A stretch of DNA of 64,000 bases from Alphaproteobacteria bacterium (lineage in GTDB: Bacteria; Pseudomonadota; Alphaproteobacteria; SHVP01), in contig VGES01000011.1 of NCBI GenBank assembly GCA_016869765.1, positions 11,401-75,400 of the forward strand. The letters are read 5' to 3'. Numbering within the stretch: position 1 is the first letter of the stretch; every line of letters starts with the position of its first letter. Of this stretch, positions 1 to 64,000 are shown one piece after another. A model generated the notes under the pieces. That model saw only the letters and a list, made by a program, of their open reading frames with translations, made no database searches and had not been told where the DNA came from. The position numbers and the translations under genes are program-made.

Positions 1-376
1 CGGCGCATTCGACCAGAAACACGAACGGTGCCGCGCTGCCATCCATGATCGGTACTTCGGGCCCGTCGAGTTCGATCAGTGCATTGTCGATGCCGCAGCC
101 ATACAGCGCGGCCATCAGGTGCTCGATCGTCGCGACCTTGGTGCCGGCGTCGTTGCCGATCGTCGTGCAAAGTCGGGTATCGATCACCGTGTTCCAGCGT
201 GCAGCGATACGCGCCTTGTGGCGCGACAGATCGCGACGCAGGAACTGAATTCCGGTATCGGTCGCCGCCGGATGCAGGGTCATCGTCACCGTCGCCCCAC
301 TATGCAGGCCGACGCCCGAGCACGAGATGCGGTGGCGCAGTGTTTGCTGTCGAGTCGCGGCGATCGTCACGTCCAT
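1..376 (-). CDS. lpxC: UDP-3-O-acyl-N-acetylglucosamine deacetylase, 5' part (runs off the window edge)
   Basis: Not in the ORF track. Manual translation from ATG 376 gives [27 protein letters not shown]...[37 protein letters not shown], the LpxC signature motifs; AAAGG RBS; follows ftsZ. Confidence 0.96.
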
Positions 377-526
377 CGGTCCTTTTCGCGGCACGCCCCT
401 GCCCGAGCGACGCCAAAAACTTCTTTTGATTCCAACGCTTTCGCCCTCGTCCCGCGGCTAACTTGTGGGCCAATTGCTGCGCCGCACAAGTCACTCTTTG
501 TTACAGTTTGCTACGCGCGCGGGAAA

Positions 527-556
527 CCGGCGTGCCCCGGAGGGAGGGCACGCCGG
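527..556 (-). terminator. GC-rich stem-loop after ftsZ (possible intrinsic terminator or stability hairpin)
   Basis: CCGGCGTGCCC (527-537) / GGGCACGCCGG (546-556), 10 nt after the ftsZ stop; only a short TTT follows on the minus strand. Confidence 0.55.
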
Positions 557-566
557 CTTCGCTTGC

Positions 567-2318
567 TCAGTTGGCCTGACGGCGCAGGAAGGCCGGGATC
601 TCGAGGAGGTCCTCCTCGGCCCGGGGCGCCGACCGGTCAGCCGAAGGGGCCGGTTCCGCCCGCTTGACCTCGGCTTCGACCTTTGCCGCCTCAGCCTTGG
701 CCGCGAGCCGCGGTTCGGCGCGAGGCACCGCCGCCGGAGGGGTTTCGCCCTCAGGCTTGCGGCGGGAAACACCCGTCATGCGCTCGAACAGGCTCGGCCC
801 ACGGTTGCGTCGCTTCGGAGCTTCGACCGGCCCAGCATTGGCGAGAGCCGCCTCGGCAAACGGCTCCGGCGACTTGAGGGCCGGCTTGGGCTCCACCGCT
901 CTTGGCGGCACGAACGGTTGTTCGGCACGGGGCGGCGTCCGGAACAACGGCCGAGCCACGGGCGCCGCCGTAGCGGCCGGCGGGGTCGTCGGAACCGCGG
1001 GGGCGACCGCCACCGGGACGTCGGGCGCCACCGCAGGCGCTTCGTCCTCTGGAACCGCGAAGCGTACCACCGCGACCGGTGCGCTTACCGGTAGCGGAGC
1101 GTCAGCCACCGACGCCGGGGCTGGCGCACCGGCAACGACGGGCGGCGCGATCGGGGCCGCGGGCGCGGCGACTGCGATGACGGGTTCAACCGCCGGTTTC
1201 GGCGCCTCGACCACCGTCGTACGCGGAGCTTCGGCCACGAGCGGGCGCGGCACCTCGAGCGGGCGTGCCGGTCTGGCAGGCTCGGCCTGCCGCAGCGCGC
1301 GGGGCAACACGATCGGGTCGGGGACCGCGGTCGGCCGGGGATTGGACGCCCGCTGCGCATCGATCCCGGTGGCGACGACCGACACGCGGACGCGACCGGT
1401 CATCGTATCGTCGAAGATCGAACCGAAGATGATGTTGGCGTCGGGATCGACCTCGTCGCGGATGCGATTGGCCGCTTCGTCGACCTCGTAGAGGGTCAAG
1501 TCGGGCCCGCCCGTGATGTTGATCAGGACGCCGCGAGCTCCCTTCATCGACACGTCGTCGAGCAGCGGGTTGGAGATCGCCGCCTCAGCTGCCTCGAGCG
1601 CACGCTTGTCGCCTTCGGCTTCCCCGGTCCCCATCATCGCCTTGCCCATCTCCATCATCACGGTGCGGACGTCGGCGAAGTCGAGGTTGATCAACCCCGG
1701 CATCACCATGAGGTCGGTGACACCGCGAACCCCCGAATAGAGCACGTCGTCCGCCATCTTGAAGGCGTCGGCAAACGTGGTCTTTTCGTTGGCCACCCGG
1801 AACAGGTTCTGATTCGGAATGATGATCAGCGTGTCGACATACTTTTCGAGTTCGGTGATTCCCGCCTCGGCAAGCTGCATGCGATGCGAGCCCTCGAAGT
1901 GGAAGGGCTTGGTCACCACACCGATCGTCAGGATGCCGGCGTCACGTGCCGCCTGCGCGATCACGGGTGCAGCGCCGGTGCCGGTGCCACCGCCCATTCC
2001 AGCGGTGATGAACACCATGTGACAGCCGCTCAGCGCATCCATGAGTTCGGGCAGCGACTCCTCCGCGGCCCGACGCCCAGTGGCCGGGTTCGATCCTGCC
2101 CCGAGCCCATGGGTGATGTTGACGCCGAGCTGGATTCGGCGATCGGACAACGCCTGGCCGAGCGCCTGGGCGTCCGTGTTGGCGACGAGAAACTCAACGC
2201 CCTCCAGTTGGGCGCTGATCATGTTGTTGACAGCGTTTCCGCCGGCGCCCCCAACCCCGACCACAGCGATGCGGGGTTTGAGCTCCGTTGTTCGCGGAAC
2301 GCTCAGGTTGATGGTCAT
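567..2318 (-). CDS. ftsZ: Cell division protein FtsZ (long-linker alphaproteobacterial type)
   Basis: [13 protein letters not shown], tubulin signature GGGTGTG, NLDFADV, Pro/Ala-rich linker, C-terminal peptide [12 protein letters not shown]. Confidence 0.99.
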
Positions 2319-2428
2319 TCTGATTACCCTCCGGTGACTCTGACCTTCACGTCTTTCCCTCCTGGATCCCTACCCTTGCCTCGACGGCGCTTGTTGCGCC
2401 TCTTGTTGCCGACCGCCGTTCATCGCGG

Positions 2429-3667
2429 TCAGAAATTCGCCTTGAGCCAGCGGCCAATGCGGCCGAGACGGCCACCTGCCGAGTCCATTTCGAGGTCGCG
2501 CACGGGCGCAAGCGGTTCCTTGATCGCCAGGCGCAGCAGGCCCGCACAGGCCGAAAACGCGGGCCCCGCGGTAGCCTCGGCGAGCCCGGAAATCCGGATC
2601 GGCCGCCCTAGCCGCACCTGCTTGTCGAGAAGCCGCGCCGCCACTTCCCGAATGCCCTGCAACTGGCTTCCGCCGCCGGTGATCACGACACGGCGCCCGG
2701 CGATGCGATCCATGCCGGCGCTTTCCAGCCGCCCTTTGACGTGCTCGAAAGTCTCCTCGACGCGCGGACGGATGATCCCCATCAGGGCCGAGCGCGGCAC
2801 TTGCTGAACCACCTCGTTGTCGGTCTCGCCGATCACCGGCACATCGATGGTCTCGCGTTCGTCCGTCGGACTGGCGAGGGCGCTGCCGAACAGCGTCTTC
2901 AGACGCTCCGCCTGGGCCATCGGCGTCGCCAGTCCGCGAGCGATGTCGTTGGTGATGTGCGCACCACCGAGCGCCACGGCGTCGGCGAAGATCATCTCGC
3001 CGTCGCGGAACACGGCAATCGTCGTGGTGCCACCACCGAGATCGATCACCGTCACGCCGAGCCGAAGCTCGTCTTCGACGAGGGTGGCCAAACCCGAGGC
3101 ATACGGCGCCACCGAGATGCTCGCGACCTTGAGATGGCCACGCTCGATGCAAAGCGTCAGATTGCGCAACGGCCCCGAGGCGACGGTGACGATGTTGATG
3201 TTGACGCCCAGGCGGGCGCCGAACATGCCGCGCGGGTCGCGTACTCCGCTGGCTCCGTCGACCGAAAACCCGATCGGGAGCGAATGGATGACCTCGCGGT
3301 CGCCCGGGTCGTCAGCCGGCCGCGCCTGATCGAGCACGCGGCGCAAGTCGGAGTCCGAGATCGCGTGACCGGCGATTGCAACCTCGACCCCAACGGTGTG
3401 GGCCGACGGTTTGCCGCCGGCGATCGCGACGTGAACTTCTTTGACCGTTTCTCCGGCCATACGTTCGGCGGCATCGACCGCCGCCCGGATCGACTCCTCG
3501 GTCGCCTCCATGTCGACGACCGTCCCGGCGCGGACACCACGTGACAATTGATGACCGATCCCGATCACGCGCATCGTCTGGTCGGCATCGGCGCGGGCGA
3601 TGAAGCAGCAGACCTTCGTGCTACCGATATCGAGCGCGGCGAGTAGCTGACTACGTCCGGCGGCCAT
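2429..3667 (-). CDS. ftsA: Cell division protein FtsA
   Basis: LDIGSTKVCC, IDLGGGTT and TGGGSQL actin-like motifs; lies between ftsQ and ftsZ. Confidence 0.98.
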   Translation of the reverse strand: MAAGRSQLLAALDIGSTKVCCFIARADADQTMRVIGIGHQLSRGVRAGTVVDMEATEESIRAAVDAAERMAGETVKEVHVAIAGGKPSAHTVGVEVAIAGHAISDSDLRRVLDQARPADDPGDREVIHSLPIGFSVDGASGVRDPRGMFGARLGVNINIVTVASGPLRNLTLCIERGHLKVASISVAPYASGLATLVEDELRLGVTVIDLGGGTTTIAVFRDGEMIFADAVALGGAHITNDIARGLATPMAQAERLKTLFGSALASPTDERETIDVPVIGETDNEVVQQVPRSALMGIIRPRVEETFEHVKGRLESAGMDRIAGRRVVITGGGSQLQGIREVAARLLDKQVRLGRPIRISGLAEATAGPAFSACAGLLRLAIKEPLAPVRDLEMDSAGGRLGRIGRWLKANF

Positions 3668-3688
3668 GGTGTCTCCTTGCCAGTTCCG

Positions 3689-4537
3689 TCATGTGCTCTC
3701 CCCGGGGTCCCTCAGCACGGGGCCGGCATCGGGCGCGAGCCGGAGCAGCAGCCGGTCGGCGAACCGCATGTCGATGGCAGCCACCGCGCGGTCGAGCACG
3801 TTGTAGGTTCGTTGCCAGTCGGCGAGGCGCCGAATGGCGCCGGCGTGGTCCTCCTCCGGCAACAACACCTCGATGCCGTTGTCGAAACGGAGATTCCATC
3901 GCCGCTCGCCGATCCGGATTGCGGCCACCACCCGGGCCTGCAGCATCGGTTCGCTCGCCAACGCGTCGATCATCGCGGCCGCGGCGCGCGGCGCACCGGA
4001 TCCGACCACGACAGGCAGGTTTGCCCAACGCTCGAGCCGCGCCGTCGCCATCACTTCGCCCTCGCGGTCGATCAAGGCCTGAACGCCGCGATGCTGCCAG
4101 ATCGCAAACGGCGTGCGTTCGACGATATGAATACTGAGAGTCGCGGGAAGGCGACGTGCAATCCGTGCTTCGCGGACCCAGTCCAACGCCTGCAATCGCC
4201 GGCGCGCCTCGGCGAGATCGACGCTGAAGATCGGCGCATCACGCGGCACCGCGAGGGCCGCCAGCGCGGCACCAGGATCGGTTTCGACTCGACCAGAGAC
4301 GCGGACCTCCTGCACCGTGAGGCCGAGCGCGATCGAATAACTTTCGATCTGACCGAGCGCCCAGGCCCGTCCCTGCTCCGGCCAATCGGTGAACCAGTAG
4401 GCTGCGGTCGCGCCACTGCCGAAACCGAGCAAGGCCACGATGGCCGCCCCGCGACGGAGGGCCCGCCGGTAGCGCCGAATGCCGTCCCACCACGAGCGGC
4501 GCGCCCGACCCGTTCGTTTGAATTTCACCGCGGGCAT
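3689..4537 (-). CDS. ftsQ: Cell division protein FtsQ
   Basis: Single N-terminal TM, POTRA-like segment (WVREARIARRLPATLSIHIVERTPFAIWQ), RRWNL, IDMR; dcw position. Confidence 0.93.
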   Translation of the reverse strand: MPAVKFKRTGRARRSWWDGIRRYRRALRRGAAIVALLGFGSGATAAYWFTDWPEQGRAWALGQIESYSIALGLTVQEVRVSGRVETDPGAALAALAVPRDAPIFSVDLAEARRRLQALDWVREARIARRLPATLSIHIVERTPFAIWQHRGVQALIDREGEVMATARLERWANLPVVVGSGAPRAAAAMIDALASEPMLQARVVAAIRIGERRWNLRFDNGIEVLLPEEDHAGAIRRLADWQRTYNVLDRAVAAIDMRFADRLLLRLAPDAGPVLRDPGEST

Positions 4538-5433
4538 GACGCGTCCTCGATCATCCAGTCGACCAAATCGCCGAAACCGATACCGGCATGGGCGGCGATT
4601 TCGGGCACGAGCGACAATGGCGTCATGCCGGGTTGGGTATTGACCTCCAGGGCGTAGAACGCCGTATTCGGGCCGGTGTCGTCGTAGCGCAGATCGGCGC
4701 GCGATACGCCGCGGCAGCCGAGCGCGCGGTGCGCATCGAGCGCGATGGCAAGCGCCGCGTCGTAGTCGCCACGCGGCAGCGGCGCCGGCATGACGTGATC
4801 GGCGAACCCGGGCGTGTACTTGGCCTGGTAATCGTAGAAGCGTCCGCGCGGCTTGATTTCGATTGCCCCGAGCGCACGATCGCCCATGACCGCGACATGA
4901 ATCTCTCGCCCCGGGATGTAGCGCTCGACGAGCACGTCCTCGCCGTATTCCCAGGTCTCGTTGGCGATGGTCCGGTTTTCACCTTCGAAAACGATGGTGA
5001 CCCCGATGCTCGAACCTTCGTTGAGCGGTTTGACGACATAGGGCGGGGTCATGACGTGCCGGCGAGCGACCTCTTGGCGGGCGTAAACCGCTCCCTCGGG
5101 GACCTGGATGCCGGCACGGGCGAACACCGCCTTGGCCGCGGGTTTGTTCATCGCCAACGCCGAGGCGAGCAATCCCGAATGCGTATAAGGAATCCCGAGC
5201 ACCTCGAGGACGCCTTGAATCGTTCCATCTTCGCCGAAGCGGCCGTGCAAGGCGTTGAACGCTACGTCGGGCTGAAGGGCCGCGAGTACGGTGGCAATGC
5301 TGCGATCGACATCGATGATCGTGACGCGGAAAGCGCGTTCGCGCAGCGCCTTGGCGACGGCCGCGCCGCTGACCAGTGAGACCTCGCGCTCCGCCGACCA
5401 TCCCCCCATCAGAACGGCAACGTGTTTGGTCAT
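4525..5433 (-). CDS. ddl: D-alanine--D-alanine ligase
   Basis: Start re-set to [20 protein letters not shown] (ATG 5433, overlaps the murB stop); ALHGRFGEDG, EGSSIG, EVNTQPGMT. Confidence 0.97.
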   Translation of the reverse strand: MTKHVAVLMGGWSAEREVSLVSGAAVAKALRERAFRVTIIDVDRSIATVLAALQPDVAFNALHGRFGEDGTIQGVLEVLGIPYTHSGLLASALAMNKPAAKAVFARAGIQVPEGAVYARQEVARRHVMTPPYVVKPLNEGSSIGVTIVFEGENRTIANETWEYGEDVLVERYIPGREIHVAVMGDRALGAIEIKPRGRFYDYQAKYTPGFADHVMPAPLPRGDYDAALAIALDAHRALGCRGVSRADLRYDDTGPNTAFYALEVNTQPGMTPLSLVPEIAAHAGIGFGDLVDWMIEDASCPR

Positions 5434-6359
5434 GCACGCCGCCCCAACCGTTCGATCTCCCACTGCAGCATCACGCCACAGGAATCGAAAACCCGCCGCC
5501 GGACTTCTTCGCCAAGGGCTTCGAGATCGGCGGCGCTGGCGCTGCCCGTGTTTTCGAGAAAATTGCAGTGCATCGGCGAAACGTGCGCACCACCGATGGT
5601 CAGGTCGCGGCAACCCGCTCGGTCGATCAACTCCCAGGCCTTGGGACTACCGTCGGGGCCGCCCGGATTCTTGAAGGTGCTGCCGCCGGTGCGCGTGCGC
5701 ACGGGCTGGCTGGCCTCACGACGGCGATGAACGTCGTCGATCCGCGCGGCGATGGAGGCAGCATCGCCCGGCTCACCGCGGAGATGGGCCGCGACAACGA
5801 TCCAATCGCGCGGCAGCCGTGCCTGACGATAGGACAGGCCGAGCGCCTCGCGATCGAGCTCGTGCACCTGCCCGCGATCATTGAGGCAACGCGCACTGAC
5901 CAACACGTCCTTGATCTCGCGGCCATACGCCCCGGCGTTCATGCGCACGGCGCCACCGATCGTCCCTGGCACGCCCGACAGGAACTCGAGGCCGGCAATA
6001 CCGGAGCGTGCCGCCACGGCGGCAACGTTGGCATCGAGCGCACCGGCGCCCGCACGCACATCCACGCCGTCAGACGTGACGCCGACAAACGCCCGGCCCA
6101 AACGAACGACGACGCCATCGATGCCACCATCGCGCACGAGGACGTTCGAACCGACCCCCAACACCGTGACCGGGACGTCGTGGGGGCGATCGCGCAGGAA
6201 GGCCGCGAGATCGGCTTCGTCCTCCGGCCGGAACATGACCTCGGCCACGCCGCCCACCTGGAACCACGTGACTTTGGCGAGGGCGTACCCTTCGCTGAGC
6301 CGTCCCCGGACAGGCGGCAGGCGATCGATGAGACGGGAGGCCTTCGGCGCCGCGCTCAT
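5430..6359 (-). CDS. murB: UDP-N-acetylenolpyruvoylglucosamine reductase
   Basis: [48 protein letters not shown]. Confidence 0.97.
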
Positions 6360-7792
6360 GACGCGACCTCACGAAGACGAGTCGTCGGCAGCAATCCTTC
6401 GAGTTCCCCCGGCAACTTGTGCGCCCAGCCGGTGATGCTGCCGGCGCCAAGGCAAATTACGAGATCCCCCGAACGGGCGATCTCGGCCACTTGGCGTGCC
6501 AGATCGTCGGGCTTGTCGAGTGGGATGACGTGCCGATGACCATGACGGCGCAACCCATCGACCAACGCATCCCGGTGGATACCCTCGATCGGACTTTCGC
6601 CGGCCGGATAGATGTCGGCGACGATCACGGTGTGGGCGTTGCTGAAACAGGTGCAGAATTCCTCGAACAGATCGCGGACCCGCGTGTAGCGATGGGGTTG
6701 CACCACGGCGATCAGCCGGCCGCGCCCGACCTGTCGTGCCGCACTCAGGACCGCCGCGATCTCGACCGGGTGGTGGCCATAGTCATCGATGATCGTGACG
6801 CCACCCACGACTCCGGTCTTGGTGAAGCGCCGGCGCACGCCACGGAACTCCGACAACGCCTTTACGGCAACGGCGTCTGCGATCCCCATCTCGTTGGCGA
6901 TGGCATAGACCGCCAGGGAGTTCTGCACGTTGTGCAGGCCGAGCATCGTGAGGCGCGCGTCGACGATACGGCGTCCTTCCTCGTGATGGCGATCGGCGAT
7001 TACGACGTCGAAAATCGACCCGTCAGCCGACATGCGCACGTTCTCGGCACGCACGTCGGCAATCGGGTTCATTCCGTAGGTGATCAGGCGTCGATCCGAG
7101 ATCCGCCCGCATAGGGCGTGAACCTCGGGATGATCGACGCACATCGCGGCGAAGCCGTAGAACGGAATGTTCTCGACGAAGGTTTGAAACGCCTTCTTCT
7201 CCGCCTCGAAGTTGCCGTAGAAGTCGAGATGTTCGGGGTCGATGTTGGTCACGACCGTGATCGTCGCCGGCAGCTTGACGAAGGTGCCGTCCGACTCGTC
7301 GGCCTCGACCACCATCCATTCACCGGCGCCCAGCCGGGCGTTGGTGTTGTAGGCGTTGATGATGCCGCCGTTGATCACGGTCGGATCGAAGTCCGCTGTG
7401 TCCAGGAGCGCGGCGATCATCGAGGTCGTCGTGGTCTTGCCGTGGGTTCCGCCGACCGCGATCGACCATTTGAAACGCATCAATTCGGCCAACATCTCGG
7501 CTCGACGGACGATCGGCAGGAACAGGGCGCGCGCGGTGATCAGCTCGGGGTTGTCGCTCTTGACCGCCGATGACACGACGATGACGCGAGCCTCACCCAC
7601 GTTCTCGGCGCGGTGCCCGAGCAGCACCTTGATGCCAAGGCCGCGCAGTCGCTGCACGTTGGCCCCTTCGGCGATATCGCTGCCCTGGACCTGATAGCCG
7701 AGGCTGTGCATGACCTCGGCAATTCCGCTCATGCCAATGCCGCCGATTCCGACGAAATGGATGAGCCCGATATCGAGCGGGAGTCCTCTCAT
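6356..7792 (-). CDS. murC: UDP-N-acetylmuramate--L-alanine ligase
   Basis: Start re-set to [25 protein letters not shown] (ATG 7792); [23 protein letters not shown]. Confidence 0.98.
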
Positions 7793-8907
7793 GCCGCCTT
7801 CTCCTGCGGCGCGGCGGCGATGGCCTCGACGAGGTCGGCCAAACGGTGCGCCGCATCGGCAATGCCCGCCGCTCGCGCAGCGGCGGCCATCGAAACGAGC
7901 ATGGCCGGGTTTGCCAGGATTGCCGTGAGACGCTCGGCCAACTGCTCGGGCGTGAACGCATCCTGACGGAGAATCCACGCGGCTCCGGCATCCGCCAGAC
8001 TTCGCGCATTGGCGGCTTGATGGTCGTCGGTCGCATGGGGATAGGGAACGAACAACGCCGGGCGGCCGACGACGGCGATTTCGGCCACGGTCGAGGCCCC
8101 CGATCGTGAGATGACGACGTGGGCCGCGGCCATGTGCTCGACAACATCGGGAAAGAACGTCGCCAAGTCGGCCGTGGCGGCGGTATCGCGGTAGACCGCG
8201 CGCGCCTGTTCCATGTCCTCGGCCCGGCTCTGCTGCACGATGTGCAATCGACGCTGCGCCTCCATCGCCAAGCGCCGGACGGCCTCGGGAACGACCTGAG
8301 AAAACACGCGTGCGCCTTGGCTGCCGCCCAACACCAGTACGCGTAGGGGTTGGCGATCGCCCGGGGCAACAAAAGCGCGCTCGCGCGCGGTCGCGAAGGC
8401 GCCACGCACGGGATTGCCGGTGACGCGCCGCAGCGCCGCCGCTCGGACGGGAAGCAAAGCGGTCTTGGCGTGCGACAGGGCGATCGCGGAGACCCGCGCC
8501 GCCAACAGGCGGTTGACCCGTCCCAGGACGGCGTTCTGTTCGTGGATCGCAGCGGGGATCCCAAGGCGCGCGGCGGCTAACATGGTTGGCAGGGAGGGAT
8601 AGCCGCCAAAACCGACTACTGCATGGGGCAGCAATCGGGGGAGGAGGGCACGCGCCTGCAGGATCCCCGCTACGATTTCGTAGAGCCCGCGAATCTTTCC
8701 CGGCCACCCGCGACCGGCAAACGTGCCGGCACGAACGACGTGGTGACTTACGCGAGCGAACGCGCCGCCGAGATCGACGCCGCGACGATCCGTCACGAGC
8801 GCCAATCGATGGCCACGCGTCAAAAGCTGATCGGCCAAGGCTTGCGCCGGGAACAAATGTCCCCCGGTTCCGCCAGCGGCCAGAATGATATTTCGCCCGG
8901 CGCTCAT
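7789..8907 (-). CDS. murG: Lipid II GlcNAc transferase MurG
   Basis: [52 protein letters not shown]. Confidence 0.98.
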
Positions 8908-10073
8908 GCCGAGGCTCCATCACGGGCGAGCGGGGCAAGCGGACGATGGACGGGCGGGCGGTAGCCGCCGGCCCGTTGGCGCGTCAGCGCCAACACGATC
9001 CCCATGCCGAAGGCGAGCGCCAGCATGCTCGACCCGCCATAACTGATGAACGGCAGCGTCATGCCTTTGGCCGGCAACAGGCTCATGTTGACGCCCATGT
9101 TGATGACGGCCTGGAGCCCGAGTTGCGACAAGATGCCGGCAGCGGCCAGCAGGTTGAACATCTCGCTCTCGCGGAACAGCCGTGCAAACCCGCGCAGCAG
9201 CAGGACAGCGAACAACACGATCAGCCCGAGCGAGGGCAACAGGCCGAATTCCTCACCGGCGACGGCGAAGATGAAGTCGGCGTGGGCGTCGGGCAGCACG
9301 GTCTTGAGCACGCCTTCGCCGGGCCCGGTGCCGAACAGGCCGCCGTGGCTGAAGGCGTTGATCGACGTATCGACCTGGAACGTGTCCCCGCGGGACGGAT
9401 CGAGGAAACGGTCGATGCGGCTGGCGACGTGCGGGAACAAGGCATAGGCGCCCACCGCTGCCGATGCTCCGGCAAGGGCCAGGCCGGCCACGAGAATGAG
9501 CGGCAGGCCGGCGAGGAACATCTGCGTGAAAGTCACCGCCGCGATCACCATCGCCATGCCGACGTCAGGCTGGATGACGACCAGTCCGATCACGACAGCG
9601 GCGACCATCGCCACGATCGTGAAGCTCGGGAAGTTCTCGTGCTGGGCGCGCTGCGCCAGCAACCAAGCGCACACCACGGCCAGGAGCGGTTTGGCGAACT
9701 CGGAGGGTTGCAGCAACAGGCCGCCCAGCGACAGCCAGCGCCGAGCGCCTTTGACGTCGTGGCCGAAGAACAGGGTGGCCACCAGCATCAGCATTGTCAC
9801 GAGCAGACCGATCACCGCCAGCCGCCGGATCAGGATCGGCGGAAGCAAGGACGTCACAAAGACGACGGCCAGCCCCGGAACGAGAAAGATGAGCTGCCGG
9901 CGCACGAAGTGGAACGAGTCGAGTCCGAGGCGATCGGCGACCGCGGGGCTCGCGGCCATCACCAGAATGGCGCCGGCGGCGATCAACAGGAGCAGCACGA
10001 CGAGCAACCAGCGATCGACGGTCCACCACCAGTCGCCGAAGGCGCTGCGATCGGTACGGCCGACGCCGATCAT
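8904..10073 (-). CDS. ftsW: SEDS peptidoglycan polymerase FtsW
   Basis: Start re-set to [10 protein letters not shown] (ATG 10073); [44 protein letters not shown]. Confidence 0.97.
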
Positions 10074-11461
10074 GACCCCACCCGCGTTGGCACGGCGCCA
10101 GGGAACGCGAGCGCCAAACGGCGAAACGCCTCGCCTCGCGCCTCGAAATCGCGGAATTGGTCGAACGAGGCGCATGCTGGCGACAGCAACACCACCCCGC
10201 CACCCTCGGCGAGGGCAAGACGGCCGGCGTCGGCTACGGCACAATCGAGCGTCGCCGAGCGCGTCGTCGGAACGCGCGGAGACAGCGTGGTCGCGAAAGA
10301 ATCGGCGGCTTCGCCAATCAGAAATGTGTGACGGATCCGTCCAAACAACGGGCGAAGCGACTCGATGCCGCCCTCCTTCGCCCGACCACCGGCGATCCAG
10401 TAAATCCTGTCGAACGCCGCCAAAGCTTTGCTCGCGGCGTCCGCGTTGGTGGCTTTGCTGTCGTTGACGAACGTGACGGGGCCAACCTGCGCCACCTCTT
10501 CGAGGCGATGGGCCAGCCCCGGGAATGTCGGCAGCACCTTGGCGATCTCGGGGCCACGGAGCCCGAGCGCCCGGACGGCCGCAAACGCGGCCGCGGCATT
10601 TTGCCAGTTGTGGCTGCCGCGCAGCGCGCGAGCCTGCCGGAGATCGAGGGTCGTCTCGTCCGGTTCGGTCGCGTCGACGAGAACGCCTTCGACGACCGAA
10701 ACACCAGCCGGAACACGATGACCTACGGAGATCGGGATGATCGTGCGATTGGGGTCGCGCGCGAGTTGGTCGTAGAGCGAGCGACAATGCGGATCGTCGA
10801 CGCCGATAACCGCCGCTTGCCCGCGATGTTGGTTGGTTAGCAGGCGCGCCTTGACCGCGACATAGCCCGCCATCGAGCCATGGCGATCGAGATGATCGGG
10901 GCTGATATTGATCAGCACCGCGACGTCGCACGAGAGCGAAGGGGCGAGATCGATCTGGTAAGACGAGACCTCGAGCACATAGAAGCCGTCGGCCTCGAGT
11001 GGCGCCAGGTCGAGCACGGGCCGACCGATATTTCCCCCGAGCTCAACCACCCGCCCGCAACCCTCGAGGATATGGGCGACGAGCGCCGTGGTTGTCGATT
11101 TGCCGTTGGTGCCGGTGACCCCGACCGTCCGCGCGCGTGGTCGCGACCGAACGAACAACTCGATATCTCCGATCACCTCCTTATTGGCAGCCCGCGCGCG
11201 CGCAACGATCGGATGCGGTGCCGGGTGGGTGAGTGGAACGCCGGGGCTGAGAACCAATGCGTCGACTCGGTTGAAGTCGAAGGAGTGGAGATTGCCGATC
11301 TCCACTCCAGCCCCGGCGTATTCCTGCAGCCGATCGGCGCGATCGTCCCAGGCCACGACTCGGGCGCGACCTGCAACAAGCGCACGCACCGTCGCCCCGC
11401 CGCTACGGGCAAGCCCGAACACGGCGACGGTACGATCAGCGAAGGTGTGAACCGGAATCAT
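10070..11461 (-). CDS. murD: UDP-MurNAc-L-Ala--D-glutamate ligase
   Basis: Start re-set to MIPVHTF (ATG 11461); [48 protein letters not shown]. Confidence 0.98.
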
Positions 11462-12546
11462 CGTAGCTTCAATGTCGAGAGGCCGATCAGGGCCAGGATG
11501 ACGGCGATGATCCAGAAACGAATGACGATGGTCGGCTCCTTCCAACCCTTCTGTTCGTAATGGTGATGAAGCGGCGCCATGCGAAAGACGCGGCGGCCGG
11601 TCAACCTGAACGACAGGACTTGGACGACGACCGAAACGGTCTCGAGGACGAACAAGCCACCGATCACGAGCAGTACGAGTTCGTGCTTGGTGATGACGCT
11701 GACCGCGCCGAGCGCCCCACCCATCGACAGGCTGCCGGTGTCGCCCATGAACACCATCGCGGGCGGAGCGTTGAACCAAAGGAAACCGAGGCCGGCGCCG
11801 ACCAACGCGCCGCAGAACACGGCCAATTCGCCAGCCCCCGAGACGTAGTTGATCTGGAGGTAGTTGGCGAAGATGGCGTTGCCCGCGAGGTAGGCGATGA
11901 GCGCGTAGGATGACGCGGCGATGAGCACCGGGACCGTCGCCAGCCCATCGAGCCCATCGGTCAGATTGACGGCGTTCGAGGCGCCGACCATCACGACCAC
12001 GGCGAAGGGGATGAAGAACCAACCGAGCTGGATCAGCACGTCCTTGAAGAACGGCACGGCCAGCGCGAGCGACAGCGGCCCGCGCATTTCGCTGACGATC
12101 CAGAGCGTCGCGACGACAGCGATCAGGATTTCGACCGACAGCTTGATCTTGCCGGGCACACCCTTGTGGCTGGCCCGTGTGACCTTGAGGTAGTCGTCGA
12201 GGAAGCCGACAAAACCAAAGCCGAGTGTGACGATGAGTGCCGCCCAGACATAGGCGTTGCGCAGGTCGGCCCACAGCAAGGTGGCAATGCCGAACGACAG
12301 GAGGATGAGGATCCCACCCATCGTCGGCGTGCCCCTCTTCTCGACCAAGTGGCGCGCCGGCCCATCGGCCCGGATCGGCTGACCATTCGCCTGTTTGCTG
12401 CGCAACCAGCGGATCAGCGCCGGACCCAATAGAAAACTCAACGCCATGGCGGTGATGACAGCGCCGCCGGTTCGAAACGTAAGGAAGCGAAACAAACCCA
12501 ATCCGACGATGTCGCCACCCAATGGGGCCAGGAGATTGAACAACAC
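11458..12546 (-). CDS. mraY: Phospho-N-acetylmuramoyl-pentapeptide transferase
   Basis: [42 protein letters not shown]; multi-TM. Confidence 0.98.
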
Positions 12547-12548
12547 GC

Positions 12549-13967
12549 CTAGCCTCCGTTTGCCCGCCGCGGTGCCGGCTGACCCAGCATCCGCAACGCC
12601 TCGACGATGGGCCCCATGCGGCTGCCGTAGGACCCTTTGATCATGACCACGTCACCCGGTCGCACGGCTTGTGCGACTTGCGCGATAAGCTCTGCGGCGT
12701 TCCCGGTGTAGCCGCCGAGCCGTGCCTGCGGTAATGCCTGTGCCAGAGCCCGCATGTTGGTACCGGCACAGAACACAAGGTCGACTTTGGCCGCCGCGAT
12801 CGGCTTCGCCAGATCGCGGTGAAACGTCGCGGCGTCGTCACCCATTTCGAGCATGTCACCGAGGACGGCGATGCGACGCGCACCTCGAACGATCGGACTC
12901 TCGCCCAAGGTGGCGATGGCCGCCTGCATCGAGGCAGGATTGGCGTTGTAGCTTTCGTCGATGACGGTGAACGAACCCGCTGGAAGATTCACGGTGTGCC
13001 GGTTGCCACGGCCGGTCGGCGGCGACAGCACGCCAAGGGCGAGGCCTGCGAGGCCGAGGTCGCCGCCCAACGCCTTGACCGCAGCTAGCACGGCCAGGCT
13101 GTTGCGCACCCAATGCCGCCCGGGGATCCCGACCTTGTAGGTCATCGGCTGACCGTCGATGTCGGCCGAGATGCAGGTGCAATCCGGGTGGAAAACCGCC
13201 TTGATGAGGCGCGCGTCCGCACGCTCGGTTTCGCCAAAACTCACGATGCGAGCAGCGCCACACGCGTTGGCCCGCTCCGACAGGAGATCGAAGTACATGT
13301 TGTCGCGGTTGAGGACGGCGATGCCGCCGGATTCGAGGCCTGCGAAAATCTCGGCCTTCGCCAGCGCGATCTCACGCGCCGAGGAGAAGAACTCGAGATG
13401 TACGGCCTCGACCGTCGTGACGATTGCGACGTGCGGACGAACCAGCCGGGACAACGGCGTGATCTCACCCGCATGATTCATGCCGATCTCGAACGCGGCA
13501 AAAGCAGACTCGCGGGGCATGCGCGCCAAACTGAGCGGCACGCCCCAGTGATTGTTGAAGCTGCCGATGCTGCTGTGCGTCGGCTTGTGACGGCCCAACG
13601 CCGCGGCCAGCGCTTCCTTGGTGCTGGTCTTGCCGACGCTGCCGGTCACCGCGACCACGCGTGCGGAGGAGCGCCGGCGCGATTCTCGGCCGAGCGAGGC
13701 CAGCGCTGCCAGCGTATCCGGGACCGCGACCTGGGGCGCGAGGTCAGTGCGTCCCGGCTCCACGATTGCCGCCACGGCGCCCCTGGCGAAGGCGTCGGCG
13801 GTGAAGCGATGACCATCGTGGTTGGGACCCCGGATCGCGACGAACAGATCGCCGGCTCGCGTCGTACGACTGTCGATCGATACGCCTGCAGCGGCCCAAT
13901 CCCGGTCGCCTTTGGACGCACCGCCGGTCGCCGTCAGGACCTCGGCGCATTGCCACAACGCGGTCAT
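12549..13967 (-). CDS. murF: UDP-MurNAc-tripeptide--D-Ala-D-Ala ligase
   Basis: [46 protein letters not shown]. Confidence 0.97.
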
Positions 13968-15421
13968 GCGTCACCACGTGGGCGGCGTCGGCACAGCGCC
14001 GACGCGACGACCTTGACGTCATCGAACGGTCGTACCTCGGTGCCGACGATCTGTCCGCTCTCGTGTCCCTTACCGGCGACGACCAGCACGTCACCCGCCT
14101 CGAGCAGAGCAACGGCGCGTTCGATCGCATCGCGGCGGTCGCCGATTTCTTGAGCGCCTGGACAACCGCTCAGGATCTCGCTCCGGATCGCTGCAGGGTG
14201 TTCGGTCCGTGGATTGTCGTCGGTGACCAGCACGATGTCGGCGAACGCCCCGGCGATGCGCCCCATCTCCCTGCGCTTGCCGCGATCGCGATCGCCGCCA
14301 CAGCCAAAGACCACTAGCAATCGACCTTTGGCGTGCGACCGCAATGCGCGCAATACCGCCGCCAAGGCATCGGGGGTGTGGGCATAGTCGACGAAGACCC
14401 GCGCGCGATTGGGCAGTTCGCCCGCCAACTGGAGGCGACCCGGAACGCCGCGCACATGACCCAGGGCCTCCAGAACCTTGGGCCACGGCGTACCGGTCGC
14501 ATGCGTGAGCAAGCCGGCCGCAACGGCATTCGCCACTTGGAACGACCCGAAGAGCGGCAACAGGACGCGCTCGGTCCGGCCGCCGTACGTCAATCGGAAC
14601 GTCTGTCCGCGCGTATCGCTCGCAAACTCGCCGATCCGGATATCAGCATCGTCTGCGGTTCCGTAGGTGAGCACGGCGATCCCACGGCTCTCACAGGCGG
14701 CACGCAATGCCGGCAGCCAGGATGAATCCGCGTTGAGCACCGCCGTCCCATCACGGCGCAACACCTCCGAGAACAGGCGCAGCTTGGCCGCGAAGTAGTC
14801 ACGCTCGGTGGCGTGGTAGTCCATGTGGTCGCGACCGAGATTCGTGAAGGCCGCGGCCCGGATCTCGACTCCGTCGAGCCGGTATTGCGCCAAGCCGTGG
14901 CTCGAGGCCTCGATCGCGACGTGATCACAATCGGCATCGACGAGACGCCGCAGCGATTCATGAAGGCTGATCGGATCAGGCGTCGTCAGGGACCCCGACA
15001 ATTGGCCCTCCGGCCCCTCGATCCCGAGAGTTCCGATGCTGCCAGCGCGTTTTCCGCACGCGGTCCAGATTTGCGCTGCGAATCGCGCGGTCGAGGTCTT
15101 GCCGTTGGTACCGGTAACGGCGACGGTCGTTCGCGGCTGTTGGCCGAAGAAGCGCGCGGCCATGAGCGCGAGACGGCGACGCGGATTGCTGTCGGTGATG
15201 ACATAGGCTCCCGAATCCGTCGCAACGGCGCCGGGTTCGGCGAGCACCGCGACCGCCCCCTGGGCGATCGCCGAATCGACGAAACTGGCGCCGTTGGCAC
15301 GCGCGCCGGGAAGCGCCGCGAACAGAAAACCAGGCCCGACCAGCCGCGAGTCGCTCGCCAAACCACGGATCTCGATCGCCGTGGCGTGGTGGTTCGTGCC
15401 GATGAGGTCGGAAAGCCGCAT
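13964..15421 (-). CDS. murE: UDP-MurNAc-dipeptide--meso-diaminopimelate ligase
   Basis: TGTNGKTS, LTTPD, EASSHGL, DYAHTPDAL, GCGGDRD, DNPR (meso-DAP specificity motif), GKGHE. Confidence 0.98.
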   Translation of the reverse strand: MRLSDLIGTNHHATAIEIRGLASDSRLVGPGFLFAALPGARANGASFVDSAIAQGAVAVLAEPGAVATDSGAYVITDSNPRRRLALMAARFFGQQPRTTVAVTGTNGKTSTARFAAQIWTACGKRAGSIGTLGIEGPEGQLSGSLTTPDPISLHESLRRLVDADCDHVAIEASSHGLAQYRLDGVEIRAAAFTNLGRDHMDYHATERDYFAAKLRLFSEVLRRDGTAVLNADSSWLPALRAACESRGIAVLTYGTADDADIRIGEFASDTRGQTFRLTYGGRTERVLLPLFGSFQVANAVAAGLLTHATGTPWPKVLEALGHVRGVPGRLQLAGELPNRARVFVDYAHTPDALAAVLRALRSHAKGRLLVVFGCGGDRDRGKRREMGRIAGAFADIVLVTDDNPRTEHPAAIRSEILSGCPGAQEIGDRRDAIERAVALLEAGDVLVVAGKGHESGQIVGTEVRPFDDVKVVASALCRRRPRGDA

Positions 15422-17133
15422 CAGTTCCGCCCCCGCCGAGCCGAAACCGTCATCGAGCGCTGGACCTCGTCCGATTTCTCGTTGACCGGATCGACGGCCA
15501 GTACCGGAGCGATGCGCGCGATCACGCGACCCGTTACCGGGGCGGCGGTCCAGCCACCGGTCGCGAAGTTGTGGGTTTCCTTGATGCCCTTCGGTTCATC
15601 GAGGATGGCGATGACGACGTAGCGCGGATCGGTCATCGGGAAGGACGACACGAACGAGGATAGCAATGCATTTCGCTTGTAGACGCCGTTCACCGCTTTC
15701 TCGGCAGTGCCCGTCTTGCCCCCGACCAACCAGCCATTCGCGGCGCCGCGGCTACCGGTTCCCTTTTCGACCACGAGGCGCATGAGGCGACGGAGCTTCT
15801 CCGAGGTCTCCGACGACAGAACCCGCTCGGCCGGCGGGTCTACGGCAGGATTGCGCTTGCGCAACGTCGGGGAGACCATGAGACCGCCGTTGACCAGCGG
15901 TGAAAACGCGGCCGCGATCTGAACCGGACTCACGGCGATGCCGTGGCCGAAGCCCACCGTCATCGTGTTGATGTCACGCCAAGGCTGCGGCCACATCGGC
16001 TGACCGACCTCGGGCACCTCGAGCGGGGCCTTGGACAGAAACCCGAGGCGACGTAGGAAGTCGCGCTGCCGAGTTCCGCCCACCTCGAGCGCCATCTTGG
16101 CGGCCCCGATGTTGGACGAATACATGAAGATTTCGGGCACGCTCAGCCAGCGGTTCTTGGCGTGGTCGTCCTTGATGGTGTAGCGCGAGACCTTGATCGG
16201 CTCGGAGGCGTCGAACACCCGATCGAGGTCGGCGGTGCGGTACTCGAGCGCCGCAGCGACGGTGAACGCCTTGAACGTCGAGCCCATTTCGTAGACGCCG
16301 AGGGTCGCGCGGTTGAACAATTGGTCCGCCGTCGCCTCGTTTATCTGATTGGGATCGAAGTCGGGCAGCGACACCACGGCCAACAACTCGCCGGATTGAA
16401 CGTCCATGACGACCCCGGCCGCGCCGATTGCACGATGCAGCACCATCGCGGCCTGCAGCTCTTCCCACAACGCGTGCTGGACGCGGACGTCGATCGAGAG
16501 CTGTACCGGCTTGCCAGCTCCTTCCATCAACGTTTCGTCGAAGCCCTTTTCGATGCCGGACAAGCCGTGATTGTCGACGCCGGTGTACCCCAGCACGTGC
16601 GCCGCCAGGCGCCCCTGAGGGTAGATACGGCGCGGCTCGTCCATGAACCCGACGCCGGGAAGTCCGAGGCGATTGACGGCATCCTGCTCGCGGGGCGTGA
16701 GGTTTCGCTTGATCCAGACGAAACCGCGGTCCGACGCGAGTTTCGTCTGCAAATCCGCCAGATCGATCTCGGGCAATACGCGGGCGATCGCCGCGGCCGA
16801 GGCATGCGGGTCGAGGACCTTCCGCGGATGGGCATAGAGCGAGGCCGTCTTCAGATTGGTCGCGAGCAGGAGTCCGTTGCGATCGACGATGTCGCCGCGC
16901 GCCAGCGGCGCCACCCGCACAGCCGGCGCGACGGCGATCGGTTCGCCCGCCCGCAACAGGGTCAGGTCGACCAACCGTGCTCCGAGTACGACGAAGCACA
17001 GGCCGAACGCCGCGGCGACCGCAATCAGGCGGACGCGGCCGGTGTCGAGGGCCTGTTTTGCGATGCCATCGATCCGAATGCGTTCGCGTGGCCCGGCAAG
17101 GCGATCGTAGGTATGGCTCGTGGCCGCGCTCAC
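15421..17133 (-). CDS. ftsI: Division transpeptidase PBP3/FtsI
   Basis: Likely GTG start at 17133 overlapping the ftsL stop; RGDIVDRNG, SxxK (GSTFK), SxN (SSN), KTG (KTGTA). Confidence 0.96.
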   Translation of the reverse strand: MSAATSHTYDRLAGPRERIRIDGIAKQALDTGRVRLIAVAAAFGLCFVVLGARLVDLTLLRAGEPIAVAPAVRVAPLARGDIVDRNGLLLATNLKTASLYAHPRKVLDPHASAAAIARVLPEIDLADLQTKLASDRGFVWIKRNLTPREQDAVNRLGLPGVGFMDEPRRIYPQGRLAAHVLGYTGVDNHGLSGIEKGFDETLMEGAGKPVQLSIDVRVQHALWEELQAAMVLHRAIGAAGVVMDVQSGELLAVVSLPDFDPNQINEATADQLFNRATLGVYEMGSTFKAFTVAAALEYRTADLDRVFDASEPIKVSRYTIKDDHAKNRWLSVPEIFMYSSNIGAAKMALEVGGTRQRDFLRRLGFLSKAPLEVPEVGQPMWPQPWRDINTMTVGFGHGIAVSPVQIAAAFSPLVNGGLMVSPTLRKRNPAVDPPAERVLSSETSEKLRRLMRLVVEKGTGSRGAANGWLVGGKTGTAEKAVNGVYKRNALLSSFVSSFPMTDPRYVVIAILDEPKGIKETHNFATGGWTAAPVTGRVIARIAPVLAVDPVNEKSDEVQRSMTVSARRGRN

Positions 17134-17429
17134 GGCGTGCCCCCGCGTTCGGCTGGCCGTTTCGGAATCTGCTCGATCGAGCGGATCTGCTGCGGCGTGA
17201 TGACGGCAAGCGTCAGGTGCCGGTCGGCAAGCGAACGCAAGCGGTCGGGACGGTTTAAGAACGACCACTCGGCCCGGAGTACGCGAAGCGACTCCTCCTC
17301 GGCCGCGATGTCGGTTCGAACCTTGCCCAGCTGTTCCTCGAGCTGCGTCACCTCGTACTTGAGCTGAAAAAGACCGAACGACATCACCGCGAGAATCACG
17401 ACTCCGATGATGACGAGCGGCCTCAGCAT
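17130..17429 (-). CDS. ftsL: Cell division protein FtsL-like
   Basis: Short TM plus coiled coil, LRAEWSFLNRPDRL; lies between rsmH and ftsI. Confidence 0.88.
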   Translation of the reverse strand: MLRPLVIIGVVILAVMSFGLFQLKYEVTQLEEQLGKVRTDIAAEEESLRVLRAEWSFLNRPDRLRSLADRHLTLAVITPQQIRSIEQIPKRPAERGGTP

Positions 17430-18412
17430 GGTTCACCGCTCGGCCAAGGTGGCGCCCCCGTTCGCACCGCTGCGCGCAACCGCGCCGAACGTGCTCGCGG
17501 GTTCTCAGCGGTCTCCGCCGCAGTGGGCTTGATCGCGCCCTTCGTCAGAAGATCGAACGTCGGCGCCGGCGCGTCCGTCGCGTCGGGCACGTGGCGGTTG
17601 GGGCGCGCGGCGCGCCCCGAACGGGTCGTGAGAAACTGCTTCACCTCGCGATCTTCGAGGGAATGAAAGCTGACGACGGCCAATCGACCGCCCGGCCGCA
17701 GCAGCCGCTCGGCCGCCCACAACCCGCGTTGCAATTCTCCACCCGGCCCGACCTCGCGATTGAGATGAATGCGAATCGCCTGGAACGTCCGGGTCGCGGG
17801 ATGAATGGTCTCGCGACCCTGCCCAGCGCGGCGTACGGCGGCACTGACGATCGATGCCAGTTGCAGCGTGCGCGTGATCGGTGCTTCGGCACGGGCGCGT
17901 ACGATCGCCCGTGCGATGCCGCGCGCCGCTCGCTCTTCGCCGAAGCGATAGATGATGTCGGCGAGTTCGGCCTCGGTCGCCTGATTGACGACGTCGGCCG
18001 CGGTCGGCCCCGAGCGACTCATGCGCATGTCGAGAGGACCGTCGACTTGGAACGAAAATCCGCGCGCCGGGTTGTCGAGTTGAAACGACGACACGCCGAG
18101 GTCGAACGTCACTCCGTCCACGGCCTCGATGTCGTACGCAGCGAGAAGCGCAACCATGTCGGAGAAGTCGCCTTGGATGAGGCCGAACCGCGAACCGTAG
18201 CGGCGGCGCATCGCCTCGCCGCGCGCGATCGCCTCGGGATCGCGATCGATGCCCCACACCGCGCAATCCGCCGCGTCGAGCAGGGCGCGGGAATACCCAC
18301 CGACCCCGAAGGTGCCGTCGACGTAGGTCTTGGCGGCGGCCGGCGCCAGGAATGCGCAGACCTCGGCCGCGAGGACCGGGCGATGAATCAGGTTGCAGGC
18401 GGGATCGGTCAC
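17423..18412 (-). CDS. rsmH: 16S rRNA m4C1402 methyltransferase
   Basis: HRPVL, DGTFGVGGYS, DLGVSSFQLD, GPLDMRM, HPATRTFQAIRI, SFHSLEDR, NPRARSARLR. Confidence 0.98.
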   Translation of the reverse strand: MTDPACNLIHRPVLAAEVCAFLAPAAAKTYVDGTFGVGGYSRALLDAADCAVWGIDRDPEAIARGEAMRRRYGSRFGLIQGDFSDMVALLAAYDIEAVDGVTFDLGVSSFQLDNPARGFSFQVDGPLDMRMSRSGPTAADVVNQATEAELADIIYRFGEERAARGIARAIVRARAEAPITRTLQLASIVSAAVRRAGQGRETIHPATRTFQAIRIHLNREVGPGGELQRGLWAAERLLRPGGRLAVVSFHSLEDREVKQFLTTRSGRAARPNRHVPDATDAPAPTFDLLTKGAIKPTAAETAENPRARSARLRAAVRTGAPPWPSGEPC

Positions 18413-18876
18413 GAACGTGGCTCCTCACGCCGCTGCAGGAACGCCCCGCGCTCGCGGCGCGCGCGCTCCGTCGCTTCGCGTTCGTACGCTCGATAGGCCT
18501 CGGGTTCCCAGATCTGGAAGGTGCGACCTTGGCCGACGAATGCCGCCGTTTCGCCCAGTTTCGCGTGCGCGATCAGTGCTTCCGGCAGCACGATGCGCCC
18601 TTCGCTGTCGAAGGGCAGCTGATGCGAGCGACCGAAAATCGCCTTGGCGAAGTCGTCGTGCGCTTCGGAGAACGGGTTGAGTTGGTCGGTTCCTTCGGCG
18701 AGGCGCTCGAAGCGGTCGATGCCGCTGCCTTCGACCGCCGGGACGGTCAGCGAGGGCAGCGCGACGACGCCGGAAAAAGTCTGCCCGACGAGCGCCGTGC
18801 GAAACGACGCTGGCACCGAAACGCGGCCTTTCTTGTCGACCTTGTTCACGAAGGTAGACAGGAAGAGCGCCACCAC
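18409..18876 (-). CDS. mraZ: Division/cell wall cluster transcriptional repressor MraZ
   Basis: Two SpoVT-AbrB repeats (DKKGRVSVPASFR, DSEGRIVLP), FQIWEP; first gene of the dcw cluster. Confidence 0.96.
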   Translation of the reverse strand: MVALFLSTFVNKVDKKGRVSVPASFRTALVGQTFSGVVALPSLTVPAVEGSGIDRFERLAEGTDQLNPFSEAHDDFAKAIFGRSHQLPFDSEGRIVLPEALIAHAKLGETAAFVGQGRTFQIWEPEAYRAYEREATERARRERGAFLQRREEPRS

Positions 18877-18946
18877 AACCTCCCAATGCCCAGGCCCAAA
18901 CGCCCCTGCCGACGCCGACGCGATTCCCCTCGCTCGGCCAGCGCCT

Positions 18947-18996
18947 TATGGGACAGTGTGGGATATCATGACACTTTATGGGCGTCAATGGAAAGT
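18947..18996. promoter_or_regulatory. Five 10-bp-phased TGG(G) repeats: putative MraZ operator overlapping the dcw promoter
   Basis: + strand TATGGGACAG TGTGGGATAT CATGACACTT TATGGGCGTC AATGGAAAGT; minus-strand -35-like TTGACG at 18988-18983. Confidence 0.75.
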
Positions 18997-19268
18997 CTAG
19001 GTTTTTCACTGGTTTGCGGGGTGTTCCTGGGGCCGGGTCTGCACCCTCGTCGCGGAAAAGGAACCGACCGGCGATTGGCGTGTGACTGGGCATTCGCTTA
19101 GCGGCCGACTGCGGCGCAAATATGTTCCCTGTCCGTTCAAATTGCGGCCAAAACCAATGCCCAGAAAAACAGCCGATGTTCCTGTTTTGTCCATTCTGCC
19201 ATGCGCGGTTGCACACGCGCGATGTCAGCGATGCGGGGTCGCAGGGCACGCATGCGAACGCAAGAAAA

Positions 19269-19653
19269 GCCAGATGGCCTATAAGCCGGGTTCTGTGCCG
19301 GCGGCAGAACCGCCGGTGATGACCATTCCTCTAGGGCGCCCGTTGCCGAGCGCCTCCAGCGACCGACCCGGACGACAGGCTAGAAAGCGAGCCCTGCCAC
19401 CTTGCGGCGGCGCGCCGTCCCTACTTGGTCTTGCTCCCGGTGGGGTTTGCCTTGCCACCGCCGTTACCGGCGGCGCGGTGCGCTCTTACCGCACCATTTC
19501 ACCCTTACCGCGGCGAACCGCGGCGGTTTGTTTTCTGTTGCACTGTCCCTGGGGTCGCCCCCGCCGGGCGTTACCCGGCACCGTGCTTTCGTGGAGCCCG
19601 GACTTTCCTCCCTCCGACCTCGCGGTCGAACGGCAGTCATCCGGCCATCTGGC
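19269..19653 (-). ncRNA. rnpB: RNase P RNA, bacterial type A
   Basis: Minus strand has GAGGAAAGTCCGGGCTCC, AGTGCAACAGAAAACAAACCGCC, GGTAAGGGTGAAATGGTGCGGTAAGAGCGCAC and ACAGAACCCGGCTTAT; P1 helix GCCAGATGGCC/GGCCATCTGGC defines the ends. Confidence 0.98.
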
Positions 19654-19676
19654 AACGCTAACTTAGGCTCGTGGCG

Positions 19677-20399
19677 CTAAGCGTCAAGGAACCGTCGCAG
19701 CCAGGCCTCGAGGCAGATCAGAGTCTCGGTGTCACAGCGACCGTCGATGCGACTCGGCCGGAAATGGCGTTGGAACGCCGTGACCACGGCACGTGTCTGC
19801 GATCCGTAGTGGCCGTCGACCTCGATGCCGTAACCGCCTTGTTGTAACTGGGCCTGGACGAAGGCGACGGCATCGTGATCACCCTCGTCCAGCGGTCGTT
19901 GATCGGTGGTCGTCTCGGAACGGTCGGGCCATAGGCCGATGCCGCGCACGGCCAGACGTTGCCAGTCGAATAGTTCGCCGGGGTCGATCTTGCGCTCCGG
20001 CGCCACGTCGGAATGGCCGAGCACACGGGCCGCAGAGATGTCGTGCCGCTTCATAACATCGAGAGCCAGACGCTCGAGCGCCCGCATCTGTGGCTCGGCG
20101 AAGGCGCGATAGCCGAACTCGTGCCCAGGGTTGGCGAGTTCGATCCCGATCGAGCAACTGTTGATGTCGGTTTCGCCGTGCCAACTCGCGACCCCGGCAT
20201 GCCACGCCCGCCGAGACTCCTCGATCAGAGCCACCACCCTGCCCTCCTCGTCGATCACGTAGTGGGCGCTGACCTTGGATCGTGGATCGCACAGTCGCTC
20301 GATCGCCGCCGAAGCCGACCGCATGCCGGTGTAGTGCAACACGATCATGTCTATCGCCAATCGACGCTCGTCGGAGTTGGGCGACGGTCGGCGGATCAT
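19677..20399 (-). CDS. N-acetylmuramoyl-L-alanine amidase (Amidase_2 plus PG-binding domain, AmpD/AmiD-like)
   Basis: Start re-set to MIRRPSPNSDER (ATG 20399); VLHYTGM, VSAHY, RAWHAG, SIGIEL, GHSDVAPERKIDPG, AFQRHFRP. Confidence 0.93.
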   Translation of the reverse strand: MIRRPSPNSDERRLAIDMIVLHYTGMRSASAAIERLCDPRSKVSAHYVIDEEGRVVALIEESRRAWHAGVASWHGETDINSCSIGIELANPGHEFGYRAFAEPQMRALERLALDVMKRHDISAARVLGHSDVAPERKIDPGELFDWQRLAVRGIGLWPDRSETTTDQRPLDEGDHDAVAFVQAQLQQGGYGIEVDGHYGSQTRAVVTAFQRHFRPSRIDGRCDTETLICLEAWLRRFLDA

Positions 20400-21277
20400 C
20401 GTGACGGGACCACCGTGGCGCGTCCGCGTTGGGCCGTGCGCATGATCAGGATCAGTACGCCGCCGCACGTCATCAGCCCGCCGAGGACGATCTGCAACGA
20501 CGGCTGGTCTCCGTAGATCGCGATGCCGGCCACGACCCCCAGCACCGGGGTCGCCAGCATCATCGGTGTCACCGTGCTGACCGGATAGCGTGACAGGAGA
20601 TGCGCATAGCCGGCTTGGCCGACGATTGCCGCCCCGACCCCCCCCCACAGCAGCCCGAGCGCCGGCCACAACGGCAGTTCCGCCAGCTTCATCGCTTGTC
20701 CGCTTTCGAGCATCCAGGACAGCAGGGCATGGAACGGCAGGCAAACGATACCGGTCCACGCCTGCATCTGTAGAGCCCCGATGCCCACGGCCCGGCGCAT
20801 CAAGAGCGTGGCCAGCGCCATCGGGACGGCGCTGAGCACGAGGGCGCCCAACGCCCAAAGTCGCTCGAACACCACCGGATCGAAGCCGAGCACGACGATA
20901 CCGGCAAAGGCGGTGGCAAGCGCCGTGCTACGACGCCAACCGATCCGTTCGCCCATGAAGGCAACGGCCAATACCGTGGCCATCGGGATGTAGAGCTGCG
21001 AGGTGATGGCGATCGAGGAGACGTCACCGGACAGCTCGATTCCGAGAAACTGCAGACCGAAGTGGACCCCGCCGACCAAGAACCCGACGGTGGCCGCGGC
21101 CGGGATCCGTCTGGCCGGCAGACGCACGAACGGCGCGAGCACGACAATGACCAGGGCGAAGCGCAACGCCAACGACAGATAGGGCCCGAAGTAGTCGACG
21201 GCGACCTTGGAGGCGAGGAAGTTGATCCCCCACGCCGTCGTCACCATCGCCGCCAGCAACAAATGGATCGGGGCCAC
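20396..21277 (-). CDS. EamA/DMT family transporter
   Basis: About 10 TM segments, WGINF, ALRF, GERIGWRR, duplicated EamA halves. Confidence 0.9.
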   Translation of the reverse strand: MAPIHLLLAAMVTTAWGINFLASKVAVDYFGPYLSLALRFALVIVVLAPFVRLPARRIPAAATVGFLVGGVHFGLQFLGIELSGDVSSIAITSQLYIPMATVLAVAFMGERIGWRRSTALATAFAGIVVLGFDPVVFERLWALGALVLSAVPMALATLLMRRAVGIGALQMQAWTGIVCLPFHALLSWMLESGQAMKLAELPLWPALGLLWGGVGAAIVGQAGYAHLLSRYPVSTVTPMMLATPVLGVVAGIAIYGDQPSLQIVLGGLMTCGGVLILIMRTAQRGRATVVPSR

Positions 21278-21283
21278 AGCGCG

Positions 21284-22015
21284 TCACTTCAAGCCGCGCT
21301 CGCGCGCGACCCGGTCATAGGCGTCGTTGATCGTGGCGAGCTTGCGGTTGGCGACATCGACGAACTCGCTCGGCACCCCTTCGGCCATCAGGCGGTCGGG
21401 ATGGTGTTCGCGGATCAGGCGCCGATAGGTCGCCTTGACATCGTCGTCGCTCGCCCCCCGAGCGACGCCGAGAATGCGGTACGGATCGGCGGCATCGGGC
21501 CCGACGTGGCCCTCGCGGATGCGGGCAAATTCCTCGTCGGTGAAGCCGAAGACTCGTGCGACCTGGGCAAGGTAGTCGATTTCGGCCTCATGGACCCGGT
21601 TGTCGGCCTTGGCGATATGAAACAGGCCGTCGAGCAGGTCCTCGAGAACCTCACGCTGTCCGGCAAACAGCTCGGCCAATTGCCGCGCATAGGCTTCGAA
21701 ACCGCGCACGTCCCGACGCGCGAGATCGAACACCCGTGCGACGTTCTTCATCTCGTCGGGTGGGACGTGGAACACCTCCTTGAAGGCGCGCACCTCCTCG
21801 GCCGTCACCACGCCGTCGGCTTTGGCCATCTTGGCGCCGAGCGCAATGACCCCGATGGTGAACGCGATCTGCTTGGTACCGTCCTGGGCTTCGTCGGCCG
21901 CCTGGTCGCGACGCTGATCGAACACGTGACCGGCGACCCCGCCCAGCAAAGCGCCGAGCGGCCCGGCCAACGCAAACCCGGCGACGCCGCCGACGATCTT
22001 GCCCCAAATGCTCAC
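21284..22015 (-). CDS. djlA: DjlA-like co-chaperone (TerB domain plus C-terminal J domain)
   Basis: SIWGKIVGG membrane anchor (likely GTG 22015), AKMAKADG, DPYRILGV, HPD motif. Confidence 0.85.
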   Translation of the reverse strand: MSIWGKIVGGVAGFALAGPLGALLGGVAGHVFDQRRDQAADEAQDGTKQIAFTIGVIALGAKMAKADGVVTAEEVRAFKEVFHVPPDEMKNVARVFDLARRDVRGFEAYARQLAELFAGQREVLEDLLDGLFHIAKADNRVHEAEIDYLAQVARVFGFTDEEFARIREGHVGPDAADPYRILGVARGASDDDVKATYRRLIREHHPDRLMAEGVPSEFVDVANRKLATINDAYDRVARERGLK

Positions 22016-22101
22016 GACACCCACACCACGACGAACCGGCGCACCCTAGCACGACAGCCGCAATTTCCTGTGCTACGAGACGGGTGGAGCCGCTTACCAC
22101 C

Positions 22102-25100
22102 ATGGATGCCGACACCACAACCGCGAACGGTCGCTGGCAGTTCTGGATCGACCGTGGCGGCACGTTCACCGACGTCGTCGGACTTCGGCCAGACGGCCGC
22201 CTGATCACTCACAAGCTGCTATCCGAGAATCCCGAGCGATACCAGGACGCGGCCATCCAGGGCATCCGCGACCTCCTGGGCCTCGTGGCGGACGCGCCTC
22301 TGCCACCCGAACGCATCGCCGCCGTAAAGATGGGAACCACGGTGGCGACCAATGCGTTGCTCGAGCGCAAGGGCGAACCCACGGTGCTGGTGACGACTCG
22401 CGGGTTGGGCGACGTTCTGCGCATCGGCTACCAGAACCGGCCGCGCCTGTTCGCTCGCCACATCGTCCTGCCCGAGCAGCTCTATCGCGGCGTCATCGAG
22501 GCCGACGAGCGGCTGACGGCGCAAGGCGACGTCCTTCGCGCCCTCGACGAGCGATCTTTGCGCACCGATCTCGCGAGAGTCCATGCCCAAGGTCTACGCG
22601 CGGTCGCGATCGTATTCATGCACGGCTATCGCTATCCCCAACACGAGGTGCGGGCGGCCGCGATCGCCCGCGAGATCGGCTTCACCCAGGTCTCGGTCTC
22701 GCACCGGGTCAGCCCGTTGATGAAGATCGTCGGGCGCGGCGACACCACGATGATCGACGCCTATCTCTCACCCGTGTTGCGCCGCTACGTCGAACGGTTG
22801 GAAGGCCAGCTCACGGGCACGCGGGTCTATTTCATGCAGTCGAACGGCGGCCTCGCAGCGGCACGAAAATTTGCCGGCAAGGACGCCATCCTGTCGGGTC
22901 CGGCTGGCGGCATCGTTGGGGCCGTACGGACCAGCGCCCGCGCCGGGTTCTCCCAAGTCATCGGCTTCGACATGGGGGGAACCTCGACGGATGTCGCTCA
23001 CTTCGACGGCCAGTTCGAACGCGTGTTCGAAACCGAGGTTGCCGGCGTACGACTCCGCGCACCGATGCTGGCCATCCATACCGTGGCGGCCGGCGGAGGC
23101 TCGGTCCTGCATTTCGACGGCGCCCGCTTCCGGGTCGGCCCCGACTCGGCGGGGGCCAACCCCGGGCCGGCGTGTTATCGCCGCGGCGGCCCGCTGACCG
23201 TGACCGATGCGAACGTGTGCGTCGGGGCGATCCGCCCCGACCGTTTTCCAGCCGTATTCGGACCGGACGGGCGCCAGCCCCTGGATGCCGAGGTGGTGCG
23301 CCGCGGGTTTGCCGACCTGGCGCTGACGATCGCGCGGGCAACAGGGCGGACGACCACGGCTGAGGCCGTCGCCACCGGTTTTATTGCGATCGCCGTCGAC
23401 AACATGGCAAACGCCATCAAGAAGGTCTCCGTCCAACGCGGCCACGACGTCACGGGCTACACGCTGTGCTGTTTCGGGGGCGCCGGCGGCCAACACGCAT
23501 GTCGGGTGGCCGACGCCCTCGGTATGTCGCGCGTGTTCGTTCACCGCCAGGCCAGCGTGCTCTCGGCGCTCGGAATCGGCCTCGCGGATCAGGTTGCGGT
23601 CCGCGAACGCGCCGTCGAATCGCCGCTCGACGAAGCCGCACTGGCAACGCTCGCCGAGGGGTTTTCGACCCTTGCCGCGAACGCCCGCGAGCAACTCGCC
23701 GACCGAGGTCTGGCAGGCGACGTCGTCGTCCGCGAGACATTGCTCCTCCGCTATCACGGGTCGGACTCTGCGTTGGCGATCGAATACGGCCCCTTCTCCG
23801 AAGTCGTGGCCGGCTTTACGGCGGCGCATCGCCGGCAGTTCGGCTTCGTCGACGAAAACCGGGGACTGGTCATCGAAGCCATCCAAGTGGAGGCCGTGGC
23901 ACGCGCCCCCGAAGTCGACATGGCGACGGCCGACGAGCCCGCGCCCATCAGACCGACGACGCGCGGGCCGCTTTACGCCGGTGGGCGCTGGCAGGAGGCT
24001 CCCATCGAGGACTGGTCGTCCTTGCAGCCTCGTCATGCGTTGGAAGGGCCGGCGCTCGTCGTCGAACGGCACACCACGGTCGTCGTCGAAGACGGTTGGC
24101 AGGCTGAGCGCACCGAACGCGACGAACTCATACTCACCCGCCATCGGCCGCGCCCGGCGCGAACGGCCCTTGGAACCGATGTCGACCCCGTCACGCTCGA
24201 GATCTTCAACAACCTGTTCATGTCGGTTGCCGAAGAAATGGGCGTCGTGCTCCAGAACACCGCGAGTTCGGTCAACATCAAGGAGCGCCTCGACTTCTCC
24301 TGTGCCATCTTCGACCACGACGGCAACCTGGTGGCCAACGCGCCGCATTTGCCGGTCCACCTCGGCTCGATGGGGGAGAGCGTTCGTTCCGTTATCCGGC
24401 AGCATCGCCCAACGATGCGACCAGGGGACGTGTTCGTCCTGAACGCCCCCTACAACGGCGGCACACACCTGCCCGACGTCACCGTCATCACGCCGGTCTT
24501 CGATACGGCGGGACGGGAACCGTTGTTCTTCACCGGCAACCGTGGGCACCACGCGGATGTCGGCGGCCGGACCCCGGGCTCGATGCCGCCCAATTCCCGC
24601 ACCATCGTCGAAGAGGGCGTACTCCTCGACAACGTGCTGATCGTCCGGGACGGCCGCTTTCGCGAGGCCGAGATACGGTCGTTGCTCGCCGCCGGGCTGT
24701 ACCCGGCCCGCAATCCCGATCAGAACATCGCCGATCTCAGAGCCCAGGTCGCCGCCAACGAAAACGGCGCCCGGGCGCTGCATCGCATGATCGCGCAATA
24801 CGGCTGGGACACGGTGCGCGCCTACATGGCCCACGTCCAAGCCAACGCCGAGGAGCACGTTCGACAGGTCATCGACGCGCTACATGACGGCTCCTTCACC
24901 TACCCACTCGATGACGGTGCCGCTATCAGCGTCCGGGTGTCGATCGATCGCTCGGCGCGACAGGCCACGATCGATTTCAGCGGCACGACCAGCCAACACC
25001 CGGGGTGCTTCAACGCCCCCAAGGCCGTGACCACCGCAGCCGTTCTGTACGTATTCCGCACCCTCGTGGACGACGACATCCCGCTCAACGAAGGCTGCCT

Positions 25101-25734
25101 CAAACCGTTGACGTTGGTCATCCCCGAGGGGTCGATGCTGGCCCCGCACGCGCCCGCAGCCGTCGTCGCCGGCAACGTCGAGACCTCCCAGAACATCACG
25201 GACGCGCTCTACGGGGCCCTGGGCGTGATGGCCGGCGCACAAGGCACGATGAACAACTTCACGTTCGGCAGCGACCGCTGGCAGTATTACGAGACCATCG
25301 CGGGCGGCTCCGGTGCCGGCCCCGACTTCGATGGCGTGGCGGCGGTGCAGGTGCACATGACGAACACCCGGATCACCGATCCGGAGGTCCTCGAGTGGCG
25401 TTTCCCGGTCCTGGTGGACCGCCACGCCATCCTGCCCGGGACAGGCGGCGGTGGCCGCCAGCGTGGCGGCGATGCCGTCGAACGCCGCATCCGCTTCCGC
25501 GCACCGATGACCGCGGCTATTCTCGCCAGCCATCGTCGGGTTCCGCCATTCGGTCAGGCCGGAGGCGAACCCGGCCGGTGCGGGCGCAACTGGGTCGAAC
25601 GAGCCGACGGACAGCGCGAGGTCGGCGAGAGCGGCTGCTGGGAGGTTGCCGTCGAACCGGGAGATGTTTTTGTCGTGGTAACGCCGTCAGGCGGAGGCTT
25701 TGGGGCGCCTGCGTCGAAGGGGTCGAAGCGGTGA
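22102..25734 (+). CDS. Fused hydantoinase A/B / ATP-dependent 5-oxoprolinase
   Basis: IDRGGTFTD, MGTTVATNALLERKG, DMGGTSTD, SVNIKERLDFSCA, HLPVHLGSM, GNVETSQ, QGTMNN; start 22102 or 22084. Confidence 0.93.
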   Translation: MDADTTTANGRWQFWIDRGGTFTDVVGLRPDGRLITHKLLSENPERYQDAAIQGIRDLLGLVADAPLPPERIAAVKMGTTVATNALLERKGEPTVLVTTRGLGDVLRIGYQNRPRLFARHIVLPEQLYRGVIEADERLTAQGDVLRALDERSLRTDLARVHAQGLRAVAIVFMHGYRYPQHEVRAAAIAREIGFTQVSVSHRVSPLMKIVGRGDTTMIDAYLSPVLRRYVERLEGQLTGTRVYFMQSNGGLAAARKFAGKDAILSGPAGGIVGAVRTSARAGFSQVIGFDMGGTSTDVAHFDGQFERVFETEVAGVRLRAPMLAIHTVAAGGGSVLHFDGARFRVGPDSAGANPGPACYRRGGPLTVTDANVCVGAIRPDRFPAVFGPDGRQPLDAEVVRRGFADLALTIARATGRTTTAEAVATGFIAIAVDNMANAIKKVSVQRGHDVTGYTLCCFGGAGGQHACRVADALGMSRVFVHRQASVLSALGIGLADQVAVRERAVESPLDEAALATLAEGFSTLAANAREQLADRGLAGDVVVRETLLLRYHGSDSALAIEYGPFSEVVAGFTAAHRRQFGFVDENRGLVIEAIQVEAVARAPEVDMATADEPAPIRPTTRGPLYAGGRWQEAPIEDWSSLQPRHALEGPALVVERHTTVVVEDGWQAERTERDELILTRHRPRPARTALGTDVDPVTLEIFNNLFMSVAEEMGVVLQNTASSVNIKERLDFSCAIFDHDGNLVANAPHLPVHLGSMGESVRSVIRQHRPTMRPGDVFVLNAPYNGGTHLPDVTVITPVFDTAGREPLFFTGNRGHHADVGGRTPGSMPPNSRTIVEEGVLLDNVLIVRDGRFREAEIRSLLAAGLYPARNPDQNIADLRAQVAANENGARALHRMIAQYGWDTVRAYMAHVQANAEEHVRQVIDALHDGSFTYPLDDGAAISVRVSIDRSARQATIDFSGTTSQHPGCFNAPKAVTTAAVLYVFRTLVDDDIPLNEGCLKPLTLVIPEGSMLAPHAPAAVVAGNVETSQNITDALYGALGVMAGAQGTMNNFTFGSDRWQYYETIAGGSGAGPDFDGVAAVQVHMTNTRITDPEVLEWRFPVLVDRHAILPGTGGGGRQRGGDAVERRIRFRAPMTAAILASHRRVPPFGQAGGEPGRCGRNWVERADGQREVGESGCWEVAVEPGDVFVVVTPSGGGFGAPASKGSKR

Positions 25735-26735
25735 GTGATTCACAGAACCGGGGAACGTTCTGGCGACGATCGCGCCAGGAGGCGCCTTCCGAGGTGCCGG
25801 CCATCGATCCTCGTTTTCATCCGCTGCCCGGGTGGCGGTGGGGCGTGTTTCTCAACGCCGAAGGCATGAAGCTGCGCTACGGCTGGGCCGACCCGACGGT
25901 GCCGTTGCGGGCCACCGTTGTGACGTTGCCGGGGTTCGGCGGGTTCGCCGAGCAGTGGTTCGAGCTGTTCCGCGATTTGCTGGACCGCGGGCTTGCCGTG
26001 CGCCATCTCGATTGGCGAGGTCAAGGCGGCTCACAACGCTATCTCAAGAATACCCACAAGATGCATTCGGCGGGCTACGACAAGGACGTGGCCGACTTGC
26101 AGCGCTTCCTCAACCGCGCGATGCGCCGGGACTCGACCAAACCCATGTTCCTGCTCGCCCATTCGATGGGCGCGCATCTGGCACTTCGCTACCTGCACGA
26201 TCACCCCGGACGATTCGCGGGCGCCTTCTTCACCGCACCGATGCTGCATCTCCGGCGCCTCGGGGCTACGTCATTGCGCGTCGTACAGCTGATGAACGTG
26301 CTCGGGTTCGGCGAACGATACGTGCCCGGGCATCGCGATTGGGTGTTCCGCCCCGAATACTCCGTCGACATGAGCAACCTGTCGCACGATCCGGTGCGCT
26401 ACCGCATCGCTCAGCTCTACTACCGCGAAAATCCCGGGCTGCGGATCGGCGGGGCAACGTGGCGTTGGTTGCGCGAGACGCTGCGCTCGACTCGCGTGGT
26501 CAATGGCGAGGCCTACCTGCGTTCGATCACCACTCCAGTCCTCCTGGCGACCGGTGGCAAGGACGACCATATCGACAACATCGCTGTCGCTCGCGCCGCC
26601 CGTCTACTGCCCAACGCTCGGCTGCTGCCGTTCCCGGAGGCCAAGCACGACCTCTGGCTCGAGACCGACGCCGTACGCACAGCGCTTCTCGACAATCTGG
26701 AGGCGTTTCTCCACGAGCAGACGCCGGTCGAGTAG
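25731..26735 (+). CDS. Alpha/beta hydrolase, lysophospholipase L2 (PldB)-like
   Basis: GTG start overlapping the upstream stop; DWRGQGGS, AHSMG nucleophile elbow, AKHDLWLETD. Confidence 0.85.
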   Translation: MSDSQNRGTFWRRSRQEAPSEVPAIDPRFHPLPGWRWGVFLNAEGMKLRYGWADPTVPLRATVVTLPGFGGFAEQWFELFRDLLDRGLAVRHLDWRGQGGSQRYLKNTHKMHSAGYDKDVADLQRFLNRAMRRDSTKPMFLLAHSMGAHLALRYLHDHPGRFAGAFFTAPMLHLRRLGATSLRVVQLMNVLGFGERYVPGHRDWVFRPEYSVDMSNLSHDPVRYRIAQLYYRENPGLRIGGATWRWLRETLRSTRVVNGEAYLRSITTPVLLATGGKDDHIDNIAVARAARLLPNARLLPFPEAKHDLWLETDAVRTALLDNLEAFLHEQTPVE

Positions 26736-26738
26736 GCC

Positions 26739-28076
26739 TCAACGCGAGGGGCGCGCGTCGGCCAAGACAGCGCGAATTGACGTCGCCCAAGCCCCGGCAA
26801 TGACCCGCGCGATCAAGCGACCCGCCGCGGCCTCACCGATCACCGGCGAGGCATAACGACGGAATTTTTCGACGACCTGATCGCGTGACATCGGTCGGGT
26901 GGGATCCCCGAGCACTTCGGTCACCGTCTCGACCTGATCGCCACGATCGTCCGTCATGTGCAAGCGGGCCCCGCGCGATGCGGCGGCCGTCCACACCGGC
27001 TCGGTCTCGACCTCGACCATGGCTTCGAGTGCCTTGGTGCGAGGGTCGGCAAGCGCCGCGGCCGTGTAGGCCTCGGGCGCCAGATCGCCATGGACCAAGG
27101 TGTGGGCCAAGCCGTAGGTGAGGCTGAATTGCGCCTGGATGGGGTGCTTGGGCGCCCGGTTGCCGCAGTAGCGCCGACTCTCCTCGTAAACTTCGAGTCG
27201 CAGCGCGCGGATCTTTCTGTAGTCTCCCCCAGAATCACGCCAACGCTGCGCTGCCGCAGCGCCGTAGTGAACGTGACGCACGGCGGCAAACGGTTTGAGA
27301 TAACCCTGGGTCACGAGCCACGTCCCGGGAGCGCAAAGCACCTTTGCCTTCGGATCCCCTCCCAACGCCAACCGGTCGACCACGTCGAGGCCATCCTCGG
27401 GGGCCGAGACCCCTGCCGCGGCGGCTTGCGCCAACGCGATGCCCTGGGCCGCGGCGTGAGCGACATACGTGTTCCGGGCCGTCGCTCCGGCGGCCACCGG
27501 GCGGTACAGGCTGAACGGCATCTGACACGCTGCGATGCCGATGGCTCGCGCCAGCGCCGCCGGATGCACGCCCCGGTCATCGATCACGCTCGCCGCAGTC
27601 GTCGCCGCGAACAGACCCCACGTCCCGTCGACGTGCATGCCAGCTTTGATCCGCATGACCTCGCCCAGTCGGCCGCCGACCTCGTAACCCGCGATCGTCG
27701 CCCGGGCCACGTCCCCGAGGGTCGCGTCGTTGGACGCCCCGAGCGCGAGGGCGGGTGGAAAGGCGTGCAGGCCGGGGCGGCCATGGGCCCGGATCAGTCC
27801 TTCGCACGCCTCGTCCCAACAGGCGGCCAACGCGGTCACGAACGCGGCGGCCTGCGGCGCCAGCATCGGCCCCCCGGGGACCGCGACAACTCCGGGTTCG
27901 GTTTTCTCGAATGCCCGATGCAACGCCTGAAGCTCTGGCTTTGCGCCACCGGCAATCGCGCAACCGAGCGTATCGAGCAGGAGCAGGCGACTCCGCTCGG
28001 CGACCAACGAATCGGCCAGCGGATCGCCCGCGGCCAGCCACGTCAGGACGCCGGCAATCTGGTTGCTCAGGGTCAT
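26739..28076 (-). CDS. MmgE/PrpD family protein (divergent)
   Basis: LLDTLGCAIAG, IAGYEVG, YLKPF..RHVH, AQFSLTY, GDPTRPMS..KF; 445 aa. Confidence 0.85.
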   Translation of the reverse strand: MTLSNQIAGVLTWLAAGDPLADSLVAERSRLLLLDTLGCAIAGGAKPELQALHRAFEKTEPGVVAVPGGPMLAPQAAAFVTALAACWDEACEGLIRAHGRPGLHAFPPALALGASNDATLGDVARATIAGYEVGGRLGEVMRIKAGMHVDGTWGLFAATTAASVIDDRGVHPAALARAIGIAACQMPFSLYRPVAAGATARNTYVAHAAAQGIALAQAAAAGVSAPEDGLDVVDRLALGGDPKAKVLCAPGTWLVTQGYLKPFAAVRHVHYGAAAAQRWRDSGGDYRKIRALRLEVYEESRRYCGNRAPKHPIQAQFSLTYGLAHTLVHGDLAPEAYTAAALADPRTKALEAMVEVETEPVWTAAASRGARLHMTDDRGDQVETVTEVLGDPTRPMSRDQVVEKFRRYASPVIGEAAAGRLIARVIAGAWATSIRAVLADARPSR

Positions 28077-28149
28077 TGCTGGACGCTATCGCACCTGGGG
28101 GCCTGAGGAACAGCTTGCACCCCAACGCGGCGCCGACCAAATTTGCGCC

Positions 28150-29181
28150 ATGCGTGGGTGGCGATTGCTGATCGGGGCGGCGATGATCATGGTCGCCATG
28201 ATCATCGGGATGGGAAAGGTGTTGGCGCAACAAGTGCCGCTCGAACCACGCTTCAGCGAACCCGAAGGCTGGCGTTGGGGCGAATTCCGCAATGCGGACG
28301 GCGCCCGCATCCGTTACGGCTGGATCATCCCGGCCGACCCGATCGCCACGGTCGTGCTGGTGACGGGCTTCGGCGAGTTCGGCGAAAAGTATTTCGAGTC
28401 GGTGCGCGACCTGACGGCCCGCCGCCTGGCCGTGTGGCAAATGGACTGGCGCGGCCAAGGCGGTTCGGAACGATATCTCGCCAACCGCCAAAAACCGTTC
28501 GCGGCGGGCTACCATCACGACGTGGCCGATCTGCATCAGTTCTCGACCACAGTGGTGCGTCGACCGCCGGGCGGGACCATCGTGCTGCTCGCGCATTCCA
28601 TGGGCGGTCACATTGGGTTGCGTTATCTGCACGACTTCCCCACGACCTTCGACTTCGCGGTGATGTCGGCACCGATGATCGCGATCAAGGAACGCGGTGG
28701 GATACCTCTCTGGCTGGGGCGTGCGATGGCGATGATCGCGCGCCGCCTCGGGTTTGCCGAGGCTTACGTTCCGGGAAGCGGCGACTGGGCGTTCAAAGCC
28801 GACTTCAAGGTCGAGGACAGCAACGTCTCGCAAGATCCGGTGCGCTACCGGGTGGCGCAGGACTACCAAGCGCGCAAACCCGATCTCCAGTTGGGCGGCG
28901 CAACGTTCGGCTGGCTCGACAACGCCTTTCGTTCGATCACGCTGCTGAACGAGGAAAGTTATCTGCGCGCGATTCGCACGCCGTTGCTGATGGGAACCCC
29001 ACAAAACGAGCAGGTCGTCCAGACCGCCGCTCAGGATCGTGCTTGTTCGCTGATGGGACGTTGCGAGCAGGTTCGCATCGAGGGGGCCAAGCACGAGATC
29101 TGGATGGAACGGGACGAGTATCGTCGTCAATGGCTGGCGGCCATCGATCGCTTCGTCGCGGCCCGCCTACAGCGGCGGTAG
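28150..29181 (+). CDS. Alpha/beta hydrolase, PldB-like, with N-terminal signal peptide
   Basis: MRGWRLLIGAAMIMVAMIIGMGKVLA signal-like leader; DWRGQGGS, AHSMGG, AKHEIWMERD; paralog of 25731-26735. Confidence 0.85.
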   Translation: MRGWRLLIGAAMIMVAMIIGMGKVLAQQVPLEPRFSEPEGWRWGEFRNADGARIRYGWIIPADPIATVVLVTGFGEFGEKYFESVRDLTARRLAVWQMDWRGQGGSERYLANRQKPFAAGYHHDVADLHQFSTTVVRRPPGGTIVLLAHSMGGHIGLRYLHDFPTTFDFAVMSAPMIAIKERGGIPLWLGRAMAMIARRLGFAEAYVPGSGDWAFKADFKVEDSNVSQDPVRYRVAQDYQARKPDLQLGGATFGWLDNAFRSITLLNEESYLRAIRTPLLMGTPQNEQVVQTAAQDRACSLMGRCEQVRIEGAKHEIWMERDEYRRQWLAAIDRFVAARLQRR

Positions 29182-29460
29182 CCGAACGTGCGGGCACGCC
29201 CAGCCACACACCAATCCGGCGCGCCGAGGGACAAGCCGGAACAATTCGCCGCCCTCGGGCCATCGTCGAGACGGCTACAGTGACACAATGCGGCCCGGAC
29301 CGATTTCAGGGCCGGTGCCTTCAGCCACCGGACCCCCATCCGATTGGCCGGAGTCCGCCGCCTCGAGATCACCAAGGGGCGACATATCGGCATAGGAACG
29401 AGCTTCTCCACTTGGGCAAGAAACCCAGCCGGGAGGAGTTCGCTGAGTCAAGCGCCTTGG

Positions 29461-29489
29461 TTGATTCTACTAACGCAGATTGCTATATG
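29461..29489 (+). promoter_or_regulatory. Sigma70-like promoter of the RelE-HTH TA operon
   Basis: TTGATT-N17-TATATG (in a GCTATAT context) ending 5 nt before ATG 29495. Confidence 0.6.
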
Positions 29490-29494
29490 ACCGC

Positions 29495-29752
29495 ATGTGG
29501 GCAGTTTCCTACACCACCGACGCCATCAAAGTCCTCAGCCGACTGGACCCTATGACGGCCAAGCGCATCCGTGCGAAGATCTTGGCACTCGCGGCCGATC
29601 CGCTCTCTGCCAACAACAACGTTACCAAGCTGGTCGGCGTTGATGGCTACCGGCTACGCGTCGGTGACTGGCGCGTGGTCTACACGTTAAGGCGGCGCGT
29701 TCTCACGGTCATCGTGATCCGCATTGGTCATCGGAGCGACATATACAGATGA
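29495..29752 (+). CDS. Type II toxin, RelE/ParE family
   Basis: 85-aa basic protein, KLVG..GYRLRVGDWRVVY, IGHRSDIY. Confidence 0.92.
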   Translation: MWAVSYTTDAIKVLSRLDPMTAKRIRAKILALAADPLSANNNVTKLVGVDGYRLRVGDWRVVYTLRRRVLTVIVIRIGHRSDIYR

Positions 29753-30120
29753 AACACCAAGTCATCAGCCGGGACGGCAAACCGGCCTTTGTCGTGATCC
29801 CGATCGAAGAGTGGCGACAAATCTCGGCGACGCTCGAAGATCGGAGTGACACTGCTGCCGTGCGAGCGTTTCTCGGGAGCACCCAGGCAACGTTTCCGGA
29901 CGCTGTGGTGAAAGCCATCCTCGACGGCGCACACCCGATCAGGGCGTTTCGGGAGTACCGGGGGATAACCCAAGCAGAACTCGCATCTCAAATCGGAAGC
30001 AGCGCCGCCTACATCTCGCAACTCGAACGTGGCGTCCGGCATGCGGGATACAGGTTGCGGAAAAAGCTCGGTTCCGCGTTGAAGATCGAGGCGGGTTTGC
30101 TCGAAGCCGACCGCAGTTGA
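29749..30120 (+). CDS. Antitoxin with Phd-like N-terminus and C-terminal XRE HTH
   Basis: ATGA overlap with the toxin; RDGKPAFVVIPIEEW; PIRAFREYRGITQAELASQIGSSAAYISQLERG. Confidence 0.88.
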   Translation: MKHQVISRDGKPAFVVIPIEEWRQISATLEDRSDTAAVRAFLGSTQATFPDAVVKAILDGAHPIRAFREYRGITQAELASQIGSSAAYISQLERGVRHAGYRLRKKLGSALKIEAGLLEADRS

Positions 30121-30197
30121 GGCCGATCGCAATCGCCCTGAAGCTGCAAACGACCGACCGACGCATCACCTTAGGTTCCGCTGCGCGGCAACGTTGG

Positions 30198-30358
30198 GCA
30201 TTTCACGTCACGGTCACCACTCCGTGGGACGGAAGCCTCGCCAGCAACCCGAGCGGACGAAACACTCCCACACGTGTCTCCCCCTGCTGTGGGACAGCGG
30301 CCATCCTGGCCCTCTGACCCAGCGGCCGGCCGGTTCGGGTGGAATCCGGGTGAAATGC
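30198..30358. ncRNA. Candidate structured RNA or miniature element (unknown family)
   Basis: 9-bp perfect terminal inverted repeat GCATTTCAC/GTGAAATGC enclosing four further nested stems, between convergent genes; no family recognised. Confidence 0.4.
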
Positions 30359-30365
30359 AGGCCAC

Positions 30366-30704
30366 CTACACGGCCTGCGCTCTTAGCACCTCGCATTTGG
30401 CGGCCATGATCAGGTCGTTGCGCGTCAAGCCGCCCGCGTCGTGGGTCGTGAACGCAACGCGCACATAGCCCCATCCCAACGCCAGGTCGGGATGGTGATT
30501 CTCGGACTCGGCAATCGCGCCGAGTTCGTTCACGAACGCCAACGCCTCGGTGAAGTTCTTGAAGCGGTAGTCGCGTTCGATGCGTTGATGATCGGTACTG
30601 AGCACCCAGGCCGGCAACGCCGAGATCAGCGATCGTATCTCGGCTTCGCCCAGCCGGACCATCCCGCGCCGGCTCGCGACACAGTGCTCGTCGGCCAGCG
30701 CCAC
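30366..30704 (-). CDS. phhB: Pterin-4-alpha-carbinolamine dehydratase
   Basis: FKNF..ALAFVN, ESENHHPDL, THDAGGLTRNDLIMAAK. Confidence 0.92.
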   Translation of the reverse strand: MALADEHCVASRRGMVRLGEAEIRSLISALPAWVLSTDHQRIERDYRFKNFTEALAFVNELGAIAESENHHPDLALGWGYVRVAFTTHDAGGLTRNDLIMAAKCEVLRAQAV

Positions 30705-30991
30705 TACAGGCCCTCGACGGCGATGGCGCGCGAGTTCGAGGCGCGGAGGCGCTGGGCGAGCAGCGGACGATATTCGGGCGAATCGTAGAAGCGCTTTAGC
30801 GCCGCCATGTCGGCGAATTCGATCACCACGAAACGATGGGGTTTCCAGTCGCCTTCGAGCGTTTCGTGCCGACCGCCGCGAACGAGAAACCGGCCGCCGT
30901 ACTTGGCGAGAACCGCTCCGGTCTGGGACCGGTAGGCGTCATAGGTCACCTGATCGGTGACCTCGACATCGACCATCAGGTAGGCAGCCAT
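30704..30991 (-). CDS. DUF1330 family protein
   Basis: Start re-set to MAAYLMVDVEV (ATG 30991, AAGGAG RBS); YGGRFLVRGG..LEGDW..VVIEF..FYDSPEY. Confidence 0.9.
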   Translation of the reverse strand: MAAYLMVDVEVTDQVTYDAYRSQTGAVLAKYGGRFLVRGGRHETLEGDWKPHRFVVIEFADMAALKRFYDSPEYRPLLAQRLRASNSRAIAVEGL

Positions 30992-30992
30992 G

Positions 30993-31496
30993 TCATTCTC
31001 CTTGCCAAAGACCGTGGCGGCGGTGCCAGGCCTCGATGGACTCTTTTGGATACACGCCGAAACGTTTCTGCCGCCCGTGTCGTGGCACGGCGAGCCAGCG
31101 CGGCTTGTAGTCGAGCATGATGTGTACCGTTTCTGGCGGCGTGGGCAACGGCGTGTCGACCGCCGAGGCAAACGGGTGGACGAGTTCTGGCCAACGGGGA
31201 TCGTAGACCCATAGGGCACTGCCGCAACACCCACAGAAGTGGCGGCGCGCCGGACTCAATCCCCGGGCCCGGCGACCGCCATGCTCCGTCTTGCGCCGAG
31301 CCACCCGATAGACCTTGAGATACCGACGGCCACGCACTTCCAGCGTGGCCGAGTCGCCCGACAGGTTGATACCGTACCCGCCCGACCCCGCGGTTTTGCG
31401 GCAGATGCCGCAATAGCAGCGCATGAACGGGTGGGGGGCGTGGGATTCGACGCTGAAGCGAACACGTCCGCAATGGCAACTGCCGGTGAGTTTCAT
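30993..31496 (-). CDS. GFA / CENP-V family zinc protein
   Basis: MKLTGSCHCG, CYCGICRK, RHFCGCCGSALW. Confidence 0.9.
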   Translation of the reverse strand: MKLTGSCHCGRVRFSVESHAPHPFMRCYCGICRKTAGSGGYGINLSGDSATLEVRGRRYLKVYRVARRKTEHGGRRARGLSPARRHFCGCCGSALWVYDPRWPELVHPFASAVDTPLPTPPETVHIMLDYKPRWLAVPRHGRQKRFGVYPKESIEAWHRRHGLWQGE

Positions 31497-31602
31497 CGGG
31501 GTACCTCTTCCAATCCGTATCTGGCGTGCGGCCAACCGATGACGGCACCGCGGGCCCATGATAGGTAAGGAACAGGCGCCGCCAAGAGCGCCGGAGGACG
31601 GC

Positions 31603-32316
31603 ATGCCCAGCATTCTGATCACCGGGGCCAACGGCGGCCTCGGCGTCGAACTCACCCGGCAGTACAGCGCCGACGGTTGGCGGGTGCTGGCCGCTGTGCG
31701 CGACCCGGCAAGAGCGTCCGATCTCGACCCGATCGTGCGCGCCTCGGGAGGCGGGGTCACGTTGCATCGGCTCGACGTCAACGATCGTGCGCAGATCACG
31801 GCGCTGGCCAAGGACCTTGCCAGCGAATCGATCGACGTGCTGCTCAACAACGCCGGCCTGATGGAGAGCTGGGACTACACCTTCGGCAGGATCGACTACG
31901 CGCTATGGGAGCGAATTCTCCGCACGAACCTGATCGCGCCCGTCAACGTCGCGAACGCGTTTCTCGCTCATGTGGCGCGCAGCGAACGCAAGCTCGTGGT
32001 GACCCTGAGTTCCGGTCTCGGCAGCATGACCGACAACACGTGGGGCAAGCGTCTGTCGCCAGGCAGGCTCTATATGTACCGAAGTTCCAAGGCCGCGATG
32101 AACATGGCGACCAAGTGCCTGAGTTTCGACCTCAAGCCCCGCGGCGTCGCCGCCGTCGTGATCACACCGGGCCATGTCCGAACACGCATGGGCGGACCGG
32201 GCGCGCCGCTCGCCGCCGAGGAAAGCATCACCAACGTCCGTAAGGTAATCGCCGGCCTTACCCTCAAGGACAGCGGCAAGTTCTTCTTCTACACCGGCAG
32301 CGAATATCCCTGGTAA
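31603..32316 (+). CDS. Short-chain dehydrogenase/reductase, CsgA-like (copy 1)
   Basis: ITGANGGLG, LNNAG, YRSSKAA, PGHVRTRMGG; GGAGG RBS. Confidence 0.93.
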   Translation: MPSILITGANGGLGVELTRQYSADGWRVLAAVRDPARASDLDPIVRASGGGVTLHRLDVNDRAQITALAKDLASESIDVLLNNAGLMESWDYTFGRIDYALWERILRTNLIAPVNVANAFLAHVARSERKLVVTLSSGLGSMTDNTWGKRLSPGRLYMYRSSKAAMNMATKCLSFDLKPRGVAAVVITPGHVRTRMGGPGAPLAAEESITNVRKVIAGLTLKDSGKFFFYTGSEYPW

Positions 32317-32330
32317 CACCGGAGCACCTC

Positions 32331-33002
32331 ATGCCCACCATCTTCATCACTGGCGCCAACCGCGGTATCGGGCTCGAAGCGGCTCGGCAATTCGCGGCTT
32401 CGGGATGGAGCGTTCACGCCTGCTGCCGAAATCCGGGCAAGGCCGATGCCCTCAAGGCGATCAAGGGCGTCACCGTGCATGCCCTCGACGTCGGCGACTT
32501 CAAGGCGATCGATGGGCTCGCGGCCAAGCTTCGCGGCACTCCAGTCGATGTGTTGCTCAACAACGCCGGCATGAACGCGAGAGTCGAACTCGGCACCATC
32601 GACTACGAACGTTGGGCCGAGTTGTTCCGCGTCAACACCATGGCGCCGCTCAAGTTGTGCGAAGCCTTCGCCGAGCACATCGCCGCGTCCGGCCGCAAGC
32701 TGATCGTCAACATTTCGAGCATCATGGGCTCGATCACCCATTCCAACGGCAAGTGGTACCCCTATCGTTCGTCCAAGGCGGCGCTCAATATGGTGAGCAA
32801 GTGCCTGTCCGGCGATTGGGCATCGCGCGGTATCACCGTGATCAGCGTCCATCCCGGCTGGGTGCGCACCGACATGGGAGGACCCAACGCGTCCGTCTCG
32901 GTCGAGGACAGCGTCAAGGGCATCAAGAAGCTGATCGAAGGCGCCGGCCCGGCCGCCAACGGCCGCTTCTACCAGTACGACGGCGCCGAACTGCCGTGGT
33001 GA
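32331..33002 (+). CDS. Short-chain dehydrogenase/reductase, CsgA-like (copy 2)
   Basis: ITGANRGIG, LNNAG, YRSSKAALN, HPGWVRTDMGG. Confidence 0.94.
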   Translation: MPTIFITGANRGIGLEAARQFAASGWSVHACCRNPGKADALKAIKGVTVHALDVGDFKAIDGLAAKLRGTPVDVLLNNAGMNARVELGTIDYERWAELFRVNTMAPLKLCEAFAEHIAASGRKLIVNISSIMGSITHSNGKWYPYRSSKAALNMVSKCLSGDWASRGITVISVHPGWVRTDMGGPNASVSVEDSVKGIKKLIEGAGPAANGRFYQYDGAELPW

Positions 33003-33009
33003 GCGAGCC

Positions 33010-33729
33010 ATGCCCCGCATCCTGATCACCGGCGCCAACCGCGGTCTCGGGCTCGGTGTCGCCAGAATTCTCGCCCGGCGCGGTTGGCAGGTTCATGCCA
33101 CCTGCCGAAATCCGGCGAAGGCCGAGGCCCTCGCCGCCCTCGCCAAGGACACCGGTCGTGTCACCGTCCATGCTCTGGAAGTTACGGATTTTCCGGGGAT
33201 CGAGCGGCTGGGCCGGGAACTCGCCGATGCGGCCATCGACGTGCTGCTCAACAACGCCGGCATAATGAACGCCTCGCAGCGCACGTTCGATCGTGGTTCG
33301 AATGCGCATGGTCTCGGGCAATTCGACGATGACGAATGGATGCAGGTGCTGCGAGTCAACACCATGGCGCCGCTGAAGATGGCAGAGGTGTTCGTCGAGC
33401 ACGTCGCACGCAGCGATCGTAAGGTCATGGCGACCATTTCCTCGATCATGGGCTCGATCGGCGAACTCAACGCCGGACGCTGGTACCCCTATCGCACATC
33501 GAAGACCGCCGTGAACATGGTGATGCGCAACCTCGCCGCCGACTTGAAGCCGCGTGGCATCGCCGCGATCGCGATTCATCCCGGATGGGTGCGCACCGAA
33601 ATGGGTGGACCCAGCGCCGCCGTCTCGATCGAAGACAGCACGTCGGGTTTGGCCGAGGTGATCGAGCGCGCCTCGTTTGCCGACTCGGGCAAGTTCCTCA
33701 CGTGGCAAGGCAAGGAGATGGCCTGGTAG
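33010..33729 (+). CDS. Short-chain dehydrogenase/reductase, CsgA-like (copy 3)
   Basis: ITGANRGLG, LNNAG, YRTSKTAVN, HPGWVRTEMGG. Confidence 0.94.
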   Translation: MPRILITGANRGLGLGVARILARRGWQVHATCRNPAKAEALAALAKDTGRVTVHALEVTDFPGIERLGRELADAAIDVLLNNAGIMNASQRTFDRGSNAHGLGQFDDDEWMQVLRVNTMAPLKMAEVFVEHVARSDRKVMATISSIMGSIGELNAGRWYPYRTSKTAVNMVMRNLAADLKPRGIAAIAIHPGWVRTEMGGPSAAVSIEDSTSGLAEVIERASFADSGKFLTWQGKEMAW

Positions 33730-33798
33730 GAAGACAACGGATCGCCGACCTTGGGGCGGTCGGCTAGAGTCGTTGGTGGTGCAGCGACGGAGGAACCC

Positions 33799-34641
33799 AT
33801 GGCACGACCGCACATCGAATTCATTCAGGCGCAGGCGTTGCCCTGGAGCAATGGGCTCTACGGCAGCGGTCGCGCTGACGTCGAGTCGAAGATCCTCAGC
33901 CTTGATTCGACGACCAAAGCCTCGACCGGCATCGTGCGTTATCCGGCCGGCTGGTCACGCCCGACGGCCGAGCACCTCACGGTCGACGAAGAATTCCTGG
34001 TGCTGGACGGCGTGATCGAGATCAACGGCCAGCGCTACCACGAGTACTGCTACGCCAATCTGCCCGCTGGTTACGTGCGGCGTACGGCGTCGAGCACGCC
34101 GGGCGCGGTGCTGCTCAGCATGTTTTCGGGCGAACCCAGGGTCGTGGCCGGTGACCGGGGTCCAACGGTCGATCGCCGCAAACTGGTGGCGTTCATCGAT
34201 GCCTATGCGCAGCCGTGGGGCGGCGCCGAGGACGTCGGAAACCCGGGCCTCAAGGAACTCGGGGTCCGGGCCAAGTGGCTGCGCCGTGATCCGGACACCG
34301 GCGAGGAAACCTACATGCTCGCGATGCTGCCGTGGACCGAGGAGCGCACCGAGACCCATCCCGTGGTTCAGGAGATGTTTCTCTTGTCCGGCGAGCTGGC
34401 TGGCGGCTCGGTCGGCATGATGCAGCCGGGCGGGTACTTCTGGCGGCCGGAGGACAAGATTCACGGCCCCTTCACGTCGCGCACCGGCAACCTCGTGTTC
34501 ATGCGCGCCATGGGCGGCAGGCTGGCCACCACGTTCCACGGGCGCAAGGCCGCGACCCATTCGCCCGCGTTCAACCCGATCCTGCCGCCGGAACTGAGGT
34601 CCTACGCCAAGGCGCCGGCGCCGACGATCAGTCGCTACTGA
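33799..34641 (+). CDS. Double cupin protein, DUF4437-like
   Basis: GGAGG RBS; MARPHIEFIQAQALPW; EEFLVLDG, ETHPVVQEMFLLSG, GYFWRP...HGP. Confidence 0.75.
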   Translation: MARPHIEFIQAQALPWSNGLYGSGRADVESKILSLDSTTKASTGIVRYPAGWSRPTAEHLTVDEEFLVLDGVIEINGQRYHEYCYANLPAGYVRRTASSTPGAVLLSMFSGEPRVVAGDRGPTVDRRKLVAFIDAYAQPWGGAEDVGNPGLKELGVRAKWLRRDPDTGEETYMLAMLPWTEERTETHPVVQEMFLLSGELAGGSVGMMQPGGYFWRPEDKIHGPFTSRTGNLVFMRAMGGRLATTFHGRKAATHSPAFNPILPPELRSYAKAPAPTISRY

Positions 34642-35567
34642 CGCTTCTGGTAGGGAAAGTACTTGCGCCAGTGTCGCGCGATTTCGTCGCGCCGACAGAC
34701 CCACACCTGTTCGTGCCCGCGCGCGTATTCGATGAAACGCTTGAGGGCGGCGAGCCGCCCCGGGCGTCCGACCACGCGCGGATGGAGGCCGACCGACATC
34801 ATCTTGGGTGCGGTTGCCCCTTCTTCGTAGAGCACATCGAAGGTGTCCTTCATCGTGTTGAAGAACTGGTCCCCGGCGGTAAAACCGCCGGCGATCGTGA
34901 AGCGCATGTCGTTGACCTCGAGCGAGTAGGGGATCACCAGGACGGGATGGCCGGCCTCTTCGACCCAATAGGGGAGATCGTCGGCATAGGAGTCCGAGTC
35001 GTAGAGGAAGCCGCCCTCCTCCGCTGCTAGGCGCCGCGAATTCAAACTGCCACGACCGGCGAACCAACCGTAGGGGCGATCGCCTGTGGTCTTGCGAATC
35101 GCCTCGATCGCCAGCGTCATGTGGCGCTTCTCTTCCGCCTCGCTGAAATCGCTGTAGTCGATCCAGCGATAGCCGTGGGTGGCGATTTCATGACCGCCGT
35201 CGGCCATCGCCTTGGCGGCAACGGGATTGAGTTCCATCGCCTGGCCAACGGCATAGACCGTGCACTTGACGTCGAAGCGGTCGAACAGCCGCAGGATGCG
35301 CCAGATCCCGGCGCGCGATCCGTAGTCGTAGGTCGATTCGGTGAGGAGGTTGCGCACCCCCTCGCGGGCCGCGAACGTCGCATGGCCGGGGACCTCGGTC
35401 ATCAGCCCCTCGGAGTGTTTGTCGCCGTTGAGGATCGAGTGCTCCGCACCCTCTTCGTAGTTGATGACGAAGTTGATCGCGATTCGAGCCTCGCCCGGCC
35501 AATGCGGGTTGGGCGGGTTCGGTCCATAACCGATGAAGTCGCGTGCGTACGGGGTCTTGGCCCTCAT
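34635..35567 (-). CDS. puuE: Allantoinase PuuE (polysaccharide deacetylase fold)
   Basis: RDFIGYG, WPGEARIAINFVINYEEGAE, YDYGSRAGIWR, HGYRWIDY, YADDLPYW, KMMSVGLHPRVVGRPGR. Confidence 0.85.
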   Translation of the reverse strand: MRAKTPYARDFIGYGPNPPNPHWPGEARIAINFVINYEEGAEHSILNGDKHSEGLMTEVPGHATFAAREGVRNLLTESTYDYGSRAGIWRILRLFDRFDVKCTVYAVGQAMELNPVAAKAMADGGHEIATHGYRWIDYSDFSEAEEKRHMTLAIEAIRKTTGDRPYGWFAGRGSLNSRRLAAEEGGFLYDSDSYADDLPYWVEEAGHPVLVIPYSLEVNDMRFTIAGGFTAGDQFFNTMKDTFDVLYEEGATAPKMMSVGLHPRVVGRPGRLAALKRFIEYARGHEQVWVCRRDEIARHWRKYFPYQKRQ

Positions 35568-35586
35568 TGGTCCCTCCGATCGTGAT

Positions 35587-35598
35587 GTTGTATACAAC
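35587..35598. promoter_or_regulatory. Perfect palindrome GTTGTATACAAC, putative operator (GntR/HutC-like)
   Basis: 12-bp perfect inverted repeat in the short divergent puuE/antitoxin spacer. Confidence 0.6.
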
Positions 35599-35649
35599 GC
35601 AATCAACGCATACCATGGCCAAACCCTCCATTGGATTCGGGGAATGGGC

Positions 35650-35919
35650 ATGCCACCAACCGTCACTCTATCGTTCCGCGTCGCGGAAGAGGATGCCAAG
35701 CGGCTCGACCAGTTGGCGCAGGCCACCGATCGCCCGCGGTCCTGGCACCTCGAAAAGGCCCTGAGCGCCTACATCGCGGAACAGGCCTGGCAAGTGGCCC
35801 AGATTCATCGCGGGATCGCGGACCTCGACGCGGGTCGCTCGGTACCGCACGACAGAGTCTCCGCTTGGCTCCGAACATGGGGCACCAAAGCTGAGGGCCA
35901 GCCACCCGATGAAGATTAG
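35650..35919 (+). CDS. Ribbon-helix-helix (CopG-like) antitoxin
   Basis: TLSFRV..EDAKRLDQLA..DRPRSW, IHRGIADLDAGR, VSAWLRTWGT; start 35650 or 35644. Confidence 0.88.
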   Translation: MPPTVTLSFRVAEEDAKRLDQLAQATDRPRSWHLEKALSAYIAEQAWQVAQIHRGIADLDAGRSVPHDRVSAWLRTWGTKAEGQPPDED

Positions 35920-36196
35920 GTGGTCGAAGCGCGCGATCGAGGACCTAACAGCGATCCGCCGTTACATCGCCGCGGACAACCCACGGGCGGCCCAGCAGGT
36001 CGCCAGGGCCATTGCGGTCGGTGCCGAGAATTTGTCGGCGCACCCCCAGATTGGCCGCCCAAGCCACGTGCCCAACGTCCGCGAACTCATCGTACCAGGA
36101 CTGCCGTATCTCATCGCCTACCGCGTGCGCGAGGACACCATCGAGATTATTGCGATCCTGCATGGCGCTCGCGATCGGACGAACGTCAGCCTGTAA
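35909..36196 (+). CDS. Type II toxin, ParE/RelE family
   Basis: MKIRWSKRAIEDL..IRRYIAADNP, PQIGR, RELIV..LPYLIAYRV, ILHGAR. Confidence 0.9.
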   Translation: MKIRWSKRAIEDLTAIRRYIAADNPRAAQQVARAIAVGAENLSAHPQIGRPSHVPNVRELIVPGLPYLIAYRVREDTIEIIAILHGARDRTNVSL

Positions 36197-36201
36197 CCCC
36201 C

Positions 36202-39887
<3,686 letters not shown>

Positions 39888-39891
<4 letters not shown>

Positions 39892-40799
39892 GAGTTGGCC
39901 TTCTGCACGATCGGCCGCAGCCCCAGGATGTGGGAGATCGCGTAGGTCAGGTCCGCCCGATTGAGCGTGTAGAAGTGGAACTCACCGATGCCTGCAGCCT
40001 GCAGCCGCCGGCACTGTTCGGCGGCAATCGTGGCCCCGACGAGCTTGCGCGTCTCCGCGTCCTGTTCGAGCCCCTCGAACAGGCGCGACAGCCATCCCGG
40101 CACGCGAGCGCCGATCGCTTCGCAGAAACCACGCGCGGCGGCGAAATTGGTGACCGGCATGATGCCGGGCACAATCGGAATGGTGATGCCAGCGGCACGA
40201 ACGCGATCGAGCCAGCGCAAATAGTTGTCGATATCGAAAAAGAGTTGTGTGATCAGCCGATTGGCGCCGGCGTCGACCTTACGCTTGAGGAAATCGATGG
40301 CGGCGGCCGGGCTCGGTGCATCGGCATGGACCTCGGGGTAGGCCGCAGCGCTGATCTCGAAGGCCGCGATACGACGCAGGCCGGCGATCAACTCGACAGA
40401 GTTCTGGTAGCTGTCGGGATGGGGCGTGAAATTCTTGACGTCCTTGGGCGGATCGCCGCGCAGCGCCACGATGTGACGCACGCCGGCTTGCCAGTATTCG
40501 TGGGCGATGGCATCGACCTCGCTACGGCTGGCGCCAACGCAGGTTAGGTGCGCCGCGGGCACAAGCGAGGTCTCTTCGAGGATGCGCACGACCGTGGTGT
40601 GGGTTCGCTCGCGCGTCGTCCCGCCGGCCCCGTAGGTCACGGAGACGAAGCGCGGCGCGAGGGGTTCCAGCCGGCGGATCGCCTCCCAGAGCTGATCCGC
40701 CATCTTCTCGGTCTTGGGCGGGAAGAATTCGAAGGACACCGCCGGTGCCGCCGCCGTGTTGGCATCGGTGATCAGGCCCAATGGATGCAATCCGGTCAT
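39888..40799 (-). CDS. metF: 5,10-methylenetetrahydrofolate reductase
   Basis: [35 protein letters not shown]; start re-set to ATG 40799 overlapping the upstream stop. Confidence 0.97.
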
Positions 40800-41773
40800 G
40801 GGCGCCGCCCTCGCGTGGCCGACGGTTTGACGGCGGTCCAAATCGTTACGGTCAACGGATTTCCCTCGAGGTGAATGGGGCGCTCAGGCTTGAGACCCGC
40901 GGCCGCACACCACTCCGCCACCTCGGGGTCGGCGAAGCCAAGCCGACGGTGTGCGTGTTCCTCGCGCAGGCTTTCGATGTCGTGGGGTGCGAAATCGACG
41001 ACGATCAGCTGCCCACCCGGGCGCAAGACCCGCGCCCCGTCGCTGATCGCCGCGGCCGGCTCCTCCGCGAAGTGCAGAACCTGATGGTAGGTCACGAGGT
41101 CGATCGAGGCCTCCGCCAGCGGCAGGCTGTACATGTCGGCCAGACGCACCTGGCAGTTGTCGAGGCCGAGTCGTTCGATATTGGCCCGCGCCAACGCGAG
41201 CATTTCGCGGGAGAGATCGATCCCGGTGGCGTTCGCGACGCGCGGCCCGAACAGCTCGAGCATACGCCCGGTGCCGGTGCCGACATCGAGCATGTCGTGG
41301 GCCGGGCGCTTGGCCACGAGGTCCTCAAGCACGCGCTCGACGTCGACCTCCGGCACATAGAGCGATCGGATCTCGTTCCACCGCACGGCATTCTTTCGGA
41401 AGTACGCATTCGCTGCTTCGGCGCGCTGACGCTTGATGGCCGCCAACCGCATCAGGTCGCCCTCGACCACGTCGTCGCCGGCGGGGACCAGGTCCGCAAG
41501 CGTGCGAGCGAGTGGCGCATTCAGCCCGGTGCGCGCGATTCGGTAGAGCACCCACGATCCTTCGCGCAGCCGCTCGAGGAGGCCCGATTCACACAGCAGT
41601 TTCAGATGCCGAGAGACGCGCGGCTGGCTCTGGCCCAGAATGTGGGTCAGGTCGCTGACCGTGAGTTCCGACCGTGCCGTCAGGGCAAGGAGGCGCATGC
41701 GCGTGGGCTCGCCAGCCGCTTTCAAGGCGGCCAGCAAGGGCTCCATCGCGCTCGGCTTGGCGTCCCCAACCAT
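40796..41773 (-). CDS. sahR: ArsR HTH plus SAM-binding methyltransferase-like regulator (SahR type)
   Basis: GEPTRMRLL, QSQPRVSRHLKLL, REGSW; LDVGTGTGRML; directly upstream of metF-metH. Confidence 0.85.
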   Translation of the reverse strand: MVGDAKPSAMEPLLAALKAAGEPTRMRLLALTARSELTVSDLTHILGQSQPRVSRHLKLLCESGLLERLREGSWVLYRIARTGLNAPLARTLADLVPAGDDVVEGDLMRLAAIKRQRAEAANAYFRKNAVRWNEIRSLYVPEVDVERVLEDLVAKRPAHDMLDVGTGTGRMLELFGPRVANATGIDLSREMLALARANIERLGLDNCQVRLADMYSLPLAEASIDLVTYHQVLHFAEEPAAAISDGARVLRPGGQLIVVDFAPHDIESLREEHAHRRLGFADPEVAEWCAAAGLKPERPIHLEGNPLTVTIWTAVKPSATRGRRP

Positions 41774-41776
41774 GAG

Positions 41777-41809
41777 AAAGATATAAGTATATCTTTATAT
41801 TTCAGTCAA
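41777..41809 (-). promoter_or_regulatory. SahR-type operator overlapping the promoter
   Basis: AT-rich near-palindrome ATATAAGTATATCTTTATAT (41781-41800), overlapping AAAGATATA-AG-TATATCTTT (41777-41796); minus-strand TTGACT at 41809-41804. Confidence 0.75.
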
Positions 41810-42059
41810 TATGGGCGCTGCGCCAAGACCTGCGTACTTTCCCGTATACGTTTGTTAAGGCTGAACAAGTAGCTTGGCACGACGGGGCGAGCGGTCGCAC
41901 CCCTCTCGCGACCGGAGGGGAAACTATGCTAAGTCAACGGCTGCATCCGTCGGGGGAAGCGGTTTGCAGGCGGCACGCGAGGCGAACCAAGCGAGGATTG
42001 CCGGGGCGTGCCGTGGAGCGACGTTGGGCCGAAGTCAGGGTAGGCGGACAGTTAGTCAA

Positions 42060-42794
42060 ATGAAGCGGTGGGTTCACGAGCTGCGGTCGCTGACCGCGGG
42101 TCTGGCGGGGTTGCTCGTCGTTGCGGGCTGCGCGTCGCCCACCTCGACGAAGAACGAAATCCCCGACCCATTGGAGGGTCTCAACCGCTACGTCTTCAAC
42201 TTGAACGTATTGTTCGATGACGTGCTGTTGCGTCCAACCGCACAAGCCTACCGCGAGGTCGTGCCCGAGTTCGGCCAGCGCGGCATTCGCAACTTCCTCG
42301 ACAATTTGGAAAGCCCGGTAACGCTCGCCAACGATGTCTTTCAGGGCGAATTGACCCGCGCTGGAAACACGACCGCGCGATTCCTGATCAACACCACGGT
42401 GGGGATCGGCGGCGTGTTCGATGTGGCTACGGACGTCGGCTTCGAACGTCACGAGGAAGATTTCGGCCAAACGCTGGGACGCTATGGCGTCGACCATGGC
42501 TTCTACCTGGTGCTGCCGTTGTTCGGACCCTCGAGTGGACGCGACGCGGTCGGTCGCGTCGGTGACTATTTCCTCGACCCATTGAACTACTACGCGCGCA
42601 ACACCGATCGGCGCTGGATTTCGCTCGTCCGCACCGGCGTGAACGCGGTTGATCTGCGGGCACGCAACCTCGATACGCTCGATGACATCGAGCGGACCTC
42701 GACCGACCTCTACGCCACGATTCGCAGCATCTACCGGCAGCGTCGTGCCTCCGAAGTGGCGAACGGGGCCGCCCCGAAGCTGCCCGACGAATAG
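42060..42794 (+). CDS. mlaA: VacJ/MlaA lipoprotein
   Basis: Lipobox VAGC, DPLEGLNR, RFLINTTVGIGG, EDFGQTLG, YLVLPLFGPS..RD. Confidence 0.94.
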   Translation: MKRWVHELRSLTAGLAGLLVVAGCASPTSTKNEIPDPLEGLNRYVFNLNVLFDDVLLRPTAQAYREVVPEFGQRGIRNFLDNLESPVTLANDVFQGELTRAGNTTARFLINTTVGIGGVFDVATDVGFERHEEDFGQTLGRYGVDHGFYLVLPLFGPSSGRDAVGRVGDYFLDPLNYYARNTDRRWISLVRTGVNAVDLRARNLDTLDDIERTSTDLYATIRSIYRQRRASEVANGAAPKLPDE

Positions 42795-42807
42795 TCCCGA
42801 GCATCGG

Positions 42808-43425
42808 ATGTCCGCTGGCTTGACGCGTTTCCTCGTCCTGGCTGTGGTCGTGTTGGCCGCAGCCGTCCTGAATTCCCCGACCCGTGCGGCGACACCGTCC
42901 GAGTTCATCGCCAAGCTCGGTGATGACGCCGTTCAGATGCTCGGGAGCAAAGAACTGTCGGATCAACAGAAGGTCGATCAGTTCCGGACCCTGCTCACCA
43001 AGGGGTTCGATGTCGCACTCATCGGCCGGCTGGTGCTCGGCCGAAACTGGCGTACGGCGAGCGATCAGGAGCGCAACGAATACACCAAATTGTTCGAGCA
43101 GTTCATCGTCGACTCCTACGCCTCGCGCCTCGGGCGCTACGGCGGTGAGAGCCTCAAGGTCAAGGGTGCGCGCGCCGACGATGCCGATTTCATCGTCGCG
43201 TCCGACCTGATCCAGCCCAACGGTCCGCCGGTGAAAATCGAGTGGCGCCTTCGCGGCAAGGACCCCGACTACAGAGTGGTCGACATCATCGTCGAGGGCG
43301 TCAGCATGGTGATCACCCAGCGCGACGAGTTCGCGGCCGTCGTGCAGCGCTGCGGTGGCAGGCTCGACTGCCTGTTCGATCGGCTACGCGACAAGAATTT
43401 CGCGGCCGCCTCGGGCAAGAAATAA
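42808..43425 (+). CDS. mlaC: MlaC/Ttg2D phospholipid-binding protein
   Basis: Signal peptide; RLVLGRNWR, VVDIIVEGVSMVITQRDEF. Confidence 0.92.
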   Translation: MSAGLTRFLVLAVVVLAAAVLNSPTRAATPSEFIAKLGDDAVQMLGSKELSDQQKVDQFRTLLTKGFDVALIGRLVLGRNWRTASDQERNEYTKLFEQFIVDSYASRLGRYGGESLKVKGARADDADFIVASDLIQPNGPPVKIEWRLRGKDPDYRVVDIIVEGVSMVITQRDEFAAVVQRCGGRLDCLFDRLRDKNFAAASGKK

Positions 43426-43441
43426 CGGGCGACGCGTTCGC

Positions 43442-45124
<1,683 letters not shown>

Positions 45125-45237
45125 GGCTGCCGCCTTTGTCGTACGGCGCGGCTTGTAAACCAGGGGCCTGACGGACTCAACCACGAAGCGCGCCCGGGGT
45201 TGTCGTCGCCAACGAAAGCGGGCACATTCGGTCCCGT

Positions 45238-46107
45238 ATGACGCTCAACGATCGGCCAGCCCCGGGGCCCAACGCCCAGCAAATCGACTTTTGGAACGGC
45301 GAAGAGGGCGAGAAATGGGCGGCCTCCAACCAACGCCTCGACCTGATGCTCGAACCCGTGGGCCGGCATCTCTTGGCTCGGGCGGCCCCGCGACCGGGCG
45401 AATCCGTGCTCGACATCGGTTGCGGCGGTGGCGCGACGTTGCTCGAACTCGCCCGCCACGTCGGGGACTCGGGCCGCGTGACCGGGATCGACATCTCCGG
45501 GCCCCTGCTGGCGATTGCGCGCGAGCGGGCGCAACGGGCCGCGGCTCCGGTGGATATCGTGTTGGCCGACGCCGAGACCCACCCGCTGCCCTCGGAACAG
45601 TTCGACCTCGCGCTCTCTCGTTTCGGAGTCATGTTCTTCGCAAATCCGGCCGCGGCCTTCGCCAACCTGCGGCGCGGGTTGCGCCCGGGCGGACGCTTGA
45701 CGTTCGTGTGCTGGCAGCCGATGGCGCGCAATCCCTGGATGACCGTGCCGCGGGAGGTCGTCATGCGTTATGTCACGCCACCGCCCCGCCCGGACCCTTT
45801 GGCCCCCGGCCCCTTTGCTTTCGCCGATCCGATGCGCGTGCGGAACATTCTCGCGGACGCCGCGTTCGGCGCCTTCCAGATCGAAGCCTTCGATACGGCG
45901 CTTACCGTGGGTGGCGGCACCCTCACGGGGGCGATCATGGCCACCGTCCGCGACGGTCCGATGGCCAACCTGATCGCACCGCTGCCGGCCGAGCGCCAGG
46001 CACAGCTGGAAGCGGATCTCCGCGACGCCTACCAGCCCTTCGTCCGCGACGACGGGACGATCGCGCTACCCGCCGCCTGTTGGGTCGTCACCGCGACCAG
46101 GGCCTAG
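45238..46107 (+). CDS. Class I SAM-dependent methyltransferase
   Basis: [32 protein letters not shown]. Confidence 0.9.
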
Positions 46108-46964
46108 GCTTCGAGGTAGGCATTGATTTCCGCGGCCATAGCCGCGGCCTTGTCCGCCGACGTCGCGTAGGAGTCGTAGCGACCGGTCTTCTTGAGGGTG
46201 GCATGCGGTACGAACGGCACGGTGTTCTTGTCGGCGAGCGTCGGCAGGCCGAGCTTGGCCAGGTCTCCGCACCGGGCGCGCCAATCCTGCGAGAACGACG
46301 CGCGCACGACCAGGTGCTGGGTTCGCGCCGCCTTGAGCACTTCGAGCGTCTTGTCGTGGAGTTCGTCCGCGCTGGGTAAGCCCACGGTGCGCGCGTGGGC
46401 GGCATCGCGTTCGAACCATGGCCAATAGAGCGAGGTGTCGCGGATGAACGTCCAGGTCTTCTGGAACTGCGTGCCGTGACCGTCGAACGCGATCAACGGC
46501 GTGTACCAATCACGCATCTTCTCGACCGGCGGCTCGTCGTAGGGTTGGTCCCACTTCACCTTGTCCTTGGGCCAAGGAAAGATGAACAACCCATCGAGAA
46601 TGTGTTTGCGGATGCGCTTGGGCGCGGCGATCGCCATCTCGATCGACGTATGGGCCCCGACCCGGTTGCCGTAGAGATCGAACCGTTCGAACCCGAGTGC
46701 GGTTGCCGTGCGCAGCAGCATGTCGGCGAACTGCGGTAAGGTCGGGTTGGCCGGCCGCGGTGTCACCGAGTCGCCCGTACCCGGCAGGTCGATGGCATAC
46801 ACCGGCCGCTTGTCCTCGATCTTCTCGATCAAGGGCACGATCCCGAGCGAAGTGCCCGGCGCCACATTGAGGACGATCAGCGGCGGCGCCTTGCGGTCCT
46901 TGCCACCGTAGCGAAAGTGCATCTGGCCCTCGTCGATGTCGACGAAGCCGCGTCGGATCGCCAT
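46104..46964 (-). CDS. Alpha/beta hydrolase-fold protein with non-canonical nucleophile elbow
   Basis: MAIRRGFVDIDEGQMHFR, AIDLPGTGDS, elbow reads LYGNRVG; GGGAGA RBS. Confidence 0.8.
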   Translation of the reverse strand: MAIRRGFVDIDEGQMHFRYGGKDRKAPPLIVLNVAPGTSLGIVPLIEKIEDKRPVYAIDLPGTGDSVTPRPANPTLPQFADMLLRTATALGFERFDLYGNRVGAHTSIEMAIAAPKRIRKHILDGLFIFPWPKDKVKWDQPYDEPPVEKMRDWYTPLIAFDGHGTQFQKTWTFIRDTSLYWPWFERDAAHARTVGLPSADELHDKTLEVLKAARTQHLVVRASFSQDWRARCGDLAKLGLPTLADKNTVPFVPHATLKKTGRYDSYATSADKAAAMAAEINAYLEA

Positions 46965-46986
46965 GACTTCTCCCTCGCGGTCGCGT

Positions 46987-48534
46987 TCAGTTCGCGAACG
47001 TGATCTCGTGATAGTTGATGTACTGATTCTCGTTGCGGAAGCCGACCACGTTGGGTTGCGTGGCGTGGATGTTATTGAACTCGACGAGGAACAGGTTGAT
47101 CGCCTCCTCATGTTGCAATTCGATCAACTGGTGAATCAACGAGCGCCGTTTCTCGACGTCGAACTCGACCAGAATCTGATCGAGGAGCGCCTGTTGCTTG
47201 GGATCGCATATGTAGGGCTTGGTCCCCTTGCCACACGACTGACTCGAGAACGCCGAGGTCGCGTCCATCGACGGACCCGCCGCCCACAGGTTGTGCCACA
47301 CGCCGGAATCCCAGTTCACCGGCAAGAACTTGGCGCGCCAGTCCGGGAACGGGATGGCCCGCACGTTCGAGGTGACGCCGATCTTGCGGAGGTCGGTCGT
47401 GATCTGCTGGAAGATCTCGCCGTCCGCCGGGAACGCCCCGGGCACGGCATCGAAATCGAACGCCAAGTTGGGATGCCCCGCACCGGCGAGGAGTTTCTTC
47501 GCACGCTCCGGATCGTAGGCGTACGGCTTGACGTTGGGATGATAACCGAAGGCGACCGATGCGACGCCCTGGCCCGTCGCGCTGCCACCAACCCCGCTCA
47601 ACAGGTTCTTCACCATGTTCTCTTTGTCGACGCCGTGGTTGAGCGCTTGGCGCACGCGCTTGTCCAGGAACGGCTTGATGTCGACGCCATCCTTGGCGTT
47701 GATCTGGGTGAACCCGAGGGTTAGCACCTGATGCCCTGGCTTGACGTCGATCTTGGCGTTGGCTTGGCGCAGCGCGGCGAGGTTGTCGGGCGCAGCGCCA
47801 AGGATAATGTCGAGTTGGCCCGAGACGAACGCCTGCATGCGGGGCGCGCGCTCGGGCATATCGAAGACCTCAAGATTGCGAATCCGGGGGCGCCGCCAGC
47901 TGTCCTCGAACGCGGTCAGCTTCGCCGAGGCATTGTCGACGAAACTCACCTGACGGTAGGGCCCGGTGCCGACGGGGCGATCTGTGAAGCCCGCGACATC
48001 CGTCCAGGCTTTGGGTTCGATGATGAGCACAATCGCCGCATCGTTGGGCAGAATCGGGTTCGGACGCGCGGTCGTCAGTTCCACGACGTTGCCACCTTTG
48101 GCCTCGACCTTGGTGATGCCGCCGACACGGCTCGAAACCGAGGCGCCCCTGGACTTGCCCTCGTCGGTCTGCAGCCAGGCGAACGTCGCCTGGATCGCCT
48201 GCGGCGTCAGCGCCTCGCCGTTGTGAAACTTGGTAGAGCGCAGCGTGAATTCCCAGGTCGTCGGGCTAGTGTTACGCCAACTGGTGGCGAGTGCCGGCAC
48301 GGTCTGGCCCTTCTCGTTCACGAACGTCATGGCATCGAAGATCGCGTGCCAGGTGAACATCACGGGCGTCGCGAACCCGGTGAACGGGTTGCCTCGCCCC
48401 GGAGGCAGGTCCCACGTTCCAACCCGCAGCGTCCGATCCTGCATCGGCTGGGCGCTCAACGGCGCAGATGCCACCGACCAACCGACGACGGCCAAAGCCG
48501 CCGCCTGAACCAGGCGCCCCGCATGCTTGTTCAT
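46987..48534 (-). CDS. ABC transporter substrate-binding protein, family 5 (copy 1)
   Basis: Signal peptide; PALATSW, KFHNGE, PVGTGPY, PFLDKRVRQALNH, YDPERAKKLL; GAGGA RBS. Confidence 0.92.
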   Translation of the reverse strand: MNKHAGRLVQAAALAVVGWSVASAPLSAQPMQDRTLRVGTWDLPPGRGNPFTGFATPVMFTWHAIFDAMTFVNEKGQTVPALATSWRNTSPTTWEFTLRSTKFHNGEALTPQAIQATFAWLQTDEGKSRGASVSSRVGGITKVEAKGGNVVELTTARPNPILPNDAAIVLIIEPKAWTDVAGFTDRPVGTGPYRQVSFVDNASAKLTAFEDSWRRPRIRNLEVFDMPERAPRMQAFVSGQLDIILGAAPDNLAALRQANAKIDVKPGHQVLTLGFTQINAKDGVDIKPFLDKRVRQALNHGVDKENMVKNLLSGVGGSATGQGVASVAFGYHPNVKPYAYDPERAKKLLAGAGHPNLAFDFDAVPGAFPADGEIFQQITTDLRKIGVTSNVRAIPFPDWRAKFLPVNWDSGVWHNLWAAGPSMDATSAFSSQSCGKGTKPYICDPKQQALLDQILVEFDVEKRRSLIHQLIELQHEEAINLFLVEFNNIHATQPNVVGFRNENQYINYHEITFAN

Positions 48535-48610
48535 GGATTCCTCCCCAGGCGTCGACGAAGGCCGACGCCTGAAAAACCCTAGCGGTCGGCCCCTAGGCCG
48601 GTCAACGCCG

Positions 48611-49282
48611 CTACTCGAAAACCACGCCCGGCAGGCTGCGGAGCTTGTCCTCGCTTTTGCTGCGCTGGTCGTAGGGAACCCCCGAGACCCGCCCGGCCCA
48701 GGACTTTTCGCCGGCGGCTTCGACCTTCGGGATGATCTCGGCGACGCGGTCGCGCGGCACGACGACGACGCCATCGTCGTCGCCCAGGACGAGGTCGCCG
48801 GGATAGACGATGACGCCACCGCAAATGACCGGGCTATTGAGCCAGCCCGGCTTTTCGGCACCACGGTTGCGGTTGACGGTGCCGCGGCAGAAGATCGGTA
48901 GGCCCTCGCGTTCGCGCAGCATCTGGCCGGTCAACACGACGCCGTCGACGACCACGCCGACGCAGCCGTTCTCCTTGGCGCCGCCCGCCATGCTGGCACC
49001 GAAGTTCGAACAGTCGGTGCGACCACCGGCGTCGATTACGAGCACATCGCCCGGCTTGCAGTACTTGGTCGCGACCCGGCTCATGAGCGAGTCGTCGGCG
49101 TATTCCGGTCGAACCGTGAAGGCCGGCCCGCAGATTTTCCAATCCTGCCGCAGCGGCTTGATGGCGCCGGCAACGCACTGCCGCGGGCCTACCTCGATCC
49201 CGGCGAGGCAAACGTGGACCTTTGCGGCACGATCGACCCAGGATTTCTCTGGACGCACGAAGTCCGTGACAACGCGATACAT
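48611..49282 (-). CDS. RraA/HMG-aldolase fold protein (copy 1, atypical active site)
   Basis: ICGPAFTV, KPGDVLVIDAGG, PVICGGVIVYPGDLVLGDDDGVVVVP. Confidence 0.88.
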   Translation of the reverse strand: MYRVVTDFVRPEKSWVDRAAKVHVCLAGIEVGPRQCVAGAIKPLRQDWKICGPAFTVRPEYADDSLMSRVATKYCKPGDVLVIDAGGRTDCSNFGASMAGGAKENGCVGVVVDGVVLTGQMLREREGLPIFCRGTVNRNRGAEKPGWLNSPVICGGVIVYPGDLVLGDDDGVVVVPRDRVAEIIPKVEAAGEKSWAGRVSGVPYDQRSKSEDKLRSLPGVVFE

Positions 49283-49293
49283 GGTCCCTCCGC

Positions 49294-49327
49294 AAAAGAA
49301 AGGGGCAACCGCGCGGTTGCCCCTTTT
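49294..49327 (-). terminator. Intrinsic terminator after binding protein copy 2
   Basis: AAAGGGGCAACC-GCGC-GGTTGCCCCTTT; the minus strand continues TTTCTTTT after the GC stem. Confidence 0.85.
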
Positions 49328-49347
49328 GTGACGAACGCTCGAGGCAC

Positions 49348-50901
49348 TCAGTTCGTGAACGACATCTCGTGGTAGTTGATGAACTGATTGACGTTCTTGA
49401 ATCCCGCGACGTTCTTCTGAGTCGCGTGCAGGTTGGCGAACTGGACCAGGAACAGGTTGATCGCCTCGTCGTGCTGCAACTGGATCAGGTCGTGCAGAAC
49501 CTTTAGGCGTTTCGCCTCGTCGAACTCGCTGCTCGCCTGGTCATAAAGCGCCTGCTGCTTGGGATCGCAGATGTAGGGCTTGCCGCCTTTGAGGCAGGAC
49601 TGATTGAGGATCGCCGCTGTCGCATCCATGGCCGGCGCTGCCCCCCACAGGTTGTGCCACATCGGGCCGTCCCACTGCACCTGGAAGAACTTCGGCAGCC
49701 ATTGCGGGAACTGAACGACGCGGACCTCGGCATTGACGCCGATCCGCTTCAGTTCGGCCGCGGTCTGCTGGAAGATTTCTCCATCCGCCGGGAAAGCCCC
49801 AGGGACGGCCTCCACGATCACCGTACCCGGGATGCCGTTGCCGTATCCCGCTTCGGTCATCAGGCGCTTGGCCCGATCCGGATCATAGGCATAGGGCTTC
49901 ACGTTGGGATTGTGTCCAAAGGCCAGCGTCGAGACGCCCTGTCCCATGGCGATACCGCCGATGCCGCCAAGAAGCCCATCGACCATCGACTGCTTGTTGA
50001 CCGCATGGTTGATCGCCTGGCGCACGCGCTTGTCGGCGAACGGCTTTAGATCGACCCCCTCCTTGGCATTCGTGAATGTAAACGCCCAGGTGAGCACCTG
50101 CTGACCGGGCTGAATGTCGAGATTGGCTCCCATCGCCCGGATCGCCGGCACGTTGTCGGGCGTCAGCCCGAGGACGACATCCATCTGGTTCGACTGGAAG
50201 GCCGCCAACCGGGTCGGCCGTTCCGGCATCGCGCTTACTTCAAGATTGCGGATCCTGGGTCGCCGCCAGCTGTCCTCAGCCGCGGTGAACTTGACGAGAC
50301 CGGCCTGCCAATCGACGATCTTGTAGGACCCCGTGCCCACCGGTTTCTGGGTGAACGCCGCCAAGTCCTTCCACGCCTTCGGCTCGGGGATGAACACGGC
50401 CGCGATGTCGTTGGGCGCAATGGGATTGGGCTTCACGGTCTCGACCACGACGGTGGTCGCGTCGACCTTCTTGATGTCTGCGATCCAGGTGATGCGGCTC
50501 GAGACCGAGGGTCCCTTGGCCTTGCCCTCGTCGGATTTCAGCCAAGCAATGGCTTCAGCTAGGGACTCCGGCCCATTGACCTCGCCGTTGTGGAACTTTG
50601 TGTTGGGTCGCAGCTTGAACTCCCACGTCGTCGGCGACGTGTTGCGCCAACTTGCCGCGAGCGCGGGCTGGGCCTTGCCTTTCTCATCGATGAATGTGAG
50701 CGCATCGAACAGCGGGTGCCAGTAGAACACGCTCGGCGTACCCGTCCCAGTGTAGGGATTGCCGCGCCCGGGCGCCTCGCCCCACTGCGCCACGCGCAGC
50801 GTGCGCTCTTGCAGTGCCTGCGCCGACGCCGGGGCCTGGCTCAAGAGCCCGACGGATAAGGCGGCCGCGCTGGCAGCCGCCAACCACATGGTGCGTTTCA
50901 T
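49348..50901 (-). CDS. ABC transporter substrate-binding protein, family 5 (copy 2)
   Basis: Signal peptide MKRTMWLAAA...ASA; PALAASW, KFHNGE, PVGTGSY, PFADKRVRQAINH; close paralog of 46987-48534. Confidence 0.92.
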   Translation of the reverse strand: MKRTMWLAAASAAALSVGLLSQAPASAQALQERTLRVAQWGEAPGRGNPYTGTGTPSVFYWHPLFDALTFIDEKGKAQPALAASWRNTSPTTWEFKLRPNTKFHNGEVNGPESLAEAIAWLKSDEGKAKGPSVSSRITWIADIKKVDATTVVVETVKPNPIAPNDIAAVFIPEPKAWKDLAAFTQKPVGTGSYKIVDWQAGLVKFTAAEDSWRRPRIRNLEVSAMPERPTRLAAFQSNQMDVVLGLTPDNVPAIRAMGANLDIQPGQQVLTWAFTFTNAKEGVDLKPFADKRVRQAINHAVNKQSMVDGLLGGIGGIAMGQGVSTLAFGHNPNVKPYAYDPDRAKRLMTEAGYGNGIPGTVIVEAVPGAFPADGEIFQQTAAELKRIGVNAEVRVVQFPQWLPKFFQVQWDGPMWHNLWGAAPAMDATAAILNQSCLKGGKPYICDPKQQALYDQASSEFDEAKRLKVLHDLIQLQHDEAINLFLVQFANLHATQKNVAGFKNVNQFINYHEMSFTN

Positions 50902-51074
50902 TTCGTCCTCCCTGCTTGTGGGTAGCGTCGCCCAGTCCCGGGCAACGCCAACCTTGGGTTGAAGCGTAGCATGACAGCGCCCGGCCGCAGAAGCGCGCCC
51001 GATTGACGGAGCGACACCCGCCGTCGCACAGTGCCTCGGCCTTGTGGAGCCGGCCGGCCATTGAGGGGGGTTCG

Positions 51075-52322
51075 ATGCGCTTCCTCGCGGTACTCGCATT
51101 GATGATGGTTTGCGCCGGCGGCGCTTGGGCACAATCGCGCACCACCATCATCGAATATGATGACAAGGGCCGGCCCACCGGTGCCAACACCCGTCAGGGC
51201 GGCAGCAACGCGACGGCCCCTGCCCGCGGGCCTGCGACCAACCGCAACCAGCCCCGCGCGATCGACAACGAGTTGATCGTCACCAATGCACCGGCCGACT
51301 TCGAAAACAGCGTCGGGGGGCTCGGTTTTCGCATCGTCGAGAAGATCGGCCTGCGCGCGCTCGACATGACGGTCTACCGGTTGCGCATCCCACCACAATC
51401 CAACGCCGACGATGCGAAAGCGGCCCTCGGCCGGCGCTACCCGGGCATCGTCGCCGACGTCAATCACCTCTACGATCCCTCGCAGGCCAACGAATCCCTG
51501 CGCAGCGGCAGTTTGGCCCGTGACATGGCGGGCTGGGAGCAGGTGCCGGAGACCTGTGGCAAAGGTCTCAAGCTCGGATCGATCGACGGGTTCGTCGACG
51601 AGAAGCATCCCGCCTTCACCAACCGAACGGTGCGCTTTCGCAACTTCCATCGCGAGAATTTGCCGCCCGGCGCCGCCAGCCATGGCACAGCGGTGGCGGC
51701 CCTCCTGGTCGGCCATCCGGCGAACCGCGGATTCGGGGGATTGTTGCCGGGGGCGACGCTCTACGCCGCCAACATGTTCGAGCAGGATGGCGGGCAGGAT
51801 TCGGGAAATGCGGTGGGATTTCTCAAGGCCCTCGACTGGATGGCCGAAGAAAAGGTCCACGTCGTCAACATGAGCATCGCCGGACCCGATAACACGGTGG
51901 TCAAGCTCGCCGTCGAGAAGGCCAAACGCAACGGCCTCGTCATGGTGGCCGCCGCGGGCAACTGGGGCACCGCCGATCGACCGGCGTTTCCCGGCGCCTA
52001 CCCGGCCGTCATCGCCGTAACCGCAATCGACGACAAGAAACTCGTCTATCAGGACGCCAACCGCGGCGACTACGTGGCGTTCGCGGCCCCGGGCGTGAAG
52101 GTGTGGACGGCGATCCCCGGCGGCGGCAAGTTCCAGAGCGGCACGTCGTTTGCCGCGCCGTTCGTCACCGCCCAGATCGCGCTCGATATCGCCAAGGGGG
52201 CCGAGCGCGATGCCAACGCGATCAAGGCCCGCTACGGCGCAAACGCGCTCGACCTCGGGAAGCCGGGCAAGGACGAGGTGTTCGGCTTCGGCATCATCCG
52301 CACGCCGCCCAAGTGCCAGTAG
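51075..52322 (+). CDS. Secreted S8 (subtilase) serine peptidase
   Basis: Signal peptide; triad motifs IDG, HGTAVA, SGTSFAAP; AAAGN oxyanion motif. Confidence 0.92.
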   Translation: MRFLAVLALMMVCAGGAWAQSRTTIIEYDDKGRPTGANTRQGGSNATAPARGPATNRNQPRAIDNELIVTNAPADFENSVGGLGFRIVEKIGLRALDMTVYRLRIPPQSNADDAKAALGRRYPGIVADVNHLYDPSQANESLRSGSLARDMAGWEQVPETCGKGLKLGSIDGFVDEKHPAFTNRTVRFRNFHRENLPPGAASHGTAVAALLVGHPANRGFGGLLPGATLYAANMFEQDGGQDSGNAVGFLKALDWMAEEKVHVVNMSIAGPDNTVVKLAVEKAKRNGLVMVAAAGNWGTADRPAFPGAYPAVIAVTAIDDKKLVYQDANRGDYVAFAAPGVKVWTAIPGGGKFQSGTSFAAPFVTAQIALDIAKGAERDANAIKARYGANALDLGKPGKDEVFGFGIIRTPPKCQ

Positions 52323-52325
52323 GCC

Positions 52326-52895
52326 CTAACGCTTCATGAAGCCTTTGGGATCGACCAGCTTGAACGTCTGGCCGTAGCGCTTCGACACATCGACCAGTTG
52401 CGTTAGACGCCCGCCCTTGCCTTTGAGCAGGGCGGTGAGGTCGGCCGTCGTGTTTGCGTCGGTCAGGAAAGCGAAGTTCGCGCCCTCTTTCTGGGCCGGG
52501 AAGCGTCCGGTGTGCCAGGTGCCCTTCCACATCATGATGCCGGTGCTGCCGTCCTGGTAGAGCGCCTTCATGTCCTCGGGCCGGGGGATCGCCTCCGGAT
52601 CATCCGGATCCGTCGGACGTGCGAACACGGTGACCGCGGCGTGATTGCTGAGCGGCACGAACGATTGCGTCACCAGGTAGTGACGCTCCATGTGCGTGAA
52701 CTCGAGCGTCGGCTTGTATTGAAACTTGGCGAACTCCAGTTCGAACTTGCCTTCGCACTCGAAGTCGACCGTCCAGGTCTTGGCGTTGGGGCTGTCGAAA
52801 TGCGGGCGTTCGTTGCGTTCGGCGATCACCTGTCCGAAGGGGGCAAACGACTCGGCGGTCAGCAGTTCGATCGGTAGTTCGAAAATCTTGGCCAT
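52326..52895 (-). CDS. Ureidoglycolate lyase (AllA)-like protein
   Basis: LTAESFAPFGQVI, MERH..TQSFVPL, GTWH. Confidence 0.8.
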   Translation of the reverse strand: MAKIFELPIELLTAESFAPFGQVIAERNERPHFDSPNAKTWTVDFECEGKFELEFAKFQYKPTLEFTHMERHYLVTQSFVPLSNHAAVTVFARPTDPDDPEAIPRPEDMKALYQDGSTGIMMWKGTWHTGRFPAQKEGANFAFLTDANTTADLTALLKGKGGRLTQLVDVSKRYGQTFKLVDPKGFMKR

Positions 52896-52945
52896 GGGTT
52901 CCTCCCGTCGTGTCGTATGCTAGCGAGAAACCGAGGGCCGCGCTG

Positions 52946-54070
52946 CTATTTGCGAGCGCCGAAGAACCACGCCTTGCCGCGCGTCGAACCCGATGTGCCG
53001 GTGTAGTGGCTCTCGACCCAGACATCGATGTAGTCCGATTCCGAGAAGCCGGCGGCGAGAAGCATCGCCTTCTGATCGAGATCGTGCATCTTGCTGATGA
53101 ACGGTTCGGCGTTGAAGTGCGTATCCCAGTCGTGCACCGCCGCGTCGAACAGCGGCAATCTGTCCCAGGGTGGTCCGTCGCCATGCAGCGTGATGCCCCC
53201 CGGCGCGAGCAGGCGGAAGCATTCGTTGAAGATGTTCTGCATCGCCCCGGTCGCGGTCTCGTGCAGCGTCGCATGGCTCACGATGACGTCGAAATAGCCG
53301 TCGGGGAACGACGTGTGTTCGGCGTCTTGCTGCGAGAAGTGAACGACCATACCGCGCGCCTCGGCCCGCGCATGGGCGTAGCGCAGCATCGGCGCCGCGA
53401 CGTCGATGGCATGAATCTCGGCGTCGGGGAACGCTTCGCAATAGGGCAGGGTCGAGTGCCCGACGGCGCAACCGAGGTCGAGAATGCGCTTGGGTTCGCG
53501 CGACAGCGCGCCCTTCAGATAGCGGATCGCCGTACGCCCGAACTCCTCCGTGTAGGGGCCGAGGCTGCCCACCGCGCGCACGAACGCGCCCTGGTCGTAG
53601 ACCGCGCCGGCGAAGAGATCGCCCGACCCGAGTTCGCCCTGGTAGTTGCCCGGCATGCCATGGATATCGACGGCCGTCACGTAACGCGGCATCGCGACGC
53701 TGGGATCGAGCCGAAGCGTGCCCCGGGCGCGGCGAGCGAGCCGATCGGCGGCGGCCGCCAACGCGGGGAGCTGTCGCTCCGTCGCGTCGCCGAAGGTATC
53801 CCACATCATCTCCTGAGCGAGCAGGCGAAGCGCACTTGATACCTGGCCGAAGCCGTCGCGCAGCAACGCGCGGCGCACTTCGTGACGATCCTTGGGCGGA
53901 CGCCCGCGCTCGCGCTCGAACGTTGGACGGACGCGGGACTCGTAGACCGTCCGTGCGTCGATCCGCGTTTCGCGAATCGCCTCCTGTCGCAAGGCGAACA
54001 CGAAGTCGCTGCGCGCTCCCGCATCGTGATCGAGAACGGGTAGTACAGCATGGCGTCCAGGCCTAAGCAT
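52946..54070 (-). CDS. Class I SAM-dependent methyltransferase with long N-terminal extension (copy 1)
   Basis: Start re-set to ATG 54070 (GGAG RBS); AVDIHGMPGNY, RILDLGCAVGHST, LHET, WDTHFNAEPF. Confidence 0.88.
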   Translation of the reverse strand: MLRPGRHAVLPVLDHDAGARSDFVFALRQEAIRETRIDARTVYESRVRPTFERERGRPPKDRHEVRRALLRDGFGQVSSALRLLAQEMMWDTFGDATERQLPALAAAADRLARRARGTLRLDPSVAMPRYVTAVDIHGMPGNYQGELGSGDLFAGAVYDQGAFVRAVGSLGPYTEEFGRTAIRYLKGALSREPKRILDLGCAVGHSTLPYCEAFPDAEIHAIDVAAPMLRYAHARAEARGMVVHFSQQDAEHTSFPDGYFDVIVSHATLHETATGAMQNIFNECFRLLAPGGITLHGDGPPWDRLPLFDAAVHDWDTHFNAEPFISKMHDLDQKAMLLAAGFSESDYIDVWVESHYTGTSGSTRGKAWFFGARK

Positions 54071-54081
54071 CGGGGTCTCCG

Positions 54082-55206
54082 CTATTTGCGAGCGCCGAAG
54101 AACCACAAATTGTTGCGCAACGTCGCCGAAGTTCCTTTGAACGCAGCCGGCACGTATACGTCGATGTATTTCGACGCCGCGAACCCCGCTTCCAACATCA
54201 GCGCCTTCGGGTCGAGGTCGTGGACCTTGCTGATGAACGGCTCGGCATTGAAGTGCGTGTCCCAGTCGTGAACTGCGGCATCGAAGTCCGCGATGCGGTT
54301 CCACGGCGGGCCATCGAAATGCAACACGATCCCGCCCCTGGCGAGCAGGCGGTGCGCTTCGCGCAGGATGTTGCGCAGCGCCCGGTCCGAGGTTTCGTGG
54401 ATCATCGCCAGGCCGACAATGAGGTCGAAGTGACCGTCCGGAAAATCGGTCCGTTCGGCGTTCTGTTGCGAGAAATGAATCTTGTGGCCGAGGGCGACCG
54501 CACGGGCGTGGCCGTACCGGATCATCGGCGCCCCGGTGTCGATCGCATAAACCTCGGCCTTGGGATAGGCCTCGCAGAACGGCACGGTCGAGTGCCCGAC
54601 CGAACACCCGACATCGAGGATGCGTCGCGGGGAGAACTCGGGAAACGCCTGTTTGAGGTATGCGATGCAGGTGTGCCCGAAGCTATCGTTGTGCGTGCCC
54701 GCCGAACCCATCGAGCGCAGGAACACCCCGCGGTCATAGAGCGCGCCCGCGAACACGTCGTCCGACGTGAGTTCGCTGTCGTAGTTGCCCGGCATGCCGT
54801 GAATGTCGACCGCGCCGACATAGCGCGGCACCTCGAGCGTCGGATCGATCCGCACGCTCCCCGACCGCCGGCCGTTCAGTTGCCGCGCACGATCGACCAA
54901 GGTGCCGAGTTGGCGCTCGACCGAAGAACCGACGGCGTCCCACATGATCTCCTGCGCCAGCAGGCGCACCGCGCTCGACACCTGGCCGAAGGGATCACGC
55001 AACATGGCCTTGCGAATCTCGTGTCGGTCCTTCGGTTTGCGCCCATGAGTTTTACGAAACTGCGGCCCGACCCGCCCCTCGAACACGGTTCGCCCGCCTT
55101 CTCGGGCCTCGCGGACCGCTTCGACGCGCAAGGCCATGGCGAAGGCCTGGCGGGCCTCCTCGTCATGATTGGCGACCGGTAGCATCGCGTGCTGGGACTG
55201 CCGCAT
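54082..55206 (-). CDS. Class I SAM-dependent methyltransferase with long N-terminal extension (copy 2)
   Basis: Start re-set to MRQSQHAMLP (ATG 55206, GAGGA RBS); AVDIHGMPGNY, RILDVGCSVGHST, IHETS, WDTHFNAEPF. Confidence 0.88.
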   Translation of the reverse strand: MRQSQHAMLPVANHDEEARQAFAMALRVEAVREAREGGRTVFEGRVGPQFRKTHGRKPKDRHEIRKAMLRDPFGQVSSAVRLLAQEIMWDAVGSSVERQLGTLVDRARQLNGRRSGSVRIDPTLEVPRYVGAVDIHGMPGNYDSELTSDDVFAGALYDRGVFLRSMGSAGTHNDSFGHTCIAYLKQAFPEFSPRRILDVGCSVGHSTVPFCEAYPKAEVYAIDTGAPMIRYGHARAVALGHKIHFSQQNAERTDFPDGHFDLIVGLAMIHETSDRALRNILREAHRLLARGGIVLHFDGPPWNRIADFDAAVHDWDTHFNAEPFISKVHDLDPKALMLEAGFAASKYIDVYVPAAFKGTSATLRNNLWFFGARK

Positions 55207-55335
55207 GGGTTCCTCTTCACCGATCGCGCAATTATAGCGGGCATTCGGCCCGGCGTGAGCCATGCACGACCGCATTTGCCGGGCCGGGCATAAGCCCTAG
55301 ACTGTCCGACCTGGGCCCAACCAGGGAGGCGCCCC

Positions 55336-56448
55336 ATGCTCAATCACCAGCATTTCCACCCGATGATGCCGTCGGCCAATCACGACGAACTGGCGCGACA
55401 GCTGTTTGTCCTGCGACTTCGCGAGTACGTCGCGGGCGATCTGCAACCCGCCAACAAGATGGTCTTCGAGCGCCAGGTCGAGCCCGCCTTCGAGCGCCAG
55501 CACGGGCGCAAGCCGGCCCGCCGCGCCGAAGTTCGCGCGGCGATGGAGCGTCATCCGTTCCATCAGGCGTGGAGCGCGCTCAACGTGACGACGCAGGAGA
55601 TGATCTGGGAATCGGTGCAGACCTCGATCGATCGCCAGATCGACGACCTCAACGAACGAGCGGCCTCGGTCAAGGCCAGGCGGGGGACATTGCGCCTCGA
55701 TCGCACGGTCGAAGCCCCCCGCTATCTAACGGCCGTCGATATCCATCGCATGCCGGGCAACTACCACACCGAATACGAGCCCGGGGACGTCTATCAAGCG
55801 GCCCTGTTCGACCGCGGCGCCTTCATCTACGGCCGCGGCGGCCAGGGACCGTTCCACGCCAAGCGCGGCGAAGATGTCGTGAGGTACCTGCGCAAGGTTC
55901 ATCCCAACCTGAAGCCCAAACGCATCCTCGACATGGGCTGCACAGTGGGTGCCTCGACGATCCCGGTGGCCCGCGCGTTCCCCAACGCTGAGGTTCACGC
56001 GATCGACATCTCGGCCCCGTGCGTGCGATACGGCCATGCCCGCGCCGAGTTCCTCGGGGTCCCGATTCACTTTTCCCAGCAGGACTGCGAGAAAACGGAC
56101 TTCGCCGATGGCTCCTTCGACGTGGTTTTTTCGTGCATTCTGCTGCACGAGACCTCGGGCAAGGCCCTGCGCAACTACCTGCGCGAAAGTCACCGCCTGC
56201 TGAAGCCCGGCGGCGTCGCGCTGCACATGGACTTCTCCCGTTATGCCGGAAAGTCCCCCTACGATCAGTTCATGGGCGACTGGAGCACGCACCACAACCA
56301 CGAGCCGTTCATCGCCGGACTGGGCGATACCGACGTGGCAGCGGTCGCCCGTCAGGTCGGCTTCTCGTCGAACAAGGTGTCGCTCGAGTCGATGTCGCGC
56401 TACACCGAACCCGGCAACCACCTTTTCGTGCTCGACGCTCGGAGGTAG
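55336..56448 (+). CDS. Class I SAM-dependent methyltransferase with long N-terminal extension (copy 3)
   Basis: GGAGG RBS; NHDELARQ, AVDIHRMPGNY, RILDMGCTVGAST, LLHETS, WSTHHNHEPF. Confidence 0.88.
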   Translation: MLNHQHFHPMMPSANHDELARQLFVLRLREYVAGDLQPANKMVFERQVEPAFERQHGRKPARRAEVRAAMERHPFHQAWSALNVTTQEMIWESVQTSIDRQIDDLNERAASVKARRGTLRLDRTVEAPRYLTAVDIHRMPGNYHTEYEPGDVYQAALFDRGAFIYGRGGQGPFHAKRGEDVVRYLRKVHPNLKPKRILDMGCTVGASTIPVARAFPNAEVHAIDISAPCVRYGHARAEFLGVPIHFSQQDCEKTDFADGSFDVVFSCILLHETSGKALRNYLRESHRLLKPGGVALHMDFSRYAGKSPYDQFMGDWSTHHNHEPFIAGLGDTDVAAVARQVGFSSNKVSLESMSRYTEPGNHLFVLDARR

Positions 56449-56455
56449 TTCCGCG

Positions 56456-57127
56456 TCAGCGCCACTCGATGCCCTCGATCGCCTTCAGTTTCTCGATGTA
56501 GCCACGCTGATCGTAGGGTTTGGATCGGCCGGCGGGCGGGTAGGGTTGCGCCCGCCCCTGTCCGGCCGCCGTGAGCAATTTGTCCGCTTCGCGTAGCGGC
56601 AGCACCACAATTCCATCTTCGTCCGCCAGGATCAGATCGCCAGGATTAACGATCGCGCCGCCGCACACGATCGGCACGTTGATCGAGCCCGGGCCGTGGC
56701 CGCCGCCGATCGACTGGGCGACGGAGCCGCGCGCGAACACCGGCACGCCCTCGTGATCGATCAGTAGCTCGGTGGTCAACACCGCGCCGTCGACGATGAT
56801 GCCCGCGATGCCATGGGTCTTGGCACCCCAGGTCATGGTGGCGCCCCAGGCCGCGACCTCGGTGCGACCGCCGGCATCGATGACCAGCACGTCTCCAGGC
56901 TCGGCCATCAGCGTCGCGACTTGGCTCAACAGGGTATCGAACGGATTCTCGGCCGACACCGTCACCGCCGGGCCGGCGAAGCGCCAATCGCGTTTGAGCG
57001 GACGCAGCCCAGGGTCCATGACATTGCGCCGCCCCGCCTCGCCTCCGGCGATGCAGGCCCAGGTCTGGCGCGCCTTCTCGATCAGCGCCTTCGACGGCCG
57101 TTCGATCCTCGAGTTGATGACGTGCAT
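56456..57127 (-). CDS. RraA/HMG-aldolase fold protein (copy 2, atypical active site)
   Basis: FAGPAVTV, EPGDVLVIDAGG, PIVCGGAIVNPGDLILADEDGIVVLP. Confidence 0.88.
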   Translation of the reverse strand: MHVINSRIERPSKALIEKARQTWACIAGGEAGRRNVMDPGLRPLKRDWRFAGPAVTVSAENPFDTLLSQVATLMAEPGDVLVIDAGGRTEVAAWGATMTWGAKTHGIAGIIVDGAVLTTELLIDHEGVPVFARGSVAQSIGGGHGPGSINVPIVCGGAIVNPGDLILADEDGIVVLPLREADKLLTAAGQGRAQPYPPAGRSKPYDQRGYIEKLKAIEGIEWR

Positions 57128-57172
57128 GGCCCCTCCCTATGGTGTTTGATGTCTCACAGTTTGGAATCCGCC

Positions 57173-57850
57173 ATGCCGTTTGTCGCCGTCGAACATCACG
57201 GGTCGGTCACAGTCTTGACCCTCGATCGCCCGCCGGTGAACGCCATCGCCCTTGCAATTTGCGAGCAACTGTTCACCACCCTGGAGAAAATCGTCGCGAA
57301 ACCGCCGGCTGGTGGCCTCGTCGTGATCGGCCGCGGCCGGGCCTTCTCCGCCGGAGCCGATCTGAAGGAGGTTCCCACCTATGACGCGGCGCAGCGGTCG
57401 CGGCTCGACGAGACGTTCAGCCGGGCGATCCGAGCGCTCCTGGCCCTGCCCACTCCGGTCGTGGCCGCCCTCAACGGCCACGCCATCGGCGGCGGCCTGG
57501 TACTCGCCCTGGCGGGCGACCACCGTATCGCGGCAGAACGGCCGGCCGAATTCGGGTTCCCCGAGGCGGCCGTCGGCATCGCCTTCCCGCCGGTGCCCAT
57601 GGCGATCATCCGTGGCGCGATGAACCCAGTCGCGCTCAATCGCCTGGCCCTGGATGCCACCGCGCGATGGCCGCTCGACCGGGCCCGGCAGGAGGGGCTC
57701 ATCGACGTGGTGGTGCCCGCCGATCGCCTCCTGGAGGCGGCGATCGGTGAAGCAAAGCGACTCTCGGCAGCCCCAGGCTATGCGCTGGTCAAGCAGCAGT
57801 TGCGCGCCACCACCTTGGCCGAGGTCGACCGGTTGCTCGCTAACCGGTGA
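57173..57850 (+). CDS. Enoyl-CoA hydratase/isomerase family protein
   Basis: LDRPPVNA, AFSAGADL, NGHAIGGG, FPEAAVG; only the second catalytic Glu is present (isomerase-like); start 57173 or 57149. Confidence 0.88.
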   Translation: MPFVAVEHHGSVTVLTLDRPPVNAIALAICEQLFTTLEKIVAKPPAGGLVVIGRGRAFSAGADLKEVPTYDAAQRSRLDETFSRAIRALLALPTPVVAALNGHAIGGGLVLALAGDHRIAAERPAEFGFPEAAVGIAFPPVPMAIIRGAMNPVALNRLALDATARWPLDRARQEGLIDVVVPADRLLEAAIGEAKRLSAAPGYALVKQQLRATTLAEVDRLLANR

Positions 57851-58154
57851 GGTCGTTGTTGCCCACCGAAATGATGACGAGCGTGTCCTCGATCGCCTCT
57901 TCGCGATGCTTCTGCAACGGCGGCGTGATCGCGACGTCCCCAGGACCAAGCACGCGGTCGTCGACCTTCCAACTGCCGGAGACAACCGTCAGCTGTTCCC
58001 AGCCCGGGTGGCCGTGGGGCTCGAAGACCACGCCCTTTTTCACACGATAGGCGACCGTGTAGGCATTCGCACCACCGCGCCAAATCTCGAACTTCTCCGA
58101 ACCCGGATTGCTCGTCGGCTGGAACTTGTACTCGGCAAGTGTTCCGTACTGCAT
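57840..58154 (-). CDS. Small cupin domain protein
   Basis: MQYGTLAEY with GAGGG RBS; PHGHPGWEQLTVVSG, GDVAITPPLQKH. Confidence 0.82.
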   Translation of the reverse strand: MQYGTLAEYKFQPTSNPGSEKFEIWRGGANAYTVAYRVKKGVVFEPHGHPGWEQLTVVSGSWKVDDRVLGPGDVAITPPLQKHREEAIEDTLVIISVGNNDLTG

Positions 58155-58278
58155 AGTCCCTCGCACGTCGTTGGTGCACCGGCCGTCGGTTATAGCCGAA
58201 CCGGCATGCGGGCGCCCACCCTCACCCGACGCCATCCGATCTTGGAGTCCGCCCTGCCCTGGCCGCCGGGTTACGACG

Positions 58279-58356
58279 TATTCGGTCATGGCGCCGTGCA
58301 TCCAAGGCTGGGTGCAGCGGCCAAGGCCGTATCTGTACTTCCACGACCTGCGCTGC
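58279..58356 (+). pseudogene. Relic 3' end of a family-5 binding-protein paralog
   Basis: Translates YSVMAPCIQGWVQRPRPYLYFHDLRC versus YAVMAPCMRGWLWRPVPYAYWRDLRC (61008-61085); 17/26 identical by hand alignment. Confidence 0.8.
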
Positions 58357-58390
58357 GTAGGCAGCGCGGGTCGTCATTTTCGAGGATTGC

Positions 58391-58419
58391 GGGCGGCATG
58401 CAACGCCGCCCTTTCTTTT
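58391..58419 (+). terminator. Intrinsic terminator downstream of the relic
   Basis: GGGCGGC-ATGCAAC-GCCGCCC-TTTCTTTT. Confidence 0.75.
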
Positions 58420-59378
58420 CAGACCACGCCGAGGCGGAAACAGGCGGCGGCGCTGTCGGCCCCGATCGGGTCAAGTCCCGGCGAACGCTGCAAACAATCG
58501 GCAATCGCGATCGGGCATCGGCTGGCAAACACGCAGCCCTTCGGCAGGTTGAGCGGACTCGGGATCTCCCCTTCGAGACGCACGCGGTCGCCGCGACGGC
58601 CGCTCACCGGCAACCGCGCAGACAGGAGCGCCCGCGTGTAGGGATGCGCGGGTCGTTCGAACACCCGCTGCGAGGGGCCCATCTCGACGATGCGCCCGAG
58701 GTAGAGCACCAGCACGCGGTGACTGATGAAACGCACAGTTTCGAGATCATGCGAGATGAACAGCATCGCCGCCCCGGTTTCTCGCTGCAGCTCGGCCAGG
58801 AGATCGAGGATGTCCGCGCGCACCGACAAGTCGAGCGAACTCGTGGGTTCGTCGAGGATGATGAGCCGCGGCTTCGTCGCGATCGCGCGCGCAATACACA
58901 CCCGCTGCAATTGCCCGCCCGAGAGTTCGTGGGGAAAGCGATCGAGCGCTTCGCGACTGAGCCGCACGCGATCGGCCAGGGCCTCGACGCGCTGGCGCCG
59001 CGCGCCACCGTCGAGTCCGCTATGCAACTTGAGCGGCTCCTCGATGAGCCGGCCGATCCGCATCCGCGGGTTCAGGGCCCCCCACGGATTCTGAAACACG
59101 ATCTGAATCTTGTCGCGCAAAGTCCGGCACTGCGCCGTCGACCATCTTGCGATGTCCTCGCCGGCAAACACCACGGCGCCCTCCGAGGGGGTCAACAGGC
59201 GGGCGATGGCGCGGCCGATGGTCGACTTGCCGGAACCGCTTTCTCCCACGAGGCCCACCGTTTCTCCGACCCCGAGCGAAAACGAGACACCATTGACGGC
59301 GAAGATCGTGTCACCGGACAGCGGCGCGCGGAAACGCTTCGTCAGGTTGTCAACCGTAAGCAACGCGGTCTCGGCCAT
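58419..59378 (-). CDS. Peptide-type ABC transporter ATP-binding subunit (OppF/DppF-like)
   Basis: Start re-set to MAETALL (ATG 59378); GESGSGKST, LSGGQLQR, LDEPT, HPYTRALL, C-terminal Cys cluster. Confidence 0.93.
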   Translation of the reverse strand: MAETALLTVDNLTKRFRAPLSGDTIFAVNGVSFSLGVGETVGLVGESGSGKSTIGRAIARLLTPSEGAVVFAGEDIARWSTAQCRTLRDKIQIVFQNPWGALNPRMRIGRLIEEPLKLHSGLDGGARRQRVEALADRVRLSREALDRFPHELSGGQLQRVCIARAIATKPRLIILDEPTSSLDLSVRADILDLLAELQRETGAAMLFISHDLETVRFISHRVLVLYLGRIVEMGPSQRVFERPAHPYTRALLSARLPVSGRRGDRVRLEGEIPSPLNLPKGCVFASRCPIAIADCLQRSPGLDPIGADSAAACFRLGVV

Positions 59379-59510
59379 GGCCGGGCGACGATAACCAATG
59401 CCACCCGACTCGGCCAGCTTGACCGGGGTCCAGCCCGCGGCGAGAGTCGGGCCGGGGAACCGGCCGTACCTTCGCGGGGAAGGGCGCCACCCCACCATCG
59501 GGAGGAAGGC

Positions 59511-61097
59511 ATGATCCGACAACGCTCGATCCGTCAATTGGCCATTGCGGCCCTTTTGGGGGCCACCGCCATCAGCTCGCCCATTGCGAGCGCCCAGGCA
59601 CAACAGAACACGTTGGTGATCGCCGGGATCACGACGCCGAAAGGATTCGACGGTGACGTGTTTCTGCCGGGCACGTTGGAATCGGTCGTCAACATCAACG
59701 AGGGACTGACCGAATATGGACGCACCAAGGACAGCCAGGGGCGCGACGTGCTCGATGCCGCAAACGTCTCGCCCCATCTCGCCGAAAGCTGGACCGTCTC
59801 GCCGGACGGCAAGACCTATACCTTCAAGCTGCGCAGCGCCAAGAGCCCGTTCGGCAACGAACTGATCGCCGACGACCTCATCTTCGGCATGCGCAAATCG
59901 GAAGAACAGAAACGAACCGGCCTTTTCCTCAAGACCGTGGCGCTCATCGATACCATCGAAAAGGTGAGCGACAAGGAAATCCGCTACAACCTGAAATCGC
60001 CCAATCGCTCCTTCCTCCGCGTGCTGCAACTCTACACACCCGGTATCTACGACAGCCGAAAGGCTCGCGAGTTTGCCACCGCCGACGACCCGTTCGCCAC
60101 GAAGTGGCTGGGCCAGAACACGGCGGCCTATGGCGCTTATCACCTGCAGGAGAACCGCCAGGGCGAAGGCGCCATCTTCGTCGCCAACCCGAACTACTTC
60201 GGGCCCAAGCCGTTCTACAACCGCGTGGTGTTCCGCGAGGTGCCCTCGCCGGCCAATCGCGCCGCCCTGGTCCGAAACGGCGACGCCCAGTGGGCCGAGC
60301 AGGTACCGATGCAATCGATTCCGGACCTGATGCGCGACCGCAACGTCCAGGTCCAGCAAGTCATCGGGACCGGTACGGCACACGCCCTGCTGAACGCCAA
60401 GTACAAGCCGTTCGACGACGTGCGGGTGCGACGCGCCATCATCCAGGCGACGGACTTCGAGGCGATCAACAAGACTGTGTTCCTCGGTCTCGGAACCCGC
60501 TCGCGGTCATTCCTGCCTTCGATCCTGCCCGGCCACATTGAAGCCTATCGCTACGAGACCAACTACGACGCCGCGAAGAAGCTGCTCACCGAGGCCGGTT
60601 ATCCGAATGGCGTCGATGTTACGCTCGAGTACGCGGACAACTACTGGTGGGAGGAGCAGTTCTCCATCCAGGTGAAGGAGTCGGCGGCGAAGGCAGGCAT
60701 TCGCGTCACGCCCAAGCGCATCCCGTCGACCGAGATGAACACCCGTCGCGGCCCCGGACAGCGGACGATCCCGTTCTTCACGTACCAAACGACTCCGTTC
60801 GTCCTCGATCCCGGCTACGCGTTCTATCTCTCGGCCCATACAGCGGGCTCCAACAACACCGCCGCCTACTTCAAGAAGGAGATGGACGACCTGATCGATC
60901 AGATCGTGGTGGAAAAAGACGACGCCAAGTGGAAGTCGTTGTTGGCCGATGCCCAACGGATGCATGCCGAGGATGCGATCTACCTCGACACCTACTACCC
61001 CGGCGTCTACGCGGTGATGGCGCCGTGCATGCGCGGCTGGCTGTGGCGTCCGGTCCCGTACGCCTACTGGCGCGATCTGCGTTGCGAGCGTCGCTGA
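59511..61097 (+). CDS. ABC transporter substrate-binding protein, family 5 (third, distinct type)
   Basis: GGAGG RBS; signal peptide ending AQA; PHLAESWTVSPDGKTYTFKLR, PFDDVRVRRAI. Confidence 0.92.
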   Translation: MIRQRSIRQLAIAALLGATAISSPIASAQAQQNTLVIAGITTPKGFDGDVFLPGTLESVVNINEGLTEYGRTKDSQGRDVLDAANVSPHLAESWTVSPDGKTYTFKLRSAKSPFGNELIADDLIFGMRKSEEQKRTGLFLKTVALIDTIEKVSDKEIRYNLKSPNRSFLRVLQLYTPGIYDSRKAREFATADDPFATKWLGQNTAAYGAYHLQENRQGEGAIFVANPNYFGPKPFYNRVVFREVPSPANRAALVRNGDAQWAEQVPMQSIPDLMRDRNVQVQQVIGTGTAHALLNAKYKPFDDVRVRRAIIQATDFEAINKTVFLGLGTRSRSFLPSILPGHIEAYRYETNYDAAKKLLTEAGYPNGVDVTLEYADNYWWEEQFSIQVKESAAKAGIRVTPKRIPSTEMNTRRGPGQRTIPFFTYQTTPFVLDPGYAFYLSAHTAGSNNTAAYFKKEMDDLIDQIVVEKDDAKWKSLLADAQRMHAEDAIYLDTYYPGVYAVMAPCMRGWLWRPVPYAYWRDLRCERR

Positions 61098-61125
61098 AGC
61101 CGAGCTTGTGTAATCAGGGCCAGAC

Positions 61126-62142
61126 GTGACCGTCCTTCAGTTTGTCGCTCGGCGTCTGGCCCTGACGATCCCGCTCCTGCTCGGGATCATCTTCATCACG
61201 TTCATGCTTATCCGCATCGGTGGTCAGGATGCGGTCGGGATGCTGACCAGTCCGCTGGCCTCCAAGCAGGAGGTCGACGCCATCCGCGCCAGCCTCGGCC
61301 TCGACCGCCCGCTTCTCGAGCAGTTCGCCATCTACATCGGCAACGTCCTTCAGGGCGACCTCGGCAATTCGTGGCAGTCGAAACAGCCGGTGCTTGGCGA
61401 AATCCTCCGGCGCCTCCCGGCCTCGATCGAACTCCTGTTCCTTTCGATCATTCTCGGGGCCGCGATCGGTATTCCGATCGGGCTGCGCGCCGCGATGCGG
61501 CCGAACGGCCTGTTCGATCAGGTCAGCCGGTTCGTCTCGCTGATCGGCTTTTCGGTTCCGACCTATTGGATGGCGCTGATGGCGCTGTTCGTGTTCTATC
61601 TCGGGCTGCGTTGGACGCCGCCGCCGATGGGGCGGATCAGCATCGCGGCTTTCCCACCGAAACCGGTCACCGGCAGCTATTTTCTCGACAGCCTGTTTGC
61701 CGGCGATTGGTCGGCGGCCTCCTCCGCTGGCCACTATCTCATCCTTCCCGTCGCCGTGTTCTCGCTTATCGTCGCCGCGCCGATCATCAAGCAGACCCGA
61801 GCGATCGCCATCGAGATACTCAACAGCGACTACGTGCGCCTGGCGCGCCTCTACGGGTTTCGGCCGCAGACCATCCGCCGCCTGACGCTGCGCAACGCCT
61901 TCACCCCGATCGCCACCTACATCGGCTCCGAGCTCGCGACCCTGTTGGCCGCGGTGTCCTTGGTCGAGCTCGTGTTTTCGTGGGGCGGCCTCGGCCAATG
62001 GGGCCTGAATGCCATCCTGTTCGGCGATTTCGCGGCCGTGCAGGGCTACGTGCTCACGCTCGCGATCTTTGCCACGACGATCTACCTGCTCGTCGACGTC
62101 GCGGTTCTGGTTCTCGAACCACGGAGCGCGATCAGCAAATGA
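61126..62142 (+). CDS. ABC permease (OppB/DppB-like)
   Basis: LGLDRPL..QF, GDLGNSW, RLPASIEL, DYVRLARLYG, ELVFSWGGLG. Confidence 0.93.
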   Translation: MTVLQFVARRLALTIPLLLGIIFITFMLIRIGGQDAVGMLTSPLASKQEVDAIRASLGLDRPLLEQFAIYIGNVLQGDLGNSWQSKQPVLGEILRRLPASIELLFLSIILGAAIGIPIGLRAAMRPNGLFDQVSRFVSLIGFSVPTYWMALMALFVFYLGLRWTPPPMGRISIAAFPPKPVTGSYFLDSLFAGDWSAASSAGHYLILPVAVFSLIVAAPIIKQTRAIAIEILNSDYVRLARLYGFRPQTIRRLTLRNAFTPIATYIGSELATLLAAVSLVELVFSWGGLGQWGLNAILFGDFAAVQGYVLTLAIFATTIYLLVDVAVLVLEPRSAISK

Positions 62143-63029
62143 CCACGGCTTTCGTCCAGACCCGTCAGCCGCGCGGCCTGGTCCTCGCGTGGGCGATGCT
62201 CGTGGGCCTCACCCGACGCAGCCCGACGTTCGTGCTCGGCACGGCAATCGTCCTGGTGTTTGCCGCGCTGGCCGCCCTCGCCCCGTGGTTGACCGACTAC
62301 CGCCCGACCCAGACCTTCCCGGACCATGTGTTGTCGGGACCGAGCGCGCAGTTCTGGTTCGGCACCGACGGCAATGGTATGGACGTGTTCTCGCGCGTCA
62401 TCCACGGCAGCCAATACGCCTTCGGCATCGCCATTCCGGCGCTTCTCCTGATGATGGTGATTGGCGTGCCCGCGGGGCTCATCGCCGGCTATCGCGGCGG
62501 GGCGATCGACGATCTATTGTTGCGCACCTTCGATGTGCTGCGCGCGTTCCCGACGATCGTGCTCGCGCTCGCCGTCGTCGCCGCCACCGGCCAGTCGATC
62601 GTAATCGTCGTCCTGGTCATCGGTTTTCTCGAAGCCCCGATCTTCGCCCGCATCGTGCGCTCCGAAGTCCTTGCGCTGCGTTCGAGCGAACTCGTGGAAG
62701 CCGCCGTGGCCGTCGGCAACTCGACATGGCGCGTGATGCTCGTGCATGTGTTGCCGAACTCGATCCGCGGCGCCACGGCGCAAATGGCGATTCGCATGGC
62801 CTGGGCGATCCGCGTGTCCACGACACTCGCGTTCATCGGCGTCGGCATACAAGCGCCGGCACCGGAGTGGGGCGTGATGATCCGCCAGGGTGCCGAGTAC
62901 ATCAATTCGGGCGAGTGGTGGATTGCCACCTTCCCCGGCGTCGCGCTCGTCGGCCTCGTGCTCGGCCTCAACCTGTTTGGCGACGGCGCCCAGGATCTGC
63001 TCGATCCCAAGCATAGCGACAGCCGATGA
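62139..63029 (+). CDS. ABC permease (OppC/DppC-like)
   Basis: ATGA overlap; WFGTDGNGMDVFSR, ARIVRS, EAA loop, HVLPN, PEWG. Confidence 0.93.
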   Translation: MTTAFVQTRQPRGLVLAWAMLVGLTRRSPTFVLGTAIVLVFAALAALAPWLTDYRPTQTFPDHVLSGPSAQFWFGTDGNGMDVFSRVIHGSQYAFGIAIPALLLMMVIGVPAGLIAGYRGGAIDDLLLRTFDVLRAFPTIVLALAVVAATGQSIVIVVLVIGFLEAPIFARIVRSEVLALRSSELVEAAVAVGNSTWRVMLVHVLPNSIRGATAQMAIRMAWAIRVSTTLAFIGVGIQAPAPEWGVMIRQGAEYINSGEWWIATFPGVALVGLVLGLNLFGDGAQDLLDPKHSDSR

Positions 63030-63997
63030 GCCTGCTCGAGGTCGAAAACCTCCATACGCATTTCGTCAAGCGCGACCTACGCAACCAGGTACGGGTCGCA
63101 CGGGCGCTGAACGGCGTGTCCTTCCGCGTCGATCGCGGCGAGATCGTCGGGTTGGTCGGCGAAAGCGGGGCCGGAAAGTCACTCACCGCCTCGTCGATCA
63201 TGGGGCTCCTCGGCAAGAGCGCTCGCATCGTTCAAGGCTCGATTCGCTTCCAGGATCAGGAATTGGTCGGCATGACGGCTGAGCAACTCGATGCGGTGCG
63301 CGGCTCCGAGATCACGATGATCGTGCAGTCGCCGATCACCTCGCTCGATCCGCTCAGCCGAGTGGGTGATCAGTTGATTCGGGTGCAGCGCGAGCATCAC
63401 GCGGTCGCGCGCGAAGAGGCCCGTCGCCGGGCGATCGAGATGCTGATGACGGTCAAGATTCCCGACCCAGAACGGCGCATGCGTGCCTGGCCCCATGAAC
63501 TATCGGGCGGCATGGCGCAGCGCATCCTCATCGCCATGGCCCTGATAAACGCGCCCAAGCTGTTGATCGCCGATGAGCCCACGACCGGGCTCGACGTCAC
63601 CGTTCAGGCCCAGGTGCTCGACCTGCTGAACGACCTCGTACGCTCGCGCGACATGGCGGCAATCATCATCACGCACGATCTCGGCATCGTGGCCAACTAC
63701 TGCACGCGCGTCGCCGTGATGTTCTCGGGCGCGATCGTCGAAACCGGTCCGACCCGGGAGGTGTTCGCCCGACCACGGCACCCCTACACCCAGGCCCTTC
63801 TCGATTCCGTTCCCGAGCGGGCGAAACGCCGCGGCGGCGGCCAATTGAGCGGCGCACCGCCCAATCTCTATGCCCTGCCCACGGGCTGTCTCTACAACTA
63901 CCGCTGTTCGAAGGCGACGGAGACCTGTCGCGGGGTGCCGCCGCTCATCGATGTCGGGCCCGACCACCGGGCACTCTGCCACCACGCCAGCGCTTAA
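63026..63997 (+). CDS. Peptide-type ABC transporter ATP-binding subunit (OppD/DppD-like)
   Basis: GESGAGKS, LSGGMAQR, ADEPTT, HPYTQALL, C-terminal Cys cluster. Confidence 0.94.
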   Translation: MSLLEVENLHTHFVKRDLRNQVRVARALNGVSFRVDRGEIVGLVGESGAGKSLTASSIMGLLGKSARIVQGSIRFQDQELVGMTAEQLDAVRGSEITMIVQSPITSLDPLSRVGDQLIRVQREHHAVAREEARRRAIEMLMTVKIPDPERRMRAWPHELSGGMAQRILIAMALINAPKLLIADEPTTGLDVTVQAQVLDLLNDLVRSRDMAAIIITHDLGIVANYCTRVAVMFSGAIVETGPTREVFARPRHPYTQALLDSVPERAKRRGGGQLSGAPPNLYALPTGCLYNYRCSKATETCRGVPPLIDVGPDHRALCHHASA

Positions 63998-64000
63998 ACT

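Follow-up and report, generated by a model that had tools for sequence, protein, structure and literature searches.

The region at 45238-63997 has, in our judgement, about an even chance of being a chromosomal island, passed on vertically in an uncultured alphaproteobacterium from lake water, in which import is coupled to the cytoplasmic transformation of small solutes. It lies in a window of 64,000 nt (the whole stretch of DNA that was analysed, from whose start all coordinates are counted), taken from the forward strand of contig VGES01000011.1 (11,401-75,400) of Alphaproteobacteria bacterium GCA_016869765.1 (GTDB SHVP01). As originally predicted, the island matches no described pathway in the NCBIfam profiles or the literature that we searched.

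Gene content and conserved gene order

Genes were called from Pfam and NCBIfam profile scans together with translations (Table 1). Every class in the original gene list is present in the region. Both operon-like runs proposed at that time (there named SBP2-rraA1-SBP1-hydrolase and MT2-MT1-lyase) were borne out, with gaps of 65, 76 and 22 nt in SBP1-RraA1-SBP2-ABH and of 11 and 50 nt in the MT2-MT1 run, of which the AllA-like gene is the last. The S8 subtilase, MT4 and the downstream GntR gene were absent from that list. For families, we scanned 34 chosen ORFs, each of at least 153 aa, within 43442-63997. No regulator was found among these, as had been stated for the region; the GntR/UTRA gene, which is syntenic in relatives, lies about 6 kb further downstream.

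Table 1. Features of the region and its downstream flank, in window coordinates
Feature	Position	Strand	Evidence or remark
MT0, plain 289-aa class I SAM methyltransferase	45238-46107	+	PF08241 84.3 bits
ABH, alpha/beta-hydrolase-fold protein	46104-46964	-	PF00561 28.9 bits (cut-off 25.8)
SBP2, family-5 binding protein	46987-48534	-	PF00496 200 bits
RraA1, RraA-fold, DGVVLT	48611-49282	-	PF03737 110 bits (cut-off 24.5)
SBP1, family-5 binding protein	49348-50901	-	PF00496 208 bits
S8 subtilase, secreted (predicted)	51075-52322	+	PF00082 104.6 bits (cut-off 21.8)
AllA-like protein	52326-52895	-	PF04115 58.1 bits (cut-off 23)
MT1, long methyltransferase	52946-54070	-	Pfam
MT2, long methyltransferase	54082-55206	-	Pfam
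MT3, long methyltransferase	55336-56448	+	Pfam
RraA2, RraA-fold, DGAVLT	56456-57127	-	PF03737 118.9 bits (cut-off 24.5)
Crotonase / enoyl-CoA hydratase family protein	57149-57850	+	PF00378 117.8 bits
Small cupin (Cupin_7 / Cupin_2)	57840-58154	-	PF12973 36.5 bits
Relic C-terminus of SBP3-like gene	58279-58356	+	tblastn, 26 aa, 65% identity, E 2.9e-8
Terminator-like hairpin, 7 G-C pairs + T-run	58391-58411	+	sequence
DppF/OppF-type ABC ATPase	58419-59378	-	PF00005 + PF08352; NF008453 345.6 bits (cut-off 408)
SBP3, family-5 binding protein	59511-61097	+	SBP_bac_5
DppB permease	61126-62142	+	Pfam, NCBIfam
DppC permease	62139-63029	+	Pfam, NCBIfam
DppD ATPase	63026-63997	+	Pfam, NCBIfam
MT4, fourth long methyltransferase	64014-65177	+	just past window end
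GntR/UTRA regulator gene	69954-70685		same contig, ~6 kb downstream of region

The region had been described as accessory. Its G+C content of 0.64-0.67 is near the genome value (0.648), and housekeeping genes, among them one for an ABC-F ATPase, keep their place beside the block in relatives, which argues against that description. A core in the order MT0-ABH-RraA1-SBP1-S8-MT-RraA2 is kept in four related genomes (G012, G008, G003 and G016). It is also found in G013, without the methyltransferase between RraA2 and S8, and in G002, where it is split across two contigs. Core synteny thus covers at least six genomes, which belong to two further genera within the same family of uncultured Alphaproteobacteria; orthologue identity across the three genera is only 45-79% (MT0, at the same position in relatives, 45-52%; S8, 47-55%; SBP1, 54-58%; ABH, 58-66%; RraA1, 74-79%). 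MT2 is the orthologue of the copy adjoining RraA2 in relatives (50-63% identity, co-directional in G012, G008, G003, G016 and G002); the gap between the two genes is 26 nt between called ORFs in G012, while G008 and G002, for which tblastn matches were used, give 59 and 70 nt. SBP2 and the AllA-like gene are missing from the block of genus g4. The crotonase gene also adjoins RraA2 in G002.

Co-occurrence in other genomes had been proposed as a check, and its outcome is divided: the core genes stand in the same order in all six genomes, and the association does not extend beyond the bacterial family. Because it is found only inside this one family, the co-occurrence may be synteny by descent. 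Shared descent of the core, which travels with unrelated ABC-F, AsmA and BLUF genes, could alone explain it.

A possible but doubtful alternative follows the same line: the region would hold no shared pathway and would be a mosaic of functions that involve one or two genes each and are unrelated, having been brought together by descent and by the density of their families. The inclusion of ABC-F, MFS, BLUF and AsmA genes in the relatives' block favours such a mosaic, as does the division of the region by strand changes into at least eight transcription units. It fits less well with a gene order held at such low protein identity over three genera, or with the tight co-directional gaps of RraA2-MT, SBP1-RraA1-SBP2-ABH and DppD-MT4. 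Recurrence of part of the module also argues against it. A family-5 binding protein (SBP5), an RraA-fold protein lacking the Arg-Asp pair (RD-less) and a Ser-less ABH are found within 6 kb of one another at three loci of this genome (C11, C97 and C19), and SBP5 directly adjoins RD-less RraA on metagenome contigs of other organisms (L111, L116 and L117). The copies at C97 and C19 may have arisen long ago by en-bloc duplication of the C11 module and would then not be independent. Contig L113 represents the same population as C97, and L116 and L117 are seemingly close relatives of each other.

A Dpp-type importer with orphan binding proteins and a subtilase

One permease/ATPase set is present, comprising DppB, DppC, DppD and a DppF-type ATPase that is inverted relative to the operon and lies beside the relic binding-protein gene. 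The relic matches SBP3 residues 503-528 and is followed by the hairpin and its T-run. The operon itself reads SBP3-DppB-DppC-DppD-MT4, with gaps of 28, -4, -4 and about 16 nt. Like Dpp/Opp/Nik-type importers, the system has an SBP_bac_5 protein, two BPD_transp_1 permeases and two ATPases with the oligo_HPY C-terminal domain, the complement by which Dpp/Opp-type importers are recognised, and there are extra orphan binding proteins. It differs from them in its sub-cut-off component scores, in the inverted ATPase near a relic binding protein and in an operon that ends in a methyltransferase. The genome as a whole encodes 82 SBP5 genes against 23 DppB-like and 15 DppC-like permease genes. SBP1, SBP2 and SBP3 are all SBP_bac_5 proteins with signal-peptide-like N-termini; SBP2 is 59% identical to SBP1, which belongs to the conserved core. 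In the island as we read it, the orphan SBP1 and SBP2 would hand related solutes to the shared Dpp permease.

No importer component reaches an NCBIfam equivalog cut-off that would assign a substrate. The best NCBIfam models for SBP3 and the permease/ATPase genes are those for dipeptide, oligopeptide and nickel, and the nearest solved chain to SBP1 is 5u4o, an unnamed binding protein, followed by DppA and AccA. Divergent from SBP1 in the conserved core lies the S8 subtilase, a pairing kept in all relatives examined. Its N-terminus is signal-peptide-like, and the D-G, HGT, AAGN and GTS motifs of the S8 triad are seen by eye in its translation. These features would suit plain peptide nutrition, in which the subtilase cuts extracellular protein, the binding proteins and Dpp permease import the resulting peptides and the remaining genes are bystanders, DppA being the top named solved relative of SBP1. 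We nonetheless consider that explanation quite unlikely. The binding proteins score far under every curated NCBIfam cut-off (the DppA model, for instance, gives 122 bits where 1005 are required), and binders of agrocinopine, agropinic acid and nickel match SBP1 about as well as DppA does. Peptide nutrition also leaves unexplained why RraA- and ABH-like genes lie within a binding-protein operon and a methyltransferase at the end of the importer operon. For the solutes of the proposed island, our guess is acids derived from peptides or amino acids, with cyclic amides or N-heterocycles as a possibility.

Altered active sites in the RraA-fold and hydrolase-fold proteins

RraA1 and RraA2 share the fold family PF03737 with the RraA family and with HMG/CHA aldolase (LigK/PcmE; 3noj). 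The aldolase 3noj is the best solved match (E 6e-24 over residues 31-190). Where 3noj has DAGVRD, both proteins of the window have DGxVLT, so that Arg-123 becomes Leu and Asp-124 becomes Thr. An extract of PMC5065237 describes Arg-123 as essential, stabilising the pyruvate enolate, and Asp-124 as a metal ligand. All of N71, H75, R123, D124, T145 and K147 of 3noj are substituted; Arg-40 is retained, and Glu-199 falls outside the alignable part. The replacement of Arg-Asp by LT is found in 31 of 121 aligned RraA sequences, a clade in which it is fixed, and MN variants of the motif occur on other contigs. Unlike those of the HMG/CHA aldolase, the RraA genes of the window stand in operons with family-5 binding proteins and not with aromatic ring-cleavage genes.

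In view of these residues, it is extremely improbable that the region encodes a described pathway, be it the 4,5-cleavage of protocatechuate/gallate through an RraA-type HMG/CHA aldolase or ureide catabolism through AllA. Models for LigK/PcmE and ureidoglycolate lyase are among the NCBIfam matches, and JGI names RraA relatives '4-hydroxy-4-methyl-2-oxoglutarate aldolase'. The scores, however, stay well below the cut-offs: RraA1 and RraA2 reach 91.8 and 100 bits with TIGR02798 (cut-off 304.5) and 106.8 and 113 bits with NF006731 (cut-off 179), and the AllA-like protein is sub-cut-off for all eight ureidoglycolate lyase models (best, 49 bits against 160). No further gene of either pathway was found in the region by the 34-ORF scan. 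With both the Arg-123/Asp-124 pair and equivalog-level scores lacking, RraA1 and RraA2 are not assigned as catalytic HMG/CHA aldolases.

A comparable change affects ABH. Its Abhydrolase_1 fold and alignable strand beta-5/elbow are those of COG0596-type serine hydrolases (3-oxoadipate enol-lactonase, BioH-like esterases, fluoroacetate dehalogenase), and its elbow GNRVG aligns to the GNSMG / GHSMG of the solved hydrolases 6i8w and 7al5, in which Ser is the nucleophile at the position held by Arg in ABH. ABH and its orthologues thus differ from these enzymes in holding Arg at the nucleophile position, where most other relatives have His. Among 120 ABH homologues, this position is Arg in 22 (GNR[VI]G), His in 96 (G[STA]HTG) and Met in 2, and Ser, Asp or Cys in none. 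ABH therefore has the fold of a serine alpha/beta-hydrolase and lacks its nucleophile, and we do not classify it as one.

The non-canonical active sites that had been noted in the RraA and ABH proteins are real, and they are not decay because they are conserved in orthologues. In the proposed island, the remodelled RraA and ABH folds may have taken on a new function, in catalysis or in ligand binding, as part of the SBP-RraA-ABH module.

A long methyltransferase family found throughout the genome

MT1 and MT2 are 61% identical (alignment A3), and MT3 is 44-47% identical to the other long methyltransferases of the locus, including these two (tblastn); MT0 is unrelated to the family. The long methyltransferases score 71-80 bits with PF13649 and have the fold and motifs of class I SAM methyltransferases. 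MT3 consists of a helical N-domain (approximately residues 1-125) and a class I Rossmann domain (AF2 model, pLDDT 87.5), the latter aligning with VIA Z 18.2, rmsd 3.0 A and 182 aligned residues over residues 152-370. Its best sequence match among solved chains is 5wp5 (E 3.9e-14, residues 185-312), and such matches cover the Rossmann core alone. Top Foldseek matches are two-domain small-molecule methyltransferases (E 7.7e-11 to 1e-8). Like Rv2258c, DsyB, RedM, SgvM/MppJ and plant-type O-methyltransferases, the family joins a helical N-terminal domain to a class I Rossmann domain. It differs from them in overall structure (whole-chain TM of only ~0.47, rmsd 15-17 A over the full alignment), and it has its own motifs, catabolic rather than biosynthetic neighbourhoods and 61 copies in a single genome.

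The family-specific invariant motifs are AVDIHxMPGNY, HETS and DWDTHxNxEPF. H137, H271, E272, E323, two motif I Gly and the beta-2 Asp are invariant in all 61 genomic copies. His271, which follows strand beta-4, is a candidate base or metal ligand. SgvM is a fold match of MT3 (Foldseek E ~1e-8, VIA Z 15.6), and an extract of PMC10502145 describes its two-domain plan and a Zn bound via H244 and H296 at the Rossmann-domain base. These two residues are 52 positions apart, as are H271 and E323 of MT3, which is an equality of spacing only and not a superposition. In the proposed island, the long methyltransferases would be active SAM-dependent small-molecule enzymes acting on imported compounds or their products. 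A SAM-consuming step is unusual in a catabolic route, which counts against this explanation.

Several methyltransferases, with the RiPP enzymes LahSB and CypM among the fold matches, could instead mean that the cluster serves biosynthesis or tailoring. Its product might be a methylated peptide natural product, matured by the subtilase and tailored by the methyltransferases. The subtilase does match the PatA/PatG and QhpE maturation protease models weakly (52.8 and 67.3 bits, both sub-cut-off). We regard such a cluster as very unlikely: the transporter is a binding-protein-dependent importer and not an exporter, the subtilase has the look of a secreted protein, the scan of 34 ORFs found no core enzyme of biosynthesis, the family's neighbours elsewhere are catabolic, and the fold matches are generic class I.

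Outside the bacterial family, transporters and catabolic enzymes lie near the long methyltransferases, most often hydantoinase A/B, and further neighbours are isochorismatase-like, amine-oxidase and FAD_binding_4 genes. These loosely fit the earlier guess of N-heterocyclic or ureide substrates. Of the loci that hold the 80 best homologues of the methyltransferase in other taxa, 3 have SBP5 nearby. RraA, the AllA-like protein and the small cupin occur at none of the 80, which favours the mosaic described above. The neighbours are many and different in this genome as well. A tally of up to three genes on either side of 58 listed methyltransferase copies gave 316 neighbour slots, and SBP5 accounts for 15 of them, roughly twice a genome share that was estimated and not counted. 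Some adjacency is expected by chance, given that the 3.99 Mb genome has 82 SBP5, 61 methyltransferase and 26 Ser-less ABH genes; these high numbers again speak for a mosaic.

The paralog richness of the region is a genome-wide trait. The repeated duplication originally proposed does not stand as a local event, since the paralogues are old (MT3 being the example) and the families are spread over the genome. We infer that the extra methyltransferase, SBP and AllA copies are old additions of the kind found genome-wide. All 16 sister genomes searched have the long methyltransferase, with copy numbers that range from 4 to at least 48. For 15 copies of G012, the median identity in this genome is 65% for the best and 53% for the second-best match, with 12 distinct best targets, a pattern that fits old paralogues which would have been individually maintained.

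A broader proposal, which we consider unlikely, is that SAM methylation by this His/Glu-site family traps or activates many different dissolved organics as lake bacteria take them up and break them down, beside modules of neofunctionalised RraA/ABH and orphan binding proteins. If true, the island would be one part of a so far unrecognised strategy, with 40-60 individually conserved methyltransferase paralogues per 3-4 Mb genome, and the compounds handled might be, for example, cyclic amides or N-heterocyclic acids. The best G012 match of MT3 (L202, 61% identity) lies ~100 kb away from the block, and the small cupin is a single copy in the genome.

Gene content and synteny of the island

We favour, with moderate confidence, a vertically inherited import-and-transform island (window 45238-63997). 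Its conserved unit would be a module of a family-5 binding protein (SBP_bac_5, SBP5), an RraA-like protein and an alpha/beta-hydrolase-like protein (ABH), together with a neighbouring long methyltransferase and a subtilase. While uptake islands dependent on binding proteins are ordinary, the size of the methyltransferase family, the RraA-fold clade with its known catalytic residues exchanged and the ABH family are out of the ordinary. None of the three families has a name; they lie together beside importers. Being small and soluble, the proteins lend themselves to direct functional tests.

The window corresponds to positions 11401-75400 of contig C11 of the source genome. ORF calling relied on six-frame lists and third-position G+C, with start sites set from translations, and profile scans covered 34 ORFs and 24 flanking ORFs with Pfam and 19 ORFs with NCBIfam. 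Pfam, NCBIfam and the translations bear out the gene inventory of the original prediction in full: three SBP_bac_5 proteins (SBP1-SBP3) with signal-peptide-like N-termini, a 26-aa relic of one more (65% identity to the SBP3 C-terminus, E 2.9e-8) with a terminator-like hairpin after it, importer genes (DppB, DppC and DppD on one strand, a DppF-type ATPase on the opposite strand), three long methyltransferases (MT1-MT3) and a plain one (MT0), two RraA-like proteins (RraA1 and RraA2), the alpha/beta-fold protein, a PF04115 protein, a small cupin and a crotonase (ECH). That inventory lacked a secreted S8 subtilase, a fourth long methyltransferase (MT4) and a GntR/UTRA regulator. Plain peptide nutrition is, in our assessment, an improbable reading of this gene set.

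We compared 13 fetched regions for synteny. Four relatives from the same uncultured alphaproteobacterial family (G003, G008, G012 and G016) have the order MT0, ABH, RraA1, SBP1, subtilase, long methyltransferase, RraA2; a fifth (G013) has the core order without the long methyltransferase and a sixth (G002) has it on two contigs. Their core proteins are 45-79% identical to those of the window. Relative to them, the window adds an inverted MT3, MT1 with the AllA-like gene, SBP2, and a block of ECH, cupin and DppF followed by SBP3, DppBCD and MT4; ECH adjoins RraA2 in G002 too. The label "accessory", originally given to the region, is not borne out: it shares chromosomal synteny with relatives and is not mobile. 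A horizontal island is ruled out by base composition and synteny.

The G012 block additionally contains ABC-F, MFS, BLUF and AsmA genes and, farther along, GntR, ACAD and PrpD. This content marks the island as chromosomal synteny, which descent alone could preserve. That the genes are neighbours by descent only is a rather unlikely alternative. In the source genome, an RraA lacking the Arg-Asp pair (RD-less) lies within 6 kb of an SBP5 gene and an ABH lacking the nucleophile Ser on three contigs (C11, C97 and C19). On metagenome contigs, SBP5 directly adjoins an RD-less RraA on L111, L116 and L117, and does not on L110 and L112. A further contig, L113, comes from the source genome's own population and is not independent, because its ABH is 100% identical over 263 aa to that of C97.

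Window 48611-57127 is present in 20 sequencing runs, every one labelled lake-water metagenome, with no RNA runs among them. Rfam matched only RNase P RNA in the entire window, with no riboswitch near the methyltransferases, and a sigma-70 promoter scan returned 0 sites against 2.4 expected. The two ParE-family toxin genes of the window are presumably parts of toxin-antitoxin pairs. The polysaccharide-deacetylase-like family has 12 genomic members, 5 of which have a long methyltransferase no more than 5 kb away.

Features with coordinates, numbered from the start of the window and continued past its end
Feature	Position	Strand	Evidence or remark
RNase P RNA class A, bacterial	19266-19652	-	Rfam, 313 bits
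ParE-family toxin gene	29480-29752	+	PF05016, 42 bits
Three tandem SDR genes, DUF4437/Cupin_7 protein, polysaccharide-deacetylase-like gene	31558-35726
ParE-family toxin gene	35909-36196	+	PF05016, 78 bits
MetH (1229 aa), MTHFR, ArsR-HTH/methyltransferase fusion	36202-41773	-	Methyl-cycle genes, 3.5 kb upstream of the island
Secreted S8 subtilase	51075-52322		PF00082, 104.6 bits
Long methyltransferase MT4	64014-65177		16 nt past DppD, outside the window
GntR/UTRA regulator	69954-70685

Altered active sites in the RraA-fold and hydrolase-fold proteins

RraA2 aligns with the HMG/CHA aldolase 3noj (E 6e-24), with Leu-Thr (LT) in place of Arg-123/Asp-124; Asn-71, His-75, Thr-145 and Lys-147 are likewise substituted. 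In that aldolase Arg-123 is essential, and Asp-124 and Glu-199 are metal ligands (PMC5065237). Known aldolase or ureide pathways are the least probable account of the island; the defining residues of the aldolase are replaced.

An alignment of RraA1 with the 120 top-ranking database relatives of RraA2 has DGxVLT in 31 of its 121 sequences and RD in 76. LT is accordingly the mark of a conserved clade, not of decay. Related variants with Met-Asn (MN) at this position are found on other metagenome contigs. The source genome has six RraA-like genes (one RD, three LT, one ES and one ID), and LT-type genes are present in 12 of the 17 family genomes, the source genome included. Complex prediction of MT2 with RraA2 scored 0.00 in both runs, which without controls speaks neither for nor against binding.

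The nucleophile elbow of ABH reads GNRVG, where solved homologues have GNSMG or GHSMG. Of the 120 best relatives of ABH, 96 have His at the nucleophile position, 22 have Arg and 2 have Met. In a 28-row alignment of the window protein with its 25 paralogues from the genome and two proteins of G012, this position is His in 16, Arg in four and Glu in three, and each of four further residues occurs there in a single row. The 96 His-bearing relatives, with the elbow G[STA]HTG, form a widespread group that includes Roseomonas, Hydrogenophaga, Chelativorans and Acuticoccus (P0263-P0360). We know of no characterised member of this His-elbow group.

Expansion of the long methyltransferase family

Searched with MT3, the source genome (3.99 Mb, 164 contigs, G+C 0.648) gives 59 full-length and 6 partial tblastn matches on 31 contigs. 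All-against-all clustering of 6384 ORFs filtered by third-position G+C places the long methyltransferases third, with 61 members, after SBP_bac_5 (82) and ABC ATPases (74) and ahead of SDRs (53); families of 26 Ser-less and 21 double ABH proteins are also present. Nearest paralogues are 28-78% identical, with a median of 53% over the 59 copies that have a partner. For 15 copies of G012, the best match in the source genome has a median identity of 65% and the second-best 53%, with 12 distinct best targets. These values suggest that much of the expansion is older than the split of the genera and that the copies have been maintained individually.

The gene is present in all 16 other genomes of the family (from 4 to at least 48 copies each). 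A match at E <= 1e-60 is present in 14 of 301 genomes sampled from the class, the source genome counted, and worldwide 496 clusters (representatives at 50% identity) among 1.84 billion reach E <= 1e-30. Tandem pairs and triplets of long methyltransferases are frequent in the source genome (C113, C39, C8, C25, C85, C6 and C9), with three in a row on C113 and C39. Another alphaproteobacterial genome has at least six such genes within about 62 kb (G213:C1:5667711-5729234). The proximity of MetH and MTHFR to the island may be relevant in a genome with 61 SAM methyltransferases.

Of 5669 candidates, 1601 are relatives of MT3 (370 aa) at E <= 0.001, and the named ones bear no label other than "class I SAM-dependent methyltransferase" or "UbiE". 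Its sequence matches among solved structures are confined to the Rossmann core. The AF2 model (pLDDT 87.5) has a helical N-domain and a class I domain. The top whole-chain Foldseek (pdb) matches were Rv2258c, DsyB, RedM and SgvM (TM about 0.47), VIA (Z 18.2) matched the Rossmann part only and the ESM Atlas search returned unnamed clusters; across the three, no named match convincingly spans the whole chain, and the matches are generic class I methyltransferases or unnamed clusters. Our literature search outside subscription journals found no paper on the family or the island.

H137, H271, E272, E323, the two motif I Gly and the beta-2 Asp are kept in all 61 copies. The family invariants also include H297; H137 lies in a low-confidence loop, and H271-E272 directly follow strand beta-4. 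The Zn ligands of SgvM are H244 and H296 (PMC10502145). SgvM and MT3 have a common two-domain plan, and H271 and E323 are 52 residues apart, as are the SgvM ligands, a likeness of spacing only and as such a lead. We infer from the conserved motifs, and from MT4 ending the importer operon, that the long methyltransferases are functional enzymes with imported solutes as substrates. If so, methylation would be a new theme in the handling of dissolved organic matter by freshwater bacteria.

Methyltransferase neighbourhoods outside the family

The co-occurrence expected by the original prediction stands for the core order, found in six genomes of the family, and largely falls away outside it. Phmmer with the window proteins was run on the loci of the 80 top-ranking methyltransferase homologues from species-representative genomes. 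RraA, the AllA-like protein and the small cupin were at none of these 80 loci, SBP5 was at 3, and ABH and CoA-transferase were at 13 each.

Unbiased clustering of the methyltransferase loci recovered hydantoinase A (24 loci), hydantoinase B (22), FAD_binding_4 (18), luciferase-like monooxygenase (13), Zn-ADH (13), alpha/beta-hydrolase (12) and CoA-transferase III (11), and further isochorismatase, amine oxidase, MFS and TonB receptors. The most frequent arrangement is a co-directional MT-HyuA-HyuB. Outside the family, the contexts of the methyltransferase are catabolic; a biosynthetic cluster, the RiPP reading, we set low, as very improbable.

Binatia, Gammaproteobacteria and other groups have the methyltransferase immediately 5' of hydantoinase A and B, all co-directional (L013, L015, L019, L021, L026, L032, L036, L066 and L072, among other loci), frequently with an isochorismatase-like gene or CoA-transferase nearby. 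The literature search returned no described pathway combining the methyltransferase with both hydantoinase subunits. Eleven cyanobacterial loci from Nostoc and its relatives (L022, L030, L033, L035, L038, L045, L046, L048, L051, L056 and L059) have a fixed arrangement of PALP enzyme, methyltransferase and CAP-domain protein, most of them also with carbonic anhydrase, SUI1, a 3'-5' exonuclease and rhodanese.
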